Source: a bacterium
GTDB lineage: Bacteria > Patescibacteriota > Microgenomatia > Daviesbacterales > UBA10151
Length of the DNA stretch: 64,000 nucleotides
Assembly (NCBI GenBank): GCA_021786105.1
Contig: JAJYNW010000005.1
Location: forward strand, 32,001-96,000
Direction: 5' to 3'
This document shows, piece by piece, positions 1 to 64,000 of the stretch. Position 1 is the first letter of the stretch. Every line of letters begins with the position of its first letter. A model generated the notes under the pieces. That model worked only from the letters and a program-made list of their open reading frames with translations, was not told the DNA's origin and made no database searches. The position numbers and the translations under genes were made by a program.

Positions 1-700
1 CTGCATCTGCTCCTAATTTCTCACAAATATCAGCAACAGCATTGGCAAAAGATATTTTTGTAGCTAAAAAAGTATTGGCCACATATTTTATTGTTTGGGC
101 AGAACGTAAATCGCAAACTACTCTTTGCCCGTTTAGATGTTTATAAAGATCAAGGAGTAAGTCGGCAGCCTTTTTGCTTTTAGTGCCAATAACGATTCGG
201 TCCGGATTTTTGGCGTCTTCTACAGCTGATCCTTCTTTTAAAAATTCCGGGCATGAAGCAAATTCAAATTTATTTTTGGCGGTGCCTTTTATAGTTTCCT
301 CGAGTTTTTCCTCAACCCCGATGGGCACAGTGCTTTTAATAGTGATAAGTGTATAACCTTTAAGGTGTTTAGCTGTTTCTTTGACTGCGTCAAAAAGATA
401 AGTTAAATCAGCTTCACCGTTTGTTTTAGGTGGAGTGCCGACACAAATAAAAACTACTTTTGATTTAGGGACACTGGTTTCGTAACTGGTGGTAAAGATT
501 AACCTCTTTTGAACTAAGTTGCGTCTAACTAGCTCCTCTAACCCCGGTTCAAAAAAAGGAACGTTGCCTTTTTTTAAAGAATCAATCTTTTTGGGATCGA
601 TATCCACGCAATAAACTTTATGTCCAAAATCAGCAAAAACAGCACCTGTTACAAGTCCTACATACCCGGTGCCGATAATAGTTATTGTCATAGGCGTCAT
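1..700 (-). CDS. ugd: UDP-glucose/GDP-mannose 6-dehydrogenase (partial, runs off window start)
   Basis: Not in ORF track. Manual translation gives MTPMTITIIGTGYVGLVTGAVFADFGHKVYCVDID...PFFEPGLEEL...FICVGTP...VIKSTVP...CPEFLKEGSA, the classic UDPG-dehydrogenase motifs. Start is 700 or 691. Confidence 0.93.
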   Translation of the reverse strand, partial: MTPMTITIIGTGYVGLVTGAVFADFGHKVYCVDIDPKKIDSLKKGNVPFFEPGLEELVRRNLVQKRLIFTTSYETSVPKSKVVFICVGTPPKTNGEADLTYLFDAVKETAKHLKGYTLITIKSTVPIGVEEKLEETIKGTAKNKFEFASCPEFLKEGSAVEDAKNPDRIVIGTKSKKAADLLLDLYKHLNGQRVVCDLRSAQTIKYVANTFLATKISFANAVADICEKLGADA

Positions 701-830
701 AGAATATTAAAACGATTTTGCTCGGCTTGCAAGTCTCGCAAAATGTTTTGAACCCAAAAATATTGGATTTGGAAGTTGTAAATGAAATTATTTTGGGTAT
801 AAAATAAGATTTGCGTCATCGTCAAAATTT

Positions 831-1850
831 ATGGGTAAGAAAATATTAGTTACTGGTGGGGGAGGATATATCGGGTCTATTACTTCTGACCTTCTTCTTA
901 AAAACGGTTTCGATGTAGCAGTTTTAGATAATTTTTCCCGGGGATATGAAACTCCCTTAGTTTTTCTAAAAGATAAGTATGGGTCCGAAAGATTAAGTTG
1001 GAAGAATCTAGATTTAACAACGGATAATTTAGAGAAGTTTTTTGAAGAGGTAAAACCTGACGCGATTTTGCATTGTGCAGCGCTTTGTAATGTGGGAGAG
1101 TCATGGGAAAATCCCGCATTATATTTCCGTAACAACATTTTCGGAGTCCAAAGATTAGCAGATGCAGCTATAAAAACTAATATTAAGAATATTGTCTTTT
1201 CTTCTACTTGTGCGGTTTATGGTGACGCCCAATATTTGCCTATTGATGAGAAACACCCACTGGCAAATCCGTCAAGCCCATATGGGGCCACAAAAAAAAT
1301 GTGTGAGGAGATTCTCAATTGGTATGCTAAAGTCGATCTTTTGAATTATGTTTTTTTAAGGTATTTTAATGTCACCGGAGCATCAGATGATGGGGAAGTT
1401 GGAGATTCGAAAAATCCTTCTTTCCATTTGATTCAGAATGCTATCCGGGGGGCATTGGGAATTGATAAATTTGAATTAAACTTTGCAGCTGTAGATACTC
1501 CGGATGGCTCTCCAATCCGCGACTACTTGAATGTTGTTGATTTGGCTAACGCCCACATGCGGTCCTTAAACTATCTACTCGAGGATCAGGGGAAAAATGA
1601 AGTTTTCAATTTGGGGACAGGAGCGGGAAATTCTGTTTTAGAAATTATCAAACTAGTTAAAGAAAGAACCGGAATAGATTTTCAAATTGGAGAAGCGGCA
1701 AGCAGAAGAAAGGGCGAGGCGGATAAGATGATTGCCGATATTTCTAAAGCCAAAAAAATCTTAGGATGGGAACCAAAACACTCCCTAGATGATTCAATCC
1801 AAACACTAGTTAAATGGTATAAATTGCACCCGAAAGGCTGGAATAAATAA
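831..1850 (+). CDS. galE: UDP-glucose 4-epimerase
   Basis: GGGGYIGS Rossmann motif, FSSTCAVYG, YGATK, LRYFNV, DGSPIRDY, NLGTG. Confidence 0.92.
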   Translation: MGKKILVTGGGGYIGSITSDLLLKNGFDVAVLDNFSRGYETPLVFLKDKYGSERLSWKNLDLTTDNLEKFFEEVKPDAILHCAALCNVGESWENPALYFRNNIFGVQRLADAAIKTNIKNIVFSSTCAVYGDAQYLPIDEKHPLANPSSPYGATKKMCEEILNWYAKVDLLNYVFLRYFNVTGASDDGEVGDSKNPSFHLIQNAIRGALGIDKFELNFAAVDTPDGSPIRDYLNVVDLANAHMRSLNYLLEDQGKNEVFNLGTGAGNSVLEIIKLVKERTGIDFQIGEAASRRKGEADKMIADISKAKKILGWEPKHSLDDSIQTLVKWYKLHPKGWNK

Positions 1851-1853
1851 TTT

Positions 1854-2072
1854 CTACCGGGATTTCCACCAAGATATTAAGATAAAATAAAGTGCTGAGA
1901 TTCCGACTAAAGCATAAATAATTCTAGTTAATCCTGAACCGGCTCCGAATATCGAATCTACCAAGTTGTAACCGAAAAATCCTACCAGTCCCCAATTAAT
2001 ACCGCCAATCACTAATAGTATTAAGGCTATCCAGTCAACCCAATTCATATCTCTCATATCAGCTCTTGCCAT
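1854..2072 (-). CDS. DUF378 family small membrane protein
   Basis: IALILLVIGGINWGLVG...IIYALVGISALY pattern. A strong SD (AAGGAGGTG, 2079-2087) supports the ATG at 2072. Confidence 0.85.
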   Translation of the reverse strand: MARADMRDMNWVDWIALILLVIGGINWGLVGFFGYNLVDSIFGAGSGLTRIIYALVGISALYFILISWWKSR

Positions 2073-2172
2073 AATTACCACCTCCTTATTATGGTATAGC
2101 CTGTAATATTACTCCGTTTTGGTAAGAAGTTTAGGTAGAAACCATCAAGAATCCGGAAAGAGATCCGAAAGG

Positions 2173-2664
2173 TTATTGGTGTCGCTGCCACTCGATTTTT
2201 TCACCTTTTGTTTTTTGTTCTGCCATAACTAGTTCGTCATAAATTCCGTCGATTAAGTCATAATCCTTGGCTTCTTCAAGAGTTACCCAAGCATATTGGT
2301 CGGTTTCTTCCGGTTGAAGCGTTACTTCTCCGGAAACGTAATTAGCGGCACAAGAGATAACTAAGGAGGAAGCTCCGTCTTGATGAACAGTGGCTAGACT
2401 TGTGACATACTTGATGTTGTTAATTTCAATACCAACCTCTTCTTTTACTTCGCGTTTTAGAGTCCGTTCTAAAACGTTGTACCAATAATCCTCTGTGTCT
2501 TTAGGCAGTTCCAAATAATCACTGGATTGTAACCTACCACCCGGGACAGTCCATTTGCCGGGAAAACGTTTTTTGGTGAGCGCCCTTCTTTCGATTAAGT
2601 ATTTGCCGTCTTTTTTAATGATGGCGGTAATTGCGACTTCATGTAAGTATTGATTTTGATCCAT
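2173..2664 (-). CDS. NUDIX hydrolase
   Basis: WTVPGG...LKREVKEEVG Nudix box with an insertion between PGG and REvxEE. Start moved to ATG 2664 to avoid overlap with secA. Confidence 0.85.
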   Translation of the reverse strand: MDQNQYLHEVAITAIIKKDGKYLIERRALTKKRFPGKWTVPGGRLQSSDYLELPKDTEDYWYNVLERTLKREVKEEVGIEINNIKYVTSLATVHQDGASSLVISCAANYVSGEVTLQPEETDQYAWVTLEEAKDYDLIDGIYDELVMAEQKTKGEKIEWQRHQ

Positions 2665-2737
2665 TGCTCTTTTTAATATACAAGAATTTGCTGTGAATAA
2701 AAATATGACAAAGACCTGCCTGTTGGAAAGGTAGTCT

Positions 2738-5458
2738 TTAATTTGGATAGTGACAACGTTTATATTTTTTGCCTGAACCGCACCAACAAGGATCATTGCG
2801 GCCGACTTTATTGTGGCGGATTTGTCCGGAATCAGAATCTAATGTTTGAGTCGCTACCTGTCCATTTCTTTCAATTGTTACTTTAGTTACTCCACCCTCA
2901 TGTTCTAAAACTTCTGCAATTGGTTCGCCTTGAGCAACTTCCTTTACCTCTTCCTCCTCTGTTTTAACTCCGGTCTCAATTTCCGGATGTCTTTCTGTAA
3001 CCTCAATTGGCTGGGGTTGAACAGGTTGGTTGGAGGGTGCAAGCTTATAAATTTTATGGACCACATCATAATCAATGTTGGCCATCAGTTTAGTGAATAA
3101 ATCGAAGGATTCTTTTTTGTATTCCACTAAAGGATCCCTTTGGCCGTAACCACGAAGCCCGATTCCTGCCCGAAGATCATCCATAGTGTCCAAATGTTCA
3201 ATCCATAAAGTATCGATGGTTGTCAGATAAACAAAGGTTTCCATTTGGCGGGCTACTTCAGAGCCGAACTGTTTCTCTCTTTGTTCGTAAACATCGCGTG
3301 CTACCTGGATTAAGAATTGAGTAATATCTTCTACGGACCCGATTTGGCTGATTTTTTGTTCCAGCTCTTTTCTGGAATTAGGATCAAAGTTAATAACATC
3401 AGAAAAATCTTCAACGATCTTTGTTTGGTCTAGCCCCTCGGCGCTATTGATTGTAACAATACTGGAAATGGCCTCATCGATCTTTTGTAAAATATCTTCC
3501 TTAAGCTGGGAGCTGGCTTCTCCCTTTAAATTGGCGGCGGCTTCCAAAATATTTTTTCTGACTCCATAGATAATTTGTCTTTGCTGGTTCATCACATCGT
3601 CATACTCGACCGTTGTTTTACGGATATCAAAATTATGGCCTTCGACTTTTTTCTGGGCCGATTCAATGGCTTTAGAGATCATCCCGTGTTCGATCGGAGC
3701 GTCTTCGGGCATCTTTAAAAAGTCCATGACTTTCGAAACTTGGTCGCCGCCGAAGATCCGCATTAAGTCATCCTCCAGGGAGATAAAGAACTGGGAGGCG
3801 CCGGGATCCCCCTGTCTTCCGGACCGTCCCCGAAGTTGGTTGTCAATCCTTCTTGATTCATGTCTTTCGGTGCCAATTACAAAAAGCCCGCCTGACTTTT
3901 CCGCTCCCTTACCAAGCTTAATATCGACTCCCCGGCCGGCCATGTTGGTGGCAACTGTGACTGCGCCTTTTTCCCCGGCTTTGGCGATAATTTCCGCTTC
4001 TTTTTCATGGTTTTTAGCGTTCAAAAGTGCGTGGGAAATACCTTTTTTCTTCAACAAATCTGACAAAAATTCGTTTTTCTCAATGGAGGTGGTACCGACC
4101 AAAACCGGTTGTCCTTTGGCGTGGAGCTCCTCGATCTTGTTGGCAACTGCGGTATATTTACCGGCCTGGGTTTTATAAATTGTGTCGGACATGTCTTCCC
4201 TGATCATCGGCAAATGGGTGGGAACAACAACCACATCAAGCTTGTAGATCTTGTGAAACTCTTCTGCCTCAGTAGCGGCGGTTCCGGTCATACCCGCAAG
4301 TTTTTTATACATCCTGAAGTAATTTTGGAAAGAAATGGTGGCTAAAGTTTGTGACTCCTGCTGAATGGCGACTCCCTCTTTGGCTTCAATGGCTTGATGA
4401 AGGCCTTCGGAATAGCGCCTTCCCGGCATTAACCTTCCGGTAAACTCATCAACAATTATTACTTCGCCGTCCCGGACAACGTAATCTTTATCTTTTTGAA
4501 ACAGGGCACGGGCTTTTAAAGCTTGCTCGATATGATGCAAGGTAGAGAAGTCCTTTTCGTACATATTGTCCACACCCAGCATATTTTCAATCTTGGCAAT
4601 ACCATGTTCTGTAAGATGGGCAGTCCGTTGTTTCTCATCAATGGAATAATCGGTGTCTCCTGAAAGCTTCTCGATTATCCCGGCGAACTCATAATATTTT
4701 TGGGTGGGTTCAGAAGCGGGGCGGGAGATAATAAGCGGGGTTCTGGCCTCATCAATTAAGATGGAATCAACCTCATCAACCACCGCAAAGGAATGCCCTC
4801 TTTGGACTTGATCAGCCAAAGAAAAGACCATGTTATCCCGAAGATAGTCAAAGCCGTATTCATTATTTGTGCCGTAGGTAATATCGGCGTTATAAGCCTC
4901 TTTGCGGGTTACAGGCTTTAGGTGCTTTAATCTTTCGTCTGTGTGCTCGGTATTTTTAAACTTTGGGTCATAGATAAAGGCTTGTTCGTGAATAATGACT
5001 CCAACTGTTGCTCCCAGGGTATGATAAATTGGTCCCATCCAACCACAATCACGCATGGCAAGATAATCGTTAACCGTGACAAGATGGGAGCCTTCCCCGG
5101 TCAGCGAGTTTAAAAATAGCGCCGGAACCGCAGAAAGGGTTTTTCCTTCACCGGTTCTCTGTTCGGAAATTTTTCCCTGGTGTAAGGTGATGGCTGACAT
5201 AAGCTGAACGTCGAAGAGCCTCATGTTGAGAGTTCTGGCGCCCGCCTCCCGAACGGCTGCGTAAACATCCGGAAGAAGCTCATCCAGGCTTTGGCCTTTT
5301 TGGTAAAGTTTTTTAAATTCCTGGGACTTTTCGATGAGCTGTTTATCGGTAAGTTTCTGGTATTTTTTCTCCAGATCGTTTATCTGGGTAATGATTTTTC
5401 CGAAACGATCAAGCTCTTTTTGGTTGGAGTCCAAGATACGGCTAAAGATATTTAACAT
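2738..5458 (-). CDS. secA: Preprotein translocase ATPase SecA
   Basis: TGEGKTL, DEVDSILIDEARTPL, QLRGRSGRQGDPG, C-terminal GRNDPCWCGSGKKYKRCH zinc-binding motif. Confidence 0.98.
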   Translation of the reverse strand: MLNIFSRILDSNQKELDRFGKIITQINDLEKKYQKLTDKQLIEKSQEFKKLYQKGQSLDELLPDVYAAVREAGARTLNMRLFDVQLMSAITLHQGKISEQRTGEGKTLSAVPALFLNSLTGEGSHLVTVNDYLAMRDCGWMGPIYHTLGATVGVIIHEQAFIYDPKFKNTEHTDERLKHLKPVTRKEAYNADITYGTNNEYGFDYLRDNMVFSLADQVQRGHSFAVVDEVDSILIDEARTPLIISRPASEPTQKYYEFAGIIEKLSGDTDYSIDEKQRTAHLTEHGIAKIENMLGVDNMYEKDFSTLHHIEQALKARALFQKDKDYVVRDGEVIIVDEFTGRLMPGRRYSEGLHQAIEAKEGVAIQQESQTLATISFQNYFRMYKKLAGMTGTAATEAEEFHKIYKLDVVVVPTHLPMIREDMSDTIYKTQAGKYTAVANKIEELHAKGQPVLVGTTSIEKNEFLSDLLKKKGISHALLNAKNHEKEAEIIAKAGEKGAVTVATNMAGRGVDIKLGKGAEKSGGLFVIGTERHESRRIDNQLRGRSGRQGDPGASQFFISLEDDLMRIFGGDQVSKVMDFLKMPEDAPIEHGMISKAIESAQKKVEGHNFDIRKTTVEYDDVMNQQRQIIYGVRKNILEAAANLKGEASSQLKEDILQKIDEAISSIVTINSAEGLDQTKIVEDFSDVINFDPNSRKELEQKISQIGSVEDITQFLIQVARDVYEQREKQFGSEVARQMETFVYLTTIDTLWIEHLDTMDDLRAGIGLRGYGQRDPLVEYKKESFDLFTKLMANIDYDVVHKIYKLAPSNQPVQPQPIEVTERHPEIETGVKTEEEEVKEVAQGEPIAEVLEHEGGVTKVTIERNGQVATQTLDSDSGQIRHNKVGRNDPCWCGSGKKYKRCHYPN

Positions 5459-5467
5459 AACTGTGTC

Positions 5468-5496
5468 ATTATACCCAATTTGGGCAGGTTTGTCAG
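5468..5496 (-). promoter_or_regulatory. sigma70-type promoter of secA
   Basis: CTGACA-N17-TATAAT on the minus strand; -10 ends 9 nt before the ATG; no SD. Confidence 0.65.
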
Positions 5497-5509
5497 GTAA
5501 AAGAACGGG

Positions 5510-5538
5510 TTGACGGGGTAGGGTTTTTTCTATACACT
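5510..5538 (+). promoter_or_regulatory. sigma70-type promoter for the 5572 gene
   Basis: TTGACG-N17-TACACT, divergent from the secA promoter. Confidence 0.55.
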
Positions 5539-5571
5539 TAAAATGGTTACTTTAGATTACGTATACTGCCC

Positions 5572-6831
5572 ATGGATCCAAATAATAACAATTCTACAGG
5601 TTTTCCGCCGGCTTCGGATCCGTCTGCTTCTTCGCCAACTACCCCGCCAACTCCACCGACCGATATGTCAATGGGAGTGCCTTCTGCACAGCCGAGTGCC
5701 TCATCTCCTCTTCCAGATACATCTGATTTAGGGCCAAGTGCAAGTAGTGGTTTGAGCTCTGGTTTTAGTATGTCGAACCCTGTACCAAATGTTACGCCCG
5801 AACCCGCTCCTAATTTAGAAGGTACTTCCACTACTCCTTTGGGGAGTAATGCTGCATTAGGGGAGGCTCAGCGGGGTGCGGGAGCAGGGGGTGTTCCTTC
5901 TTGGTCAACACCAGGTAGCAGCCCAAGTGCGGTTCCTTCTCAGGATATGTCTGCCTCTGCGGCTCCGGCTTTTGGAAGTATGGATACTACTCCTAGTGAG
6001 GCGCCTGTGAATCCTATGGCTGCCGGTACTGATTCTTCCGCCCCTTCGGGAGCGGCTCCCGGTGGATTTTCCATCGCTGATTTAGCTAGCGGTCCCGGAA
6101 CAAGTTCTACTTCGGGGTTAGACGGTTTTTCAGGAGGCACACCTCCTTTATCATCAACAGATGCTAGTGTTAGCGCACCTTCGGTTTCCCCTGCCCCAGC
6201 AGATACCGTTTCTGCAAGCCCATTGGGAGGTTCCGGCAATTCTGAAACGGCACCTGCCAATCCCTTTATGGGGGGTTCACAGCCATCAATGTCTGAAACT
6301 ACCGCTGCTCCAAACGGTGGGAGTGGTGCAGAAACTGGAGCCAGTGCGTCGGGACCGGTGGAATCTGCGCCGACAGATTTAAGCCATCTTGTGAGCGGCG
6401 CTTCCGGTGAACAATCAGCTACATCTTCAACAATCCCCCAACCGGAAACATTAGTTGTTGCCCCATCAGCTGCACCGGCTGCTTCGGATGCCCAGGTTGT
6501 TTCCGGCGGTGGAAAAAGTTTTCCTAAGTGGATTTTAGCTGTAGCGTTTGTTGTTGTATTGGCGGTAATTGGTGCTAGCGCTTACTTTATTTTAGGTGTG
6601 GGTAAGCCGGAAGCCCCGACAACATCAGTTCCTGCTGTTCAGGCTCCCTTAACGAAGCCTCCTAAAACAGTATTACCAAGTGTTTCTCCGACTCAAGCCC
6701 CTGCTTCCGGATCTGCGACTTTTGGAAGTTTGGAGGGCACGGCTCCCGTATCTTCAAGTGGGTCGGCTGCCCAAAATGGGCCTTCGGCTTTGGAACTATT
6801 GAGGAAGCGTCAGGTTTCTCCTACTCCCTAA
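5572..6831 (+). CDS. Low-complexity Pro/Ser/Ala/Gly-rich single-pass membrane protein, unknown function
   Basis: About 315 aa of disordered-looking N-terminus, one hydrophobic helix (WILAVAFVVVLAVIGASAYFILGV), then a P/S/T-rich tail. Confidence 0.75.
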   Translation: MDPNNNNSTGFPPASDPSASSPTTPPTPPTDMSMGVPSAQPSASSPLPDTSDLGPSASSGLSSGFSMSNPVPNVTPEPAPNLEGTSTTPLGSNAALGEAQRGAGAGGVPSWSTPGSSPSAVPSQDMSASAAPAFGSMDTTPSEAPVNPMAAGTDSSAPSGAAPGGFSIADLASGPGTSSTSGLDGFSGGTPPLSSTDASVSAPSVSPAPADTVSASPLGGSGNSETAPANPFMGGSQPSMSETTAAPNGGSGAETGASASGPVESAPTDLSHLVSGASGEQSATSSTIPQPETLVVAPSAAPAASDAQVVSGGGKSFPKWILAVAFVVVLAVIGASAYFILGVGKPEAPTTSVPAVQAPLTKPPKTVLPSVSPTQAPASGSATFGSLEGTAPVSSSGSAAQNGPSALELLRKRQVSPTP

Positions 6832-7246
6832 CCTCAATTTCTCTGGTGTTTCCTGAAGTTAGCTTAATCTTAATTTGCATTGCTTGCTGGGGTAGTGATT
6901 TACCCAGCTTTTCTGCCCATTCAATTAGAACAATATTATTGGGATTAGCAAAGATTTCTGATAGTCCAGTACCCTCAATATCAACCTCATCCTCAAACCT
7001 GTAAAGGTCGATATGGAAAAGCTTTCCCTGGGGGTTTTTAGGAATATCATATTGCCGCATAACTATGAAAGTAGGGGAAATTAACCTGTCGTTAATTCCC
7101 AGTCCCCTGGCAAAACCCTGGATAAAAGTTGTCTTGCCGGCGCCCAAGGGACCGGAAAAGGCGATGATGCCTCCGTTTTGATACTTTTGGGCAAGGTCTG
7201 CGGCGATTTTTTGGGTTTCTTCGGCTGAATTAGAAGTGTAAACCAT
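6821..7246 (-). CDS. tsaE: tRNA threonylcarbamoyladenosine biosynthesis ATPase TsaE
   Basis: GPLGAGKTT, SPTF, HIDLYR, LIEWAE motifs. Confidence 0.95.
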   Translation of the reverse strand: MVYTSNSAEETQKIAADLAQKYQNGGIIAFSGPLGAGKTTFIQGFARGLGINDRLISPTFIVMRQYDIPKNPQGKLFHIDLYRFEDEVDIEGTGLSEIFANPNNIVLIEWAEKLGKSLPQQAMQIKIKLTSGNTREIEVRE

Positions 7247-7264
7247 AATATCTCCAAATTATAT

Positions 7265-7999
7265 CTAATCCGGTTTCTTTTTAACAACAAAGGTAAAGAG
7301 GAGGACTCCGGAAAGGATGAAAGCAAGACCCCCTCCAATAATGGACATTTTTTGGATGGGGGAACCTTGAGCTTGGGGTTTAGGGGAAGATGTGGGTGTC
7401 AGGGTAACAGTAGCTGAACTTGTGCCCAAGATAGAAGAAGGGAGGTTGGTGCTGGAAGTGTACAACTTTACCTCTTTTTTAGTTGTAGGGTGGGGAGTTG
7501 GTGTAAGTGTAGGTAATCTAGTAGGGGTAGGAGTTTTAGTTGGGGTGGGGGTGTGAGAAGGAGTAGGAGTATTGGTAGGGCCAGGTGTGGGGGTTGAGGT
7601 TGGGGTAGGAGTGGCAGTTGGTGTTGGGGTGGGGGAAGGGGCTACTAAGTTAAAGTTCCAAGTTGAGCTCCAGTCGCTCCATGTTCCAGATGAATCCTTG
7701 GCTTTTACTCTCCAATACCAGGTTCCTTCTGATAAACCTGATGGTGTATAAGATGCATTGTTAGGATCGTAATCTTTGTCAATGGATGCAAAAGTCTGAT
7801 CGTCATCTACCTGGACGCGATAGTGATCACCGGAATAAAGGGTATAAGTTGGCACCTCCCAAGCCATGGTGGTAGTGGTAACACTAGAGCCGTTTTCAGG
7901 TGAGGTTTGAGTTGGAGCATCAGTGGCGAAAGCAGGCAGGGTTACGATAAAAAAGCTGAAAGATATCAATGAAGTCAGGAGAATAATTATTACCTTCAC
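7265..7999 (-). CDS. Secreted/surface protein: Fn3/Ig-like domain, Pro-Thr stalk, C-terminal TM anchor
   Basis: Signal peptide; YRVQVDDD...GTWYWRVKAKD...WSDWS Fn3-like motif; (PT)n run; C-terminal hydrophobic helix followed by KKK. Confidence 0.8.
   Translation of the reverse strand: MKVIIILLTSLISFSFFIVTLPAFATDAPTQTSPENGSSVTTTTMAWEVPTYTLYSGDHYRVQVDDDQTFASIDKDYDPNNASYTPSGLSEGTWYWRVKAKDSSGTWSDWSSTWNFNLVAPSPTPTPTATPTPTSTPTPGPTNTPTPSHTPTPTKTPTPTRLPTLTPTPHPTTKKEVKLYTSSTNLPSSILGTSSATVTLTPTSSPKPQAQGSPIQKMSIIGGGLAFILSGVLLFTFVVKKKPD
7490..7640 (-). repeat. Degenerate coding (Pro-Thr)n repeat
   Basis: PSPTPTPTATPTPTSTPTPGPTNTPTPSHTPTPTKTPTPT; G/T-rich on the + strand. Confidence 0.85.
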
Positions 8000-8040
8000 T
8001 TACCTTATAGTATCACATCTACAAGATATAATACTTTAAG

Positions 8041-9258
8041 TTATGGGATATGCCAGTATAAAGTGACGTAGCCGTTGCCGTGATCGATGGCAATGCCTTT
8101 CCCGACAGTTCCTGTTAAATAGCAGGCGGACGAGTCACGGAATTCATAGGCTGTTCCGTCCGCCACCGCTTTTATGGGCGCTCCGAAATAATCTACAATA
8201 TCCAATCCTGTATGATAGCTGCCTCCCAAAATGTTATACCAGATCGGAAACCGGGTCGAAATATCACCGTTATGGCAATAATCTGCCTGGCTGCAATCGC
8301 CGGCAGGATATTCAGCTAACGGACTGCCAAAAAATCCGGAATCAAGTAACGGTTTAGGATCAACGAGATTTTCTTTACCGATGATTGAATTATTCTCAAT
8401 ATGGGCTGGGGTCATCACCTGAAAATGGAGATGGGCTCCGGTGGTGCAGCCACTCATACCCACGGAAGCTATAATCTCACCCTTCTTCACTGGTCCGACT
8501 TTGGCTCCAAAACCTCCTAAAGCACGGGAAATAGAGTTGGCATCCGCCTGCAACTGCGCAATTAATGACTGGTATTTAGCTTCATTATTTTGGGTAACCC
8601 GTAAAAGGTCATCCTTAGCTTTTTTCTGGTCTGCAAGCTGGGCTTGGTAAGTTACCAAATCCTTCTTTAGCTTTTCCTCCTGGGCCTGTCTGGTTTCTTT
8701 ATCCGTCTTTTGGTCATGGTAGGCAGCTTTAGTTGCTTGAAGCTGGTAGAGAACTTTCTTGTCGTTCTCCTGGGCAACCTGGATATATTTCATCCTTTCC
8801 AACAGGTCGGCAAAACCGTTGGAGGAGAAGAAGAGATCTATGGGGGAATAATCCCCATATTTATATGTTTGGACTATCCGGTTAAGAAGGATTTGGGCAA
8901 TGCTGTCAACGCTGCTGGAAAGCTTGGTAATTCTTCCGGAAAGGTCAGTAATTTCCTTGTCTAATTTTGCAATTTGGGCATTGGCTTCATCCATCTTTAG
9001 TTGGGTGAATTTGGTTTGGGCATCAATGTAATTGAGTTGGGATTTAAGGGTTTTTTCCTTACTTTGTTCACCATTTAATAACTGCTGACATTGGGCCGTT
9101 AATCCGGCAATACACGCATATCTGTTGCCGGGGTCAGGATCTATGCATTGTGAACTATCTCCGCAGGAAACTTGGGCGAAGGCTGGATTAGCACTAAAGA
9201 AGGCGGTTAAAAGCAGAGGAATTATTAAGAGATGACGAATTTTAGGGGAGACTACCAT
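8041..9258 (-). CDS. PcsB/CwlO/EnvC-type coiled-coil protein with a circularly permuted M23 metallopeptidase domain
   Basis: Signal peptide and long coiled-coil. The HLH motif (GAHLHFQV) precedes HxxxD (HTGLD), and the protein ends at TLYWHIP. Confidence 0.85.
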   Translation of the reverse strand: MVVSPKIRHLLIIPLLLTAFFSANPAFAQVSCGDSSQCIDPDPGNRYACIAGLTAQCQQLLNGEQSKEKTLKSQLNYIDAQTKFTQLKMDEANAQIAKLDKEITDLSGRITKLSSSVDSIAQILLNRIVQTYKYGDYSPIDLFFSSNGFADLLERMKYIQVAQENDKKVLYQLQATKAAYHDQKTDKETRQAQEEKLKKDLVTYQAQLADQKKAKDDLLRVTQNNEAKYQSLIAQLQADANSISRALGGFGAKVGPVKKGEIIASVGMSGCTTGAHLHFQVMTPAHIENNSIIGKENLVDPKPLLDSGFFGSPLAEYPAGDCSQADYCHNGDISTRFPIWYNILGGSYHTGLDIVDYFGAPIKAVADGTAYEFRDSSACYLTGTVGKGIAIDHGNGYVTLYWHIP

Positions 9259-10056
9259 GTCTTAATAAGTAATGATTTCAGTAATGTAGTTTCCGGAATA
9301 GTTACTCTTAAAGGAAACGTTAGGACCTTTCCAAGGATCAAGTAAATTATAATCATCACCATTTTTGGAGGTGACAACTACAAAATGGAATGGTTGGGCA
9401 TAAGTACTTGAAGTATACCCAATTCCCACAATTGCCCATTTGCCGGCGCTTAAGGCGTTATCCAGTGTTGAAGTGTTGGTTGTCCGGGAGGGGGAATTAA
9501 AGCCTAAAGAGGTTAGGGCAGACCACAAAAAGTCTCCGTCAAAGAAATAGGAATCGTTGCTGCCGATAGTGGCTGGGGTTTGGGAATTGCCGCGGTGGGT
9601 TAAAACCATAGCTACCGAAGAAACCAGACAACCGGCTAGACCAATAGAGTACCGGCTGTTGCCGATAGCCATATTTCCCCATCGGACATCACGTTGGGAA
9701 AAATAACCTGCCGGCCAAGAGGGATCGGCGTTGATTAAGGTTAAGCCTCCCTGACTCTGAACGAATGACCGGAAGGCAGCCAGCTGGGCTTCTGCTTGGG
9801 CAATCAATTTTTCGTAATTAGACTCATCACCCTGGGTTGCTGCCAATAACTGTTGTTTAGCCTTTTTCTGGTCAGCCAGTTGGGTTTGGTATACCACCAA
9901 ATCTTTCTTTAGCTTTTCCTCCTGGGCCTGTCTTGTTTCCTTGTCCGTTTTTTGGTCATGGTAGGCAGCTTTGGTGGCCTGAAGCTGGTATAACACTTTT
10001 TTATCATTGGCTTGGGCAACCTGGATATACTTCATTCTTTCCAACAGGTCGGCAAA
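8614..10056 (-). repeat. Duplicated ~200-bp coiled-coil segment (copies at ~8614-8814 and ~9856-10056)
   Basis: 64 of 67 aa identical (FADLLERMKY...LADQKKAK) with many synonymous DNA differences. Confidence 0.9.
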
Positions 10057-10491
10057 ACCATGGGAAGAAAAGATTAAATCTAAGATAGAGGGCTCTCCTT
10101 GCTTGTATGTCTGGGTGATCCGGACCAGCAGTAGTTCGGAGATGCTGTCCACATTGGCAGAGAGCTTGGTAATTCTTCCGGAAAGATCGGTTATTTCTGT
10201 TTCCAGTTTGGTAATCTGATAATTTGTATCGTCGATTTTGGCCTGAGTCAATCTGGTTTGCGCATCGATATAATCAAGCTGGGATTTAAGGGTTTTTTCC
10301 TGGCTTTTGGCTGCACTTAATCGGGATTCACAGTCATCTTTTACTTGTTGGTAACAGCTATGAGGGTCGGAGTCGCTTGCGCAACTATCCCCATCTCCGC
10401 AACTTTTAGCCAATGCAGAGGTTGGGGTAAAAATGAGAAGCATTAAAAAAGAGGTCACAACAACCAAGACAGAAATTCTCATACATGGCAT
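9262..10491 (-). CDS. PcsB/CwlO-type coiled-coil protein with a C39-like (papain-fold) peptidase domain
   Basis: Signal peptide, coiled-coil, YFSQRDVRWG...AGCLVSSVAMVL...HFVVV...LLDPW (Cys/His/Asp). Start may be a few codons inside the ORF. Confidence 0.8.
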   Translation of the reverse strand: MPCMRISVLVVVTSFLMLLIFTPTSALAKSCGDGDSCASDSDPHSCYQQVKDDCESRLSAAKSQEKTLKSQLDYIDAQTRLTQAKIDDTNYQITKLETEITDLSGRITKLSANVDSISELLLVRITQTYKQGEPSILDLIFSSHGFADLLERMKYIQVAQANDKKVLYQLQATKAAYHDQKTDKETRQAQEEKLKKDLVVYQTQLADQKKAKQQLLAATQGDESNYEKLIAQAEAQLAAFRSFVQSQGGLTLINADPSWPAGYFSQRDVRWGNMAIGNSRYSIGLAGCLVSSVAMVLTHRGNSQTPATIGSNDSYFFDGDFLWSALTSLGFNSPSRTTNTSTLDNALSAGKWAIVGIGYTSSTYAQPFHFVVVTSKNGDDYNLLDPWKGPNVSFKSNYSGNYITEIITY

Positions 10492-11366
10492 TAAATTCTC
10501 AGGTAGCGGCGAACAGCCACAAAGGCTCCGACTCCGCCCACAAGTATTGCTACAACTACTTCGACGCCCAGAAGTCCTAGTAATAATACCGGAGAGAGTG
10601 CAAAGAATTGTCCAGCGGCTTCTCCTAAATTATTCCGCAAGACCGGTTCGAAATACCATAAAACTGCAAATGAGGTAATCCATCCTAAAAAGGCCCCAAT
10701 TAAGGCATAAACCACACCTTCCGTAATATAGGGAATACGGATAAACCAGGTGGAGGCGCCTAGAAGTTTCATGATTTCAATCTCGCTTCTTTTGATCCTG
10801 ATCTTAAAACCCACCACCATAACAATGATTAGAGTAGAGAAGGTAATTAAAAATCCCACAACTGCGCTACCGACAACCCTGATTAATCTTGTTGCTGATA
10901 CTAAAGAAGAGACGACATCTTCCGGAAAGACAACCTCCTCCACCACCGGTTCTTTCTTGACGATTTCGGCTACAGGTTTTAGATCCTCTGGGGTTTGGGT
11001 GGAAATCTCCAGGGAAGCAGGTAAGATATTGGCAGTTACCAATTCGAGCAACATGGGGTTATTTTTATTGCGTTCCCTATATATTTGCAAAGCATCATCT
11101 TTAGAAACAAATTTTAATTTAGTGACTTTACCGGTTTGGTTTAATGCGCCTTCGATTGCGTTTACATCTTGGTCAGTGGTACCATCTTTAAAGAAAGCAA
11201 TTGCCTGGGGTTTGCTCTCATAATACCTGAGGATTTGCTGGGAACAGATGGCCAAAAGTAAAAATCCGGAAAGAGTTAAGAAAGTTAAGAACATCACCAT
11301 GGAAGCAGCGAGTGCCTGGTAAGGTGTTCTCCTAATATTCTTTTTTACTGTGTTAAATAAATTCAT
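10491..11366 (-). CDS. ftsX: Cell division permease-like protein FtsX
   Basis: 1+3 TM layout, SKDDAL...LPASLEI, RSEIEIMKLLGASTWFIRIPYITEG; follows ftsE. Confidence 0.93.
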   Translation of the reverse strand: MNLFNTVKKNIRRTPYQALAASMVMFLTFLTLSGFLLLAICSQQILRYYESKPQAIAFFKDGTTDQDVNAIEGALNQTGKVTKLKFVSKDDALQIYRERNKNNPMLLELVTANILPASLEISTQTPEDLKPVAEIVKKEPVVEEVVFPEDVVSSLVSATRLIRVVGSAVVGFLITFSTLIIVMVVGFKIRIKRSEIEIMKLLGASTWFIRIPYITEGVVYALIGAFLGWITSFAVLWYFEPVLRNNLGEAAGQFFALSPVLLLGLLGVEVVVAILVGGVGAFVAVRRYLRI

Positions 11367-11382
11367 TTTTAGTAGGGCTACC

Positions 11383-11434
11383 TTTTGACTTCGTCAAAAC
11401 GATCCTGTTGAAAATAGTTTACAACTATTTTCAA
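11383..11434. other. Two perfect triloop hairpins in the ftsE-ftsX spacer
   Basis: ttttgac-ttc-gtcaaaa (11383-11399) and ttgaaaatagtt-tac-aactattttcaa (11408-11434, 12-bp stem). Confidence 0.7.
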
Positions 11435-12114
11435 TGAAACTCGTATTTTCCTTCTGTTTTGTCTTTGGTTACTTTGCCGTTTTTAATGGCAATGACCCGG
11501 CGTTTTTGCATATCAACAATTTCTTTATTGTGGGTGGCCATGACTACAGTTGTTCCCCATGAGTTGATCTCATTTAAAAGTTGCAGCACGGACCAGGATG
11601 TTTGTGGATCCAAGTTTCCAGTTGGTTCATCAGCAATTAATACTTTGGGTTTGCCGATAATTGCCCGGGCAATAGCTACCCGTTGGGCTTCGCCTCCGGA
11701 AAGCTGGCGGGGAAAAAGGTTCCGCCTGTCCCAGATTTCAAAAAGTTTAAGGGTCCGCTCAACTTCTTTATGAATCTCAGCTTCCGGGGTGTTTCTGACC
11801 TGTAAAGCCAAGGCCACATTTTCAAAAACAGTTTTGTCATCCAATAGTTTATTGTCCTGAAAGACAAAACCAATTTTTCTCCGGTACTCGGGAATGTCCT
11901 GCGGCTTTATTTTGGTGATATCAACATCATCTAGGAGGATTTTGCCTGAATTGGGCAGGTATTCCCTGGTTAAAAGCCTGAGTAAAGTAGATTTCCCGGC
12001 ACCCGAAGGTCCAACAACAAAAACAAATTCCCCGTTTTTAATCTCTAGATTAATATCCTCAAGGGCAGTAATTGATGAGCTAAATTTTTTAGAGACATTT
12101 TGAAAAGAGATCAT
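11431..12114 (-). CDS. ftsE: Cell division ATP-binding protein FtsE
   Basis: GPSGAGKST, VFQD, LSGGEAQR, ADEPTGNLDP, GTTVVMATH. Confidence 0.95.
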   Translation of the reverse strand: MISFQNVSKKFSSSITALEDINLEIKNGEFVFVVGPSGAGKSTLLRLLTREYLPNSGKILLDDVDITKIKPQDIPEYRRKIGFVFQDNKLLDDKTVFENVALALQVRNTPEAEIHKEVERTLKLFEIWDRRNLFPRQLSGGEAQRVAIARAIIGKPKVLIADEPTGNLDPQTSWSVLQLLNEINSWGTTVVMATHNKEIVDMQKRRVIAIKNGKVTKDKTEGKYEFH

Positions 12115-12120
12115 CGAGCT

Positions 12121-12552
12121 TCATTTAACTTCTACTTTACCCACATCCATCAGCCAACCTTCTTTAATGGCTTTTTGTGTTTCCCCAAAAACCTTAACCT
12201 TTTTACCTTCGTATTGGCTTAAATCAACTACGGATGAAGTAAGGGCTACAGGCACAGCTCCGTCCCGAATTAGTAAATGTGTGCCTTCACTGTAATCATC
12301 CCCCTTTGAATCATCTTTTTTCTGGATTGTGCCTTCAGCAAAATCTCGGAAGGTGCGGTTGTCTTGTTGGGCTGTTTTGGCAACTTGGGTTGTTGCTGCC
12401 GTAGAAGAAGCAGCTTTTCCTTTTGCGGAACCTGCAAAAAGATATCCGGATGCGGCGCCTAAAACAACAGAAAGAACGAGAATAGAGATAAAAATCTTGT
12501 TTAAGCTGAAGTTACTCAAAGTTTTGAGAGGCAAAGTGACAGGGTTTTGCAT
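12121..12552 (-). CDS. Membrane-anchored hypothetical protein with a small beta-rich (OB-like) domain
   Basis: N-terminal TM, A/T linker, EGTHLL...DLSQYEGKKVKVFG...LMDVGKVE; ends 6 nt before ftsE. Confidence 0.7.
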   Translation of the reverse strand: MQNPVTLPLKTLSNFSLNKIFISILVLSVVLGAASGYLFAGSAKGKAASSTAATTQVAKTAQQDNRTFRDFAEGTIQKKDDSKGDDYSEGTHLLIRDGAVPVALTSSVVDLSQYEGKKVKVFGETQKAIKEGWLMDVGKVEVK

Positions 12553-12601
12553 GTAGGTTTATTGTAACCATTTTGGAATCGATTTGTCCAGACCTGACTG
12601 G

Positions 12602-13678
12602 TTATTTCCCAAAGCTGCGAAGTTCCGATTCGATAAATTGGTCCAAGTCGCCGTCCAAAACTGCATCCGTATCGGAAGTTTCTGCTTCTGTTCTTAAGTC
12701 TTTAACCATATGATAAGGATGCAAGACATAAGAACGGATCTGGGTTCCCCAGGAAGCCTGGGTTTTCCCGCCTTTTAATTCAGCTTCAGTTTTCTTTTCT
12801 TCTTCTTGTTTCCTTGCCCAAAGTTTAGCCCGAAGGAGAGCCATGGCGTTTTCCCGGTTTTGCAGCTGTGACCGTTCAGTTTGGCAGGTAACCACAATAC
12901 CTGTAGGGATATGCTTTAACCTCACCGCAGTATTTACCTTGTTAACATTTTGGCCTCCGGCACCCCCAGATCTAAAGGCTTCAAACTCAATCTCGTCCGG
13001 CTTGATTTCAACCTCGGTCTCGTTTTCGATAACCGGCAGGACTTCCACTAAGGCAAAGGAAGTTTGACGAAGGTTATCAGCATTGAAAGGGGACTGGCGG
13101 ACTAGGCGGTGTGTTCCGGCTTCACCTTTGAGATAGCCATAGGCATATGATGCATGCACAATCATTGAGATGGACTTATAACCTGCTTCCTCCCCGAAAC
13201 TTTCATCAGTGATTTCGTATTTCCAGCCCTTACGCTCAAAATAGCGCTGGTACATCCGGGCAAGCATTGCGGCCCAATCCATCGCTTCGACCCCACCAGC
13301 TCCTGCATGAACTGATAAGATTGCTTCTGATTCATCATGGGGACCGGAAAGGAAAAGCCGAAGTTCGAGGTTATCCAGAAACTCCTCAATTTCATTTGCT
13401 TCCTTTTCTAAATCCTGCTGCATCTCTGATTCGTTGGATAACTCCACTGCATTATTAATTCTGTTTTCCAGTTCGTCCAACGCTCCGAGAAGCTTTTGCT
13501 TTTCCGAAAGATCCTGGGAGACTTTACGGGCGGTTTCCTGGTCATTCCAAAAATCAGAGTGGTTCATCTGGGCTTCCAGTTCACGGATTTCGGCACGTAT
13601 TTTATCCCGGTCAAATTGACAGACAACTTTAGTAAACCTTTCCTTTAGATCATTTAGTTTTTTCTGCAGCTCTTCCAT
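12602..13678 (-). CDS. prfB: Peptide chain release factor 2 (single reading frame)
   Basis: SPF anticodon-mimic motif (RQSPFN), GGQ, HAGAGG. Confidence 0.96.
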
Positions 13679-13737
13679 AAGTATGAGGGAATTATATCAG
13701 GTTTAAAATTGGAGGTGTCGCAGAGAGGCAGAAGTTA

Positions 13738-14061
13738 TTAGCCTTGTAAAGACCTTTGATGGCGGCCTCTCCTGGCTTTTTGTCTTCCAATCTCTAGCCA
13801 TTCCATAACTTGCTCGCGAGGTGAAAATACTAATTCCTCATCAGATATTTGGAGAAGTTTAGTAATCTTATCAAATAGCTCTTCTGAAGGAGAATATTTA
13901 TTGCCCTCAATTTGACTAATATGACTTGGCCTGTAATTTCCTAAATCTTTGGCAAAATCTTCCATATAAATTCCCAGAAACCACCTTCTGGATCTTATTC
14001 TAGTCCCCAATGGTATTTCACCTTCAGAAGGAATAGTAGGCTCTGTCTCTCTTCTTCCCAT
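13738..14061 (-). CDS. XRE-family helix-turn-helix protein
   Basis: LGTRIRSRR...MEDFAKDLG...SHISQIEGNK..PS. Confidence 0.75.
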   Translation of the reverse strand: MGRRETEPTIPSEGEIPLGTRIRSRRWFLGIYMEDFAKDLGNYRPSHISQIEGNKYSPSEELFDKITKLLQISDEELVFSPREQVMEWLEIGRQKARRGRHQRSLQG

Positions 14062-14140
14062 AATTCTGGTAGTTTAACATGAATTAGCCGTAAAAGCAAT
14101 TATTATAGGTTATAATACACAAGGATAGTATAATTATTTT

Positions 14141-14449
14141 ATGGTTTTGTATATTAATACCAAAGATATGAATGTAGTGACTGTGGCCTTGAAGGAAGGT
14201 GAAGAGGTAGTGGATTCTTTGAGTGAGGAAAACGAATGGGGGTCACAAGTCCTTTTGCCGTTGATTGAGAAAATACTTAAAAAGAATAAGTTGGAGTTTA
14301 AGGATTTAACTGCAATTGAAGCGGAAGAGGGACCGGGGTCTTTTACCGGACTGCGGGTGGGCGCTTCGGTTGCCCAGGCTTTAGGATTTTCCTTGAATAT
14401 CCCGGTTAATGGAAAACTTAACAAACCCCTAGACCTTAAGTATACTTAG
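14141..14449 (+). CDS. tsaB: Short TsaB-like protein (N-terminal lobe only)
   Basis: LYINT...SQVLLPLIEKIL...GPGSFTGLRVG..VAQAL..LNIPV; only 102 aa. Confidence 0.8.
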   Translation: MVLYINTKDMNVVTVALKEGEEVVDSLSEENEWGSQVLLPLIEKILKKNKLEFKDLTAIEAEEGPGSFTGLRVGASVAQALGFSLNIPVNGKLNKPLDLKYT

Positions 14450-14452
14450 GGA

Positions 14453-15346
14453 GTGAAGAAAAAAATCCTTCATTATTTTATCCCCCACACTGAAACCCAC
14501 CAGAAGGCTCATCTTCTATCCTGGAAATACTTATTTATTTACCTTTTATTATTTGTTCTGCTGCGGACGGTAATTGATGTTGTTAATGTTTACCGGCCGG
14601 GTGTTTTAGGGATTAGCTCCAATATCAGCGTTTCCCGGATTATTGAAGATACTAACAAAGAAAGACAGAAAGCCGGGTTGCCGTCCGTTTCTGAAAATAC
14701 CGAATTGGATGAGGCGGCGATGGCCAAAGCCAAAAACATGTTTGCGGAGAATTACTGGGCGCATTTTTCTCCATCCGGTAAAGACCCCTGGGGATTTATT
14801 TTGGCTTCCGGCTATAAGTTTTCCTATGCCGGAGAAAATTTGGCCCGTAATTTTTACAACTCGGATGATGTTGTAGTAGCCTGGATGAATTCGCCCTCTC
14901 ACCGGGACAATATTTTAAATTCCCACTACCAGGATATTGGAGTGGCGGTTTTGGATGGGGTATTAAACGGCCAGCAGACTACTTTAGTGGTGCAAATGTT
15001 TGGCAGGAATTATGATTCAGCTGTCCCTGCCCCTCAGGCTGATGCAGGCGGAACCAAATCTAACTTATCTCCGGAAGTTCTCCAGCAACCGCAAACTCCA
15101 CTTGTAGCCGGATCTTCTTCCCAAGCTGTGGCTCCTACCTCTAAACCTTTGTTAGATCCTTATGCCGTAACCAGGACTTCTGGAATTATCTTGCTTTCCT
15201 TTATTTTTATCCTTTTGTCCCTGGACTTTATTATTTTGAAAAAACGGGGAGTGTTCAGGTTGTCTTCACACCATGTAGCGCACTTGGGGCTTATGACTTT
15301 AGGGGGCGCCTCACTTCTTTTGAGTAAGGTTGGGGAGATTCTATGA
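14453..15346 (+). CDS. Membrane-anchored CAP (SCP/Tpx-1/PR-1) domain protein
   Basis: TNKER, NYWAH, AGENLA, WMNSPSHRDNIL; N- and C-terminal TM segments. Confidence 0.88.
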   Translation: MKKKILHYFIPHTETHQKAHLLSWKYLFIYLLLFVLLRTVIDVVNVYRPGVLGISSNISVSRIIEDTNKERQKAGLPSVSENTELDEAAMAKAKNMFAENYWAHFSPSGKDPWGFILASGYKFSYAGENLARNFYNSDDVVVAWMNSPSHRDNILNSHYQDIGVAVLDGVLNGQQTTLVVQMFGRNYDSAVPAPQADAGGTKSNLSPEVLQQPQTPLVAGSSSQAVAPTSKPLLDPYAVTRTSGIILLSFIFILLSLDFIILKKRGVFRLSSHHVAHLGLMTLGGASLLLSKVGEIL

Positions 15347-15615
15347 GAATTTTTAATTTTAAATTTTCAATTTTCAAAAAAGTAAACTTGATGTGGATTT
15401 TTGTAGGAGCTACACCGCTATTTTTGGTGGTTCTTTATTACACCAGGTATTTACCTCAGTTGCAGCTTAAGGTGCTCCTAATTGCCTCGCTTTTTTACCT
15501 GGCTTTAGCCTTTATGTATCACCAAAAGGATAAAACTTTGACATTTGAGATAATTATAGAATATATTCTTATAGCTGCTCTGGCCTTGGTAATTGTACAA
15601 GGCATCTTTTTTTAA
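15343..15615 (+). CDS. Small 3-TM hypothetical membrane protein
   Basis: Hydrophobic 90-aa ORF overlapping the previous stop (ATGA) and ending 3 nt before rmlA. Confidence 0.65.
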   Translation: MRIFNFKFSIFKKVNLMWIFVGATPLFLVVLYYTRYLPQLQLKVLLIASLFYLALAFMYHQKDKTLTFEIIIEYILIAALALVIVQGIFF

Positions 15616-15618
15616 CCA

Positions 15619-16494
15619 ATGAAAGGTATCATACTTGCAGGCGGTTCCGGAACAAGGCTTTATCCTCTAACTTTGGCTGTCAGTAAACAGCTTTTACCAA
15701 TTTTTGATAAACCGACAATTTATTATCCTTTGTCCACATTAATGCAGGCAGGAATTCGGGATATTTTGATTATTTCTACGGAAAAAGATTTACCAAGATT
15801 TTCTGATTTATTAGGAACAGGAGAAAAGATAGGATGCAATTTTTCTTACAAAGTACAGGCCCAGCCGCGGGGATTGGCCGATGCGTACATTGTAGGGGAA
15901 GAATTTATCGGTCAGGACAAAGTTGCCATGATTTTAGGGGACAATGTTTTTTATGGATCCACTATCGGAAAGAAATTGTCTGATTTTGCCGATGTTGATG
16001 GGGCAGTTGGATTTGCTGCTCCGGTAAATGATCCGCGGAGATATGGAGTTTACGAGTTCGATGACCAGATGAATGTCTTGTCAATTGAGGAGAAACCGGA
16101 ACATCCCAAGTCTAATTATGCCAATGCCGGTTTGTATTTTACTGACAACGAGGTAGTAGAAATTGCTAAAAACGTTAAGCCTTCGGGCCGGGGTGAAATA
16201 GAAATCACCTCAGTTTTAGATGCATATTTAAAAAAGGGGAAGCTTAAAGTTTGTTTATTGGATAGGGGTACCGCTTGGCTGGATACAGGAACCTTTGCCT
16301 CGATGAACCAGGCCTCGCAATTTGTCCAGGTAATTGAAGAGAGGCAGGGTTTAAAGATAGGCTGTATTGAAGAGGTGGCGTATAAAAAAGGCTTTATTAA
16401 TAAGGATCAGTTAATAAAATTAGCTGAGCCTCTTTTGAAAAGTGGCTACGGCCAGTACCTAATGGACATTGCGCAGGAGAAGATAGGTAAATGA
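15619..16494 (+). CDS. rfbA: Glucose-1-phosphate thymidylyltransferase
   Basis: [37 protein letters not shown]. Confidence 0.97.
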
Positions 16495-17501
16495 AGATTT
16501 TAGTTACTGGCGGTTGCGGTTTTATTGGGTCAAATTTTATCCGCTATTGGTCAAAAGCTCATCCGGATGATCAGGTAATAAACTTTGATAAGTTAACTTA
16601 TGCTGGGCATCTTTCTTCAACAAAAGATTTTGCCGATAATCCCAGCTACAAATTTATTCAGGGAGACATTTGTGATGAAGAATTGGTGAGCCAGGCAATG
16701 GAAGGGGTTGATACCGTGGTCCATTTTGCGGCTGAATCGCACGTTGACCGTTCCGTTTTGGATCCGATGGTTTTTATAAAAACAAACGTTTTAGGAACCG
16801 GAATACTTCTCAACACGGCCTTAAAACATTCAGTAAAGCGATTTCACCACGTCTCAACGGATGAAGTCTTTGGTCAACTAAAACCAGGAGAAGATCCCTG
16901 GACAGAGGATAGTAAATATATGCCAAGGACTCCTTATTCTGCCTCCAAAGCCGGGTCTGACCATCTGGTTCGGGCATATTTTGAAACTTATGGTTTGCCA
17001 GTAACAATTACCAATTGTGCCAATAATTTTGGTTTTTACCACGACCCGGAAAAATTAATTCCCCGATTTATTACCAACCTTTTGCTGGATAAAAAAGTTC
17101 CCTTAATGGGTAAAGGGGAAAATATCCGGGAGTGGTTATTTGCGGAAGACCATGCCCGAGCTATTGATTTGGTAATCCAGAAAGGTGAAATAGGAGAAAC
17201 TTACTGTGTAGGTGGGGAGGCAAAAACTAATTTAGAGGTGACGAAAGCAATCTTAAAGTTTTTAGGTAAGGATGAATCCTGGATCGAATATGTTGAACAC
17301 CGGTTAGGCCATGATTTTCGCTATGGTTTAGATGACGCCAAACTTAGAAAATTAGGATGGAAACCGGAACATGATTTTGATACTTGGCTTGAAAAAACCG
17401 TTAAATGGTACCAGGATAACAAGTGGTGGTGGGAACCGCTACTAAAAGATAAACCTGTGGTTGACAGGATAGCTCAAAAAAATTATGTCCAAAGCGTCTG
17501 A
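16491..17501 (+). CDS. rfbB: dTDP-glucose 4,6-dehydratase
   Basis: [35 protein letters not shown]. Confidence 0.96.
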
Positions 17502-18063
17502 ACATATTAAAACAACCGGAATAGAAGGTCTTTTTGTCATCGAACGGGAGACTCTTGATGATAGCAGAGGCTTCTTTAGAGAAGTTTTTCATCTTGATGA
17601 ACTGGAAGAAGTCCTAGGGTATAAGTTTGATGGAGTACAAATGAACCATTCGATGTCTAAGCCAGGGGTGGTTAGGGGAATTCATCCTGATCCTTGGGAT
17701 AAGTTAATCTATCCTGCCAGCGGCAAAGTATTTACAGCCATTGCTGATATTGACCCTAAGTCTCCAACATTTAAAAAGGTAGAGACCTTTACTATGGATG
17801 ATGATCATCGTTATGCTCTTTTTATTCGCAAGGGTTTGGGTAACAGTTTATGTGCCGTGGGAGAAGAACCTGTTAACTATATTTATTTGGTTACTTCTTA
17901 TTGGGATGGGAATTTGTTAAGCGGAATGAGGGCAGTAGCCTACAACGATCCGGATCTAAATATTGCCTGGCCGGTTGAAAACCCGATTATTTCCGAAAAA
18001 GATTTGCATAATAAAACTTTAAGGGAACATTATCAGGAGGAATATCCGGAGCTTTTTAGATGA
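17485..18063 (+). CDS. rfbC: dTDP-4-dehydrorhamnose 3,5-epimerase family (divergent)
   Basis: DSRGFFRE, QMNHS, GVVRGIH, NDPDLNIAWP, ISEKD. Confidence 0.88.
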   Translation: MSKASEHIKTTGIEGLFVIERETLDDSRGFFREVFHLDELEEVLGYKFDGVQMNHSMSKPGVVRGIHPDPWDKLIYPASGKVFTAIADIDPKSPTFKKVETFTMDDDHRYALFIRKGLGNSLCAVGEEPVNYIYLVTSYWDGNLLSGMRAVAYNDPDLNIAWPVENPIISEKDLHNKTLREHYQEEYPELFR

Positions 18064-18953
18064 ATAAGGTTTTGGTTTTTGGCGGGGAAGGATTAATCGG
18101 TTCCCGGTTTATTGAACTAAACAAAAAACGTTTTGATATCCAGACGCCCTTAGCGTGCGAAGTTGATTTTCTAAAAGATGACCAATTAGAAAAAGCCGTG
18201 AAGAGCTCCGATGCATCGATCATTATTAATTTTGTAGCTTATACCAATGTTGATGAGGCAGAAAAAGAAAAAGACAACAAGGATGGGGTGGTTTACAAAC
18301 TTAATGTCGGAAGCACGGAAAGGCTTACCCAGGCCTGTAAAGAAACCGGAAAATACTTAATTCATATTTCTACGGACTATGTTTTTGATGGTAAACAGGA
18401 AGACCGCCCTTATACTGAAGAAGATATTCCCAATCCTTTGAGCTGGTATGCCCAGACCAAATATCTCGCTGAGCAAGTTGTGACTGAAAGAGGGGATAAG
18501 TTTGCGATAGTACGTTTCGAACTTCCTTTCAGAAGCCACTACGAGATTAAAAAAGACATTGCCCGGTTTTTTGTGGAACAACTGCAACAAAATAAACAGA
18601 TAACGGCAATTACCGATCAAAAGATAACTCCATTATTTATTGACGACGGGGCTATGGCTTTGGGGGAGATAGCTGAGAATCAATCCCAGGGAGTTTACCA
18701 TGTTGTTTGCAGCGACTCGACTACTACCTTTGATTTTGTTAAATTAATTGCGGAAAAGTTCGGGTTGGATCAAAACTTAATTAAGCCCACAGCTTACGAT
18801 GAGTACAGTAAAACCCGGACTGCTCAAAGGCCTCACTATTCCTGGATGGATACCACAAAATTTAGGAAGCAGTTTGGAGAAGGAATTTTACATACAATTA
18901 GCGAGTCCCTGGATATTTTCAAACAGCAAATTGACGAAAAGAGTAGTAATTAG
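18060..18953 (+). CDS. rfbD: dTDP-4-dehydrorhamnose reductase
   Basis: AYTNVDEAE, HISTDYVFDG, YAQTK, RP.YS. Confidence 0.9.
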   Translation: MNKVLVFGGEGLIGSRFIELNKKRFDIQTPLACEVDFLKDDQLEKAVKSSDASIIINFVAYTNVDEAEKEKDNKDGVVYKLNVGSTERLTQACKETGKYLIHISTDYVFDGKQEDRPYTEEDIPNPLSWYAQTKYLAEQVVTERGDKFAIVRFELPFRSHYEIKKDIARFFVEQLQQNKQITAITDQKITPLFIDDGAMALGEIAENQSQGVYHVVCSDSTTTFDFVKLIAEKFGLDQNLIKPTAYDEYSKTRTAQRPHYSWMDTTKFRKQFGEGILHTISESLDIFKQQIDEKSSN

Positions 18954-18960
18954 TTATATT
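18931..18960 (+). promoter_or_regulatory. Internal promoter for gmd
   Basis: TTGACG-N18-TATATT; ATG 7 nt downstream. Confidence 0.55.
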
Positions 18961-18967
18961 AACTAGC

Positions 18968-19984
18968 ATGGCAAAGAAGAAACGGGCACTTATTACAGGC
19001 ATTACCGGACAAGACGGTTCCTACTTAACTGAGTTTTTGCTCGATAAAGGCTACGAAGTTGCAGGTTTGGTGAGAAGGACCATTACTAATGACCTCGGTA
19101 ATTCCAAACATCTCAAAGATGAAATTCTCGTTTATTATGGTGACCTCCAAGCTCCGGAATCAATAGCTTTAGCAATCTATGACTTTAAACCGGATGAGAT
19201 TTATAACTTAGCGGCGCAGTCTTCGCCAATGGCTTCGTTTAAGGACAAGTTAGGGACAATGGCAATTACCGGAACCGGAGCGGTGCATGTTTTTGACCGG
19301 GCTAAAGATATTGTTCCCAATGCTAAGATTTACCAAGCTTCTACCTCTGAGATGTTTGGTGCACCTCCTTGTGTACCGCAAAATGAAGAGACACCTCTAT
19401 CTCCGGCTAATCCTTATGCTGCAGCAAAACTTTATGCCCACCAAATGGCGAAGATTTCCCGGGTCGATAAAAACGATCCCCAATTTATCGCCTGTGGAAT
19501 ATTGTTTAACCATGAAAGTCCGCGACGTGGTATTAACTTTGTGACCAGGAAAATTACAGCCGCCGTTGCCTGTATTAAAAACGGCAAAACGGAAGGCATT
19601 CCTTTAAATGAATGGGGTGAGCCGATTGTCCAAAACGGAAAATTGAAGTTGGGTTACTTGGGTTCCAAGAGGGATTGGGGGTATTCCCCGGATTATGTCC
19701 AGGCAATGTGGCTGATGTTGCAGCAAGATAAACCGGATGATTTTATTGTGGCTACGGGAGAAGTCCATACAGTAGAAGATTTTTGCCGGGAAGCTTTTGC
19801 TGAAGTGGGGTTGGATTACAAGGATTATGTTGTTACTGACCCCAGTTTTATTCCTCCGGTAGAGACAGGGCCGCTTTGTGGGGATTACTCAAAAGCCAAA
19901 AAGGTTTTAGGCTGGAAACCAAAAACGACTTTTACGGAGTTGGTAAAAATTATGGTCCACTCCGATCTAGCTAAATTTTCCTAA
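18968..19984 (+). CDS. gmd: GDP-mannose 4,6-dehydratase (divergent)
   Basis: GITGQDGSYL, QASTSEMFG, PYAAAK, GILFNHESPRRG, RDWG. Confidence 0.88.
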   Translation: MAKKKRALITGITGQDGSYLTEFLLDKGYEVAGLVRRTITNDLGNSKHLKDEILVYYGDLQAPESIALAIYDFKPDEIYNLAAQSSPMASFKDKLGTMAITGTGAVHVFDRAKDIVPNAKIYQASTSEMFGAPPCVPQNEETPLSPANPYAAAKLYAHQMAKISRVDKNDPQFIACGILFNHESPRRGINFVTRKITAAVACIKNGKTEGIPLNEWGEPIVQNGKLKLGYLGSKRDWGYSPDYVQAMWLMLQQDKPDDFIVATGEVHTVEDFCREAFAEVGLDYKDYVVTDPSFIPPVETGPLCGDYSKAKKVLGWKPKTTFTELVKIMVHSDLAKFS

Positions 19985-19994
19985 GATCCCCACA

Positions 19995-20023
19995 TTGTCA
20001 AATTATTTCAGGTTAGTTACAAT
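19995..20023 (+). promoter_or_regulatory. Internal promoter for the GT2-GtrA gene
   Basis: TTGTCA-N17-TACAAT; ATG 9 nt downstream. Confidence 0.6.
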
Positions 20024-20032
20024 CAACCAGTA

Positions 20033-21220
20033 ATGCCAAAGAAAAAAGTTGTCGTTTTGTTGCCGACTTATAACGAAAAGAATAATGTTGAGAAAGCAGC
20101 TAATGCAGTTCTTGCTCAAGAGAAAAATTTGCCGGGATGGGAAATAGAGGTTTTAATTTCTGATAGTAAATCCCCGGATGGGACGGGAGAGGTAGCTGCG
20201 CAACTTGCCAAAAAGAATCCCAAAATTCACTACCTTTCTACGGGTCGAGGTTTAGGTGTAGGTTTAATTGAAGGACATACTTATGCGGTTAAAAACTTAC
20301 ATCCGGATATCTTAGCCCAAATGGATGCTGACGGCCAGGTAGGTTGGGATGTGTTACCAAGATTGGTTAAAGCTATTGAGGAAGGTTATAATCTGGCTTT
20401 AGGATCTCGGTTTGTTTCCGGGGGGGCTAATAAACTATCCCCCATGCGCAGGTTATTTTCAGCCGGGTCTTCTTGGGTCAGCCGGATTTTGATTGGTCCT
20501 TTTGATGTTAAAGAGGTCACTAACTCTGCCCGAGCCTTTACTCCTGAATTATTCAAAAAAATCAACTTAGAAAGGCTTCCCTGGAAGGAACAAACTTTTA
20601 TTGTCCAACCGGCATTTTTGCATGAGGCGGTCATAGCCGGGGCCAAATATAAAGAGGTGCCGCTGGTTTTTGGTGATCGGGCGGAAGGGTATTCGAAAAA
20701 CAAGGTTCTCAACTACACCTATGATGTTATAACTTACGCTGTTGATGCCAGGTTGCATGCTTGGGGAATTAACATCCCTTTTTTCAAGGTGACCAGGAAA
20801 GCTAAAACTTTAATAAAGTTTAGTTTGGTGGGGTTGTTAGGAACTTTCGTCGACTTCTTCTTTTATAAATTATTTATCGGCAGTTTTAATATTCCTCCGG
20901 CTACTTCCAAAGGCATGTCAGCGGAATTAGCCATCATGAACAACTTTTTCTTTAATAATTTTTGGACTTTCCGCTCACGAAAAACCAATACTAACACTTG
21001 GCAAAGATTGGGAATGTTTAATCTTTTTAGTTTGGGAGGGTTGGTAATGGGGGTGCTCATAGTTAAATTCCTGCATACGTTATATGGAGATGGTTTTGCA
21101 ACTGTAGGAAATTTTAAGGTGGCATACAATAACTTTTATTTCTTTGCCACCATCCCTCCGGTTTTAGTTTGGAACTTTACCATAAATCATTTTATTACCT
21201 GGAAAAAACAAAAAGACTGA
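20033..21220 (+). CDS. DPM1-like polyprenyl-phosphate glycosyltransferase (GT2) fused to a GtrA-like flippase domain
   Basis: PTYNE, SPDGT, MDADG, GSRF, then KFSLVG...NNFFFNNFWTF...WNFTINHFITW (GtrA pattern). Confidence 0.88.
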   Translation: MPKKKVVVLLPTYNEKNNVEKAANAVLAQEKNLPGWEIEVLISDSKSPDGTGEVAAQLAKKNPKIHYLSTGRGLGVGLIEGHTYAVKNLHPDILAQMDADGQVGWDVLPRLVKAIEEGYNLALGSRFVSGGANKLSPMRRLFSAGSSWVSRILIGPFDVKEVTNSARAFTPELFKKINLERLPWKEQTFIVQPAFLHEAVIAGAKYKEVPLVFGDRAEGYSKNKVLNYTYDVITYAVDARLHAWGINIPFFKVTRKAKTLIKFSLVGLLGTFVDFFFYKLFIGSFNIPPATSKGMSAELAIMNNFFFNNFWTFRSRKTNTNTWQRLGMFNLFSLGGLVMGVLIVKFLHTLYGDGFATVGNFKVAYNNFYFFATIPPVLVWNFTINHFITWKKQKD

Positions 21221-21469
21221 TTAAAGATTTGTAAATATTCGGACTAAGGCAAAAAACGCGATTGCTACCCAAATAATGTTAAGTACTGCTGGCTGGTAGT
21301 TTCTCTTATAAAATGAAATAGCTATAATTCCGATTGCTCCGGTTAGGTTAAGGAGTTGATATAAAATAGTATTTGAATTTAGCAAGGACCAACTTACAAG
21401 TGCGTAAGACCCAACGATTGCTGCAGTCCCATACCAGCCAAAAATTTCAATTAGTTGCTTTTTTGCCAT
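21221..21469 (-). CDS. Small 3-TM membrane protein (CBU_0592-like)
   Basis: GWYG...SYAL...YQLLNLTG...LNIIW; start at MAKKQ (21469), just downstream of the 21474 gene. Confidence 0.65.
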   Translation of the reverse strand: MAKKQLIEIFGWYGTAAIVGSYALVSWSLLNSNTILYQLLNLTGAIGIIAISFYKRNYQPAVLNIIWVAIAFFALVRIFTNL

Positions 21470-21473
21470 ATTC

Positions 21474-22658
21474 TTAATTGAAAATTTGTGGGTTGGGGAA
21501 AGGCGCGGTGTTAGCCAAAATGAAATTTTGGGCATAAAGATAAATTGCCAAGGTAATAATTACTAAGACTATTTTAAACTCCTTGGAAGTAAGGTATCTC
21601 TCGAAAGCGATTAAGACAAAAGGAAAGATTGGTAAAACATAACGGCTGACATCCCGGTGGGCAACAAAAGTAGTCGCCCCAAGATAAGTGAGAGTGAAGA
21701 AAGCTAGGGGATAAAGCTTCTTCTTAAAAAGCGCTATTCCTCCGGCAAACCCTAAAAGAAGGATATAAACTATGTCTTCCAGCCACATACTTCCGACCCA
21801 GAATTGGTTTTTATTAAAGACTTGGTAAGGGGGGAAGGTAAGGTGAATATTGTCTCCGCTATGAAAGTAAGCGAAAAAATCTCCGTAGCTTATGGAATAC
21901 CAATAAAATATCCCCAATAGTGTTAAAGGGGCAAGGATTAAAGGGAAATAGGAAATTTTTAAGGAGATAATGCGCGGAAAAATATTATTCCATCCACCCT
22001 TAGCAAGTTTCCAAAGCAGATAGAGCGCTAAAGAGATAAACAACAAAATTCCGGGGGGCCGGGTAATTTGAGCACCTAACCCGGAAATTCCTGCCAAAAC
22101 AATAAATAAATAATTCTTTTTATCCTCATATTTCATAAAGAAGTATAAAGTGAGAATGGTAAAGAAAATAAACATTGGCTCAGCAGAGCCAACCGTATGG
22201 ACCACCAACCAACGGGCCGGAAGAATTAAAAAGACAACGCTCAAAAACAGCGGGTGTTCGCTAAGCTTAAAATCCCGAACCAGAAAATAGAAAGTAATTG
22301 CCGAAAGAACGGTAAAGCCTACAGCCACAAAAATCATTGATTTTAAAAAGCCCAAAATTGGGGCAAAAACTAGAATTGAAAGGGCATATCCGGGGAAATG
22401 AGCGGCAAAATAACCAGCTGGCATTGACTGGGGTAGGGTGGCAAAGGCTGGGGGACTATAAAGAGTTTTGGCGATCATGACATATTCCAGCCCGTCAAAA
22501 TTCCTATAGATTGTGTTGAACCCTTCAGAGAAATTTAATCCATAAAAATTAGGGATTCTCAGGATATGAGGAAGCCAAACTAATAAAGTAATACCTAATG
22601 TTGCCAGTATAATTATAGAAATATCTATGAAGGTCTTCTTCGAGGTAGAAGTTTCCAT
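21474..22658 (-). CDS. GT-C glycosyltransferase, PIG-V-like
   Basis: Multi-TM; NFDGLEYVMIA first-loop Asp, FPGY, AEPMF, TRPPG, RY near the C-terminus. Confidence 0.7.
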   Translation of the reverse strand: METSTSKKTFIDISIIILATLGITLLVWLPHILRIPNFYGLNFSEGFNTIYRNFDGLEYVMIAKTLYSPPAFATLPQSMPAGYFAAHFPGYALSILVFAPILGFLKSMIFVAVGFTVLSAITFYFLVRDFKLSEHPLFLSVVFLILPARWLVVHTVGSAEPMFIFFTILTLYFFMKYEDKKNYLFIVLAGISGLGAQITRPPGILLFISLALYLLWKLAKGGWNNIFPRIISLKISYFPLILAPLTLLGIFYWYSISYGDFFAYFHSGDNIHLTFPPYQVFNKNQFWVGSMWLEDIVYILLLGFAGGIALFKKKLYPLAFFTLTYLGATTFVAHRDVSRYVLPIFPFVLIAFERYLTSKEFKIVLVIITLAIYLYAQNFILANTAPFPNPQIFN

Positions 22659-22686
22659 ATTCTAGGTTTAATGTTACCATACAACT

Positions 22687-23382
22687 ATGTCAGTGGACAG
22701 GTTATCAGTTTTTTTCCCGGCTTATAACGAAGAACAGAATATTGCCTTAACGGTTGAACAGGCATTAAAGGTTTTAAAAACTCTTGGGCTAAAAAACTAT
22801 GAAGTGATCATTGTGGATGATGGTTCCAGGGATGACACAGGTAAAATCGCTGATGAGCTTGCTGTAGAATATCCCGAAGTAAAGGTGGTTCATCAGAAGA
22901 ATCGTGGTTACGGCGGAGCGTTAAAAACCGGGTTTGAAAATTCAAAATATGAATGGGTAGCATTTGCTGATTCTGATGGACAGTTTGACTTTACGGATAT
23001 CACCAAGTTTTTGAATGAAGCTGATCGAGGAGACCTAATAGTGGGGTACCGCATTAAAAGGGCAGATTCTACGCTCCGGAAAATTACTACGTTTGGATGG
23101 AAAACAATCGCTAGAATTTTGATGGGTCTTAATGTCAGAGATTATTCATGTGGCTTCAAATTAATTAAAAAAGAAGTTTATGAAGCTGTTCTTCCTTTGG
23201 TTGGGGAAGAAAAAGTAACCCAGATTGAAATGTTGGTCAAAGCTAAGAGGCTTGGATTTAAGTTTGTGGAAGTCGGAGTACCTCATTATCCTCGAAAATT
23301 TGGTATCCAAACCGGGGCCAATTTGAAGGTTGTGCTAAAGAGTATCTCTGACCTTTTTAAACTCTGGTGGAAAATCCGTTAA
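22687..23382 (+). CDS. GT2 polyprenyl-phosphate sugar synthase (DPM/DPG-like)
   Basis: PAYNEE, DDGSRD, NRGYGGA, DSDGQ, DYSCGFKL. Confidence 0.88.
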   Translation: MSVDRLSVFFPAYNEEQNIALTVEQALKVLKTLGLKNYEVIIVDDGSRDDTGKIADELAVEYPEVKVVHQKNRGYGGALKTGFENSKYEWVAFADSDGQFDFTDITKFLNEADRGDLIVGYRIKRADSTLRKITTFGWKTIARILMGLNVRDYSCGFKLIKKEVYEAVLPLVGEEKVTQIEMLVKAKRLGFKFVEVGVPHYPRKFGIQTGANLKVVLKSISDLFKLWWKIR

Positions 23383-23383
23383 G

Positions 23384-24892
23384 ATGAAGCCTTTTATTGC
23401 TTGGGTTAGGAAAAATCGTTTAGAAGTAGCAATTATTGTGCTAATTTTTTTCATGGCTGCATTCATGCGGTTTTACAATCTATCCGGCTACATGACTTTT
23501 TTGGGAGATGAGGGTCGGGATGCAATCATAATAAAACAGATTTTGGTGGACCATAATCTACCATTTATTGGGCCTCCGACATCGGTGGGGAACATCTACC
23601 TTGGTCCTTTTTATTACTACATGATGGCGGTATCGGAGACTTTCTTTTGGTTAAATCCGGTGGCAGCAGCGGGAATGGTGGCGGGGATCGGCGTAGCGAC
23701 AGTATTTTTAGTCTATTATCTGGCTCGACGCTGGTTTGGGTTTTTACCAGCTGTACTCGCAGCATCGCTTTACGCTATTTCGCCGATAAATATCATCTAT
23801 TCCCGTTCTTCCTGGAACCCCGATCCGGCACCGTTTTTTGCACTACTAGCTATCTTAGGAATCTATCAAGCCCGGGAGAGCCGGAATTTCCGCTGGTTTA
23901 TCTTAACCGGGGTAAGTCTGGCGGCAGCTTTACAGATGCATTATCTGGCGATGATTTTGATCCCGATATTGGGTTTACTATGGCTGTATGAATTAGTAGT
24001 TACCAAGACCAAAAATTATAGAAATTTCTGGACCAGTACTTTAGGAGCAGTTCTTGCCTTTATCTTAATTATGCTTCCACTGGTGCTTTTTGATTTCAAA
24101 CACAATTTCCTTAATTTCAAAGCAATGACGTCATTATTTTTTGGTGGAGGGAATTCTGTCGGGTTTAGTTTTTCCTCAACTTTAGGCCGGGTCCCTGCTA
24201 TTTTTAATAACTTGTTAATTGAGAGGTATATTGGAGGGCAGACTGATTTTATTGGATATACTGTCTCGGTATTAGTGCTGCTTACTTTAGGGTTTGCCAT
24301 TTGGAAGAAGTTTACTAAAGAGAGGGTTAGTTGGCCCTATTTTGCCTTAGGAACTTGGTTGGTGCTAGGAATTATAGGGATCTCTCTTTACCGCCAGCAG
24401 ATCTATGACCATTACTTGGGTTTTGTAAATCCTGCTCCATTTTTACTTCTCGGGGGATTGGTTAGCTTTCTAAAAGGAAGGAAGCAACTGGCTTTAATGT
24501 TGGTGCTTTTGCTAACTTTGGGGATATTCAATATTGCCAAATCTCCGCTGCAATATTCACCCAACAATCAGCTCCAAAGGACTCAAGAGATTGCCAAGTT
24601 TATAATCACTGAATCGGGAAATAAGCCGTTTAATTTTGCTCTTTTGGCGGAACATAACTATGATTCAGCCTACCAGTATTACTTAGATATTTATGGCCAC
24701 AAGCCAAAAGTTGTGCCTGATGAGATTACTGATCAGCTTTTTGTGGTTTGTGAAGATGTGGTTTGTAATCCTGTAGGCAGTCCAAAGTATGAAATAGCTG
24801 CCTTTGGTTGGGCAAAAGTAGAAAACAGATGGCAGGTGTTGGGAGTAAAAGTTTACAAATTGGTGCCTAATCCAACAGGTAAACCTTCCTGA
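23384..24892 (+). CDS. GT-C glycosyltransferase, ArnT/PMT-like
   Basis: Multi-TM; FLGDEGRD, GPFYYY, SRSSWNP. Confidence 0.8.
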   Translation: MKPFIAWVRKNRLEVAIIVLIFFMAAFMRFYNLSGYMTFLGDEGRDAIIIKQILVDHNLPFIGPPTSVGNIYLGPFYYYMMAVSETFFWLNPVAAAGMVAGIGVATVFLVYYLARRWFGFLPAVLAASLYAISPINIIYSRSSWNPDPAPFFALLAILGIYQARESRNFRWFILTGVSLAAALQMHYLAMILIPILGLLWLYELVVTKTKNYRNFWTSTLGAVLAFILIMLPLVLFDFKHNFLNFKAMTSLFFGGGNSVGFSFSSTLGRVPAIFNNLLIERYIGGQTDFIGYTVSVLVLLTLGFAIWKKFTKERVSWPYFALGTWLVLGIIGISLYRQQIYDHYLGFVNPAPFLLLGGLVSFLKGRKQLALMLVLLLTLGIFNIAKSPLQYSPNNQLQRTQEIAKFIITESGNKPFNFALLAEHNYDSAYQYYLDIYGHKPKVVPDEITDQLFVVCEDVVCNPVGSPKYEIAAFGWAKVENRWQVLGVKVYKLVPNPTGKPS

Positions 24893-24916
24893 AGTTGTGT
24901 ATAATAAAAGTTAAGA

Positions 24917-25663
24917 ATGAGTAATCCCAAATTATCAGTTATTATTCCCGCTTATAATGCTGCAGAAGACTTAAAACGGGGAATATTAGATGATGTGGCC
25001 AAATACCTAGCGAAGCAGGGTTACCCCTCCGAAGTGTTAATTGTCAATGACGGTTCATCTGACCAAACCGCAGAAATTGTTAAGAAAAATATCGCTGATA
25101 AGAAAAGTTTCCGGTTGATCGATAATCCACATAAAGGAAAAGCGGTGACGGTAATGACCGGGCTTTTAGAAAGCTGTGGGGAGATTGCGGTTTTTACCGA
25201 TGTTGACCAGTCCACTCCGCTTCCTGAAATTGAGAAATTTTTTCCTAAATTTGAGCAAGGGTTTGATATTGTAATTGGTTCCAGATCAGGAAGGTCAGGA
25301 TCTCCTTTTATTCGGAAGATTGCAACTTTGGGATTTTCAATCTTAAGAACAGTTATTTTAGGTTTGAATATCTCCGATACCCAATGTGGGTTTAAAGCTT
25401 TTGACAGAAAAGCTATAGAACAAATTTTCCCTCCACTGCTTAAAAAATACCAAGAGGTAAATGTTTCGGGGCGGGCTTTAAATGCTGATTTTGATGCGGG
25501 ATTTTTGTTTTTAGCCGGAAAGAAAGGCTTAAAAATTGCCGAAGTTAAAGTTGATTGGCATGATGAAAATCCGGAATCCGCTAATCTGGTTAAAAACGCT
25601 ATTGATACTATCAAAGGGATGATCAGAATTCGGGTTAGTGATTTCCGGGGAGAGTATGCTTAA
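24917..25663 (+). CDS. GT2 ALG5-like polyprenyl-phosphate beta-glycosyltransferase
   Basis: PAYN, NDGS, GKAV, DVDQST, GSR, DTQCGFKAF. Confidence 0.88.
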   Translation: MSNPKLSVIIPAYNAAEDLKRGILDDVAKYLAKQGYPSEVLIVNDGSSDQTAEIVKKNIADKKSFRLIDNPHKGKAVTVMTGLLESCGEIAVFTDVDQSTPLPEIEKFFPKFEQGFDIVIGSRSGRSGSPFIRKIATLGFSILRTVILGLNISDTQCGFKAFDRKAIEQIFPPLLKKYQEVNVSGRALNADFDAGFLFLAGKKGLKIAEVKVDWHDENPESANLVKNAIDTIKGMIRIRVSDFRGEYA

Positions 25664-27206
25664 TCTATTAAAAACTCGCAAAGTGGAGTGCCTATCCTTA
25701 ATCCTTTTAATAGGACTTTATTTTGTTTTAAGACTACCACATTTAACTTTGCAGCCGATTTTTGCTGACGAGGCAATCTATATTCGCTGGGCCCAAGTGA
25801 TGGTAGCAGAACCAACCCTTCGATTTTTACCCGTTACTGATGGCAAAACACCACTTTTTATGTGGATCATGATGCCTTCATTCAAGTTTTTCGTTGACCC
25901 ACTACTAACCGGGAGGATTTTGTCTGTTTTTGCCGGAGCTGCTACTTTGGCGGGAGTGTTCTTTTTAGGGTGGAAGTTTTTCAACTTGAGAAGTGGTTTG
26001 TGGGCAGCCCTTCTTGTTGCCGTTACCCCATTTATAGTTTTTTTTGACCGTTTGGCTTTGGTGGATTCCATGTTGGCAGCTTTTTCGCTTTGGGCGTTAA
26101 TTTTGGGTTTATTGGTTGTGAAATATTTACGGGTAGATTTAGCAATGTGTTTAGGGTACGCCTTGGGGGGTGCGTTACTAACTAAAACTCCAGCAATGTT
26201 TAATTTCATTGCCCTCCCTTTCACTATTTTAACTACGAATTTTTCTCGGGTCGGTAGAGAAAAAAGGTTCTTAAAGATATTGTTGCTGTGGATTTTAGCA
26301 GTTGGCATTGCTCTGGTAATGTATAATTTTTTAAGGCTTGGACCGAGTTTTGAAAAACTTAATGCCAGGAATCAAGATTACGTTTTTTCCCCATTGGAGC
26401 TTGTTGGGAGGCCATTGGATCCTTTTATCCCTCACTTCCATGATGTTACTGAATTTTTCTCCAAATTAGTGGGAATAGTTGGGTCCTTGTTTGTAATTTT
26501 AGGAGTTATTTTGGCTATTGTTAAGAGAAACCGTGTGGGGTTGGTTATTTTGATTTGGAGTTTAATTCCGCTTTTAATCGAGATGGCTTTCCTAAAGACA
26601 TTTACTGCAAGGTATATTCTCTCTTCTATTGCCCCGCTTCTTATTTTAGCTGGATGGGGAATTTCCGAGATTGAGAAATTGATGACTGCAAGAATAAAAA
26701 ATAAAGTATTGCCCGCACTAGCTCTTTTTATAGTAATTGTTTTTTACCCGTTGTCTTTTGATTACTTATTGATAACTGCTCCTGCTCAGGCGGCAGTTCC
26801 GGTGAACGACCATAAAGGTTATTTTGAGGAATGGACTGCAGGTTATGGGTTTCCTGAGATTGCTCAATTTTTAATTGGGAAAGCCCAGAACGGTCCGGTT
26901 ATAGTTTTGACGGAGGGATTTTTTGGGACGCTTCCGGATGGATTGGAAATTTACCTGGAAAAGTATATCCATCAAGCGCCGAAAGGACATGAGATTGTAG
27001 TAAAAGGTACAGGCGGCATCAAGATTCCTGAAGATATAAGAAAAACAGCATTGACTAGTCAAGTGTATTTTGTTGCCAACCGTTCCCGGTTAGACCCTCT
27101 TCCGCCGGGGGTTGAATTAATTAAGGAATTCCCTAAAAATAAAACTTATATTAATTCACAGGAAGCGATCTTTCTTTTTAAAGTTTTGCCGGAGGTTAAA
27201 AAATGA
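25656..27206 (+). CDS. GT-C glycosyltransferase, ArnT/PMT-like
   Basis: IFADEAIYIRWA, DGKTPLF, DRLALVDS; start moved to ATG 25656. Confidence 0.8.
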   Translation: MLNLLKTRKVECLSLILLIGLYFVLRLPHLTLQPIFADEAIYIRWAQVMVAEPTLRFLPVTDGKTPLFMWIMMPSFKFFVDPLLTGRILSVFAGAATLAGVFFLGWKFFNLRSGLWAALLVAVTPFIVFFDRLALVDSMLAAFSLWALILGLLVVKYLRVDLAMCLGYALGGALLTKTPAMFNFIALPFTILTTNFSRVGREKRFLKILLLWILAVGIALVMYNFLRLGPSFEKLNARNQDYVFSPLELVGRPLDPFIPHFHDVTEFFSKLVGIVGSLFVILGVILAIVKRNRVGLVILIWSLIPLLIEMAFLKTFTARYILSSIAPLLILAGWGISEIEKLMTARIKNKVLPALALFIVIVFYPLSFDYLLITAPAQAAVPVNDHKGYFEEWTAGYGFPEIAQFLIGKAQNGPVIVLTEGFFGTLPDGLEIYLEKYIHQAPKGHEIVVKGTGGIKIPEDIRKTALTSQVYFVANRSRLDPLPPGVELIKEFPKNKTYINSQEAIFLFKVLPEVKK

Positions 27207-28858
27207 ACCTAATAAAAAAAATTACCTGGGTTTTTTTAATAATTTTGGTTTCCATACCGGCGTTATTACCTTTAACTAGGCAAGGATTCTTCCCTACCCA
27301 AGATTTTATTCATGTAGCCAGAATCTACGAGATGGACAAGGCTTTAAAGATAGGCCAGTTTCCAGTCAGGTGGGTTCCTGATTTTCGCTATGGTGAGCCA
27401 ACCTTTGATTTTTATGCCCCGCTCCCATTCTATCTAGGATCATTAATTCACAACCTGAACTTTAGTTTCCTGGATACAACCAAAATTCTTTTCGGTTTAA
27501 GTTTCCTGCTCTCCGGTTTGGCGATGTACCTCCTGTCAAAGGAATTTTTCGGAAAGGTCGGTGGACTTATCTCAGCAACTTTATATATTTATGCGCCGTA
27601 TCATTCCGTAGATATCTATGTTCGGGGAGCCTTATCAGAATCACTCGCGCTAATATTTTTCCCGCTAATTTTTTTAACTGCATTCAGACTAACAAAAGAA
27701 GTTAATACTAAAAATATTGCCTTGACTGCACTATCTTTTGGCGGGCTTTTCCTGACACACAACGTTATGACTGTGCTTTTCACCCCTTTTGCTTTGGGCT
27801 GGTTAGCATTTTTGGTTTGGAGGGAGAGGAACTTAAAGTTAATAAAACCTTTTGGAGTTTCACTTTTGCTTGGCGCAGGCCTTGCCGCAACATTTATGCT
27901 GCCGGCATTTTTTGAAAAGAATTTAGTCCAGTCGGATAAGATGATTACCGGATACTTTGATTATCGCGGCCATTTCGTGGAAATTAAACAGTTCTTTTCG
28001 ACATTTTGGGGATATGGGGCATCTTTGTGGGGTCCTGAAGACGGTATGTCTTTTCAGGTGGGGCTTGTCCATTGGGCCGTTTTTGGTTTGTCCCTTATTA
28101 CCTCTTTTGTATTCTTTAAAAACAAAAAACAACTCTACTTAATTTTGGCTTTGGCTGCAGCCTTCTTGTTTTCATTATTTATGCAGCACAATAAGTCCAC
28201 CCCTATCTGGACCCACCTTTCACTTTTGGCTTACACCCAATTTCCCTGGAGGTTCTTGGGAATTTCGATATTCCTGGTTTCTTTTATTGGTGGGGTATTA
28301 GGAACTGTCTTTAAAAAGAAGTTGGTTATCCTGGCGTTAGTCTTAATCGTTGCAACTGTTTACTTTAATATAAACTTTTTCCACCCGGAGTCATATTATT
28401 TGGATTCCATAGATGCTCATTATGTAGGCCCGGAAGTTTTGGCAAATGGTGATAAATTACCGAAGGATTATTTACCTATTTGGGTTCAGGATTTACAGAG
28501 AGACAGGATTATATTCCCCCATACAGTAGGAGGGGAGGCAATAATTTCTAATTATCAAAATAATTCAACTTCCGCGCAGTTTCAGGCAAAAGTAACCAAA
28601 GATGCGGACATTGAAGTACCTTTAACCTACTTTCCAGGATGGCAAGCTTCAGCAAACAATAAACCAGTCAATCTTGAAACTCCGGATAAATATGGGTTGA
28701 TTAGAATAAAATTGACACCAGGAGACTACAATGTAAAATTAACGTTCTTGGATACTCCAATAAGAAGTTTTGGCAATGCCTTATCCATTGTCTCTCTTGT
28801 GACAATTATCGGCTTGCTGGCTATGAAAAAGTTTAAATTTAAACCATGGTTAACCTAA
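27203..28858 (+). CDS. GT-C-type membrane protein ('PTPS-related' family with a YfhO-like C-terminus)
   Basis: QD..H..R.YEM, RWVPD, FYAPL, APYH..DIYVRGA..E, QFPWRFL, YFPGW. Confidence 0.75.
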   Translation: MNLIKKITWVFLIILVSIPALLPLTRQGFFPTQDFIHVARIYEMDKALKIGQFPVRWVPDFRYGEPTFDFYAPLPFYLGSLIHNLNFSFLDTTKILFGLSFLLSGLAMYLLSKEFFGKVGGLISATLYIYAPYHSVDIYVRGALSESLALIFFPLIFLTAFRLTKEVNTKNIALTALSFGGLFLTHNVMTVLFTPFALGWLAFLVWRERNLKLIKPFGVSLLLGAGLAATFMLPAFFEKNLVQSDKMITGYFDYRGHFVEIKQFFSTFWGYGASLWGPEDGMSFQVGLVHWAVFGLSLITSFVFFKNKKQLYLILALAAAFLFSLFMQHNKSTPIWTHLSLLAYTQFPWRFLGISIFLVSFIGGVLGTVFKKKLVILALVLIVATVYFNINFFHPESYYLDSIDAHYVGPEVLANGDKLPKDYLPIWVQDLQRDRIIFPHTVGGEAIISNYQNNSTSAQFQAKVTKDADIEVPLTYFPGWQASANNKPVNLETPDKYGLIRIKLTPGDYNVKLTFLDTPIRSFGNALSIVSLVTIIGLLAMKKFKFKPWLT

Positions 28859-30570
28859 AGTTGTGGATCAAAAATAATTGGACCTTCCTTTTGGGGCTAA
28901 TTCTGACATTAGCCCTGCTTTGGCCCCTCTTTCAGGCTCCTTATTTCTCACAACATGACGATGTTCAGACTATCCGGCTTTATGAAATGGATAAATGCTT
29001 CAAGGATGGCCAGATTCCCTGCCGCTGGGTTCCTGACTTGGGAGGATTATACGGATACCCGCTGTTTAATTACTATGCGCCTCTCCCATATTACTATGGG
29101 GAAATATTTTATTCACTAACCCACAGTTTGCTTTTCTCTGCCAAATTAATGTTCGTCACCGCTTTTGTCGGTTCTTTCATCTTCATGTTTCTTCTTGCAA
29201 GAAAGTTGTGGGGGGGTTATGGAGCCCTAATTTCGGGAGTGTTTTATGCCTATGCTCCTTATCATGCTGTTGATTTTTATGTCCGAGGAGCAATGGAAGA
29301 AATGTGGGCCTTAATGCTTTTTCCGGCAATTCTTTGGGCGCTATTCCGTTTAAAGGAATCGACACGGATTTATAACGTCATGCTCCTTGGCTTGTTTTTA
29401 GCCTTGTTAATGCTTTCGCATAATTTAAGTGCCATGATTTTTCTGCCAATTATCTTCACCTTAGTGGTGTTTTTTATGTGGCAAAAAAGGGATTTTAGGC
29501 TTTTAAAACTTGTTGTCCTTTCGGGAGTATTAGCATTTCTTCTTTCGGCTTTTTATTTTTTACCAATGGTAGCAGAGAAAAATTTGGTGCATGTTGAAAC
29601 AACAGTTGAGGGTTATTTTTCCTATACTGAACATTTCAAAGGTTTATATAAACTTTTCATTCAGCGGAATTGGGGTTGGGGTGCATCAGTGAGGGAAGTT
29701 CCTGGTGGGGAAAAAGACGGAATGTCTTTTCAGATAGGATGGGTTCATCTTTTAGGATGGTTCCTGGCTTTGGCTACTGCTGCCTATCTCTGGAAAAAGG
29801 ATAGACCTAAGAGTCTCCTCTTGGTTATGTTCTCGCTTTTTACGGTTGCTAGTGTATTTATGATTCATCCACGATCAGAATTCATTTGGAAGTTAATTGA
29901 CCCCCTTAAATATTTACAATTTCCCTGGAGATTCTTGATGTTAATTATCTTTTTTGTGTCTTTGATGTCAGGGAGTATTTTTGTTTGGTTGAGCAAGAAA
30001 AAAGCAATTCTGCTCCTTTCGGGGCTGATTATTTTGGTGGTTGCGGCAAACTTTACCTATTTCCGGCCTGAAAAATTTATTCAAGTGACTGACCAGCAAC
30101 TTTTAACTGGTAAAAATTGGGATACGGAAATTAAGCGTTCGATATTTGATTTCCTGCCGATTTACGCCCAAGAGCCGCCGGCAGAATTGGCCACAACCAG
30201 GTATCAAGTTGTTGTGGGTAATGCTAAGGTAACCAACTTCAAAGAAGGGACTAATTGGTTTAACTTTAATGCCAACATTGATACCCACACCATACTCTTG
30301 TTGTCCCAATATTATTTCCCTAATTGGAAAGTTTATGTTGATGGTCAAGAAGTAAAAGTGGAGTACAAGAATAACCATCTTGGTTTAATGAGTTTGATTA
30401 TTGGGCCGGGAAACCATTATATTTCAGGGAAGCTTGAGAATACCACCATCCGCTCTGCCGGCAATTTGATTAGCCTTGGAGGGGTATTAATTTTCTTATT
30501 ATTAATACCAACTCAGATTCCCAGTACAAGAAGGTGGCTTACTTACTATTTGAAAGCATTATATAGGTAG
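28846..30570 (+). CDS. GT-C-type membrane protein, tandem paralogue of 27203-28858
   Basis: HDDVQTIRLYEM, RWVPD, YYAPL, APYHAVDFYVRGA, QFPWRFL, YFPNW. Confidence 0.75.
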   Translation: MVNLKLWIKNNWTFLLGLILTLALLWPLFQAPYFSQHDDVQTIRLYEMDKCFKDGQIPCRWVPDLGGLYGYPLFNYYAPLPYYYGEIFYSLTHSLLFSAKLMFVTAFVGSFIFMFLLARKLWGGYGALISGVFYAYAPYHAVDFYVRGAMEEMWALMLFPAILWALFRLKESTRIYNVMLLGLFLALLMLSHNLSAMIFLPIIFTLVVFFMWQKRDFRLLKLVVLSGVLAFLLSAFYFLPMVAEKNLVHVETTVEGYFSYTEHFKGLYKLFIQRNWGWGASVREVPGGEKDGMSFQIGWVHLLGWFLALATAAYLWKKDRPKSLLLVMFSLFTVASVFMIHPRSEFIWKLIDPLKYLQFPWRFLMLIIFFVSLMSGSIFVWLSKKKAILLLSGLIILVVAANFTYFRPEKFIQVTDQQLLTGKNWDTEIKRSIFDFLPIYAQEPPAELATTRYQVVVGNAKVTNFKEGTNWFNFNANIDTHTILLLSQYYFPNWKVYVDGQEVKVEYKNNHLGLMSLIIGPGNHYISGKLENTTIRSAGNLISLGGVLIFLLLIPTQIPSTRRWLTYYLKALYR

Positions 30571-30740
30571 ACTATAACCGCTTTGCCAGAACAGTGCATT
30601 TAAATTCTGAGTAAATTTGGCAAAGATAAGCGGAGCTTGCGACCTTCGGTCTAATGGTTTCAAACTTCCGCAGTTTAATGCTAGCAAAGCGGATGTAAAC
30701 TTGAAAGGAGAAAATGCAGACTTTCGGTCTGCGGAAGTTT
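30571..30740 (+). promoter_or_regulatory. Structured leader with overlapping inverted repeats (candidate cis-regulatory RNA or REP-like element)
   Basis: Pairings 30581-90/30616-25, 30578-89/30681-92 and 30662-73/30729-40; hairpins 30641-51 and 30716-32. Confidence 0.5.
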
Positions 30741-32234
30741 ATGGAAGACATTAATGCGGATGAGCACTTGGATGCTACAGGTGAAATTACAATCGAAACG
30801 GTTAAAAAAAGAGCAGTTGGCGGAATAGCTGCTTTAACCGGGAGAACAATATTTTTTCAGGGTGTAACCCTTATCGCCACTTTCTTTCTGACTGTTTTTT
30901 TAAATCCCGGCCAGTATGGTGTGTTTTATATTGTTTCGGCGGTAGTAGGATTTTTTGCCAAATTTGATATGGGTTTGGCTGCAGCGTTAGTCCAAAAGAA
31001 GGATCACCCTGCACCGCAAGACTTAAAAACTGCATTTACGATCCAAAACTCGATAGTGCTCACTTTTGTTATCCTTATTTTTCTGACTACTCCTTTTATC
31101 TCTAGTTGGCAGCACCTAAACCAAGAAAGCACTTATTTGCTTTGGGCTTTAGCTTTGGGGTTATTAATAGCATCTTTAAAAAGTATTCCCTCAACTCTTT
31201 TAGAAAGAGAATTGAATTTCAGCAGATATGTTATTCCTCAAATGGTGGAACAGTTATTGTTCTATACAGTGGCAGTATTTCTGGCTTGGCGGGGTTTAGG
31301 GGTAACCAGCTACACCGTTGCTGTATTGGTAAGCGGAGTATCGGGACTAATCTTGATTTATATTTTGCGTCCCTGGAAACCCGGGATTGCTTGGGATGGA
31401 AAATCTTTTAGGAATTTGCTTCGTTATGGGATACCTTACCAATTTAATACCATTTTGGCTTCAATTAAGGATGATGGCATGACTCTGGTATTGGGTGGAA
31501 TCTTAGGGTCAGCGAATTACGGCTTGTTAGTTTGGGCCAAAAAGTGGGCTGAAGCTCCCCTCCGGTTCTTTATGGACCAGGTCATTAAGGTGACATTTCC
31601 AGCCTATTCCCGGATGCAAGACAACCAGGAAGAGCTTTCAAAAGCTGTAACAAAATCCTTGTTATTCATTTGTCTTTTGGTTTTTCCGGCGTTGGCTGGA
31701 TTAGTCATCCTGGCTCCTTCTTTAGTTAATCTAATTCCCCGATATGGGAAGTGGGAACCTGCATTATTTGCCCTGGCGCTAATTTCCATAAACTCAGCTT
31801 GGGCAGCAATAACTACTCCTTTAACTAATGTGCTGATGGCTATCGGGAAAATAAAAACTACTTCCCGCTTGATGGTCATGTGGACAGTACTTACTTGGGT
31901 ACTTTTCCCGCTGCTTGCTTATCTTTACGGAATAAACGGGGTAGCGTGGGGTTATGTTGTGGTAGGATGCAGCTCGCTGGTTGCTGTTCTGGTTGCTTTG
32001 AAATCTGTTAAAGTTGATATCCTCTCATGTATTGGTAAGCCTTTGTTTTCAACCCTAATTTTTGCTTTAGCTTTATTAGCCGGCCGTCAACTATTGCCCT
32101 TATCTTGGATCAGCTTTTTCTCTATTTTAATGTTCGGGTTATTAATATACCTGTTTTTTACCTTCCTGCTTTTGGGGCCGACTCTGAGCAAAGATGCTAA
32201 AAAATTAGCTTTAGGAATTAGGGGGAGGATCTAG
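30714..32234 (+). CDS. Wzx-like (MOP superfamily) oligosaccharide flippase
   Basis: About 12-14 TM; L.P.QYG.F, DMGLAAALVQ, LERELNF, VTFPAYSRMQ. Start is 30714 or 30741. Confidence 0.85.
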   Translation: MQTFGLRKFMEDINADEHLDATGEITIETVKKRAVGGIAALTGRTIFFQGVTLIATFFLTVFLNPGQYGVFYIVSAVVGFFAKFDMGLAAALVQKKDHPAPQDLKTAFTIQNSIVLTFVILIFLTTPFISSWQHLNQESTYLLWALALGLLIASLKSIPSTLLERELNFSRYVIPQMVEQLLFYTVAVFLAWRGLGVTSYTVAVLVSGVSGLILIYILRPWKPGIAWDGKSFRNLLRYGIPYQFNTILASIKDDGMTLVLGGILGSANYGLLVWAKKWAEAPLRFFMDQVIKVTFPAYSRMQDNQEELSKAVTKSLLFICLLVFPALAGLVILAPSLVNLIPRYGKWEPALFALALISINSAWAAITTPLTNVLMAIGKIKTTSRLMVMWTVLTWVLFPLLAYLYGINGVAWGYVVVGCSSLVAVLVALKSVKVDILSCIGKPLFSTLIFALALLAGRQLLPLSWISFFSILMFGLLIYLFFTFLLLGPTLSKDAKKLALGIRGRI

Positions 32235-35200
32235 GTGCTTAAAAGATTATTCCTTGTATTAAGTATATTCTTTTTAGTATTGTCCTTTTTATTTGTCCCT
32301 AAAAAGGTACAAGCTGCAGATAACTCCTTTGTAAATATAGTTAATCCTGTGAGGGGAGCAGATTTTTGGGATTTAAAAGGCCAAAAACCGGTAGATAGTG
32401 TTTTAGGGGAAGCCGAAATCCTAAAACAAGCAAACTTGCCTGCTACGTGGCTCATCCGCTTTGATGCCTTAAATGACAATCAAGTTACAGATGTTATTAA
32501 AAATTTACCCCAAAATCATGAAATTGGTTTGTTTTTAGAGGTCACTCCTACTTGGACTAAGGCAGCAAATGTAAATTATAAATCTTCAGGCAGTTGGCAT
32601 GGAGCAGGGAGTGCATTTTTGACCGGTTATGAACCTTCTGAGAGAGAAAAATTAATAGATAGTGCCTTTGATAATTTCAAAAGAATTTACGGTTACTATC
32701 CCAAGTCTATTGGTGCCTGGTATATCGATAGTTACTCCTTAAGTTACATGCAGAAAAAATATGGAATTGTGGGGGCATTAATTGTTGCCGATCAACACAG
32801 TACCGATAGCTATCAAATCTGGGGACAATTTTGGTCAACCCCTTATTATCCTTCCTCAAAAAATACCCTGATACCGGCCCAAAATTCTGAAGATAAATTA
32901 CCTGTAGTCATTACCCAATGGGCGGCGCGTGACCCTCTAAACGGATATGGCAAAGGGGTAGAGGAGAGTACCTACAGTGTTCAGCCAAATGATTATATTG
33001 ATTACCATAATTTGGGCACTAACTACTTTTCTAATCTCTTAGATATCTACACTTCCCAAAATTTGAATCAATTTAACCAAATTGTAGTTGGATTGGAGAA
33101 CACTTACTCCTGGAAAAAGTATCAATCTGAATATCAAAATCAAATAAACATTATCTCTGCAAAGAATAAATCAGGGCAGTTTGGGGTGAATACTATGAAA
33201 GATTTCGCGGGCTGGTACATGAATAAATTTACCGGTGTTTCCCCGACTCAAGTGGTAGTGGCTAAGGATCCGCTCGGAACGGATAAATTTGCAGTATGGT
33301 TTATGAATCCATTCTATCGGGCTGGATGGGTTTATAACCAGGATGGAAGTTTATTCCGTGATGTAAGGCCTTATACCGAGGGGAGGGATGAACAGTGTTA
33401 CTCAGTTTCCTGTGACAAACTGGAGTTTGCCACTTTTGCGCTTTGGACGATTGATGAAATTACCAGAAATCAAAAGTTTGTTTTGGATCCGGGTAAAGTT
33501 AAAGACATTGAGTTAGCTAAAGATGGTCAAAACTATTTGCTCAAGTACTCTAATGAAGCAGGAAGAACACGGGAGGTGACTTTTATGCCCCGCGATATTG
33601 GGGTTGATGGAAAAGTTAAATCAATAGATGCCTTTATCTTGGATGCGACTTCCGGCAGCCAAGGAGGGCAAACTACAAAGGAAAAATATCCCGAAAGCAA
33701 TATCAAAGTACCGGCTCCCAATATTCCTCTGTTTTTGGGATCAATTTTGAAATTTGTGCTATTTTTGATATTCGCTTTATTTATTCCGGGGTTTGTGCTT
33801 TTGGGAAGGACCAAAGAATTACATATTTTAAACAGGGCTTTTCTTTCAATTTGTATAGGAATTGTCGGGATTACTGTTCTTTCGTATTTAACAGGGTACC
33901 TAAAGATAGGGTGGATAGCTTATCTCTATATAGCTGTGTTTTTGTTGATTTTTATATCGCGGAGATTTCACCATGATCTTAAAATAGACAAATCAGAAAT
34001 TAGGTTCTCAAAGGTATCAGCTGCCATTCTTTTGGTAATTGTAGCAGGTACTATTTTCCAGTCTTTAGCCATGATCCGATCTGGTTGGCCTTACAGCTTT
34101 GGTTTAGGTTTTTGGGGACCAATCGGGCACGACGGCATTTGGCATCAGGCATTAATTAACCAATTACTACAAAATGTTCCGCCTCAGAACCCCGGTTTTG
34201 CGGGTAATACTCTTTCTAACTATCATTACTTTTATGACCTCCTTGTTGCCGTTACGGCGGCATTAACTCAAATACCAGTTCTGGATTTGTTGTACAGGTT
34301 TTATCCGGTGCTCTTATCGTTGCTGCTGGGAGCGGGGACTTATTTTTTGGTGATGAAATTGTCAAAGAGTAAAATTGCCGCTTTGTTGTCCTTATATTTT
34401 GTTTATTTTGCAGGCAGTTTTGGATGGATGGTAGAGTTTATTAAACAAAGGCACTTTGGTGGTGAATCATCTTTTTGGGCGAACCAACCGGTTTCTGCAA
34501 ACCTGAATCCCCCCTTTGCAATCTCTTTGGTTTTGCTGGTTGCTTTAATGGTACTTGTTTCTTACATAAGAGAACGTAACCTCAGACTAGGTTTTTTGGT
34601 GGCGCTAACTGCCGGGTCATTAATTGAGTTTAAAGTGTATGCCGGTGTTATTGTTTTGGGAGGGCTATTTGCCACTGCGCTCTTGCAGTTTTTACAAAAA
34701 AGAGATTTATCGGCAATGAAAATGTTTTTTGGGGCATTGGTGTTATCGCTGGTAGTTTTTCTGCCCCAAAACAGTAAGTCGGGTGAGCTTTTAGTGTTTT
34801 CTCCTTTTTGGTTTGTGAATTCAATGATTAATTTCCCCGATAGGGTAGGTTGGGAAAGACTGGCTTTAGCTCTTCAAGTGGCTCCCTTAAGGGGGGAATG
34901 GCTTAAGTTCTTTGTGGTAGAAGGGATAGCTTTGTTAATTTTTATAGTTGGAAACTTGGGGACCAGATTTTTGGCACTGTTTTCTTTGCCTGTATTTTTT
35001 AAGAGGAGATTATGGGAAATGCCCGAGTATCTTTTAATTATTTTTATGTCCGCTCTGGCTTTTTTAATTCCGGTATTTTTTATTCAAAAGGGTAATCCCT
35101 GGAATACGATCCAATTTTTCTATTATTTCATTTACTTTGTGGCTATTTTTACGGGGGATGCCTTAATAGCTATAAGGAAACATCTGCCAAAATATTTAAG

Positions 35201-35699
35201 TTTTGTTCTTTTGGGAATTTTGCTAATAATTACTCCCATTAATGCTTTTGTGACGTTTACCAGCTATCTTTCCTCGTCTTCTCCCTCAAGGCTTACCGGC
35301 GGAGAGTATGCAGGACTTAGCTTTTTGCACAAACTTCCCGATGGTGTTGTATTGACTTATCCTTTTGATAAGAATGAGCGTTCTAAATTTAACGACCCGT
35401 TCCCCTTGCTAATTTATGATACAAGCAACTATGTTTCTGCTTTTTCAGGAAAACCAGTGTTTGTGGAAGATGAAATTCAGCAGGAAATTTTGCAAAATGA
35501 TTACCAAAAGAGATTAGTAGAGGCCTCCGATTTCTTTAATGGAAGGGATCCCAAATGGTCTGCTAATTTCTTAAAGCAAAACAATATTAAATATATTTAT
35601 CTTCCGAAGATATTCTCTGTTTCACTTGATGAAGAATCGCTTAATTTAAAAAAGGTTTATGATAATGAAGAGGTGGATGTTTATGTTCGTCAGAACTAA
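32235..35699 (+). CDS. Fusion: extracellular NodB/GH57-like barrel domain plus multi-pass GT-C-like domain
   Basis: N-terminal PATWL, HEIGLFLE, YGYYPKSIGAW, WGQFWSTPYYPS. C-terminal GHDGIWH, NYHYFYD with many TMs, homologous to 39106-41079. Confidence 0.65.
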   Translation: MLKRLFLVLSIFFLVLSFLFVPKKVQAADNSFVNIVNPVRGADFWDLKGQKPVDSVLGEAEILKQANLPATWLIRFDALNDNQVTDVIKNLPQNHEIGLFLEVTPTWTKAANVNYKSSGSWHGAGSAFLTGYEPSEREKLIDSAFDNFKRIYGYYPKSIGAWYIDSYSLSYMQKKYGIVGALIVADQHSTDSYQIWGQFWSTPYYPSSKNTLIPAQNSEDKLPVVITQWAARDPLNGYGKGVEESTYSVQPNDYIDYHNLGTNYFSNLLDIYTSQNLNQFNQIVVGLENTYSWKKYQSEYQNQINIISAKNKSGQFGVNTMKDFAGWYMNKFTGVSPTQVVVAKDPLGTDKFAVWFMNPFYRAGWVYNQDGSLFRDVRPYTEGRDEQCYSVSCDKLEFATFALWTIDEITRNQKFVLDPGKVKDIELAKDGQNYLLKYSNEAGRTREVTFMPRDIGVDGKVKSIDAFILDATSGSQGGQTTKEKYPESNIKVPAPNIPLFLGSILKFVLFLIFALFIPGFVLLGRTKELHILNRAFLSICIGIVGITVLSYLTGYLKIGWIAYLYIAVFLLIFISRRFHHDLKIDKSEIRFSKVSAAILLVIVAGTIFQSLAMIRSGWPYSFGLGFWGPIGHDGIWHQALINQLLQNVPPQNPGFAGNTLSNYHYFYDLLVAVTAALTQIPVLDLLYRFYPVLLSLLLGAGTYFLVMKLSKSKIAALLSLYFVYFAGSFGWMVEFIKQRHFGGESSFWANQPVSANLNPPFAISLVLLVALMVLVSYIRERNLRLGFLVALTAGSLIEFKVYAGVIVLGGLFATALLQFLQKRDLSAMKMFFGALVLSLVVFLPQNSKSGELLVFSPFWFVNSMINFPDRVGWERLALALQVAPLRGEWLKFFVVEGIALLIFIVGNLGTRFLALFSLPVFFKRRLWEMPEYLLIIFMSALAFLIPVFFIQKGNPWNTIQFFYYFIYFVAIFTGDALIAIRKHLPKYLSFVLLGILLIITPINAFVTFTSYLSSSSPSRLTGGEYAGLSFLHKLPDGVVLTYPFDKNERSKFNDPFPLLIYDTSNYVSAFSGKPVFVEDEIQQEILQNDYQKRLVEASDFFNGRDPKWSANFLKQNNIKYIYLPKIFSVSLDEESLNLKKVYDNEEVDVYVRQN

Positions 35700-35704
35700 A
35701 ACAA

Positions 35705-35721
35705 ACAGACCGAAGGTCTGT
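35705..35721. repeat. 17-nt cGAAg triloop hairpin, sibling of 30716-30732
   Basis: acagacc-gaa-ggtctgt followed by gcaagtttATG. Confidence 0.65.
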
Positions 35722-35729
35722 GCAAGTTT

Positions 35730-37241
35730 ATGAAACTCAGATTTAAAAATTATATCCCAATTATTCTTATTATCCTCCTGGCAATATTTTTGCGGTTTGT
35801 AAACATCAATTCTAATCCTCCTTCTATGTATGGAGATGAACTTACCTTAGTCTATGATGCTTATTCAATCCTAAAGACAGGACATGACCAAACCGGAGCT
35901 TTTCTGCCCTTAACATTTGCCATGAGTGAAGGTAGGCCACCTGCTTATGTCTACCTAACTGTACCATTGGTGGCGGCATTTGGTCCTACGGCGTTTGCTG
36001 CAAGATTTTTCTCTCTGGTCTCGGGCGTAGGAATTGTTCTTTTACTCTATCTTATACTTAAATCGTTAGTTTCTGAACGGGTTGCAACAATTGGAGCTCT
36101 ATTTGCGGCAATTTCTCCTTGGGATTTATCACTTTCCCGGGGTGGATTCGAAACCCATCTGGCTCTGTTCTTGTCGCTTTTGGGAGTATATGCAGCTGTT
36201 CGTGCCAAGGTCCGTCCTTGGTATTTATTGATTTCTGGGATCTCATTTGGTTTGGCAATCTTCACATATCACTCATATAAAGTTGTGGTTCCGGCGTTTT
36301 TACCATTCTTGTTGTGGTTTATTGATTTAAAACAACTAATTAAAGATAAAAAATTTCGAAAGAGTTTCATTATCGGGGCGACTGCATTTTTGTTTTTTGT
36401 TTCATTCTGGTTATATCAGGTAATTGGAGGATCGGAAATCCGTTTTCAAAATACCAGTCTCTTAAGCAATGCTAAACTCTCATCTACTATAACCGAAAAG
36501 GTTAATACCGAGAGAACTTTAGATAACTCACCTTTTAAAGTTATCATTCACAATAGACCAGTGGAGTATTTAACAACTTTAGGGGATAACTATTTTTCTC
36601 ATTTTTCTTTTGATTTTCTTTTTTTGCATGGAGACGGAAATCCTCGGCATAACCAGGGGTTAATGGGGGAAATGTATATTGCTGATTCATTGTTGGTATT
36701 GCTGGGAATAATTTTTCTTTGGCAAAAATACAAGAAAGTTGCGCTCCTTTTGGGAGGTTGGATGATAGTTTCGCCCTTAGCTACGATGGTAGTTTCTCCA
36801 GCTCATGCTTTAAGAAGCACATTCCTTCTACCACCGCTTTTAATCTTATCTGCAACAGGTTTTACATATCTTCTGGAATTATCGCGTGATAAATGGGTAG
36901 CAAAATTAGTGTTTTTTGCAGTGGTACTTGGCATAATAACCCAATTCATTTTTCTTGTAGATAGAGTTTATTACTTATACCCCAAGCAGTTTGGAAATTT
37001 TTGGAGTCTGTCTGCAAAAACCGCATCCGAAGATGCATTGGCTGAAAGCAAAAAATATGATTATGTCGTTTTATCTGACCAAATTGATAGCATCAATTTA
37101 GCTTTTCCTGTTTATGTAAAAGTTGACCCAAATCAAGTTATTTCCCAGTATAATCAAAACGTTAGAAATTTTGGTAATATTTATATTGGCAAGGTATCCA
37201 ATTTGCCGGGTAATGTTTTATACATAAAAAATAATCAATGA
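35730..37241 (+). CDS. GT-C glycosyltransferase, ArnT/PMT-like
   Basis: YGDELTLVYDAYSILKTGHD, SRGGFE, FLFLHGD; paralogue of the 52.8-57.6 kb trio. Confidence 0.8.
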   Translation: MKLRFKNYIPIILIILLAIFLRFVNINSNPPSMYGDELTLVYDAYSILKTGHDQTGAFLPLTFAMSEGRPPAYVYLTVPLVAAFGPTAFAARFFSLVSGVGIVLLLYLILKSLVSERVATIGALFAAISPWDLSLSRGGFETHLALFLSLLGVYAAVRAKVRPWYLLISGISFGLAIFTYHSYKVVVPAFLPFLLWFIDLKQLIKDKKFRKSFIIGATAFLFFVSFWLYQVIGGSEIRFQNTSLLSNAKLSSTITEKVNTERTLDNSPFKVIIHNRPVEYLTTLGDNYFSHFSFDFLFLHGDGNPRHNQGLMGEMYIADSLLVLLGIIFLWQKYKKVALLLGGWMIVSPLATMVVSPAHALRSTFLLPPLLILSATGFTYLLELSRDKWVAKLVFFAVVLGIITQFIFLVDRVYYLYPKQFGNFWSLSAKTASEDALAESKKYDYVVLSDQIDSINLAFPVYVKVDPNQVISQYNQNVRNFGNIYIGKVSNLPGNVLYIKNNQ

Positions 37242-38473
37242 TATCACCTAAATTGCAAAAGATTTTAATAATGGGAATTTTGTTGAGGCTTTTAATAATG
37301 CCTTTTTATTTTCACCCCGATATCAAAACTTATAACTTTCAATCTTCATTTTTAAAAAATGGTGTCGTAAATATTTATTCATATCTTACAGATCATAAAC
37401 AAGATTTACCTCTGAAAGAGGAATTTGTCTATTTCCCGTTAACTTATTTCTTTTTGGGAGGTTACCAAATATTAGCATCTCCGTTTTTGGGGCCGGGATT
37501 TCACCAGTGGCTTTTTGATGCTTCCCAATCTGCAACTCAACGGCCTGATGTTTTTAGGTACCTTTTTATTTTAAAACTTCCTTACCTTCTTTTGGACATC
37601 GCCATAGGCTTTTTGCTAATGAAATTTTTTGAAAAGGACGAGGACAAGAAAAGGGTATTCACCATCTGGATGTTTAATCCTCTTTCCCTAGTTTTAATTT
37701 ATGCTTTCTCGAACTTGGACATTATTGTTGTATTTTTGACTGTCCTGAGTTTATTACTGGCCCAAAAACAAAAACCCATATCTGCAGCTCTTGCGCTTGG
37801 AATTGGGGCAGGATTTAAGGCCTATCCGTTATTGTTTGCCCCATTCCTAATGCTCACAGTTAAAGATTGGAAACAAAGATTGGGAATTTTACTGGTCTCC
37901 GTTTTGCCCTTTATCCTGACAATTGCTCCGTTCTTAAGATCTACAAGTTTTAAAGAGGCAACTTTAACTTCTGGACTTATGACTAGACTTACTTTAATGG
38001 GAATGAATTTAGGTTTTAACGAAACATTGCTTGTCGGTGTAGCGGCACTCTCTGTATTATTTTTCTGGGGTTTTTCAGAGATGCAAATTTCCAAAGATAA
38101 ACTTTGGCAATATTATCTGGCGCTTTTATTGTTACTTTTGTCTGTAATCCATTTTCATGTCCAGTGGATTTTATGGATGATGCCGTTTGCGGCCTTACTT
38201 TTTGTAAGATCTAAAAAACTAATCTTGCCTATGGCCTTACTTCTTTTAACGGCATTTTTTATTCCCTTGCTTTATGAGGACAAAGCTATGACCGTGGGGC
38301 TCTTTTCTGTCATTAACCCTACATATAATTTATTGCCAATTCCTTTTGCTATTGTTCAAAAGTTTTATGATCCCTATGTTATCCAGAGTATCTTGCATAG
38401 TATTTTTGCGGGGGGGAGTTTAGTGGTTGCTTGGAAAATACTGAGAAGTAGAAATGTAGATATCGATGAATAG
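37238..38473 (+). CDS. GT-C glycosyltransferase, GT87/PIG-M-like
   Basis: FHPDIK, YFPL, LKLPYLLLD, FNPL, NLD, K.YP, QWILW. Confidence 0.7.
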   Translation: MISPKLQKILIMGILLRLLIMPFYFHPDIKTYNFQSSFLKNGVVNIYSYLTDHKQDLPLKEEFVYFPLTYFFLGGYQILASPFLGPGFHQWLFDASQSATQRPDVFRYLFILKLPYLLLDIAIGFLLMKFFEKDEDKKRVFTIWMFNPLSLVLIYAFSNLDIIVVFLTVLSLLLAQKQKPISAALALGIGAGFKAYPLLFAPFLMLTVKDWKQRLGILLVSVLPFILTIAPFLRSTSFKEATLTSGLMTRLTLMGMNLGFNETLLVGVAALSVLFFWGFSEMQISKDKLWQYYLALLLLLLSVIHFHVQWILWMMPFAALLFVRSKKLILPMALLLLTAFFIPLLYEDKAMTVGLFSVINPTYNLLPIPFAIVQKFYDPYVIQSILHSIFAGGSLVVAWKILRSRNVDIDE

Positions 38474-39098
38474 ATTATTTTGGATCTTGTTAATTTTGGT
38501 TATTTCAGCCCCGGCCATTTTAAGTTTGGGTATCAGATTGGTTCCGAATAGTTTCCAGCCTTCTTTGGACGGTACCCAAAAAGTTTATGGAGAAGTAAAA
38601 GTTTCTTCCGATATCTCAAGTAGCTCTAATAATTTATCCGGAATTGGTCTAAGCATTAAAAATCCAAACTTGATTAATAAAAAAGACATTAATCTTTCGG
38701 TATTTTCCAACGGAAATCTTTTGAGAAGCGTGACTTTAAACGGCAGGTCTATTGGTGACGGAAATTTTATAAAATTTATTTTTGATCCGATAGACGACTC
38801 CAAAGGAAAAGTATATAACATGGTTTTTTCGGCACCGGGAGTTGCTGATGGGGAAGCATTGGAGATTTTTCTTACCAGTAATCCGGATGGATCAGGGATT
38901 AAAGTGGGTAAGGATGTCCATACCGAAGGTTTATCGGACGTGGTTTTCTATCACCCAAGTAACCCCCTCTCATTAGCTACAATAATATATGAGGAACTGA
39001 TAGGAAGACTGGCAAAAGATATGATGTTTTTTGCTTTTTATATTATTATCCTTGGAGGATTAGGAGCATACTTATTTACGCTATCCAAAAAATCCTAG
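38466..39098 (+). CDS. Hypothetical protein: beta-rich extracellular domain between two TM helices
   Basis: Hydrophobic N- and C-termini; start overlaps the upstream GT-C. Confidence 0.65.
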   Translation: MNRLFWILLILVISAPAILSLGIRLVPNSFQPSLDGTQKVYGEVKVSSDISSSSNNLSGIGLSIKNPNLINKKDINLSVFSNGNLLRSVTLNGRSIGDGNFIKFIFDPIDDSKGKVYNMVFSAPGVADGEALEIFLTSNPDGSGIKVGKDVHTEGLSDVVFYHPSNPLSLATIIYEELIGRLAKDMMFFAFYIIILGGLGAYLFTLSKKS

Positions 39099-39105
39099 AG
39101 CTTTG

Positions 39106-41079
39106 TTAGTTGGTTTTCCAAATTTGGATTGATGGATTCGAATAAACTTCTTGCAAATCGGTTTTTGTAAGATCAATAGCTGGTTGTAACTGAATTGGAA
39201 AATAAAGATAGCTAATTTTATTATCTCTCAATATTTTGTCAAAATTTATAGGGTCAGTTTCCTCAAACAGTTGCTTCTCAATATCTAAGCGATCATTAAA
39301 CTTATATCCCATGATATCAACTTGTTCTGTGTCGGAAAGGAAGGTTCTGCGGGAAGAGAGCGCAGAAACATAGGCAGTATCAAACCAGGCCCAGATGGGA
39401 GGAGTAGAGGTATGAAGATCAAGGTATTTGTTATAAGGAGGAGTGACAACCACACTGTTTTCGGAGGTATTCTTTCGTAAAAATGTTAAAGCTGATTGTT
39501 CAGGAGAATCAATTTTTGCATAAGGTGGACGTGAGTAAAATCCATAAATTAATCCTACTTGGGTGGGAACTGCCAAAAGTATGATTAAAAATCCCAATGC
39601 GATTTGAATAGAGGACTTGAATTTAAGGGTAAATTTTCCCCAAGCAATTCCGGCGATGATTCCCATTAAAAGCAAGAAGTATTGCATGAATTGGATGGAG
39701 TTACTGGCTACGCCTTTTTGTAGAAAAAGCATCGGTAAAATAAATGATGAAAGCAAGATAAGAATCAAAAGTAAATGCAGATAATTTTTAAATATGGAGG
39801 TAACATATTTGGCAACATCAACAAGCCCGATAAACCTGAGCCCTAAATTCCCAAACAAAAAGATAAAAAAAGAAGTTCCTTCGAGTTGGGCAACTCTCTT
39901 TAGGTTGTGTTCTGCAAGATAGGTTTGCCTTCTCAATTCCCAATCCAATAAGTTAAGCCTTCCGGGTATTACAACCATGGTTCGAATATACCACCATGGT
40001 TCCCAGATCAAAAACCCGACAGATCCTGTAGAGTTGGGTAGATATAAAATTGCCGAGAGTAAGCCACTTAAGGTGGTGAGTATTAAAATATGAACCCTTC
40101 TTTCTTTTAGGAGCTGCCACCCCCCCACAATACCAAGGCTTCCTAACAAGACTATTCCTCCATAGACTTTGAAGACGATGAGTGATCCGGCGATCATTGC
40201 TAATACTAAAAGTTTTAGCGTGCCTTTTTGATTTTCCAAAAAATGAATAAAGAAAAAGAGGAAAGTTAAAACTATAATAAAGGCAGCGATTTGAGGGGGA
40301 TTCCCAATTGAGCTTTGAATTTGGGTGGCCCAGAAGATGGACTCGCCTCCGATGGTCCTGCTTTGGATCCAGGTAACTATAAATCCAAAACTGCCGGCAA
40401 AATATGTAAAAATTGTTGCCCAAACCCCGGTCGAAAAACTTCCCCCGATCTTTTTCCCTAAAAAGTAAGCCAGGGATCCAAGGAGCAAAGAATAAATAAA
40501 AGGAAAGAAACGGAAGTAGAGGTCTAAATTAGAAAAACGGAAATATTGGCTAAAGATTGTAGGGGCAATATCAGAAAAGAAATGGTAGTTAACTAACCTT
40601 TCTCCGGCAAATACTGGATTTTGTAAAGGAAATCCTTTTTTCATTTCTTCCATTAAACTGATATGCCACATTCCGTCATGGCCGTGCGCACTCCAAAAAA
40701 CTAGATCTCCATTTACAAATCTACCACTCGGAGCAATGACTAATAATTGTCCAATAATACCCAAAGCAAATAATAATGAAAGTAAAAGTTTTCGATTAGT
40801 TGAGGGTAGTGTCAAATGAGAAAATATATCTCGAAGCTCTTTTAGCCCGAGAATATCCAATAGTATTGCAAACGGAACAGCCAAAAAATTTAACTTTAGC
40901 ACTATTCCTAAATAGGAAAGAAGTGTGAAGAATATCAACCCGGCAACCGTTCCAAAGAATAAGCTTTCCCAAGGGCTAATTTTGAAACTTGCCTTTTTAA
41001 GTAGAAATACCCCCGGAAGCGTAAAACAAAAAAAAGACACTAAAACAAAGAGAGGAAATACAAAAAGCATATTACCCAT
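39106..41079 (-). CDS. GT-C-like multi-pass membrane protein (opposite strand)
   Basis: GHDGMWH, QNPVFAG..L.NYHFFSD, GGES.FWA, FKVY; homologous to the C-terminal half of 32235-35699. Confidence 0.7.
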   Translation of the reverse strand: MGNMLFVFPLFVLVSFFCFTLPGVFLLKKASFKISPWESLFFGTVAGLIFFTLLSYLGIVLKLNFLAVPFAILLDILGLKELRDIFSHLTLPSTNRKLLLSLLFALGIIGQLLVIAPSGRFVNGDLVFWSAHGHDGMWHISLMEEMKKGFPLQNPVFAGERLVNYHFFSDIAPTIFSQYFRFSNLDLYFRFFPFIYSLLLGSLAYFLGKKIGGSFSTGVWATIFTYFAGSFGFIVTWIQSRTIGGESIFWATQIQSSIGNPPQIAAFIIVLTFLFFFIHFLENQKGTLKLLVLAMIAGSLIVFKVYGGIVLLGSLGIVGGWQLLKERRVHILILTTLSGLLSAILYLPNSTGSVGFLIWEPWWYIRTMVVIPGRLNLLDWELRRQTYLAEHNLKRVAQLEGTSFFIFLFGNLGLRFIGLVDVAKYVTSIFKNYLHLLLILILLSSFILPMLFLQKGVASNSIQFMQYFLLLMGIIAGIAWGKFTLKFKSSIQIALGFLIILLAVPTQVGLIYGFYSRPPYAKIDSPEQSALTFLRKNTSENSVVVTPPYNKYLDLHTSTPPIWAWFDTAYVSALSSRRTFLSDTEQVDIMGYKFNDRLDIEKQLFEETDPINFDKILRDNKISYLYFPIQLQPAIDLTKTDLQEVYSNPSIQIWKTN

Positions 41080-41123
41080 ATTCCAATTTTACATCATTGG
41101 TACTTTATATATAATGGGAATAT

Positions 41124-42638
41124 ATGAAAAGATGGTGGTTTCCACTGCTGGTATTAATTCTGCTAGTTGCTGTCCTAAAGTATACCGCAAACCTTCGCGC
41201 TCTTGGTTATGATAAAGTTCCCGATACTTACCCTATTTTAGATGAGCGGACAAATGTTTGGCATGGGTTAAGTTTAAGGCAGAGCGGGATTCCGGCGGCG
41301 TGGTCGGGGTTAGGCGCTTATAAGAGGAATAATGCAGGCGGCAAAATAAATGGTTTTAATATTCAGGTGGATGACTTTACTCCTAATTTAAATAATTTCA
41401 GCCAGTTTCCTAAACCGAGCGCCATTTTACATGGAGTAGATTTGGGTTTAGGCCGGGGGATGACGGGTATTTTAATGGTCCAGCCTTATTTAGACCATCC
41501 TCCGTTAGCGGCGCTTATTTTCAGCTCTTTTGTGCCTAACAGCTTGAGAACTTTCGATGACCTGACTCCTTTTGACATGCGAAAAGGACCACTGGTATTG
41601 GCAGCTATTACAGGGTTTTTAATTTTTCTGCTTGGTTTCCAGCTGTTTAAAAATGTCTGGATTGGGCTTTTGGCAACAGCTATTTACGGGACCGCACCGA
41701 CTTTTGTTCTTTTAAGCAGGTACACTCTTTTAGAAAATGCCATGGTGCCCTTGATGCTAATTTCCTTAAATTTGCTTCTTTTTTCCCAGCAAGTAAAAAA
41801 CAGGAAGAAGGTTGCCTTAACTGTTGGGTTAGCGGGAGTTTTTGGTGGGTTAACAGCCCTAACTAAAATTACCGGCTGGGCGATTCTGCCTATAGGAGTA
41901 ATCCTTCTTTGGCAGTGGAAGTACCATCTGCGGGAGATTTTATACTTTGCTTTCCCGGTTATTGTTTTAGGACTTTCGTATTTTGCCTGGGGGTTTTATT
42001 TGGCGCCGAATGTCTTTATAGATATCTTCCGCTATCAGGGAATAGATCGGGGATTTATTGGCTCAATTAATTTTTTGGTGACTATGACACGGGTGGGGAT
42101 TGTTAATTTTCCTGTAGATGGGTGGTGGATTGGAGGGTTTTTAACCATGGGGTTGATTCTTTTAAAAAAAGAAAGCTTCCCCTATATAGTGAGCGTAGTT
42201 ACACTATTGTTTACGGCACTGCTTTTAGGAGGAGCAAACTACCCTTGGTATTTTATCCCGCTGGTTCCTTTTATGTGTCTTGGGATAGCCTATTTAATTT
42301 GGCAGATAGTTACTTCGCCATCCCTCTTTAATCTAATGGCTTTTTTCTTGCTGTTTTTTTCCAGTAGTTTTTATTGGGGATATGGTGTTTACCAAGCGGC
42401 ATTGTCACCTACCGGTGACCAGCAGCCTTTTACCCTTTACAGGATTTTATTCCTGCTTTTCTTTGGGATAGGATTAATGTGGCCCCGTCTTGTAAAGTTA
42501 AATAAAGTTGCCAAGGCTTGGCCGGTGGTGGTGTTTTGTTTAATACTGATTACACTTAAATTGAATGAAAGGTCACTTTATTTTTTAATGTCTAATTGGG
42601 GGCATCTCCCGGCAATTTTTACGCCGGGGACATTTTAA
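41124..42638 (+). CDS. GT-C glycosyltransferase, ArnT/PMT-like
   Basis: LDERT, YLDHPPL, SRY.LLE, TKITG. Confidence 0.72.
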   Translation: MKRWWFPLLVLILLVAVLKYTANLRALGYDKVPDTYPILDERTNVWHGLSLRQSGIPAAWSGLGAYKRNNAGGKINGFNIQVDDFTPNLNNFSQFPKPSAILHGVDLGLGRGMTGILMVQPYLDHPPLAALIFSSFVPNSLRTFDDLTPFDMRKGPLVLAAITGFLIFLLGFQLFKNVWIGLLATAIYGTAPTFVLLSRYTLLENAMVPLMLISLNLLLFSQQVKNRKKVALTVGLAGVFGGLTALTKITGWAILPIGVILLWQWKYHLREILYFAFPVIVLGLSYFAWGFYLAPNVFIDIFRYQGIDRGFIGSINFLVTMTRVGIVNFPVDGWWIGGFLTMGLILLKKESFPYIVSVVTLLFTALLLGGANYPWYFIPLVPFMCLGIAYLIWQIVTSPSLFNLMAFFLLFFSSSFYWGYGVYQAALSPTGDQQPFTLYRILFLLFFGIGLMWPRLVKLNKVAKAWPVVVFCLILITLKLNERSLYFLMSNWGHLPAIFTPGTF

Positions 42639-43993
42639 TGATGAACAAAATAATTAGATTTTGCCGGAATAAAGATGTTTTAATAGTTTTCCTATCTGCC
42701 TTAATTCTTCGTTTGGCAATTAGCAGTTTGGGTTTTCATGATGATATTTATAGCAATACGGCCTGGGGGAAATGGATCTTTCAAAATGGGCCAAGAGGAT
42801 TTTATGAGGCAAGCGGTTGGATTTACTCTTCGCCCACCCAACCTCCCCTTATAAGCTTGCTCTATGGGTTTAACCACTTTCTTTATGAAAGGCTAATGTT
42901 TTTCTTTTCTACTTTGGGGGTTTGGATAGCGACCTATCATCTGGCCCCCACAAAAATGATGTGGTTTTTTGATTTTTCTAGGTGGTTTGGTAATGCAATG
43001 TATCAAGAAACACCATTTAAGTTTGGGGCATTAATTTCCATGAAAATAGTGGCGATTTTAGCTGATTTGGCGATTGCCTGGATTATATATTTGCTTGCTA
43101 AAAATCATACCTCTAAACCAATTCTTTGGAGCGTTGCTTATCTTTTTTCTCCCTTTAGTTGGTATTTAAGCGCTTTATGGGGACAGTATGACCAGACAAG
43201 TTTCCTCTTTTTGCTTTTGGCGTTTGTTTTGCTTGCCAGAAAGCATCTTTTGTGGACACCGTTGCTTTTATTGATAAGTATTGAATTAAAGCCTACAGCA
43301 CTTATCTTTATTCCTTTATTCGCTTGGTTTTACTTGAAACAAAAACCATCTGTAAAAGATATAGTGGTGGGATTTTTGTCGGTGGCTGTTGTTTTTGTAT
43401 ACTCAGTTTGGCTATTTGCGGATAGGAATGTCGTTGACTTTACTCAAAATGAGCTGCTTCCAAAAATCTTTGCTAAATCTGAACCCCGCGTATCAACCAA
43501 TGCGTTTAATTTTTGGCGGATCTTTATCGGGAATGCTGCCATGAATCAGGATACGGTACTTTTCCTGTTACCGACAAAAATTTGGGGATATCTGATATTT
43601 TTCTCCGCATATATTTTATCGGTTGTTCATTTTAAAAAAATAACTATTGAAAATATTTTTAAATTGTTTTTCATCGTTGGAGGAACCGGATTTTTGTTTC
43701 TAACCAATATGTTGGATCGGTATTTTTTTGCTGGAGTGGTAGGACTTTTAATTGTTACGATTTTCAACAAAAGCTTATTTAAATTTTGGCTAATTTTAAG
43801 TTTAGTATTTTGGCTGAATCTATTTAATCAATGGTGGTTTCCGGAAAATCTGGGATTTTTACGGGAAGTATTAACTTGGCAAAACTTTATAGTAAGCAGG
43901 GTGTTGGCGGCAGTTAATGTCTCTATCTTTATTATTGTTTTATTTAAAATCTTCCCTAGCTTAAATTGGAAAAGCTTCACTTTTAGAAAGTAA
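42638..43993 (+). CDS. GT-C glycosyltransferase, GT87/ALG6-like
   Basis: HDDI...WG, QPP, K...ILAD, WGQYD, NAFNFW, MLDRY; start at the TAATG overlap (42638). Confidence 0.72.
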   Translation: MMNKIIRFCRNKDVLIVFLSALILRLAISSLGFHDDIYSNTAWGKWIFQNGPRGFYEASGWIYSSPTQPPLISLLYGFNHFLYERLMFFFSTLGVWIATYHLAPTKMMWFFDFSRWFGNAMYQETPFKFGALISMKIVAILADLAIAWIIYLLAKNHTSKPILWSVAYLFSPFSWYLSALWGQYDQTSFLFLLLAFVLLARKHLLWTPLLLLISIELKPTALIFIPLFAWFYLKQKPSVKDIVVGFLSVAVVFVYSVWLFADRNVVDFTQNELLPKIFAKSEPRVSTNAFNFWRIFIGNAAMNQDTVLFLLPTKIWGYLIFFSAYILSVVHFKKITIENIFKLFFIVGGTGFLFLTNMLDRYFFAGVVGLLIVTIFNKSLFKFWLILSLVFWLNLFNQWWFPENLGFLREVLTWQNFIVSRVLAAVNVSIFIIVLFKIFPSLNWKSFTFRK

Positions 43994-44010
43994 GTTGGTA
44001 ATATGGGAAT

Positions 44011-45783
44011 ATGCTTCAGGTTTTAAGATTTGGGAACCTTAAAAGAATTAATTTAAGAAACCCGACTTTAGGAATCTTTTTCCTCCTTCTTATATTGTTA
44101 CTAATTGGAGAACTCCACTTTTTTTACCCCGATGAGTTTGACAACATTTTAGGAGGGCATTATATTTTGCAGGGACGTTTGCCTTATGTGGGATTTTTTT
44201 CCCACCATAACCCTTTTGCATATTTCTTCGCGGTACCAATTTCTCTTTTTGCCGGCCAGTCATTTGTAAAGTTCCGGTTAGGTTTGGGGGTTGTTTATGC
44301 TTTACTGATGATTGGATTTTATGTTTGGACTAAAAAGCGTTTCGGGGTTGAGGTTGGGAAAATTATTTTAGGATGGCTTATCTTTTTGGCAGTTGGCGCA
44401 ACTTATTGGTGGGGACAGATGCTTTTGGCTGACGTTTTGGGAAGCTATCTTATTTCTGTTCCGGTAATTCTACTCTTCTGGCTAATTTTTAATAAAGAGA
44501 AGATCCGCCAAAACGATTTATTGCTTATTTCTGTTTCCTCTGCCTTAGCTCTACTCACTACTTTTACCCTTTTATACTTGGTTGCTTTGATTTACTTAGT
44601 TACTCTGATATGGAGTTTTAAAAACTCCTCAGAAAAACTTGTATCTTCCAAGAACCTGAAAGTTGTAGGAACACTAGCAGCTCCTTATTTAGTTTTTGGT
44701 TTTTACCTCCTTGTTACGGGAAGTATCCAGGAATATTTTTATCAGTCTGTTGTCTTTAATTCAAAGTATTATGCATTTTTACCGGGAGGGGTATCAGTCA
44801 GAAATCCCTTAAGGGTAGTAATAGTTCTGTTTTACCAATTTTTCATTAACTTCAAAACAATGCTTGTAATGACCAAGGATTTAAACTTTGGTTCGCCCTT
44901 TGCACAAACTCTCGTTTTATCCAACGCTATAATGATGGTCTACTCAATTTTACAAAGAAGGTTTTTCTTAGCGGCATTTATTTGGTTTGCCTTAACTTTT
45001 AGTATTGTTCGCAGTAACCCTTATACCACAGTAGAAACTGATTACCAGGGCATGGCTTATCATCTTATCTCCATTTTTAACGGCTTGACGGTGTTAGTCT
45101 TTTTATGGAAATCTTTAAAGGAAAAAGTATTAGATGCCAAAGCTTTAGTATATGCTGTAAGCTTTTTATTCCTGGGGGCTTATTTTGTTTTTTTTAGCCT
45201 GCATTTATCGGAAAAATATTTAGAAAAGGCTTATCAAAAATATATGGGAGTACAGTCGCTGATTTATGATCGTCCTTCAGTGGCTCCGTTGCTCAACAAG
45301 CTACTTACAAAAAACGATTACTACTTCCTCGGGCCCTTTGATTATGAAAATCAACTTTATGTCAATGAAAAACCCGCATCTAAATATATTGATGTAATTC
45401 CGGCGATGGATAATTCTTTGAAGATACAGGCGGCACTGCTATCCGATTTGCAAAAAAATAAACCTAAAATTATAGTTTTTGACACCGAAATGAGGGTTTT
45501 GGGAAATAAACCCGGGGGTTTTCTTAAGCCGTTCTTAGACAAAGATTACTTTAATTTAGAGGAATTGGGTGCACCTTGTATAGGTGTTAAAGCAACGACT
45601 AAATGGTTTGGTACTTATGATTTTGAAAGGCACTTTTTCTTTGAGAAGGAAGATCGGCCCCAGGTTTTAAAGGAACTAGAGGAACAAAAATTAATAGCGC
45701 CGGTAGACCCGAATAACTTGCCTGCTTTTTGTCACGATCGTTACAGAAATTCTGAGTCCTCGGCTTCTGCAAAGCCTGAATAA
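44011..45783 (+). CDS. GT-C glycosyltransferase, ArnT/PMT-like
   Basis: YPDEFDN, G.LPY..FFSHHNP, many TMs, soluble C-terminal domain. Confidence 0.7.
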   Translation: MLQVLRFGNLKRINLRNPTLGIFFLLLILLLIGELHFFYPDEFDNILGGHYILQGRLPYVGFFSHHNPFAYFFAVPISLFAGQSFVKFRLGLGVVYALLMIGFYVWTKKRFGVEVGKIILGWLIFLAVGATYWWGQMLLADVLGSYLISVPVILLFWLIFNKEKIRQNDLLLISVSSALALLTTFTLLYLVALIYLVTLIWSFKNSSEKLVSSKNLKVVGTLAAPYLVFGFYLLVTGSIQEYFYQSVVFNSKYYAFLPGGVSVRNPLRVVIVLFYQFFINFKTMLVMTKDLNFGSPFAQTLVLSNAIMMVYSILQRRFFLAAFIWFALTFSIVRSNPYTTVETDYQGMAYHLISIFNGLTVLVFLWKSLKEKVLDAKALVYAVSFLFLGAYFVFFSLHLSEKYLEKAYQKYMGVQSLIYDRPSVAPLLNKLLTKNDYYFLGPFDYENQLYVNEKPASKYIDVIPAMDNSLKIQAALLSDLQKNKPKIIVFDTEMRVLGNKPGGFLKPFLDKDYFNLEELGAPCIGVKATTKWFGTYDFERHFFFEKEDRPQVLKELEEQKLIAPVDPNNLPAFCHDRYRNSESSASAKPE

Positions 45784-45839
45784 CGAGTTTGCATACCATC
45801 AAGTTTACTTGTGCCTCTGAAATTGTTAACATTTACTGT

Positions 45840-46742
45840 ATGAATGGCAAGGTCTCGGTGGTGATAAACACGCTCAATGAGGAACAAAATGTTGAGCGGG
45901 CGATTAAGTCAGTTAAGTGGGCGGATGAAGTTGTGGTTTGTGACATGCATTCTGAGGACCGGACTGTGGACATCGCGAAGAAGTTGGGAGCAAAAGTGGT
46001 TTACCATGAAAAAACTAATTATGTTGAACCAGCGAGAAACTTTGCAGTTTCCAAGGCAACAGGAGACTGGATATTGGTACTGGACGCTGATGAAGAAATT
46101 CCATCTACGTTAGCTTCTAAACTGAAGGAGATTACTGAGGATAACAGCGTCGATTTTGTGGAGATTCCCCGGAAGAATATTATATTCAAAAAACAAGTCA
46201 GAGCTTCTTTTTGGTGGCCTGACTATCATCCCCGGTTCTATAAAAAGGGAAGTGTTACCTGGAAAAATGAGATTCATACTAAACCGGAAACAAAAGGTTC
46301 AAAACTAACCCTGTCGGCGGATGAGTCTTTAGCAATCATCCATTACCATTACCAATCAGTTTCCCAATTTATTGAAAGACTAAACCGCTATACAACAATC
46401 CAGGCAAACGAGCTGGTCGAAGCTGGTTACATGTTCCAGTGGTCAGACTTGATAACAAAGCCTTTGAGCGAGTTTATGGGGAGATTTTTTGCCAACAGAG
46501 GCTTTGAGGATGGATTACATGGTTTGGTACTTTCCTTACTCCAAGCTTTTTCTTTTCTAGTGGTATATCTTAAAGTTTGGGAAGCTGATGGTTTCAAAGA
46601 AGAGAAAATCAATCTTTCTCAGCTTAAAGAAGTTAGCAAACAAGGTGGGAAAGAGATTGATTATTGGTTTAAGTATGTAAATCTTTCAAAAAACCCGGTT
46701 AAGAAATTGTTTCAAAAGATTGGCAATAAAGTATCATTATGA
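45840..46742 (+). CDS. GT2 glycosyltransferase (WaaE/KdtX-like)
   Basis: NEEQN, S.DRT, LDADE, WWPDY, IH; start at ATG 45840. Confidence 0.88.
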   Translation: MNGKVSVVINTLNEEQNVERAIKSVKWADEVVVCDMHSEDRTVDIAKKLGAKVVYHEKTNYVEPARNFAVSKATGDWILVLDADEEIPSTLASKLKEITEDNSVDFVEIPRKNIIFKKQVRASFWWPDYHPRFYKKGSVTWKNEIHTKPETKGSKLTLSADESLAIIHYHYQSVSQFIERLNRYTTIQANELVEAGYMFQWSDLITKPLSEFMGRFFANRGFEDGLHGLVLSLLQAFSFLVVYLKVWEADGFKEEKINLSQLKEVSKQGGKEIDYWFKYVNLSKNPVKKLFQKIGNKVSL

Positions 46743-47590
46743 GAAAAGTTAGTGTAGTTATCCTCAACTACAAAGTTAAAGATCAGGCGGTTAAATGTGT
46801 AAAATCTGTCCAAAAATCGACTTACGGCAATGTAGATATTATTGTGGTGGATAACAATTCCGGTGATGGATTAGAGAAAGAACTGGAAAAACTTCCCGAT
46901 ATACTTTTTATCCAAAGCGGAAAGAACTTAGGGTATACAGGGGGCAATAATATCGGAATTAAAAAGGCTTTAGAGAGAGACGCAGATTATGTTTTTATCC
47001 TCAACCCCGACACGACAATCGAAGAGGATGCTATAGGGAATTTAGTAGCTACAGCTGAACTGGAAAAAGCCGGAATTGTCGGTCCTAAGATTTTATTTGC
47101 GGATGATAAAAAAGATACTATCTGGTATGCAGGAGGAATTTTAGACTTGGCTAATGTTTTAGGCAAACACAGAGGTGTGGACGAGAAGGATAAAAAACAG
47201 TACGACACCATAGAAGAAACGGAATTTGTTACTGGCGGTGCAATTTTTGTCCGCCGCGATGTTTTTGAAAAAATTGGGTTCTTTGACGATAGATACTTCA
47301 TGTATTTAGAGGATGTTGATTTTTGTTATAGAGCAAAAAAAGCTGGATTTAAGGTTCTTTATGTCCCTACGGCGGAAGTTTTCCATAAAAACGCCCAGTC
47401 AGCCGGGTTAGGGTCTCCAAGACAGGATTATTATCTAACTAGAAATAGAATGTTATTTGCCTCTAAATTCTTGTCTTTGAGAACAAGATTTGCCTTATTA
47501 AGGGAGGCTATCCGTAACTTAGCAATTCCTGCCCGAAGGCTGGCTCTAGTGGATTTCCTATTAGGTGATTTAGGAAAAGGTAATATTTGA
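46739..47590 (+). CDS. GT2 glycosyltransferase (rhamnosyltransferase/WbbL-like)
   Basis: VDNNS, NLGYTGGNN, LNPDT, FDDRYFMYLEDVD. Confidence 0.85.
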   Translation: MRKVSVVILNYKVKDQAVKCVKSVQKSTYGNVDIIVVDNNSGDGLEKELEKLPDILFIQSGKNLGYTGGNNIGIKKALERDADYVFILNPDTTIEEDAIGNLVATAELEKAGIVGPKILFADDKKDTIWYAGGILDLANVLGKHRGVDEKDKKQYDTIEETEFVTGGAIFVRRDVFEKIGFFDDRYFMYLEDVDFCYRAKKAGFKVLYVPTAEVFHKNAQSAGLGSPRQDYYLTRNRMLFASKFLSLRTRFALLREAIRNLAIPARRLALVDFLLGDLGKGNI

Positions 47591-49969
47591 TTCCTTGTGT
47601 CTTAGAACAGAAGCTAAGGTAAAGGTTCCTAATATTATGAAGCTCACTACGGAGATCCATAATCCATATTTAAATGAATCCGGTTCGAACTTGAATTGAA
47701 TTAATGATTCCCCTGTTTCGATTTCTACAGCTCGAAAGATACCGTCGGCAACTATCAATTTCTGTGGCTTGTCGTTTACATAAACTTTCCACCCTGGATA
47801 GTAGGTGTCGGTAAGCATTAATATCCCCCCGTTTTTAGTTTGAGTTTTAATATCAACTTCATTTGGTAAGTAACTTACAATTTTTGCTTGATCGGTAGGT
47901 GATATATTGTAACTACTTTGCGTGGGCTTATTATCCAAAATCACTTTCTTAGAAAAGTCATAGCCTTCATGAATTTTGGTTAGCGCTTCTTGGTAATCTG
48001 TTTCAATATCAAAATCCCCAAAAATTTTAACTCTTGGCAAGACGTTAGTGTTTTCTAAAACTATGTTACTTTGGTCTGTGAATACTTCCTTAAACTTAGG
48101 TTTAGAAAATTTTGCTGAAATACTTCCTTGTTTATCTATTGATCCGTTTGACTTTCTCTTGGCTACAACCAGGTATTTGACACCAGCTAAGTCTAGTATG
48201 GGTGAGTTATAGCCGCTAAGTTCGGCATACCTGGTAAAGGTATTTTTTGTGGGGTTGCCATTGTAAACGTTATAAAAGGTGGCATATTGTTTGGAATATA
48301 AGGGATCGTAGCCTGAAGGAGACATTAATTTGTAGGACATCCAGGTATTAGGAGGTAAAGTTTCGCTCTGTTCCCTTTCAACCCTAAAGTTTCCCATATT
48401 TTTTTGGAGAAACTCTAAAGTTGGTGTTTCTGGAAACAGATAACTGTTGGGCACAAAGGGATTATATTTTAAACCAAAACGAAAAAGATCAAAAATAGCG
48501 AGAACAAGAATTAGGGGGATGAGAAGTTTGGAAGAAGAAATAAATCTAATTCCCAACAGAAGGAAAGAAATTAACCCTAACGGCAGTATTAGATTTTTTA
48601 GGGCAACAGAAAGATGAGCGATATCCTCGGAGCTTAAGAAGGTTAACGGTTTTTTAAGTATTGTGACAGCTAAGGCAATAGCAATAGTTATGGATAGCGT
48701 AATAATCCAAGCCCCGAACGCAGACCTTAAAGTTAGTTTTCGGGAGGCTAAAAGATTATTTAGGCCGAATGCTGTAAGAATGGCGGCAGAAAAATCTACC
48801 AAAAATAAGGCTCGTGAGGCATAACTTGTAGAAAGTAGGGGAACGTGCAGTTGATAGATTAGTCTTCCTACCGGATTATCAAATACCAAGAATAAAGAGA
48901 TGATAAAAACACTGGTAAAGAAAGTAGTAATAAAATTATGTCTTTTGAATATGGCAGTAATAATTAAAGGAATGGAAATAATCCCAAAATATCCGGTAGT
49001 TTCGTGGTAGATAAATCCCCAGAAATTTCCGGTAGCAGGATTGCCAAAGAAGTCGGGTGCAAAAAAAGTGACAATATTTTGCAAGGGGAGCAAGCCAAAG
49101 TTATACATAATAATGTTTTTATCGGTTTGCCTGATGGAGTTTTGAAAAAGCTCAAATGTGGGAAGGATCTGAATAGCTGCCAGACCCAGACCGATAAGGT
49201 AGAAGGCAATTCCTTTCCAAAAAACTTTGAGTGCCGTTTTTGTGATACCGTGAACAAATACCAACCTTCCCAATAAATAGAGTGCGGATATCGTTAAAGA
49301 GTAAAAAGAAACTTGAAAATTACCGGCTGAAAGAAGAATAAAAATTGCCAGGGATATTCCAGATAACCAGAAAGTTTTTTGTTGCCTAAGAAATTTTTCT
49401 ATAAGGAAAAGAATTAACGGGAGCCAGATGGCAGTTTGGGCGGGAGAGTTATACTCAAGAAAAATCATTAAGAATCCTGAAAAAGCGTAAGTTATGGCTC
49501 CTAAGATGGCAGCTGGTTGCCTCAGCTTAATCTCTTGTAGATACAGATAAGTAAATACCATGGACAGGAATGGTTGTAACATAATAATGGCAGTCCACCC
49601 GCGGATATTTCCCATTACGAGCATGAGAATATTTAAAGGATAAAAAACTACCGACTGCCAATCAGCAAGAAGAGGAGTTCCGGAGAAAGAATAAGGATTC
49701 CAAAGTGGAACAAAGCCCTGCCTGAAGGTATTAATCACTAGCTCTCTCCAGGGATAATATTGGGAAAAAACATCGGAAATGATCGGATTTTTGACAGGTA
49801 CCCCTACGGTAGATCCCCATTTATAATCTAGCCAAGGTAAGTAGGTCCCAACCAGTGCATCCGCAGGAATGGGGATTTTACCTAAGAATACTTGATAAAA
49901 AAAGAGCAGAGTTAAGAATGCAAAAAGAAGGATAGCCAAAAAATTCCTATTCTTTGCTAGGCTCAACAT
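47570..49969 (-). CDS. YfhO-family GT-C membrane protein (opposite strand)
   Basis: SDVFSQYYPW, PLWNPYSFSGTP, FYPLN, GYDP, C-terminal DTYYPGWKVYVN...FRAV; start at ATG 49969. Confidence 0.82.
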   Translation of the reverse strand: MLSLAKNRNFLAILLFAFLTLLFFYQVFLGKIPIPADALVGTYLPWLDYKWGSTVGVPVKNPIISDVFSQYYPWRELVINTFRQGFVPLWNPYSFSGTPLLADWQSVVFYPLNILMLVMGNIRGWTAIIMLQPFLSMVFTYLYLQEIKLRQPAAILGAITYAFSGFLMIFLEYNSPAQTAIWLPLILFLIEKFLRQQKTFWLSGISLAIFILLSAGNFQVSFYSLTISALYLLGRLVFVHGITKTALKVFWKGIAFYLIGLGLAAIQILPTFELFQNSIRQTDKNIIMYNFGLLPLQNIVTFFAPDFFGNPATGNFWGFIYHETTGYFGIISIPLIITAIFKRHNFITTFFTSVFIISLFLVFDNPVGRLIYQLHVPLLSTSYASRALFLVDFSAAILTAFGLNNLLASRKLTLRSAFGAWIITLSITIAIALAVTILKKPLTFLSSEDIAHLSVALKNLILPLGLISFLLLGIRFISSSKLLIPLILVLAIFDLFRFGLKYNPFVPNSYLFPETPTLEFLQKNMGNFRVEREQSETLPPNTWMSYKLMSPSGYDPLYSKQYATFYNVYNGNPTKNTFTRYAELSGYNSPILDLAGVKYLVVAKRKSNGSIDKQGSISAKFSKPKFKEVFTDQSNIVLENTNVLPRVKIFGDFDIETDYQEALTKIHEGYDFSKKVILDNKPTQSSYNISPTDQAKIVSYLPNEVDIKTQTKNGGILMLTDTYYPGWKVYVNDKPQKLIVADGIFRAVEIETGESLIQFKFEPDSFKYGLWISVVSFIILGTFTLASVLRHKESNITFS

Positions 49970-50095
49970 GACCTTATCATAGCATATAAGCATCTTGTAT
50001 TTGTGCATTTTAGCCTCAAATGGTGTATGATTCCTCGATTGCTTTCCTAAGGTAGCAATCTTTGCTAAACTTAAGAAAGAGGCCAGAACTAACTT

Positions 50096-50899
50096 ATGAT
50101 TTCCGTTATTGTTATTACGAAGAACGAAGAAGAAAGAATTAAGGCGTGCCTGGAGTCCGTAAAATGGGCTGATGAAATTATCATTGCTGACACAGGCTCA
50201 ACCGATAACACTCTTGAAATTGCCCGAGGGTATACAAAAAATATTTTTGCTTGTAAGGGAAACAATTTTATGGTTTGGAGAAACGAAGCTATAGAGAAGG
50301 CTTCAGGAGATTGGATCCTTTATTTAGACAGTGACGAGAGGGTTTTAGAGTCTTTACGAAAAGAAATAGAAGAGGTAACCAAATCAGCAGAAAATTCAGC
50401 TTATGCCATTTCCCGGAGGAATATAATTTTTGGCCAGGAAGAAAAATATGGACCTTTTTGGCCGGATTGGGTTGTCAGGCTCTTTAAAAAATCTGATTTT
50501 GAGACTTGGGTAGGGGAAGTACATGAATATCCAAAGTTTAAGGGAAGGTTAGGCTACACAAAGAATTCGTTTTTGCATTTGACCCATCGGGACATAGACC
50601 ATGTGGTTCTTAAGAGTTTATCGTGGTCTAAAATTGATGCCAAGTTGAGGTTGGAAGCAGGCCATCCCCAAATTTCTGGGTGGAGACTTCTAAGAATTTT
50701 AACAACAGAACTTTTTAACCAGGGCATAAAAAGAAAAGGTTTTTTTTCGGGAACTGTGGGGGTAATTGATTCCCTGATGCAGACGTTTAGCATGGTGATT
50801 ACCTATATCAGACTTTGGGAATTGCAACAGCCAAAGACACGCAGAGAAGTTTATCAGGATTTGGACAAAAAATTAATTGAGAGTAATTTTAACTTCTGA
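50096..50899 (+). CDS. GT2 glycosyltransferase (WaaE/KdtX-like)
   Basis: KNEEERI, GSTDNT, LDSDER, WPD, VHE. Confidence 0.88.
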   Translation: MISVIVITKNEEERIKACLESVKWADEIIIADTGSTDNTLEIARGYTKNIFACKGNNFMVWRNEAIEKASGDWILYLDSDERVLESLRKEIEEVTKSAENSAYAISRRNIIFGQEEKYGPFWPDWVVRLFKKSDFETWVGEVHEYPKFKGRLGYTKNSFLHLTHRDIDHVVLKSLSWSKIDAKLRLEAGHPQISGWRLLRILTTELFNQGIKRKGFFSGTVGVIDSLMQTFSMVITYIRLWELQQPKTRREVYQDLDKKLIESNFNF

Positions 50900-51975
50900 T
50901 GAAAATTGGTATTTATACTCCGTATTTGGATAGTTTTGGTGGAGGCGAAAGGTATATGCTCACTATTGCTGAGGCTTTATTATTAGACCATGAGGTGGAT
51001 ATTTTTTTGGATAATCACTTATCTTCCAAAGAACCCGATAAATTAATTTCTGATTTGGCTGCCCGTTTTAATTTAAATCTTTCAAAAACCAATCTGATTA
51101 AAGCACCATTGGGATTAGGTGGAAAATTTTTTAAAAAGAACTCGTTTCTTAAAAAATATGACTTAATTTTTTATTTAACTGATGGGAGCGTTTTTTACTC
51201 AACTGCCAAAAAAAGCATAATTCACTTTCAGGTTCCTTTTAAAAATACTGCAGCCAAAAATCCCTGGGGAAGGATTAAACTCTCAACATGGAATTTAGCT
51301 ATCTGCAACTCCTGTTTTACCCAAGAGGTTATTAAAAAAGAATGGCCTATTAAAACAGAAGTTGTTTACCCGCCCGTAGAGGTTGAGGCGGTTAAGCCTC
51401 TAAAAAAGAAAAAACAAATACTTACTGTAGGACGTTTCACCAGTTTCACTAAATCTAAAAAACAGGAGGAAATGATAAATGCTTTTGTGGATTTATATAA
51501 AACCGGAAAGATAGACGGATGGAGTTTTCATTTAGCGGGATCTGTGGAGGGGGATGAAAAATATATACAGGAATTAAAGGAACAAGCGAAAGGATTCCCT
51601 GTGTCATTTTATCCAAACCTTCCATTTAAAAATTTGGTGAAACTTTATGGGGAATCAAGTATATATTGGCATGCAGCCGGGTTTGGGGAAGATGATCCGG
51701 CAAAGATGGAGCACTTCGGAATTACCACAGTTGAAGCAATGGCAGGAGGGTGTGTGCCGATTGTCATTAATAAAGGCGGCCAACCGGAGATAGTAGAAAA
51801 CGGTAAGTCAGGGTTGTTGTGGAACAGTTTAGAAGAATTGCAGGCACTAACGCTGCAAATTATTAAAGATCAAAAACTGATGGAAGAGATTGGGGATCAT
51901 GCGATTTCCCGGAGCAAGTTTTTCTCAAAAGGGAAATTTGAGGAAAAGATCAAATTTCTTGTAAAAACTATATGA
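50899..51975 (+). CDS. GT4 glycosyltransferase (ALG11-like motifs)
   Basis: GGGERY, VVYPPV, VGRF, EHFGITTVEAMA, GGQPEIV. Confidence 0.88.
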   Translation: MKIGIYTPYLDSFGGGERYMLTIAEALLLDHEVDIFLDNHLSSKEPDKLISDLAARFNLNLSKTNLIKAPLGLGGKFFKKNSFLKKYDLIFYLTDGSVFYSTAKKSIIHFQVPFKNTAAKNPWGRIKLSTWNLAICNSCFTQEVIKKEWPIKTEVVYPPVEVEAVKPLKKKKQILTVGRFTSFTKSKKQEEMINAFVDLYKTGKIDGWSFHLAGSVEGDEKYIQELKEQAKGFPVSFYPNLPFKNLVKLYGESSIYWHAAGFGEDDPAKMEHFGITTVEAMAGGCVPIVINKGGQPEIVENGKSGLLWNSLEELQALTLQIIKDQKLMEEIGDHAISRSKFFSKGKFEEKIKFLVKTI

Positions 51976-52790
51976 ATAAAATAAGCGTTATCACGGTTAC
52001 CTACAACAGTGAGAGAACCATTAAAGAATGTCTTGAATCCATAAAGAAATTTTCACCTGAATCGGAAATTATTGTGGTGGACAATGGTTCTAATGATAGA
52101 ACCTTAGAAATTATTGAGAGTATTGGTAAAAAAATAAAATTAATTGAAACAGGGGAAAATCTAGGATTTTCTAAAGCAAATAATTTAGGGGCAAAAGATG
52201 CAATAGGGGACTACTTAGTTTTCTTAAACCCTGATGCAATATTAACCAAAAATGGTGATTTGGAATCTTTAAAGAAGATACTGGAGAAAAACCCCCAGTA
52301 TGCCATTTTAGGGCCGAAACTCATTTATCCGGATAATGCCCTTCAACCCAAAGCAAGGAATTTACCGACCGTGTTTCGGGCTTTTGAAGAATATGTATTA
52401 GGATTAAGGGGAGCATATAGTTTTTATGAACCTAAGTGTCAGAATTTTTGTGAGGTGGAAAGTGTAAACGGTGCCTGTATGATTATCAGAAAAGAACTAT
52501 TTAATAGTATTGGAGGTTTTGATGAAAAATATTTTATGTATTACGAGGAACTTGATTTATGCAGGAAGCTGCGTAAATTGGGAAAGAAAATCGGGTTTGC
52601 GCCTGAGGCGGTAGTGATCCATGCAGAAGGTATATCGTCTGGCCAAAACGAGAAAACTGCAGCGATAATGAAAGACTCAGCAAAGAAATATTTCGGCCTT
52701 TTGAATTATTTCTTACTACAACCGATCTTTTTCTATAACCGAATTCTCAATAGAATCAGAAAAACCATTGGGCTTAGGGTTTATGCCTAA
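51972..52790 (+). CDS. GT2 glycosyltransferase (rhamnosyltransferase/WbbL-like)
   Basis: VDNGSND, NLGFSKANN, LNPD, GACM, FDEKYFMYYEE. Confidence 0.87.
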   Translation: MNKISVITVTYNSERTIKECLESIKKFSPESEIIVVDNGSNDRTLEIIESIGKKIKLIETGENLGFSKANNLGAKDAIGDYLVFLNPDAILTKNGDLESLKKILEKNPQYAILGPKLIYPDNALQPKARNLPTVFRAFEEYVLGLRGAYSFYEPKCQNFCEVESVNGACMIIRKELFNSIGGFDEKYFMYYEELDLCRKLRKLGKKIGFAPEAVVIHAEGISSGQNEKTAAIMKDSAKKYFGLLNYFLLQPIFFYNRILNRIRKTIGLRVYA

Positions 52791-52805
52791 AGTATAATTG
52801 CCATT

Positions 52806-54458
52806 ATGAGTAAAAAGACCCTTTTTCTTTTAATTTTAATCACCGCTTTAGCCTTTTTCTTAAGGTTCTATAAAGTGACAGAAGTTCCTCCTTCTTTAAA
52901 CTGGGATGAAGTTTCCATTGGCTACAACGCTTATTCTGTATTAAAGACCGGTAGGGATGAATGGGGAGTTCTATTACCGGTTCACTTTGAAGCGTTCGGT
53001 GAATTTAAGCTTCCTGTACAAATTTATGCCTCTATTCCTGCAATCGCCATTTTTGGTCTAAATGATTTTGGAGTCAGAATTACACCTGTTGTTTACGGAA
53101 CATTAACAGTGCTTCTGCTTTTCTTTCTGGCAAGGAAAATTTTCAAAAGTGATTTTATTGGATTAGCATCCGCATTCCTTTTGGCATTTTCACCCTGGCA
53201 TATTCAGCTGACTAGAGCCTCATTTGAATCATCATTTTCAGTCTTTTGGGTACTTTTAGGAATGCTGCTTTTTATTAAGGGATTTGAAAAGAAGAAATAC
53301 TTTGCCTGGTCAATGGTCCCCTTTGCTATTTCTGTATATACCTACAATAGTGCCCGTGTCTTTACACCCATGTTCTTAGTTGCCTTACTTTATATATACC
53401 GCAATTACTTTTGGAAGTTTCGCAAAGCTCTAGCAATTTCTGCGGCCGTCTTTGCTGTTTGTATGTTGCCTTTGATGCCATCACTTCTAGGCAGTGAAAG
53501 AAATGCCCGATTTAAACTGGTGAGCGTTACAGATGACCCGGGTTTGTTGCCAAGAATTAACCAAAACCGGGGTAACTCAACTCTACCGCAACCGCTGCCC
53601 AGATTGGTCAACAATAAAATCACCTATGTTTCTTTTTATGTGGTTGAACATTATCTAGCTCACTTTACTCCGCAATTCCTCTTTATAAGTGGCGCTCCCC
53701 ATAAACAACACCATGTGCAGGGTATGGGGGAGCTTTATTATTTCCAGGCGCCGTTTCTTTTGTTAGGGTTGTACTTTTTGTTTAAAAAGAAACAACAATA
53801 CAGATGGCTTTTAAGCTCCTGGGTACTTTTGGCTTTTATTCCGGTTTCTATTACCAATGACAGTATCCCACATGCATTAAGGACATTAATTGCGGCTCCT
53901 TTTTATCAATTGGTTACGGCTTTTGGTGCTTATGAAGTATATTTGTGGTTGAAGCAAAAACATGTGAGTTGGCGGATACTAATCGGCACAATTTTGGCTC
54001 TGGTTATGATGTTTGAGTTGGGACGTTACCTGAACAATTACTACAATATATATCCTAATCTCTATTCCCGGGATTGGCAGTACGGATATGAACAGGTTGT
54101 TAACTATATAAGAGATCATCAGAATGAATATGACGAAATTGTTTTTAGCAGGACATATGGGGAGCCGCACATTTTTACTCTGTTCTATTTAAATTATGAT
54201 CCTTACGAGTACCAACATGATCCCAATTTGGTGCGCTATGAGACTAACGATTGGGTTTGGGTTTTAAGGTTTGGAAAATTCTATTTCCCTGATTTAGGAG
54301 ACAAGGGAACTCATTTTACTGACATTGTTGCTCAAAATCCGGGTAAAAAAATATTATTTATCGGAAAACCCGGCGACTTTCCCCCTAACATACCGCCGCT
54401 CAAACAAATTAAGTTCTTGAATGGTGACTTGGATTTTGAAATAGTGGAGGTAAGATGA
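52806..54458 (+). CDS. GT-C glycosyltransferase, ArnT/PMT-like (tandem paralogue 1)
   Basis: WDEVSIGYNAYSVLKTGRDEWG, FGEFKLP, PHALR. Confidence 0.82.
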   Translation: MSKKTLFLLILITALAFFLRFYKVTEVPPSLNWDEVSIGYNAYSVLKTGRDEWGVLLPVHFEAFGEFKLPVQIYASIPAIAIFGLNDFGVRITPVVYGTLTVLLLFFLARKIFKSDFIGLASAFLLAFSPWHIQLTRASFESSFSVFWVLLGMLLFIKGFEKKKYFAWSMVPFAISVYTYNSARVFTPMFLVALLYIYRNYFWKFRKALAISAAVFAVCMLPLMPSLLGSERNARFKLVSVTDDPGLLPRINQNRGNSTLPQPLPRLVNNKITYVSFYVVEHYLAHFTPQFLFISGAPHKQHHVQGMGELYYFQAPFLLLGLYFLFKKKQQYRWLLSSWVLLAFIPVSITNDSIPHALRTLIAAPFYQLVTAFGAYEVYLWLKQKHVSWRILIGTILALVMMFELGRYLNNYYNIYPNLYSRDWQYGYEQVVNYIRDHQNEYDEIVFSRTYGEPHIFTLFYLNYDPYEYQHDPNLVRYETNDWVWVLRFGKFYFPDLGDKGTHFTDIVAQNPGKKILFIGKPGDFPPNIPPLKQIKFLNGDLDFEIVEVR

Positions 54459-56002
54459 GGAAACCCTGGCTAATATTGCTGGCTATTTTATGTCTCTTTT
54501 TGGCTACTAGGTTTTATAAGCTTGGTGAGGTTCCGGTTTCAGCTTATTGGGACGAGGCATCTATTGGATATAATGCTTATTCGATTTTACAGACCGGTAA
54601 AGATGAATGGGGAAATTCGTTTCCGCTGCACTTTAAGGCTTTCGGAGAATATAAACTTCCTTTTTATATATATGCTACTGTTTTACCAGTAAAATTATTT
54701 GGCTTAAATGAATTTAGTGTTAGGCTGCCATCGGTAATTTTTGCACTATTTAATGTATTACTTATGTACTTCATTGCAAAAAAGATTTCCGGGAAACAGT
54801 CTGTAGGGTTATTAAGCGCTTTCTTTTTGTCTATCTCACCGTATTTCTTTATTTTTTCCAGGACGGGATATGAAGCAGTTCCGGGAATGACCTTTTTCCT
54901 TTTGGGGGTCCTCTTCTTCCTTAAATCCCAGCAAAGACCTTGGTGGTTTCTATTGACCGGATTGGTTATGGCTGTAAGTATGTATGTCTATAATGGGTAT
55001 CGGATTATCTCTCCGCTTGTTTTATTAATTTTTACTGTTCAACTTTTTGTTCTTCATAAGAAAAATTTAGTTAAGAATTTTACCCCTATTGTATTAGCTG
55101 GGGTCATTTTCCTAATAGGCTGTTATCCTCTAATTAATTTCTTAAGAAGCGATGGTTCTGTTAGTCGTTTTCAGGCTATTGGTATTGAAGGTTTGGATAG
55201 AAAGAAAATTTTCGTTGGCCTCGATATTGCCAAAAACTATCTTACTCACTTTAATCCGGTGTATTTATTTGTGGACGGAGATAAAAACCTACGTTCTCAA
55301 ATAGCGGGTTTTGGAGAACTTTATGTTTTTGATGCTGGATTATTAGTGTTTGGTTTAATTTTTTTAAGGAAAAATCCGAAATTGAGTAGGTGGCCGCTAG
55401 CGCTACTTTTAATTGGATTTTTACCGGCAGCTGTGACCCGAGAAGTCCCCCATGCATTAAGGTCTCTAGCTGCTGCGCCGTTTCTCAGTATGGTTTCCGC
55501 ATTGGGTGTAGTTTATCTGCAAGACAAACTGGCTATAGAGAAAGGGAAAGTGGTTCTAGCTGTTGTAGGAATATATCTGGCATTTTTCTTGGTTTACTTC
55601 AATAATTTTCTTACTGTTTATCCAGCTCAGAGTTCCGCTTCCTGGCAACAAGATTATAAATTAATTTACCAAGATTATTCCAAGGAATTTAGTAACTATG
55701 ACCATATCTTAATTTCTGACAGATACGATCAGCCGTATATTTTTTCGCTCTTTTACCAAAAATACGATCCAAATAAATTCCGGTCCGAGGTTGTATATAA
55801 CACTGATAATCGAAGGGCAACTTCTTTAGTAAAGAGTTTTGACAAATATATTTTTGATGATATTGATTTTAATCAGCTACCACCTGGAAAGACTCTAATC
55901 TTTTCTCATCCCACTGACAGGTTAAATGAACTTTGGGTAAAAAATATTTTGTATCACAGTGACGGAACTGTTGCCTTTTATGTTTACGAATATCAAAAGT
56001 GA
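54455..56002 (+). CDS. GT-C glycosyltransferase, ArnT/PMT-like (tandem paralogue 2)
   Basis: WDEASIGYNAYSILQTGKDEWG, FGEYKLP, PHALR. Confidence 0.82.
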   Translation: MRKPWLILLAILCLFLATRFYKLGEVPVSAYWDEASIGYNAYSILQTGKDEWGNSFPLHFKAFGEYKLPFYIYATVLPVKLFGLNEFSVRLPSVIFALFNVLLMYFIAKKISGKQSVGLLSAFFLSISPYFFIFSRTGYEAVPGMTFFLLGVLFFLKSQQRPWWFLLTGLVMAVSMYVYNGYRIISPLVLLIFTVQLFVLHKKNLVKNFTPIVLAGVIFLIGCYPLINFLRSDGSVSRFQAIGIEGLDRKKIFVGLDIAKNYLTHFNPVYLFVDGDKNLRSQIAGFGELYVFDAGLLVFGLIFLRKNPKLSRWPLALLLIGFLPAAVTREVPHALRSLAAAPFLSMVSALGVVYLQDKLAIEKGKVVLAVVGIYLAFFLVYFNNFLTVYPAQSSASWQQDYKLIYQDYSKEFSNYDHILISDRYDQPYIFSLFYQKYDPNKFRSEVVYNTDNRRATSLVKSFDKYIFDDIDFNQLPPGKTLIFSHPTDRLNELWVKNILYHSDGTVAFYVYEYQK

Positions 56003-57602
56003 GAAAAGATTAATTTTTGTTGTCCTGCTACTAATTCTTGGATTGGCTTCTGTTCTGCGTTTTTATAAATTAGACCAGGTCCCCCCGGCAATTTATTGGG
56101 ACGAGGCAGCTAATGGTTATAACGCTTATACCATTGCCAATTGGGGCCGAGATGAATGGGGGAAATTTTTACCCACCTCTTTTAAGTCATTTGGAGATGA
56201 TAAGAATCCGGTGCACATATATCTCACAGTAATTCCGGTAAGGATCTTAGGTCTAAACGAATTTAGCACCCGTTTACCGGCAGCCTTAATGGGGATCTTA
56301 GGTGTATTAATGGTTTATCTGTTGGGAGAAGCGATCTTTAACAACAAGAAAATTGGGCTTATTTCAGCGTTAGTTTTTGCTGTTTCCCCTTATACCTTAC
56401 AATTTTCCCGTTTTAACCATGAAGCGATTTTTACAATTTTCTTTTTCATGCTGGGGTTATGGTTGTTTTTAAAAGGTGTAAAAGTTAAGCCTAAACTTAT
56501 TCCTTTATCATTTTTTGTTTTTGGAGTTTCTATTTTAACCTACCACTCAGCAAAGATTGTAGTGCCACCCGTTATACTACTGCTTATTGTTTTGTATTTT
56601 AAAGACCTTTGGAAGCAAAAAGGGTTATTTTTGGGAGGACTAATTATTCTGGGGATAGTTATGAGCGTATTTATTTTTAACCCCGCACTTTTAGGGATGG
56701 CCCGGGCTAGCCAAACTTCAGTACCGGTAGAATCAATCCAGAAGATGAGTCTTTATAAAAAAACAGGGAATGAACTTTTAGGAAGGGTAGAGCTGAGTTG
56801 GCAAAGGTACTTAACTTACTTTGGCTATGATTTTCTCTTCGTTTCCGGAGATAAAATTGCCCGTCATTCTTCCCAGGGAGCGGGAGAATTTTACAGAATA
56901 GATTTAATATTTTTAGTTATTGGACTTTTATCCTTAATCCGTTATCGAAGGAAAGAAAGTCTAATTCTTTTGTCTTGGGCGGTTTTGGCACCCATCCCCG
57001 GAAGCATCGCTGGAGGAATTACCGAAACAGCGCACGCAGGCAGGTCGCTTTTTATAATGGGTAGTTGGCATCTACTGGCTGGACTGGGTTACTATAGTTT
57101 CTTAAAAATTTTCCGGAAAACTTGGGTCATTGTAATTGTCGGGGTGATACTTTTGGGTATTTTAGGGTGGCAGATGAAAGATTATCTGAATTATTACTAT
57201 GGTGAATATGTCACCAGATATGCTATTGAGTGGCAATATGGAATGAAACAAATTTCCCAGTATCTTCAGGAACATGATGGATATTCCCAGGTTTATATTA
57301 CTGATGCCAGGGTAGAGCCATATATCTTCCTTCTTTACTATATGCAGGTACCGTTACCAAGATTTTTGGATACGGTTTACTACAACGATACACAGAGCCG
57401 TCCATCTAATTTAGTGACTTTTTTTGATAAGTATCATTTTGGAGACTGGGACCCAATTGAGAGTTTCCCAAATCCCGGTGTCCTTTATGTCCTGACTCCC
57501 AGCCAATATGATGGATTACGATATAAACAACAATTTAAAGTGAAAAAACTGATAAAATATCCTAATGGGCTGGATGCCTTTTATCTGGTAGCCCTTTATT
57601 AA
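55980..57602 (+). CDS. GT-C glycosyltransferase, ArnT/PMT-like (tandem paralogue 3)
   Basis: WDEAANGYNAYTIANWGRDEWG, FGDDKNP, HAGR; start uncertain (55959 or 55980). Confidence 0.82.
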   Translation: MFTNIKSEKRLIFVVLLLILGLASVLRFYKLDQVPPAIYWDEAANGYNAYTIANWGRDEWGKFLPTSFKSFGDDKNPVHIYLTVIPVRILGLNEFSTRLPAALMGILGVLMVYLLGEAIFNNKKIGLISALVFAVSPYTLQFSRFNHEAIFTIFFFMLGLWLFLKGVKVKPKLIPLSFFVFGVSILTYHSAKIVVPPVILLLIVLYFKDLWKQKGLFLGGLIILGIVMSVFIFNPALLGMARASQTSVPVESIQKMSLYKKTGNELLGRVELSWQRYLTYFGYDFLFVSGDKIARHSSQGAGEFYRIDLIFLVIGLLSLIRYRRKESLILLSWAVLAPIPGSIAGGITETAHAGRSLFIMGSWHLLAGLGYYSFLKIFRKTWVIVIVGVILLGILGWQMKDYLNYYYGEYVTRYAIEWQYGMKQISQYLQEHDGYSQVYITDARVEPYIFLLYYMQVPLPRFLDTVYYNDTQSRPSNLVTFFDKYHFGDWDPIESFPNPGVLYVLTPSQYDGLRYKQQFKVKKLIKYPNGLDAFYLVALY

Positions 57603-57606
57603 AAAG

Positions 57607-58467
57607 ATGAAAATATCGGTAGCGTTAGCTGCATACAATGAAGAGGAGAATATTGGCGAGTGCTTAAAATCTATCCAGGATTTAGCGGATGAGATAGTTG
57701 TGGTGGTTGGTAAGTCTCCGGATAAGACGGCTGAAATAGCTAGAGGCTTTGGTGCAAAGGTTGTGGAAATTGAGAATGACCCAACAATGTTTCACAGGAT
57801 GAAACAAAAAGCTTTTGATTTAGCTCAGGGCGAATGGGTTCTCTATTTAGATGCGGATGAGAGGGTTTCTTTAAAACTTGCTGAGGAAATTAAAAAAATA
57901 ACCTCAATGAGTGATGAGGAAATTGAAAAATATCAAAAAAGTCTCAAGGACAGAAACCTATTTTTGCGCCACCAAAAGTTATTGGAGGGCAGGGATGGCA
58001 AAATCGGCGATGAGAATAAAGAATACGTTGCTTTTTTCTTTCCGCGTTTAAACTTTTTCCTGGGTAAATACTTACGTTTTGGAGGTGTATATCCGGATGG
58101 TGTGATTAGGCTATTTAAGAAGGGTAAGGCCCATCTTCCCTGTAAGGATGTCCATGAACAGATGACGGTTGAAGGCAAAGTGGGCTGGCTGCAAAATGAT
58201 TTATTGCATATGGCGGATCCAACATTTTCCAGATATTTAAACAGAAACAGCCGTTATATAAGTTTAATTGCCGGCCAGTTAAAAGACCAAAAAGTTGGCA
58301 AAAACTTCCTTCAATTTTTTAATTATTTTATTTTTAAGCCCATACACTGGTTTATTCTGACACAGGTAAGGCATAAAGGTATTCTGGATGGTTTCCAGGG
58401 GATAGTTTTTTCTTTCTTTTCTGCTTTGAGGTTCCCGCGGGCTTACTGGAGGTACTTAACTCAATGA
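57607..58467 (+). CDS. GT2 glycosyltransferase (WaaE/KdtX-like)
   Basis: YNEEENI, SPDKT, LDADER, YPD..IRLF, VHE. Confidence 0.87.
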   Translation: MKISVALAAYNEEENIGECLKSIQDLADEIVVVVGKSPDKTAEIARGFGAKVVEIENDPTMFHRMKQKAFDLAQGEWVLYLDADERVSLKLAEEIKKITSMSDEEIEKYQKSLKDRNLFLRHQKLLEGRDGKIGDENKEYVAFFFPRLNFFLGKYLRFGGVYPDGVIRLFKKGKAHLPCKDVHEQMTVEGKVGWLQNDLLHMADPTFSRYLNRNSRYISLIAGQLKDQKVGKNFLQFFNYFIFKPIHWFILTQVRHKGILDGFQGIVFSFFSALRFPRAYWRYLTQ

Positions 58468-59513
58468 TTAAGGTTGCTTTAGATACTTCTCCGCTTGTTT
58501 CTGGTCATAAAAGCCGGGGAATCGGCTTTTACACCAAAAATTTACTGGCTGCTATGGAGAAAAACTCAACTATCCAGGTTCGGGAATTTGAAAAAATTGA
58601 TCAGCTTGAAGATGCCGATATTATCCACTATCCCTATTTTGATCTTTTTCAACAAACACTCCCCTTTAGGAAAAAACTCCCTACAGTTGTTACCATCCAT
58701 GATGTTATTCCCTTGGAGTTTCCCCAACATTATCCTTCCGGTGTTCGGGGATCAATGAATAATTTTCTTCAAAAAATATCTTTAAAAAATGTTGCGGCAG
58801 TACTTACCGATTCCAAATTTTCACAGCAAGAAATCATTAAGTACTTGGGTGTGCCAAAGGAAAAAGTCTTTCCGGTTTATCTGGCACCAGCGGCCCATTT
58901 TCATCAGATCAAAGATCAAAATGTTCTGAAAAATACCCAACAAGAGTTCCAGTTACCGGAGAAGTTTGCTTTATTTAGCGGCGGTGCTAACTATAATAAA
59001 AATTTGCTTAATCTTACAGAGGCAACTTTAAAAGCAGGCTTGGATTTAGTAGTGGTGGGCAAGAGTTTTGAAACCCGGGAAAACCTTAACCATCCGGAAC
59101 TTTCGACTTTTGCTGAATTTTTAAAAAAATACGTCGACAATCCATTGGTCCATATGTTGGGTTTTGTGGAAGATGCGGATTTGGTAGCAATAATGAATCT
59201 GGCAACAGTTCTGCTTTTACCTTCCTTTGCTGAAGGATTCGGGCTGACTATCTTGGAAGCTCAAATTTGCGGCACGCCGGTGATTACCAGTAATATCTCT
59301 TCAATGCCGGAGGTGGCGGGAGAAGGAGCTATTCTAGTTGATCCATATTCAGTGGCGAATATATCCAAAGCCATTGAAGAGATAGTAACAGATAAGACAG
59401 TGGCAGAAGATTTGAGGAAAAAGGGGTTTGAAAATGTCAGTAAGTTTTCCTGGGAGAAGACTACTGAGGAGACCATTCAGGTTTATGAAAAAGTTATTTC
59501 CTCAAGAATTTAA
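58464..59513 (+). CDS. GT4 glycosyltransferase (MtfB/mannosyltransferase-like)
   Basis: RGIGFY, TIHDVIP, KN, PSFAEGFGLTILEA, SSMPEV. Confidence 0.88.
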   Translation: MIKVALDTSPLVSGHKSRGIGFYTKNLLAAMEKNSTIQVREFEKIDQLEDADIIHYPYFDLFQQTLPFRKKLPTVVTIHDVIPLEFPQHYPSGVRGSMNNFLQKISLKNVAAVLTDSKFSQQEIIKYLGVPKEKVFPVYLAPAAHFHQIKDQNVLKNTQQEFQLPEKFALFSGGANYNKNLLNLTEATLKAGLDLVVVGKSFETRENLNHPELSTFAEFLKKYVDNPLVHMLGFVEDADLVAIMNLATVLLLPSFAEGFGLTILEAQICGTPVITSNISSMPEVAGEGAILVDPYSVANISKAIEEIVTDKTVAEDLRKKGFENVSKFSWEKTTEETIQVYEKVISSRI

Positions 59514-60639
59514 GAGAATCCTTTCTTTGTTTATTATTTGGCGGGTATCTTTATTTGTAGTTGCCTTTTTGGCTACTACACTGATCCCCAATTTTGGCGC
59601 CCGCTTCCCGTATTATAATAATTTACTGATTCCCACCGGGCTACCTTCCTGGATCTGGGGTTTTGGGAATTTTGATGGTGTGCACTTTTTAAGGATTGCC
59701 ATGCTTGGTTACGAAGGATCAAATCTTTCTCAGGCTTTTTTCCCGCTGTACCCTCTGCTAATAAAAATATTTGCCTTCGGTAACCAATGGTTTTTGTCAG
59801 GTTTCATAGTTGCAAATATTTTTTCCCTATTTAGCTTATTTGTATTTTATAAACTGGTGAAACTGGACTTTAACGAGAAAGTTGCTTGGAGATCAGTGCT
59901 ATTGCTTATCGTATTTCCAACCTCATTTTATTTAGGGTCAATTTATTCAGAATCCTTATTTATTTTCTTGACTATTTCGAGCATTTACCTTTTGAGAAGG
60001 AAAAATTATTTAGGAGCAGGTCTTTTGGGAGGAATGGCTGCCGCTACCCGGCTTGTGGGGTTAATATTGGTACCTCTTTTTCTGGCAGAGATCTATCAAA
60101 GAAGAGGTGAGTTAAAAGATATAAGCAAAAAAGAAATTGCTAAGTATGTGGCAAGTATAGGGCTTGTTGGCGCAGGCTTTTTGTCTTATGTATATTTTTT
60201 ACAGATTCGTTTTGCCAATCCGTTGTATTTTCTTTCTGCCCCTTCTCAATTTGGGACAGGAAGAGAGAATATGCCTTTGGTTCTACTCCCCCAAGTCTTA
60301 TTTAGATACTTTAAAATGTTAGTTTCTACGCCGGTTATCTCCTTACCTTTTTTAAACGCCGCCCTAGAGGTCTTATTTACAGTCATTCCTCTGGCACTTC
60401 TGGTGCTTTTCTTTAAAAGGATGAGGTTGAGCTACTGGTTTTTTACCTTAACTTGTTTGGTAATTCCCACTCTGACCGGAACCTTTACTTCAATGCCCCG
60501 ATATGCACTTGTAAGTTTCCTGCTACTTCCTTTAGTCGCCCAAAAAACAGAGCGGTATTTTTATCTTTTAATCCTGTCACTTGTACTCTTGGGGGCAATT
60601 TTGTTAGGGTTATTTATTAGGGGGTATTGGGTGGCATAA
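59485..60639 (+). CDS. GT-C glycosyltransferase, PIG-V-like
   Basis: NFDGVHFLRIA..GY, AFFPLYP, YSESLF, TR.VG, SMPRY; start at ATG 59485. Confidence 0.82.
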   Translation: MKKLFPQEFKRILSLFIIWRVSLFVVAFLATTLIPNFGARFPYYNNLLIPTGLPSWIWGFGNFDGVHFLRIAMLGYEGSNLSQAFFPLYPLLIKIFAFGNQWFLSGFIVANIFSLFSLFVFYKLVKLDFNEKVAWRSVLLLIVFPTSFYLGSIYSESLFIFLTISSIYLLRRKNYLGAGLLGGMAAATRLVGLILVPLFLAEIYQRRGELKDISKKEIAKYVASIGLVGAGFLSYVYFLQIRFANPLYFLSAPSQFGTGRENMPLVLLPQVLFRYFKMLVSTPVISLPFLNAALEVLFTVIPLALLVLFFKRMRLSYWFFTLTCLVIPTLTGTFTSMPRYALVSFLLLPLVAQKTERYFYLLILSLVLLGAILLGLFIRGYWVA

Positions 60640-60641
60640 AA

Positions 60642-61883
60642 ATGATTCATAAAGTAAAACGCATTGTAAAGAATCCGTTATTTTCCGGCAGCCTGGTTAT
60701 GATTGTTGGCTCCAACGTTGGCAATGTCATTAATTATGTTTACCACTTGATTATGGGAAGAATGTTGGGTCCGTCCGCCTATGGTGAACTGGCAGTGCTG
60801 CTTTCCCTATTTGGAATTTTAGGGGTAGCTGCCACTGCGTTAAACCTGGTAGTAGTTAAATATATTTCGGCTGCAGAAGATGAAAAAGAAATTGCCGGAT
60901 TGGTAAAGTGGTTTGAAAGCAATACCTTCAGATTATCCCTAATTATTTTTGTTTTGATCGCCTTTATCTCTCCACTCGCTGCAAAGTTTCTAAATGTCAG
61001 CAGTTTTATCACAATTATCCTCATTGCTTTAGCTGTTGTCATTTCTTTTATAACTACAGTTGTGCGGTCTGCATTGCAGGGGTTATTAATGTTTACTCAA
61101 AATGTAGCCTCGTTCCTGATTGAACATATTTTAAAACTAACAATTGGAGTGATACTTGTCGTATTGGGTTTTTCGGTAGGAGGAGCAGTTTTTGCTTTAG
61201 TGATAGCAACACTTTTGAGCTTAATCGTTAGTCGGAAATTTCTTTCTCTTAAACCCTTAAATAGCACAGTTCCATTACCTGTAAAATCAGTCTTGTATTA
61301 TTCGATGCCTGTTTTATTTCAGTCAATTGCCATTACCTCGCTATATTCAACCGATCTTATTTTAGTAAAACATTTTTTTAATTCGCAGGATGCAGGCATT
61401 TATGCAGCCGTTTCTACTCTGGGAAAAATAATTTTCTTTACTGCCGGCCCAATTAGTTCAGTAATGTTTCCTATTGTTTCTAGAAGACATGCAAGAGGTG
61501 AAGATTACCAGAAACCTCTTTATTATAGTCTAGTGGCAACCGCTTTATCAGCTATTGTAGTTTTACTACTTTTTCAGTTTATACCCCAGCAGACATTGAC
61601 TGTTCTCTATGGAACATCTTATCTTTCTGGTGCGGGTTTGCTTATATACTTTGGAATCTTTGCAACACTCTTTACATTGTCATCACTACTTATAAATTTC
61701 CACCTTTCGCTCAAAAGATCGTGGGTAGTGGTTTTCCCGATTTTAGCAGCAATAGCGCAGATTATTGGTATCTGGAGTTTCCACTTTAGTCTTTTATCTG
61801 TTATTATGGTTTCCATAGTAGTAAGCAGTGGGCTTTTTGTAAGCCTGTTTGCTTATACAGTTTTCAAATACTATCTGCGCTAA
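60642..61883 (+). CDS. MOP/Wzx-like flippase
   Basis: About 12 TM; RMLGPSAYG, TDLILVK, AGIYAA, VMFP. Confidence 0.83.
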   Translation: MIHKVKRIVKNPLFSGSLVMIVGSNVGNVINYVYHLIMGRMLGPSAYGELAVLLSLFGILGVAATALNLVVVKYISAAEDEKEIAGLVKWFESNTFRLSLIIFVLIAFISPLAAKFLNVSSFITIILIALAVVISFITTVVRSALQGLLMFTQNVASFLIEHILKLTIGVILVVLGFSVGGAVFALVIATLLSLIVSRKFLSLKPLNSTVPLPVKSVLYYSMPVLFQSIAITSLYSTDLILVKHFFNSQDAGIYAAVSTLGKIIFFTAGPISSVMFPIVSRRHARGEDYQKPLYYSLVATALSAIVVLLLFQFIPQQTLTVLYGTSYLSGAGLLIYFGIFATLFTLSSLLINFHLSLKRSWVVVFPILAAIAQIIGIWSFHFSLLSVIMVSIVVSSGLFVSLFAYTVFKYYLR

Positions 61884-61884
61884 T

Positions 61885-62679
61885 ATGGCTAAGAAGCAAT
61901 TAATATCGATCATTGTTCCCGCATACCGACAAGGTAGCACTATAAAGAAAGATTTGGAAAACATAGACCATGTACTTTCGGAAAGCTTACAGGATTTTGA
62001 TTATGAGATCATTTGTGTTGTAGATGGGATGATCGACAAAACTTACGAAGAAGCGCAAAAAGTAAAATTGCCCAGAGTTAAAGTGGTAGGTTATGAGCAG
62101 AATAAGGGAAAAGGGTATGCAGTCCGTTTTGGGATGGCCAGATCAAAAGGAGACCTTATTTCTTTTTTGGATGCAGGAATGGAGATCAGCCCGGCTTCGG
62201 TCATGATGTTGATGGCCCATATGAAATGGTATAACGCTGATATTATCGTTGGTTCCAAGCGCCACCCCGTTTCCCGGGTAAATTATCCACTGTTACGCCA
62301 TATTTTTAGTATCGGATATCACCTTGGGGTAAAGATCCTTTTTGGGTTACCTCTAAGTGATACTCAAAGCGGAATCAAAATATTTAAAAGAAAGGTAATG
62401 GAAGTAGTATTGCCTCGGCTATTAGTTAAAAAATATGCTATGGATATTGAAATGCTGGCAGTGGCGCGGTGCTTAGGGTTTAAACGCATTTACGAGGCTC
62501 CGATTGAGGTGACCTTTGATAAAAAAACGAGTGCAATCTCCTGGAAAGTTATTTTAAGGATGGTCATGGATACATTAGCAATTTTTTACCGGCTAAAGGT
62601 TCTTGGGTATTACAATGATGGGAATGAAAGAAAATGGCGTTTTGACCCCGATTTGCATTTCAGAGTAAATGTAGGCTAA
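61885..62679 (+). CDS. GT2 ALG5/DPM-like polyprenyl-phosphate glycosyltransferase
   Basis: PAY, VDG, NKGKGYAV, LDAG, GSKRH, DTQSGIK, DIEML. Confidence 0.86.
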   Translation: MAKKQLISIIVPAYRQGSTIKKDLENIDHVLSESLQDFDYEIICVVDGMIDKTYEEAQKVKLPRVKVVGYEQNKGKGYAVRFGMARSKGDLISFLDAGMEISPASVMMLMAHMKWYNADIIVGSKRHPVSRVNYPLLRHIFSIGYHLGVKILFGLPLSDTQSGIKIFKRKVMEVVLPRLLVKKYAMDIEMLAVARCLGFKRIYEAPIEVTFDKKTSAISWKVILRMVMDTLAIFYRLKVLGYYNDGNERKWRFDPDLHFRVNVG

Positions 62680-62692
62680 AATACCCTCTAGT

Positions 62693-63718
62693 ATGTTGGC
62701 TGAAGCAAAATTAGAAGCCATTCATTTTGGAGTTCGATTGGCTGCCGAACAGGTTTTAGGTCATTTAAAACCCGTTAAACTTGATTACAGAGAAGATGCT
62801 AATTTAGAAAACGCCTGGGAGGCGAGCCGTAATCAAGGAAATCACACTGAATCAGCGAGTAGATATTATTCTGTTTACACTACCTCAACAGATACTTTGA
62901 TCCGGTCTCAAGCTCTAATCGGCCTTACTCGTGGGTTAATAGATTTGGGTTCATTTGGACAAGCACGACAATTTTTATCTCAGGCTTCAGCGCTATGCAA
63001 TGATTTTTCAGTTGAGACGAGACGCCGGTTATTTATAGCTCATATTGAAGGCCAAAAAGGATGGATAGCAGATTATGAACTTGGTTATCATGCTGAGATT
63101 AAACATTTCGGTAACGCTTTGAATGGTTTAAATGTGGTGCAAAGGTTGGAATGGGGTATACCTGAAGAGGAGCTAAATTCAACTGCTTATCATTGTATTG
63201 GCCGTGCAAGAGTGGGATTGGCTGATGCAGGAGTGGATAGGGAAGAGAATATTAGGCTTGCTATGGAAGATATCACAATGGCAAGAAGATTGGATGAAAA
63301 GTTGCCGATGCCCACTATCAATGAAAAAGTTGGACATGGTTTTGCGTGGGAAGCGAGATGTTGTTTGAGGTTGGGAGAGTTTGCCAGAGCTGATGAACTG
63401 ACCGAGAAAGCAGAACTTAATTTTAGAAAGCACCATTCTCTTTTTCCAGATTCTCCAATAATGGCACACTACTACTTGCTTTTAGGAGAACGTGATTTTA
63501 AACATGGGTTTACTTTAGAGGCGAGAAGAGATTTTGAAGAGGCTGCGAGAATTAGAACAGGCAAAAGTGCGATTTACCCAAAAGGTGTATCCGATGCTTA
63601 TAAGGGTATAGCAGCTACGTACTGGAAGGAAGGAGATATAAAGAACGCGGCAAGATTCCTTATTAAGGCAGCAAAAATTAATCCCCAATCGGTAGCTAGA
63701 GGAATGTTGGGTGGTTAG
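62693..63718 (+). CDS. TPR-like all-helical hypothetical protein
   Basis: Repeated TPR-like helices (AHYYLLLGE...EARRDFEEA, AYKGIAATYWKEGDIKNAARFLIKA); no signal peptide. Confidence 0.65.
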   Translation: MLAEAKLEAIHFGVRLAAEQVLGHLKPVKLDYREDANLENAWEASRNQGNHTESASRYYSVYTTSTDTLIRSQALIGLTRGLIDLGSFGQARQFLSQASALCNDFSVETRRRLFIAHIEGQKGWIADYELGYHAEIKHFGNALNGLNVVQRLEWGIPEEELNSTAYHCIGRARVGLADAGVDREENIRLAMEDITMARRLDEKLPMPTINEKVGHGFAWEARCCLRLGEFARADELTEKAELNFRKHHSLFPDSPIMAHYYLLLGERDFKHGFTLEARRDFEEAARIRTGKSAIYPKGVSDAYKGIAATYWKEGDIKNAARFLIKAAKINPQSVARGMLGG

Positions 63719-63734
63719 ATAGTATAATAACTTT

Positions 63735-64000
63735 GTGATTAAATCTATTTTTGTTAGTTCCAAGCACCTTCAGGGAATCGAAAATAGCGGAGCCAACCAT
63801 TTAGTGGTTAACGGTAGTGATTTAGATAATGAGGGTTGGGAAAAACTTCAAGGATTAGATACAAGGCTTATTATTTCCGTAAATGCCATAGAAAAAGGCG
63901 AAGAAGCTTGTATTTTGGATCCTCAAATTCAAAAAAGATTACTCGATCGTTTAGATAAAGCCTTGCAATTTCAACCGGAAGGAATTTTGATAGACCGTTT
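63735..64000 (+). CDS. Hypothetical protein (partial), possibly TIM-barrel/glycoside-hydrolase-like
   Basis: Not in ORF track. GTG start 6 nt after TATAAT (63723-63728), open to the window end: MIKSIFVSSK...CILDPQIQKRLLDRLDKALQFQPEGILIDR. Confidence 0.55.
   Translation, partial: MIKSIFVSSKHLQGIENSGANHLVVNGSDLDNEGWEKLQGLDTRLIISVNAIEKGEEACILDPQIQKRLLDRLDKALQFQPEGILIDR

Follow-up and report, generated by a model that had tools for sequence, protein, structure and literature searches.

A circularly permuted M23 peptidase domain in an FtsEX-linked coiled-coil protein of Patescibacteria

The stretch of DNA analysed here (the window, 64,000 nucleotides in all) carries a tightly packed series of genes on the minus strand, which read in the order prfB (12602-13678), a conserved open reading frame of 143 amino acids (orf143; 12121-12552), ftsE (11431..12114), ftsX (10491..11366), a paralogue of the protein under study (9262..10491), and the gene for that protein itself (8041..9258), whose stop codon occupies positions 8041-8043. 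The product of ftsE, an ABC ATPase, is recognised by PF00005 (E 1e-38), and the gene is syntenic with ftsX in related loci. The product of ftsX matches both PF18075, the FtsX_ECD family (E 9.3e-17), and PF02687 (E 7.4e-12). The paralogue begins with a like coiled coil, 55% identical to that of the protein under study over residues 10-245, and ends with a domain that weakly resembles C39 cysteine peptidases. (Searches of the PDB and of NCBIfam returned nothing significant for this C-terminal domain, for orf143, or for a Pro/Thr-rich neighbour.)

The gene at 8041..9258 encodes a protein of 405 amino acids (P0001), in which the open reading frame and its translation point to a signal peptide, a coiled coil, and a circularly permuted M23 domain. 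Residues 1-28 (9175..9258, minus strand, as are all segments of this gene) probably form a Sec signal peptide that ends in A-F-A, judged by eye from the hydrophobic core and the AxA site of the translation; a short segment with four Cys residues follows. The segment from about residue 58 to residue 247 (8518..9087) resembles the coiled coils of EnvC and PcsB. It is collinear with that of a canonical orthologue, and it gives weak matches to three models: PF24568 CC_PcsB of Pfam aligns with residues 110-180 (24.9 bits, under the cut-off of 27; E 1.8e-5), the EnvC model of NCBIfam, NF008644, with residues 61-240 (33.2 bits, far under its cut-off of 270), and the PcsB model of NCBIfam with residues 62-244 (32.2 bits, far under its cut-off of 450). 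Within the coil, residues 120-170 (8749..8901) form the tip of a hairpin and are the predicted site for two FtsX extracellular domains, as placed by the interface of a complex model.

The permuted M23 domain makes up the C-terminal 166 amino acids and extends over 8044-8541. The preliminary description, made before the present analysis, had located it at 8041-8500, a span that does cover residues 253-405 plus the stop codon but falls short of the whole domain. Three segments can be distinguished within it. Residues 256-305 (8344..8493), assigned from PF01551 positions 62-89 and from PDB alignments, correspond to the native C-terminal half of M23, which now comes first and contains the HxH motif (H276, H278) as well as C271. 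Residues 306-328 (8275..8343), delimited by the family alignment and by BLASTP against the canonical orthologue, join the old C-terminus to the old N-terminus and contain the pair C322/C328. Residues 329-405 (8044..8274), which align with PF01551 positions 2-52 and with positions 13-84 of a canonical HMM, correspond to the native N-terminal half, now last, with the HxxxD motif (H349, D353), C379, and the catalytic His, H403. (A search of the ESM Atlas with the permuted protein added just the label 'M23 family'.)

In M23 peptidases, HxxxD, HxH, and an extra His are known from the LytM literature as the zinc ligands and the catalytic His. Here these elements follow one another in the order HxH (H276/H278), HxxxD (H349/D353), and Y-W-H (H403), which is not the collinear order of canonical M23, and the stop codon lies two residues past H403. 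When the whole protein is scanned with Pfam, PF01551 reaches a total of 57.6 bits against a cut-off of 28.7, a score that is summed over two stretches. When the pieces are scanned separately, residues 256-283 align with positions 62-89 of the 96 in the model (E 1.5e-6, 28.7 bits) and residues 348-404 with positions 2-52 of 96 (E 6.9e-9, 36.2 bits). A phmmer search of PDB sequences gives the same picture with a single chain, 9gy1_A, in which chain residues 29-91 correspond to domain residues 97-165 and chain residues 94-127 to domain residues 11-43. These alignments thus place the break in a short loop right after the Y-x-H strand, and no part of M23 is missing. Further evidence comes from an HMM built from 65 canonical M23 domains (138 positions). 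Applied to the native domain, it yields two partial matches in reversed order; applied to a doubled copy of the domain, it yields one collinear match over HMM positions 13-130 of 138, with 101.8 bits. A single collinear match on a doubled copy is the standard signature of circular permutation.

The preliminary description had proposed just such a rotated domain, with its metal ligands intact, and had named two partial PF01551 matches in reversed order as the result to look for. Both matches are found, each far beyond chance, and no collinear full-length match accompanies them. The two junctions that it had drawn also stand: the old C-terminus (VDPKP-L-L) runs straight into the old N-terminus (DSG-FF-G-SPL), and the chain has been opened anew two residues past the catalytic His. 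The set of metal and catalytic residues that it had reported as retained is complete in this protein, and each of them is kept in 174-176 of 177 family members.

A reference point for the permuted arrangement is provided by two other genomes of the same phylum (L104 and L105), in which the gene after ftsX encodes a coiled coil followed by one collinear PF01551 match that covers positions 2-96 of 96. A BLASTP comparison of P0001 with the L104 protein gives E 1e-27, and a second canonical comparison gives E 7e-16. In the L104 alignment the coiled coil is collinear, P0001 residues 306-404 correspond to L104 residues 278-360, and the C-half of P0001 (257-281) corresponds to the C-terminus of the L104 protein (365-402). 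The DSG-FF-G-SPL segment aligns with the start of the M23 domain in the canonical orthologue. The canonical proteins resemble the permuted one in their place after ftsE-ftsX, in their homologous and collinear coil, and in an extra stretch of the N-half, D-S-G-G..., that precedes I-D-H-G-N-G. They differ from it in having one collinear M23 domain, and in having a linker of about 28 residues at the position where the permuted protein has its C-half; in the collinear alignment with L104 it is P0001 residues 246-305 that face this linker. By these alignments, the last third of M23, the strand-loop with HxH, now comes after the coiled coil and ahead of the remainder of the domain. Since canonical orthologues with a homologous coil lie next to ftsX, the permuted protein can be taken as a derived form of an FtsEX partner.

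Structure prediction agrees with this arrangement. AlphaFold2, given an alignment of 61 rows, models the permuted domain as one compact domain with a mean pLDDT of 93.7 and a pTM of 0.90. In the model the last helix of the coil (domain residues 2-9) leads through about three residues into the first strand (13-18). The model of the permuted domain and that of the canonical orthologue L104 were made independently and were both mapped onto the canonical M23 HMM, and 90 of the 108 homologous positions have the same DSSP state in both, as compared with 36-50 of 108 in shifted controls. The sole break in order along this mapping occurs where the step from domain residue 165 to residue 17 corresponds to the step from canonical residue 81 to residue 91. 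On this basis the halves would come together as a single M23 fold that shares one zinc site. A Foldseek search of the PDB with the permuted model gave no match at E≤1e-3 among at least 500 matches counted (best E 0.41, TM 0.1-0.2). The collinear M23 domain of L104, used as a control (model pLDDT 83.0), gave 66 PDB matches at E≤1e-3, and these include ShyA, DipM, LytM, and EnvC at TM 0.7-0.79. Because this canonical control works, it is the permuted topology that defeats an order-dependent alignment; consequently, the null result on the permuted model is treated as a limit of the aligner, which speaks neither for nor against an M23 fold.

The permuted form is widespread. In a word-indexed search, 306 proteins reached E≤1e-3, and the top 120 among them each span 99-100% of the 166-residue domain, with 59-99% identity; where names are given, these are Candidatus Daviesbacteria or the generic 'DD-metalloendopeptidase' and 'CwlO-like'. 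A HMMER search against 1.84 billion cluster representatives (50%-identity clusters) gave 5,908 matches at E≤1e-3. When the best 150 of these were sorted by a half-domain classifier (E<0.01), 46 had the C-half and then the N-half at the protein C-terminus, 65 had N-then-C, and 20 were tandem N-C-N-C. (It should be noted that this classifier is imperfect, as at least one tandem protein, P0173, was mislabelled.) A survey in which each prokaryotic species was represented by one genome turned up 210 relatives, of which 80 were kept; its search pattern came from an alignment of 24 sequences that includes the family's own C-terminal motif, and the survey is therefore biased toward close relatives. 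The titles of the 80 refer to Daviesbacteria, Curtissbacteria, Levyibacteriota, Microgenomates, or Patescibacteria, except for two that are unspecific and many that read 'uncultured Gammaproteobacteria', which we take to be a placeholder. Beyond these, a hand count found a collinear full-span match to the permuted domain in at least 49 of 400 other genomes sampled evenly from the phylum. This is a lower bound, since three of seven genomes with just a partial match proved to be permuted once their open reading frames were examined.

Conservation within the family is nearly complete at the positions that matter for catalysis. H37, H39, D114, and H164 in domain numbering (H276, H278, D353, and H403 of the protein) are each kept in 176 of 177 permuted sequences, and H110 (H349) in 174 of them; in the 61 aligned sequences the zinc ligands and the catalytic His are invariant. 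The chain ends exactly two residues past the His in at least 167 of the 177, and in more distant permuted members tails of up to six residues follow the His. The break point is identical in all 177 sequences, which fits either one origin or a strong structural constraint. A survey of homologues had been suggested at the outset, together with the possibility that a misassembly had shuffled the two halves. The survey finds the same arrangement in hundreds of independent assemblies, and because the order recurs in this way it is no assembly artefact. The permuted order is thereby confirmed as real and as fixed across a lineage.

The Cys residues of the domain provide a further pattern. C271 and C379 (C32 and C140 in domain numbering) are both Cys in 143 of the 177 sequences, and no sequence has C379 while lacking C271. 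As to C322 and C328 (C83 and C89), 111 of the 177 have both and 51 have neither. It had been suggested from the sequence of this protein that extra Cys residues might staple the halves together, and the co-occurrence of the members of each pair across the 177 sequences lends this idea indirect support. The pattern fits one disulfide across the two halves and another within the join, although it falls short of proof.

The association with FtsEX, which the preliminary description had invoked when it raised the question of how the domain is activated, is borne out by gene order. In the window, ftsE and ftsX are packed together with the gene, and of 80 related loci, 75 encode FtsX upstream in the same orientation, the other five being cut by contig ends. 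Of 72 loci, 69 have the permuted gene immediately downstream of ftsX; in the other three a C39-like paralogue sits between them, as it does here. Adjacency to ftsX is also seen in 13 of 13 distant genomes, which were picked for a full-span match. The link of permuted M23 to ftsEX is not universal, as for three permuted homologues (L100-L102) no ftsEX lies closer than about 5 kb. In the complex model, two FtsX extracellular domains are placed on coil residues 120-170 with a score of 0.64, as compared with 0.28 for the best control; the mark used for this score is reached by 58 of 80 solved complexes and by 2 of 110 mismatched pairs. The predicted contacts include FtsX Y96, L115, and P116 and coil residues 125-133 and 157-165, with the extracellular domain of FtsX taken as about residues 46-158. 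From one run to the next at least 73% of contacts recur, and the partner pLDDT is at least 78. It should be noted that this pass may just mirror the EnvC-FtsX complexes that have already been solved.

The characterised partners of FtsEX fall on both sides of the question of what such a protein does. EnvC of E. coli is described as lacking catalytic residues and as activating AmiA and AmiB, with its activity blocked by a restraining arm that lies between the coil and the LytM domain (PMC7668044). The protein studied here is like EnvC of E. coli and V. cholerae in that it would be secreted, carries a predicted antiparallel coiled coil at its N-terminus and an M23/LytM domain at its C-terminus, and is encoded by a gene linked to ftsEX. 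In addition, the two FtsX extracellular domains predicted on its hairpin have their parallel in the solved 1:2 complex of EnvC (as reported in PMC7668044). [quoted passage not shown] PcsB, RipC, and CwlO, on the other hand, are described as FtsEX-coupled coiled-coil proteins that are hydrolases themselves and are autoinhibited until FtsEX acts (PMC11627006). This is the same working model as the one proposed here for the permuted protein, and the weak CC_PcsB match of the coil may be a further likeness to PcsB of S. pneumoniae, RipC of M. tuberculosis, and CwlO of B. subtilis. For catalysis, however, these three proteins rely on CHAP or NlpC/P60 cysteine peptidase domains and not on M23. For the M23 domain itself the closest comparison is with LytM, lysostaphin, and ShyA, which have HxxxD, HxH, and the extra His and to which both halves can be aligned; these differ in motif order, and none of them gives a collinear sequence match or a Foldseek match to the permuted domain.

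Taken together, these results argue, with a probability that we put at roughly 0.8, that the protein is an FtsEX-partnered coiled-coil peptidoglycan hydrolase of Microgenomates-type Patescibacteria, a counterpart of EnvC, PcsB, RipC, and CwlO in which a genuine circularly permuted M23 domain has become fixed in the lineage. A search for Amidase_3 and Amidase_2 gave no match in the 1.04-Mb genome, which is 92% complete, so that the absence of these enzymes is unproven; the same genome contains three canonical M23 genes besides the permuted one. The near-invariance of the catalytic set and the lack of an amidase match in this genome favour a directly acting, FtsEX-gated hydrolase, and judged from sequence the protein is most likely an endopeptidase of this kind. 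The secreted protein would sit on two FtsX extracellular domains by means of its coiled-coil hairpin, and ATP-driven movement of FtsEX would switch on a directly acting cross-link endopeptidase, whose role could lie in septal splitting or in wall remodelling.

The permuted topology suggests how such gating might reach the catalytic centre. The tether helix would meet the strand that in canonical enzymes follows the strand of the catalytic His. With the helix entering there and the chain ending just past the His, both the tether and the free C-terminus would flank the active site, so that motion of the coil could bear directly on the catalytic cleft. Gating of this kind would reach the active site more directly than does the separate restraining arm of EnvC. 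It is tempting to go one step further and to regard the permutation as an adaptive rewiring of FtsEX control rather than a neutral reshuffle, such that mechanotransmission through FtsEX opens and closes the cleft itself and no separate autoinhibitory helix is needed, but this extension is tentative and we consider it less likely than not. If it is true, it would add a separate way of controlling a cell-wall hydrolase, one that has become fixed in much of the Patescibacteria.

An alternative to a directly acting enzyme is that the permuted domain is a regulatory LytM factor, which like E. coli EnvC activates another hydrolase and does not itself cut. The best-studied M23 protein that binds FtsEX, EnvC, is indeed an activator, but its LytM domain is described as being without catalytic residues (PMC7668044), and these are the very residues that are kept here in 174-176 of 177 sequences. 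The lack of an Amidase_3 or Amidase_2 match in the 92%-complete genome likewise argues against a regulatory function. The adjoining C39-like paralogue could in principle be the real enzyme; this paralogue is present in just 3 of 72 related loci, however, and therefore it cannot be a general partner. On balance, a purely regulatory domain is unlikely.

It is also conceivable, though we judge it quite improbable, that the halves complement each other between chains in a domain-swapped dimer, so that the permutation enforces dimerisation. A permutant that arises by duplication can go through a domain-swapped stage. In addition, PcsB is reported to have crystallised as an intertwined, self-inhibited dimer (PMC11627006). 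Against a swapped dimer stand a compact monomer model of high confidence (pTM 0.90), the conserved join, about 23 residues long, with its co-varying Cys pair, and the finding that EnvC binds FtsX 1:2 as a monomer (as described in PMC7668044). The remaining explanation, that an assembly error, a frameshift, or the decay of a tandem-M23 gene into a pseudogene has produced the appearance of a permutation, found no direct support beyond the existence of tandem M23 proteins (20 of the best 150 representatives are N-C-N-C) and is rejected on conservation as having a negligible chance of being correct, since the same order, break point, C-terminal end, and intact frames are present in hundreds of independent assemblies and since the gap between the stop codon and the next gene is just 41 nt, so that there is no remnant of a lost half downstream.

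Natural circular permutation has a precedent among peptidoglycan hydrolases. In the NlpC/P60 superfamily, circular permutants are described (YaeF/poxvirus G6R, LRAT-like) in which the catalytic residues swap order (PMC6403190). These resemble the present case as natural permutants within a peptidoglycan-hydrolase superfamily, but they are papain-like Cys peptidases of an unrelated fold and chemistry and are not linked to FtsEX. For the wider HABAS barrel-sandwich fold, permuted topologies are reported among superfamilies and not within M23 (PMC11515920). The string 'permut' does not occur in the main text of a 2022 review of M23 (PMC9662197), and full-text searches of the main texts of open-access papers found no description of a permuted M23 domain.

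The switching of coiled-coil partners by FtsEX is an active structural question, and M23/LytM peptidases are among the most studied cell-wall enzymes. The permuted lineage provides what amounts to a natural experiment: at one and the same position after ftsX, orthologous partners have an M23 domain of canonical or of permuted form, and the point at which the force-transmitting coil is attached shifts from the distal N-terminal end of the domain to a loop beside the catalytic His. Comparison of the canonical and permuted forms could reveal which connections matter for gating. The division hydrolases of these organisms are also of interest for how the organisms divide, because they are uncultured and have tiny genomes. 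In addition, the permutation explains why these proteins have received only generic annotation, and the failure of an order-dependent structure search to find a permutant (0 PDB matches, as compared with 66 for the canonical control) calls for caution in automated annotation.

As to the origin of the permuted domain, the most likely route is a tandem duplication of M23 in a canonical coiled-coil M23 ancestor, which would have been followed by loss of the outer halves. Such a route would be plausible, given that M23 domains occur in tandem in other proteins. Among the loci and proteins examined, none linked to FtsEX had the form of a tandem intermediate. Proteins of the apparent class 'C-N-C' were considered as half-deleted intermediates and were dropped, as P0173, which had been so classed, is a full tandem by Pfam. 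Those tandem M23 proteins that carry names come from Calditrichota and Bacteroidota, outside the permuted lineage.

A second gene for a coiled-coil protein (9262-10491, minus strand) lies between ftsX and the gene for the circularly permuted M23 protein. Across residues 10-245, this paralogue is 55% identical to the permuted M23 protein, and within a stretch at about residues 150-200 the two are nearly identical; this stretch overlaps the FtsX-binding region predicted for the permuted M23 protein (coil residues 120-170 in the complex model). The C-terminal domain of the paralogue has a weak likeness to C39 cysteine peptidases (E 0.027). The paralogue may be a second, alternative partner of FtsEX. 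It is present in only three of the 72 related loci that were scored for ftsX adjacency (L042, L046, and L049). The two neighbours also have in common a four-Cys segment, which in the permuted M23 protein follows the signal peptide (residues 30-57; about 9088-9171, minus strand). Within the 24-row alignment this segment is otherwise seen only in the family members P0003 and P0022; most members of the family are without it.

Upstream, a 143-aa ORF (orf143; 12121-12552, minus strand) is located between prfB and ftsE. An ORF of this kind occupies the same position in 70 of the 80 related loci, and the remaining 10 loci are cut upstream. In this lineage, orf143 is a conserved component of the prfB-ftsEX operon; it has no family match. 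Directly downstream of the permuted M23 gene is a gene for a secreted protein (7265-7999, minus strand), again with no family match. In this protein, a conserved N-terminal domain is followed by a long spacer rich in Pro and Thr, and the C-terminus bears a hydrophobic anchor with a basic tail. The N-terminal part is found again at the matching position in many related loci.

Three loci in other genomes of the phylum (L100-L102, in G113, G067, and G014) encode coiled-coil M23 proteins with the permuted order; these are 355-377 aa long and end in L-Y-A/G-H plus two residues. No ftsEX is present within ~5 kb of these genes, and therefore the permuted form is not always operon-linked.

Many of the related-locus records (L001, L005, L007, and many others) are titled 'uncultured Gammaproteobacteria bacterium' and carry a Patescibacteria-type operon (prfB, orf143, ftsE, ftsX, permuted M23, tsaE), in some cases on contigs of up to ~0.8 Mb. 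These titles look like placeholder taxonomy. Elsewhere in the window, a 419-aa ORF (5572-6831, plus strand) of very low complexity, rich in Ser, Pro, Ala, and Thr, contains one hydrophobic segment.

Follow-up and report, generated by a model that had tools for sequence, protein, structure and literature searches.

Why an ultra-small bacterium might carry so many GT-C glycosyltransferases: a candidate surface glycosylation island in Candidatus Daviesbacteria

An uncultured, ultra-small Candidatus Daviesbacteria (Microgenomates, CPR), with a genome of about one megabase, encodes about 35 candidate glycosyltransferases of the GT-C type, and some 23 of them sit in one island. What could such a cell be doing with them? 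To our knowledge, an island of such scale has not been seen in model bacteria. The answer that we favor, with a probability of about 0.72 for the full explanation taken jointly, is that these genes form a transmembrane glycosylation system, multi-component and hyper-expanded, whose membrane enzymes most likely add sugars to the cell surface from the outside.

The island and its supply of donors

The window—the whole stretch of DNA analyzed, 64,000 nucleotides—carries the first 48 kb of the island, with most genes co-directional (coordinates below are window positions, on the forward strand unless marked minus). A sequence-only reading had ended the locus, at about 47 kb, at position 62679, but that right boundary is not real: a soluble TPR protein follows (62693..63718; TPR families, no hydrophobic helix), and past the window similar glycosylation genes continue to the end of the contig, C4, making the island at least 77.5 kb long. 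Its packing is operon-like, about 99% coding with a largest gap of 253 bases. The open reading frames lay where that reading had put them, apart from four starts moved by 18–57 bases through the choice of upstream GTG/TTG codons, and profile searches returned the same inventory: nine GT2s (four of them polyprenyl-phosphate-sugar-synthase-like), one GtrA domain, two MOP flippases, two GT4s, rmlABCD, and gmd.

The island opens with sugar-nucleotide genes. Two of these exceed curated cut-offs, namely rmlA, glucose-1-phosphate thymidylyltransferase (15619..16494; PF00483; TIGR01207, 431.9 bits against 360.65), and rmlB, dTDP-glucose 4,6-dehydratase (16491..17501; TIGR01181, 441.4 against 365.1). 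Behind them stand an rmlC-like 3,5-epimerase (17485..18063; PF00908, E 6e-38; TIGR01221, 110 bits, below the cut-off of 155.75), an rmlD-like reductase (18060..18953; PF04321, E 4e-61; TIGR01214, 199 bits, below 224), and a gmd-like GDP-mannose 4,6-dehydratase (18968..19984; PF16363, E 4e-98; TIGR01472, 317 bits, below 415).

Four GT2s in the window, and six in the whole island, are of the DPMS/ArnC/GtrB synthase type. The first (20033..21220; PF00535 and PF04138) is a DPMS-type polyprenyl-phosphate-hexose synthase fused to a GtrA-type membrane domain, the sole GtrA match in the genome; it aligns over almost its full length (residues 4–346) with the solved structure of the Pyrococcus dolichol-phosphate-mannose synthase, PDB 5mlz (E 1.5e-35). 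The other three lack membrane helices: 22687..23382 (231 aa; ArnC 9hwj, E 1.8e-16; DPMS 5mlz, 7.5e-14; GtrB 5ekp, 5e-8), 24917..25663 (248 aa; best NCBIfam matches PgfS, ArnC, and dolichyl-phosphate-hexose transferase, E about 1e-18, each short of its cut-off), and 61849..62679 (PgfS 5e-13, PpgS 1.4e-11, ArnC 3e-6, none reaching its cut-off). Another GT2, of 312 aa and lying beyond the window, has a full-length match to ArnC (E 5e-58). Since every NCBIfam match of the GT2s and GT-Cs falls below its curated cut-off, no specific function can be transferred to any of them.

Three synthase/GT-C pairs adjoin at the 5' end of the island. For one, 22687 with its partner 23384, the orthologs form a single open frame of 715–761 aa in 22 of the 42 relatives that have an ortholog (with PMT_2 matches inside the fused frame in nine of those 22); in G007, a 723-aa frame aligns to both proteins. 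Together with the gene inventory and the DPMS and ArnC/DPMS/GtrB matches of 20033 and 22687, this fusion supports the proposal, made from the sequence before, of extracytoplasmic glycosylation fed by lipid-phosphate sugars. The passages of PMC8035078 on such systems describe the general scheme as a GT-A synthase, a GtrA- or Wzx-type flippase, and a GT-C, and state that one flippase can serve several synthase/GT-C pairs. We envisage that the synthase GT2s would load single sugars onto polyprenyl phosphate at the cytoplasmic face, that the lipid-phosphate sugars would be flipped, and that the GT-Cs would transfer the sugars on the outer face, those without an adjoining synthase drawing on the same few donor pools. 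The donor side counts against this explanation: it is small, four to six synthase-like GT2s and one GtrA domain against about 23 GT-Cs, and three of the window's four synthase-like GT2s have no membrane helices.

Seventeen GT-C candidates

Are the multi-pass proteins really GT-Cs? The sequence-only reading had proposed 17 in the window, and all have some support: 13 exceed the curated cut-off of a Pfam family of GT-C type, one lies just below, and structure or homology supports the GT-C identity of the three (32235, 39106, and 44011) for which the Pfam search gave no match. Eight of the 13 match PMT or PMT_2: 21474..22658, minus (394 aa; PF02366 PMT, 23.4 bits against 22.7; FDG motif after helix 1; an ortholog in all four compared genomes); 23384..24892 (502 aa; PF13231, 39.3 bits; GDEGRD); 25638..27206 (522 aa; PF13231, 37 bits; ADEA); 35730..37241 (503 aa; PF13231, 48.3 bits; GDE); 41124..42638 (504 aa; PF02366, 40.8 bits; LDE); and 52806..54458 (550 aa; PF02366, 39.8 bits; PF13231, 39.4 bits), 54455..56002 (515 aa; PF13231, 52.9 bits), and 55959..57602 (547 aa; PF13231, 66.6 bits), these last three all with a WDE motif and forming a paralog group with 35730 and C14:7396. 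PTPS_related (PF10131) is matched by 27203..28858 (551 aa; 33.5 bits) and by 28846..30570 (574 aa; 28.7 bits; PMT_2, 24.9 bits; HDD), the former being a paralog of the latter and of C8:7939. The remaining three are 37238..38473 (411 aa; PF05007 PIG-M, 26.5 bits against 23.4; GT87, 21.4 bits; orthologs in two of four compared genomes), the YfhO-family protein 47570..50008, minus (812 aa; PF09586, 116.7 bits; PgfM2, E 1.4e-10, below cut-off), and the PIG-V-like 59428..60639 (403 aa; PF04188, 38.1 bits; FDG; paralog C5:16121). Just under threshold is the weakly supported 42596..43993 (465 aa; PF09594 GT87, 24.0 bits against 25; HDD; paralog C7:835).

Three remain that have no Pfam match. For 39106..41079, minus (657 aa), an AF2 model (pLDDT 85, pTM 0.89) searched with Foldseek resembles STT3, DPY19, AglB, PglB, AftA, and ArnT (E 2e-10 to 7e-4, TM about 0.5); the protein belongs to an unannotated GT-C family and has 688 relatives, the best 120 of which lack any Pfam domain. 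The long protein 32235..35699 (1154 aa) has the same membrane domain as 39106 (phmmer E 1e-83), preceded by a signal/anchor helix and an external deacetylase/glycoside-hydrolase-like domain; the model of this N-terminal domain (pLDDT 81.5) matches 3lm3 (E 7e-16), NodB-type deacetylases, and ArnD. For 44011..45783 (590 aa), the structure neighbors in the Atlas are ArnT/PMT_2-type clusters (TM 0.64–0.79); the gene is patchy, present in four of 60 relatives and in none of 18 same-genus genomes. Two other small proteins lie among these genes: a 104-aa membrane protein of the CBU_0592 family (21221..21535, minus; NF047864, 44 bits against 25) and a 210-aa bitopic protein with helices at both ends and no Pfam or NCBIfam match (38466..39098).

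An acidic motif had been claimed for the first external loop of all 17. It can be read after the first helix in 15, where a K/R-rich N-terminus precedes helix and motif and thus puts the motif on the outside; the N-termini of 32235 and 39106 are organized differently. By a crude hydropathy count, the candidates have 5–17 helices, at least seven in all except 52806, which has five. It has to be asked whether many of these paralogs are instead flippase helpers (Agl23-like), acceptor-binding subunits, or degenerate copies, with few active GT-Cs among them. Eight PMT_2-type proteins do match TIGR03663 (flippase activity-associated Agl23; E 2e-6 to 4e-12), and the whole system has a single GtrA domain, but the matches reach 27–46 bits, far under the cut-off of 126, the acidic motif is kept in 15 of 17, and the island's orthologs, 30–75% identical, are free of stop codons. 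We consider this unlikely.

A probable wall glycan and likely acceptors

The window also encodes two MOP (Wzx-type) flippases, 30714..32234 (PF13440, E 1e-51) and 60627..61883 (PF01943, E 1e-19), and seven further transferases: GT2s at 45789..46742, 50096..50899, 51972..52790, and 57607..58467 (PF00535, E 3e-22, 2e-20, 2e-29, and 3e-15), a rhamnosyltransferase-like GT2 at 46739..47590 (TIGR01556, E 1e-26, below cut-off), and GT4s at 50899..51975 and 58464..59513 (PF00534, E 2e-21 and 2e-26). Is this, then, an ordinary Wzx/Wzy-dependent O-antigen or capsule locus with extra decorating enzymes? The rmlABCD genes, the soluble GT2s and GT4s, and the flippases would suit it, as would five Wzy_C proteins encoded elsewhere in the genome. 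For the window, this is largely refuted, and we give it the smallest chance of any alternative: the only Wzy_C match there, in 55959 (0.0032), is below threshold, the Pfam search found no Glycos_transf_4, Bac_transf, Wzz, or Wza, as had been read from the sequence, the GT-Cs outnumber all other transferases, and the core is conserved across genera rather than strain-variable.

The initiator had been expected elsewhere in the genome, and one WecA-like Glycos_transf_4 protein is encoded on contig C21; a genome search found no Bac_transf initiator. Since the 92%-complete assembly yielded no separate MraY, this single protein might stand in for MraY instead of initiating a glycan. The same contig encodes an LCP ligase. 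In the system that we favor, the soluble GT2s and GT4s probably make a lipid-diphosphate-linked, rhamnose-containing oligosaccharide: the WecA-like enzyme would begin its synthesis, the MOP flippases would carry it across the membrane, and the LCP ligase would join it to the wall. The likely acceptors would be this wall glycan and/or Pro/Thr-rich stalks of surface proteins.

The earlier comparison with GtrAB and CsbB/GtcA/YfhO was apt, but the mycobacterial LAM/arabinogalactan pathway, with many GT-Cs on few donors, is a closer analogue. Adjoining the WecA-like gene is a UbiA protein scoring 214.9 against 207 with the decaprenyl-phosphate phosphoribosyltransferase (DPPR-synthase-like) model; a DprE1-type ALO domain (ribose donor to arabinose) was not found in the genome search.

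Could membrane lipids be the main targets of the GT-Cs, as they are for ArnT, so that a cell unable to synthesize lipids would re-tailor those scavenged from a host? The ArnT/ArnC-like matches and the LPG_synthase_TM and MBOAT genes of the extended island could be read so, but nothing supports this specifically, and the external domain of 32235, the lectin-like F5/8-type C domains on two GT-Cs downstream of the window, and the LCP ligase point to glycan acceptors; we think it improbable.

One product or many, and what is conserved

The island lies at the same chromosomal site, with the same gene order, in G007, G005, and G003 of the same genus and in G023 of another. All 41 genomes of the class contain PMT_2 matches, at a median of 21.5 per genome, compared with 3 for other CPR classes. 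The high GT-C count is a class-wide trait, and the locus is syntenic between genera and not peculiar to the genome studied. Because of this, a mainly strain-variable role of the core in phage evasion, as once suggested, is disfavored; only the middle cassette (37238–50008), including the PIG-M protein, is variable, its genes being present or absent independently of one another.

Do the GT-Cs, then, build one thing? That they act in sequence is pure inference; they could just as well decorate several acceptors in parallel. It is possible, though clearly the lesser prospect, that the island is a set of separate tools, each GT-C or small group decorating its own acceptor—several surface proteins (PMT/TMTC-like O-glycosylation), a teichoic-acid-like polymer, pili, or glycolipids—with one or a few sugars and no single long external glycan. 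The independent coming and going of the cassette genes would agree with this, and so would the diversity of the 17 GT-Cs, which fall into at least 11 distinct, unrelated subfamilies, the GT-C/TPR fusions elsewhere in the genome, and the resemblance of the three canonical synthase/GT-C pairs to those that work independently in Bacillus and Lactococcus, as described in PMC8035078. Candidate substrates are also at hand: 16 open reading frames, most with a hydrophobic N-terminal segment, contain Ser/Thr/Pro-rich stretches, among them a surface-anchored (PT)n protein at 7265–7999. But fourteen GT-Cs lack a synthase of their own, and the strict gene order of the core across genera and its tight operon packing suggest one coordinated product. 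If the island is the multi-component system that we favor, its conserved core would make a conserved envelope glycan, which the middle cassette would vary.

Extent and setting of the island

The genome studied here, G000, is assembled into 26 contigs totalling 1,037,274 bases and is 92% complete; the window corresponds to C4:32001-96000. The closest named records holding a relative of one island protein, at 51-52% identity, come from two MAGs, one assigned to Candidatus Daviesbacteria and one to the Microgenomates group, and NCBI taxonomy places Daviesbacteria within the Microgenomates group of the Patescibacteria group. On its 5' side, the surface-glycosylation island is preceded by housekeeping genes, namely SecA, a release factor, FtsE/FtsX with two PcsB-like proteins and TsaE. 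Two details of this flank are worth recording in their own right. The PcsB-like proteins are adjoining coiled-coil paralogs of 405 and 409 aa (8041-10491, minus strand), only the first of which has an M23 peptidase match; because the same-genus genome G007 has one PcsB-like ortholog, we take the pair to be a lineage-specific duplication. At 14141-14449 (plus strand), an ORF of 102 aa covers just positions 30-84 of the TsaD profile, and since it has an ortholog of the same length in G007 (63% identity) and full-length reciprocal best hits in G005 (also of the genus) and G023 (from another genus of the family), it is a conserved short TsaD/TsaB-like protein and not a fragment.

Genes in the island are tightly packed: from 15619 to 63718, 38 ORFs with a summed length of 47,706 bases occupy a span of 48,100 bases, the biggest gap is 253 bases and stop/start overlaps are frequent. 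The sequence-only reading had drawn the right-hand boundary at 62679, and there it was mistaken, for contig C4 beyond the window again consists of glycosylation genes, up to the end of the contig. The whole island thus extends from C4:47619 to C4:125069, or 77.5 kb. Its part past the window encodes a weakly GT87-like protein of 1039 aa; a DltB-like MBOAT protein (E 2e-46) with an AlgX-type SGNH partner; two GT4; an LPG_synthase_TM protein, a methyltransferase and an epimerase; PMT_2 proteins of 697, 761 and 677 aa; four GT2, one of them a full-length ArnC match (E 5e-58); a membrane protein of 874 aa with an F5/8 type C domain; and, at C4:124095-125069, a PMT_2 gene truncated by the contig end. 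Counted over its whole length, the island has ~23 GT-C candidates, 19 of which have good support; of the 21 GT2 matches in the genome, 13 lie in it.

The contig ends at C4:124095-125069 and C7:3-875 both lie inside PMT/PMT_2-type genes, with the C-termini cut off. Paralogous GT-C genes probably caused the assembly to break at these places, and, with contigs broken inside such genes, the island may exceed 77.5 kb. Contigs from four DNA sequencing runs were compared with 32000-51900. One contig of the probable source run spans this interval; a run from another study yielded near-identical pieces, 34 of 47 being at least 99% alike, and depth in 30 of 30 bins. The one long joint in that second run, from 37594 to 51154, has a side of 22 letters and is not trustworthy, so we do not read it as strain-level variation of the middle cassette (37238-50008). 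For 35730-45700, no RNA dataset is listed as containing the sequence.

The GT-C proteins and an unannotated family

What are the many membrane proteins of this island? Seventeen in the window had been called GT-C-type from sequence, and that call has support for every one of them, with 42596 and 44011 the weakest (we name proteins by the left ends of their ORFs, a trailing minus sign marking the minus strand). Thirteen of the 17 score above a curated Pfam cut-off: PMT/PMT_2 in eight, PTPS_related in two, and PIG-M, YfhO and PIG-V in one each, families that we take, along with GT87, to be a single GT-C clan. The protein at 42596 reaches 24.0 bits for GT87 against a cut-off of 25, and three more (32235, 39106- and 44011) have no Pfam match; for these last, support comes from an AlphaFold2 model and Foldseek (39106-), from homology to 39106- (32235) and from structure neighbours in the Atlas (44011). 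The other counts made from sequence, nine GT2, two GT4, two MOP flippases, rmlABCD, gmd and one GtrA domain, were also right.

The same reading had placed an acidic motif in the first external loop of all these proteins; we can read it in 15 of the 17, and in 32235 and 39106- it is not at that place. The N-terminal layout in those 15 is a K/R-rich start, one helix and then the motif, which is DE in eight (23384, 25638, 35730, 41124, 44011, 52806, 54455 and 55959), DD in 28846 and 42596, HPD in 37238, FDG in 21474- and 59428, and a single D in 27203 and 47570-. Given the K/R-rich start, the positive-inside rule would put the motif outside the cell. Helices number 5-17 per protein, and at least seven in 16 of the 17, by a hydropathy scan that is admittedly crude.

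An all-against-all phmmer comparison of the 17 gives three paralog groups (35730, 52806, 54455 and 55959; 27203 and 28846; 32235 and 39106-), and leaves 11 others with no paralog in the window, three of which (23384, 42596 and 59428) have one paralog on another contig. Judged by sequence, at least 11 distinct GT-C subfamilies are present, and the 17 are not a recent tandem burst. Nor do the window proteins look like GT39 (PMT) protein O-mannosyltransferases, which are recognised by MIR together with a C-terminal 4-TM domain: Pfam finds neither MIR nor PMT_4TMC on any of them, and it is the truncated ORF C7:3-875 that matches PMT plus PMT_4TMC. Outside the window, a Pfam scan of 80 multi-pass ORFs (at least 250 aa, at least five predicted helices) and a paralogy search add 12 candidates on C5, C6, C7, C8, C13, C14 and C23. 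The genome total is then ~35 among ~1,071 ORFs of at least 70 aa, with 26 of the ~35 resting on an above-cut-off match, strong paralogy or structure.

Two proteins call for separate remarks. The Atlas version of 44011-45783 (plus strand) starts only at residue 53, which would cost the protein its first helix and the PDE motif. A GT-C architecture is more in keeping with the longer ORF, so public gene calls for this protein may be too short. Its Atlas model has ArnT/PMT_2/RgtA-like clusters as neighbours (TM 0.64-0.79), and we treat these as a lead, not proof, that it is a GT-C. At 21221-21535 (minus strand), a small membrane protein of the CBU_0592 family (104 aa) overlaps the 3' end of the GT-C gene 21474-22658; blastp finds no match to it in the four compared stretches of related genomes at E <= 1e-10 or <= 1e-20, and it could be a small flippase-like helper.

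The proteins 39106- and 32235 belong to a family that has gone without annotation. Sequence searches of PDB chains give no usable match for them (best E 0.45 and 0.023, respectively) and none at all for 44011. For 39106-, which was aligned with 19 relatives from genomes of the class, the AlphaFold2 model (mean pLDDT 85.1, pTM 0.89) is a multi-helix bundle with a C-terminal globular domain, and Foldseek returns 26 PDB matches at E <= 0.001, every one a GT-C enzyme. These include STT3 of the human and yeast OST (E 2e-10 to 2e-8, TM 0.45-0.50), the C-mannosyltransferase DPY19, AglB, PglB, ALG12 and ArnT; the best TM-score belongs to AftA (0.52/0.57), AftD and ALG9 follow with weaker E-values, and AftB and EmbA match too. 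With STT3, AglB and PglB on this list, it is natural to ask whether the pair are oligosaccharyltransferases. We have rejected that reading, because neither protein has an STT3 Pfam match or a WWD motif: the sole STT3 match in the 92%-complete genome (0.0034, below threshold) is on another ORF, and the family consensus has PWWF in a membrane loop and a C-terminal domain without WWD. The TM of ~0.5 between the model and the OSTs signifies the same fold class only. In 39106-, the invariant residues H134-D135, D170 and D186 lie in the first large loop.

The longer protein, 32235 (1154 aa), contains the membrane domain of 39106- (phmmer E 1e-83), preceded by a signal/anchor helix and by ~460 residues that form a further domain. 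As modelled (pLDDT 81.5), this N-terminal domain matches the putative glycoside hydrolase/deacetylase 3lm3 (E 7e-16, TM 0.57/0.65) and, further, NodB-type polysaccharide deacetylases, ArnD and GH57/GH38 enzymes; an Atlas search with the same part returns unnamed clusters only. The family comprises 688 proteins at E <= 1e-5 among 8,000 candidates scored, and the best 120 of the 688 have no precomputed Pfam domain and are named "hypothetical protein" where they are named. It occurs in 38 of the 61 genomes of the class sample, where its ~660-aa and ~1150-aa forms usually adjoin.

Donors, partners and conservation

Enzymes of this kind need something to feed on, and the island encodes several likely makers of donors. 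The GT2 fused to a GtrA domain at 20033 (395 aa) aligns over residues 4-346 with the solved Pyrococcus dolichol-monophosphate-mannose synthase (E 1.5e-35) and carries the genome's only GtrA_DPMS_TM match (PF04138); the whole catalytic domain of 22687 matches solved ArnC (E 1.8e-16), DPMS (7.5e-14) and GtrB (5e-8). For these two and for 24917 and 61849, also polyprenyl-P-sugar-synthase-like GT2, the best NCBIfam models are PgfS, ArnC, dolichyl-phosphate hexose transferase, AglJ and PpgS, all far below cut-off, so that the enzyme class alone can be inferred. Two further GT2, 46739 and 51972, look like rhamnosyltransferases, again below cut-off.

Three synthase/GT-C pairs open the island (20033/21474-, 22687/23384 and 24917/25638), and the 14 other GT-Cs of the window have no adjacent synthase. 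One base separates 22687 and 23384 in G000; in G007, the orthologs of these genes (231 and 502 aa) are a single ORF of 723 aa, which aligns with the first at 47% identity over 233 residues and with the second at 54% over 489. An ortholog of 22687 was found at E <= 2.3e-58 in 42 of 60 relatives, and 22 of the 42 sit in open frames of 715-761 aa; for nine of those 22, a PMT_2 match was obtained independently in a frame of the same length at adjoining coordinates. A gene fusion, as these reading frames present it, ties a synthase to its GT-C. The predicted gene products of the island comprise what defines multi-component transmembrane glycosylation: a synthase of the GT-A class, GtrA- and Wzx-type flippases, and a synthase and a GT-C encoded together.

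A more familiar kind of locus might be suspected. The sequence-only reading saw no WecA/WbaP initiator and no Wzz/Wza in the window, and Pfam bears this out, showing no Glycos_transf_4, Bac_transf, Wzz or Wza there and a sole Wzy_C match of 0.0032. The polymerase, the chain-length regulator or exporter and the initiator that mark a Wzx/Wzy-dependent O-antigen or capsule locus thus appear to be absent from this one. That an initiator should be sought elsewhere in the genome proved good advice: a single Glycos_transf_4 member lies on C21 and is WecA-like (E 4.5e-27 for WecA vs 1.3e-10 for MraY, both below cut-off). Searches of the 92%-complete assembly gave neither Bac_transf nor a separate MraY. 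A gene of the UbiA family overlaps the WecA-like gene at its 3' end; the two lie at C21:49301-51234, preceded by a membrane GT2 of 591 aa and an ORF of 109 aa. The UbiA-family protein passes one model of decaprenyl-phosphate phosphoribosyltransferase (NF008978, 214.9 vs a cut-off of 207) and falls just short of another (229.5 vs 234), and it would add a lipid-linked pentose to the donors. C21 also encodes an LCP (LytR-CpsA-Psr) ligase, and five Wzy_C proteins are spread over other contigs.

We compared C4 proteins, by reciprocal best hits, with stretches of G007, G005, G003 (a third genome of the genus) and the complete G023, 85.8-180 kb per genome, and anything reported as not found holds for those stretches only. 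The comparison of GT-C counts and order that had been proposed turned out to be rewarding, for the island stands at the same site in all four, after the release factor, FtsEX, TsaD-like and CAP genes. From the 5' end, the order kept is rml genes, gmd, the DPMS-GtrA protein (20033), 21474-, GT2 with 23384, GT2, 25638, 27203, 28846, flippase, 32235 and 35730; further on, it is GT2, GT2, GT4, 52806, 54455, 55959, GT2, 59428, flippase and GT2. Ortholog identities across the stretches are 30-78%. The cassette itself is patchier: 37238, 39106-, 41124 and 47570- have reciprocal best hits in two of the four stretches, 42596 in one and 44011 in none, and 44011 used as a query finds a match in only four of 60 relatives and in no genome of the 18 from the same genus.

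All 41 genomes sampled from the class, which range from 0.7 to 1.8 Mb, have PMT_2 matches (E <= 0.001, and not to be read as exact gene counts). These number 3-38 per genome, with a median of 21.5 over the 40 relatives. Of 71 genomes sampled across the phylum, 65 have at least one match. Counts are 0-18 in the 67 genomes from other classes (median 3, with 10 or more in four) and 23-31 in the three of the same class.

Known systems, acceptors and meaning

GT-C enzymes, as characterised, take polyprenyl-(pyro)phosphate-linked sugars as donors and work on the non-cytoplasmic face of the membrane. That this island carries out extracytoplasmic glycosylation fed by lipid-phosphate sugars had been proposed together with an extent of 47 kb; the proposal agrees with the gene set, which fits the multi-component transmembrane scheme, and the extent does not survive, being at least 77.5 kb. 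For wall polymers of Gram-positive bacteria, PMC8035078 describes such a scheme, in which a GT-A synthase works with a GtrA- or Wzx-type flippase and a GT-C; its table lists one to three pairs per model organism, and one flippase can serve three pairs. The GT-C number here is ~10 times that of the GT-C/synthase pairs listed there. As in CsbB/GtcA/YfhO, GtlA/GtlB, CsdAB/CD/EF with CflA, GacI/J/K/L and GtrA/GtrB/Gtr, synthase, flippase and a PMT_2- or YfhO-type GT-C lie side by side. Unlike in those Gram-positive and phage systems, there are 17 GT-Cs in the window, ~23 in the island and ~35 in a 1.04-Mb genome, mostly without a synthase of their own, and in relatives of this genome the synthase is often fused to the GT-C. 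No island protein matches an NCBIfam model of the Gram-positive/phage three-component systems above cut-off. On our analysis, the island fits the scheme at a much larger scale. The Pgf system of Streptococcus mutans (PgfS, PgfM1, PgfE and PgfM2) offers another likeness, in that GT2s match PgfS, 47570- matches PgfM2 and there are surface proteins with Thr-rich stalks, but the matches are far below the equivalog cut-offs (48-67 bits vs 500; 40 vs 1500).

Many GT-Cs served by few synthases bring to mind the mycobacterial synthesis of LAM and arabinogalactan, as do the AftA-type fold matches and the DPPR-synthase-like gene. In mycobacteria and corynebacteria (Ppm1 with PimE and MptA-C; the UbiA DPPR synthase with AftA-D and EmbA-C), a small set of lipid-P-sugar donors supplies a large number of GT-Cs, which lengthen a glycan on the outer side of the membrane; a mycobacterial genome is about four times the size of this ultra-small CPR genome. 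Shared features are a DPPR-synthase-like UbiA beside a WecA-like gene, GT87-like matches (weak) and an LCP ligase; the similarity of 39106- to AftA, AftD, AftB and EmbA is one of fold only. Unlike the mycobacterial pathway, the 92%-complete G000 assembly shows no DprE1-type ALO domain, and arabinosyltransferase Pfam families are absent from the matches. The dolichol and GPI pathway of the ER lumen (DPM1, ALG3/9/12, PIG-M, PIG-V, PMT, DPY19 and STT3) is echoed in a DPMS-type synthase, in PIG-M, PIG-V and PMT Pfam matches, in fold matches to STT3, DPY19, ALG9 and ALG12, and in the use of donors on the far side of the membrane. It differs in that here there is no STT3 Pfam match and no MIR/PMT_4TMC, the similarity being at fold or clan level only, and nothing suggests an N-glycan or a GPI anchor as the product.

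What might all of this decorate? Sixteen ORFs are locally rich in Ser/Thr/Pro, having 14 or more Ser/Thr and 22 or more Ser/Thr/Pro within 40 residues, and most of them start with a hydrophobic N-terminal segment. One protein without a Pfam match, encoded 8 kb upstream of the island at 7265-7999 (minus strand, 244 aa), runs from a signal peptide through a globular part and a long (PT)n stalk to a C-terminal membrane anchor, and it is a plausible candidate for an O-glycosylation substrate. The deacetylase/hydrolase-like domain that 32235 carries on the outside suggests glycan acceptors, and so do the F5/8 type C domains and the LCP ligase. C-terminal TPR fusions are seen on a weak PMT_2 protein (C5:25760-27376), on an unassigned membrane domain (C13:21018-22913) and on Wzy_C (C24:805-2868), and, being TMTC-like, they give a hint of protein acceptors. 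The GT-Cs may work one after another on a single glycan or side by side on a range of acceptors; since gene order is kept from one genus to another, the island core more likely makes a coordinated and conserved product, and the cassette would supply variation.

It is already known that CPR bacteria are rich in glycosyltransferases: PMC12153355 calls these enzymes abundant in CPR and DPANN, and PMC5220378 describes one Parcubacterium with 20 glycosyltransferases and rmlABCD, for which polysaccharides, glycoproteins or a glycosylated S-layer were proposed. In the literature searched, from which supplements and subscription journals were out of reach, we found no description of a GT-C expansion in CPR, and neither GT-C dominance nor the conserved super-island, the fusion or the new family was found in print there.

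The system, as we see it, is multi-component transmembrane glycosylation, of a known kind that is here hyper-expanded and class-wide, with two smaller novelties in the unannotated GT-C family with its fused external deacetylase-like domain and in the widespread synthase/GT-C fusion. A bolder picture, to which we would give about three chances in ten, is that the whole class of the Microgenomates assembles the greater part of its cell coat on the far side of the membrane, using ~20-35 GT-Cs per cell, a bacterial counterpart of the mycobacterial and ER-lumenal strategy laid down in a conserved super-operon of ~7% of a 1-Mb genome. That picture includes the STT3/DPY19/AftA-like unannotated family (39106- and 32235, the long form fused to a deacetylase/hydrolase-like domain) as perhaps a new oligosaccharyl- or arabinosyl/ribosyl-transferase using a DPPR-synthase-derived donor, and synthase/GT-C fusions that channel lipid-P-sugar from maker to user.

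There are handles by which these ideas can be tested: the natural synthase/GT-C fusion for biochemistry, the conserved core against the variable cassette for comparative glycomics, the large unannotated GT-C family and the candidate acceptors. There is also a warning for annotators, because the "hypothetical membrane proteins" of these genomes are often GT-Cs. CPR bacteria, or Patescibacteria, account for much of bacterial diversity; they live on the surface of other cells, with next to no biosynthesis of their own. Here one whole class would devote ~3% of its genes (~35 of ~1,070 ORFs) to glycosylation outside the membrane, with ~7% of the DNA in a single island.
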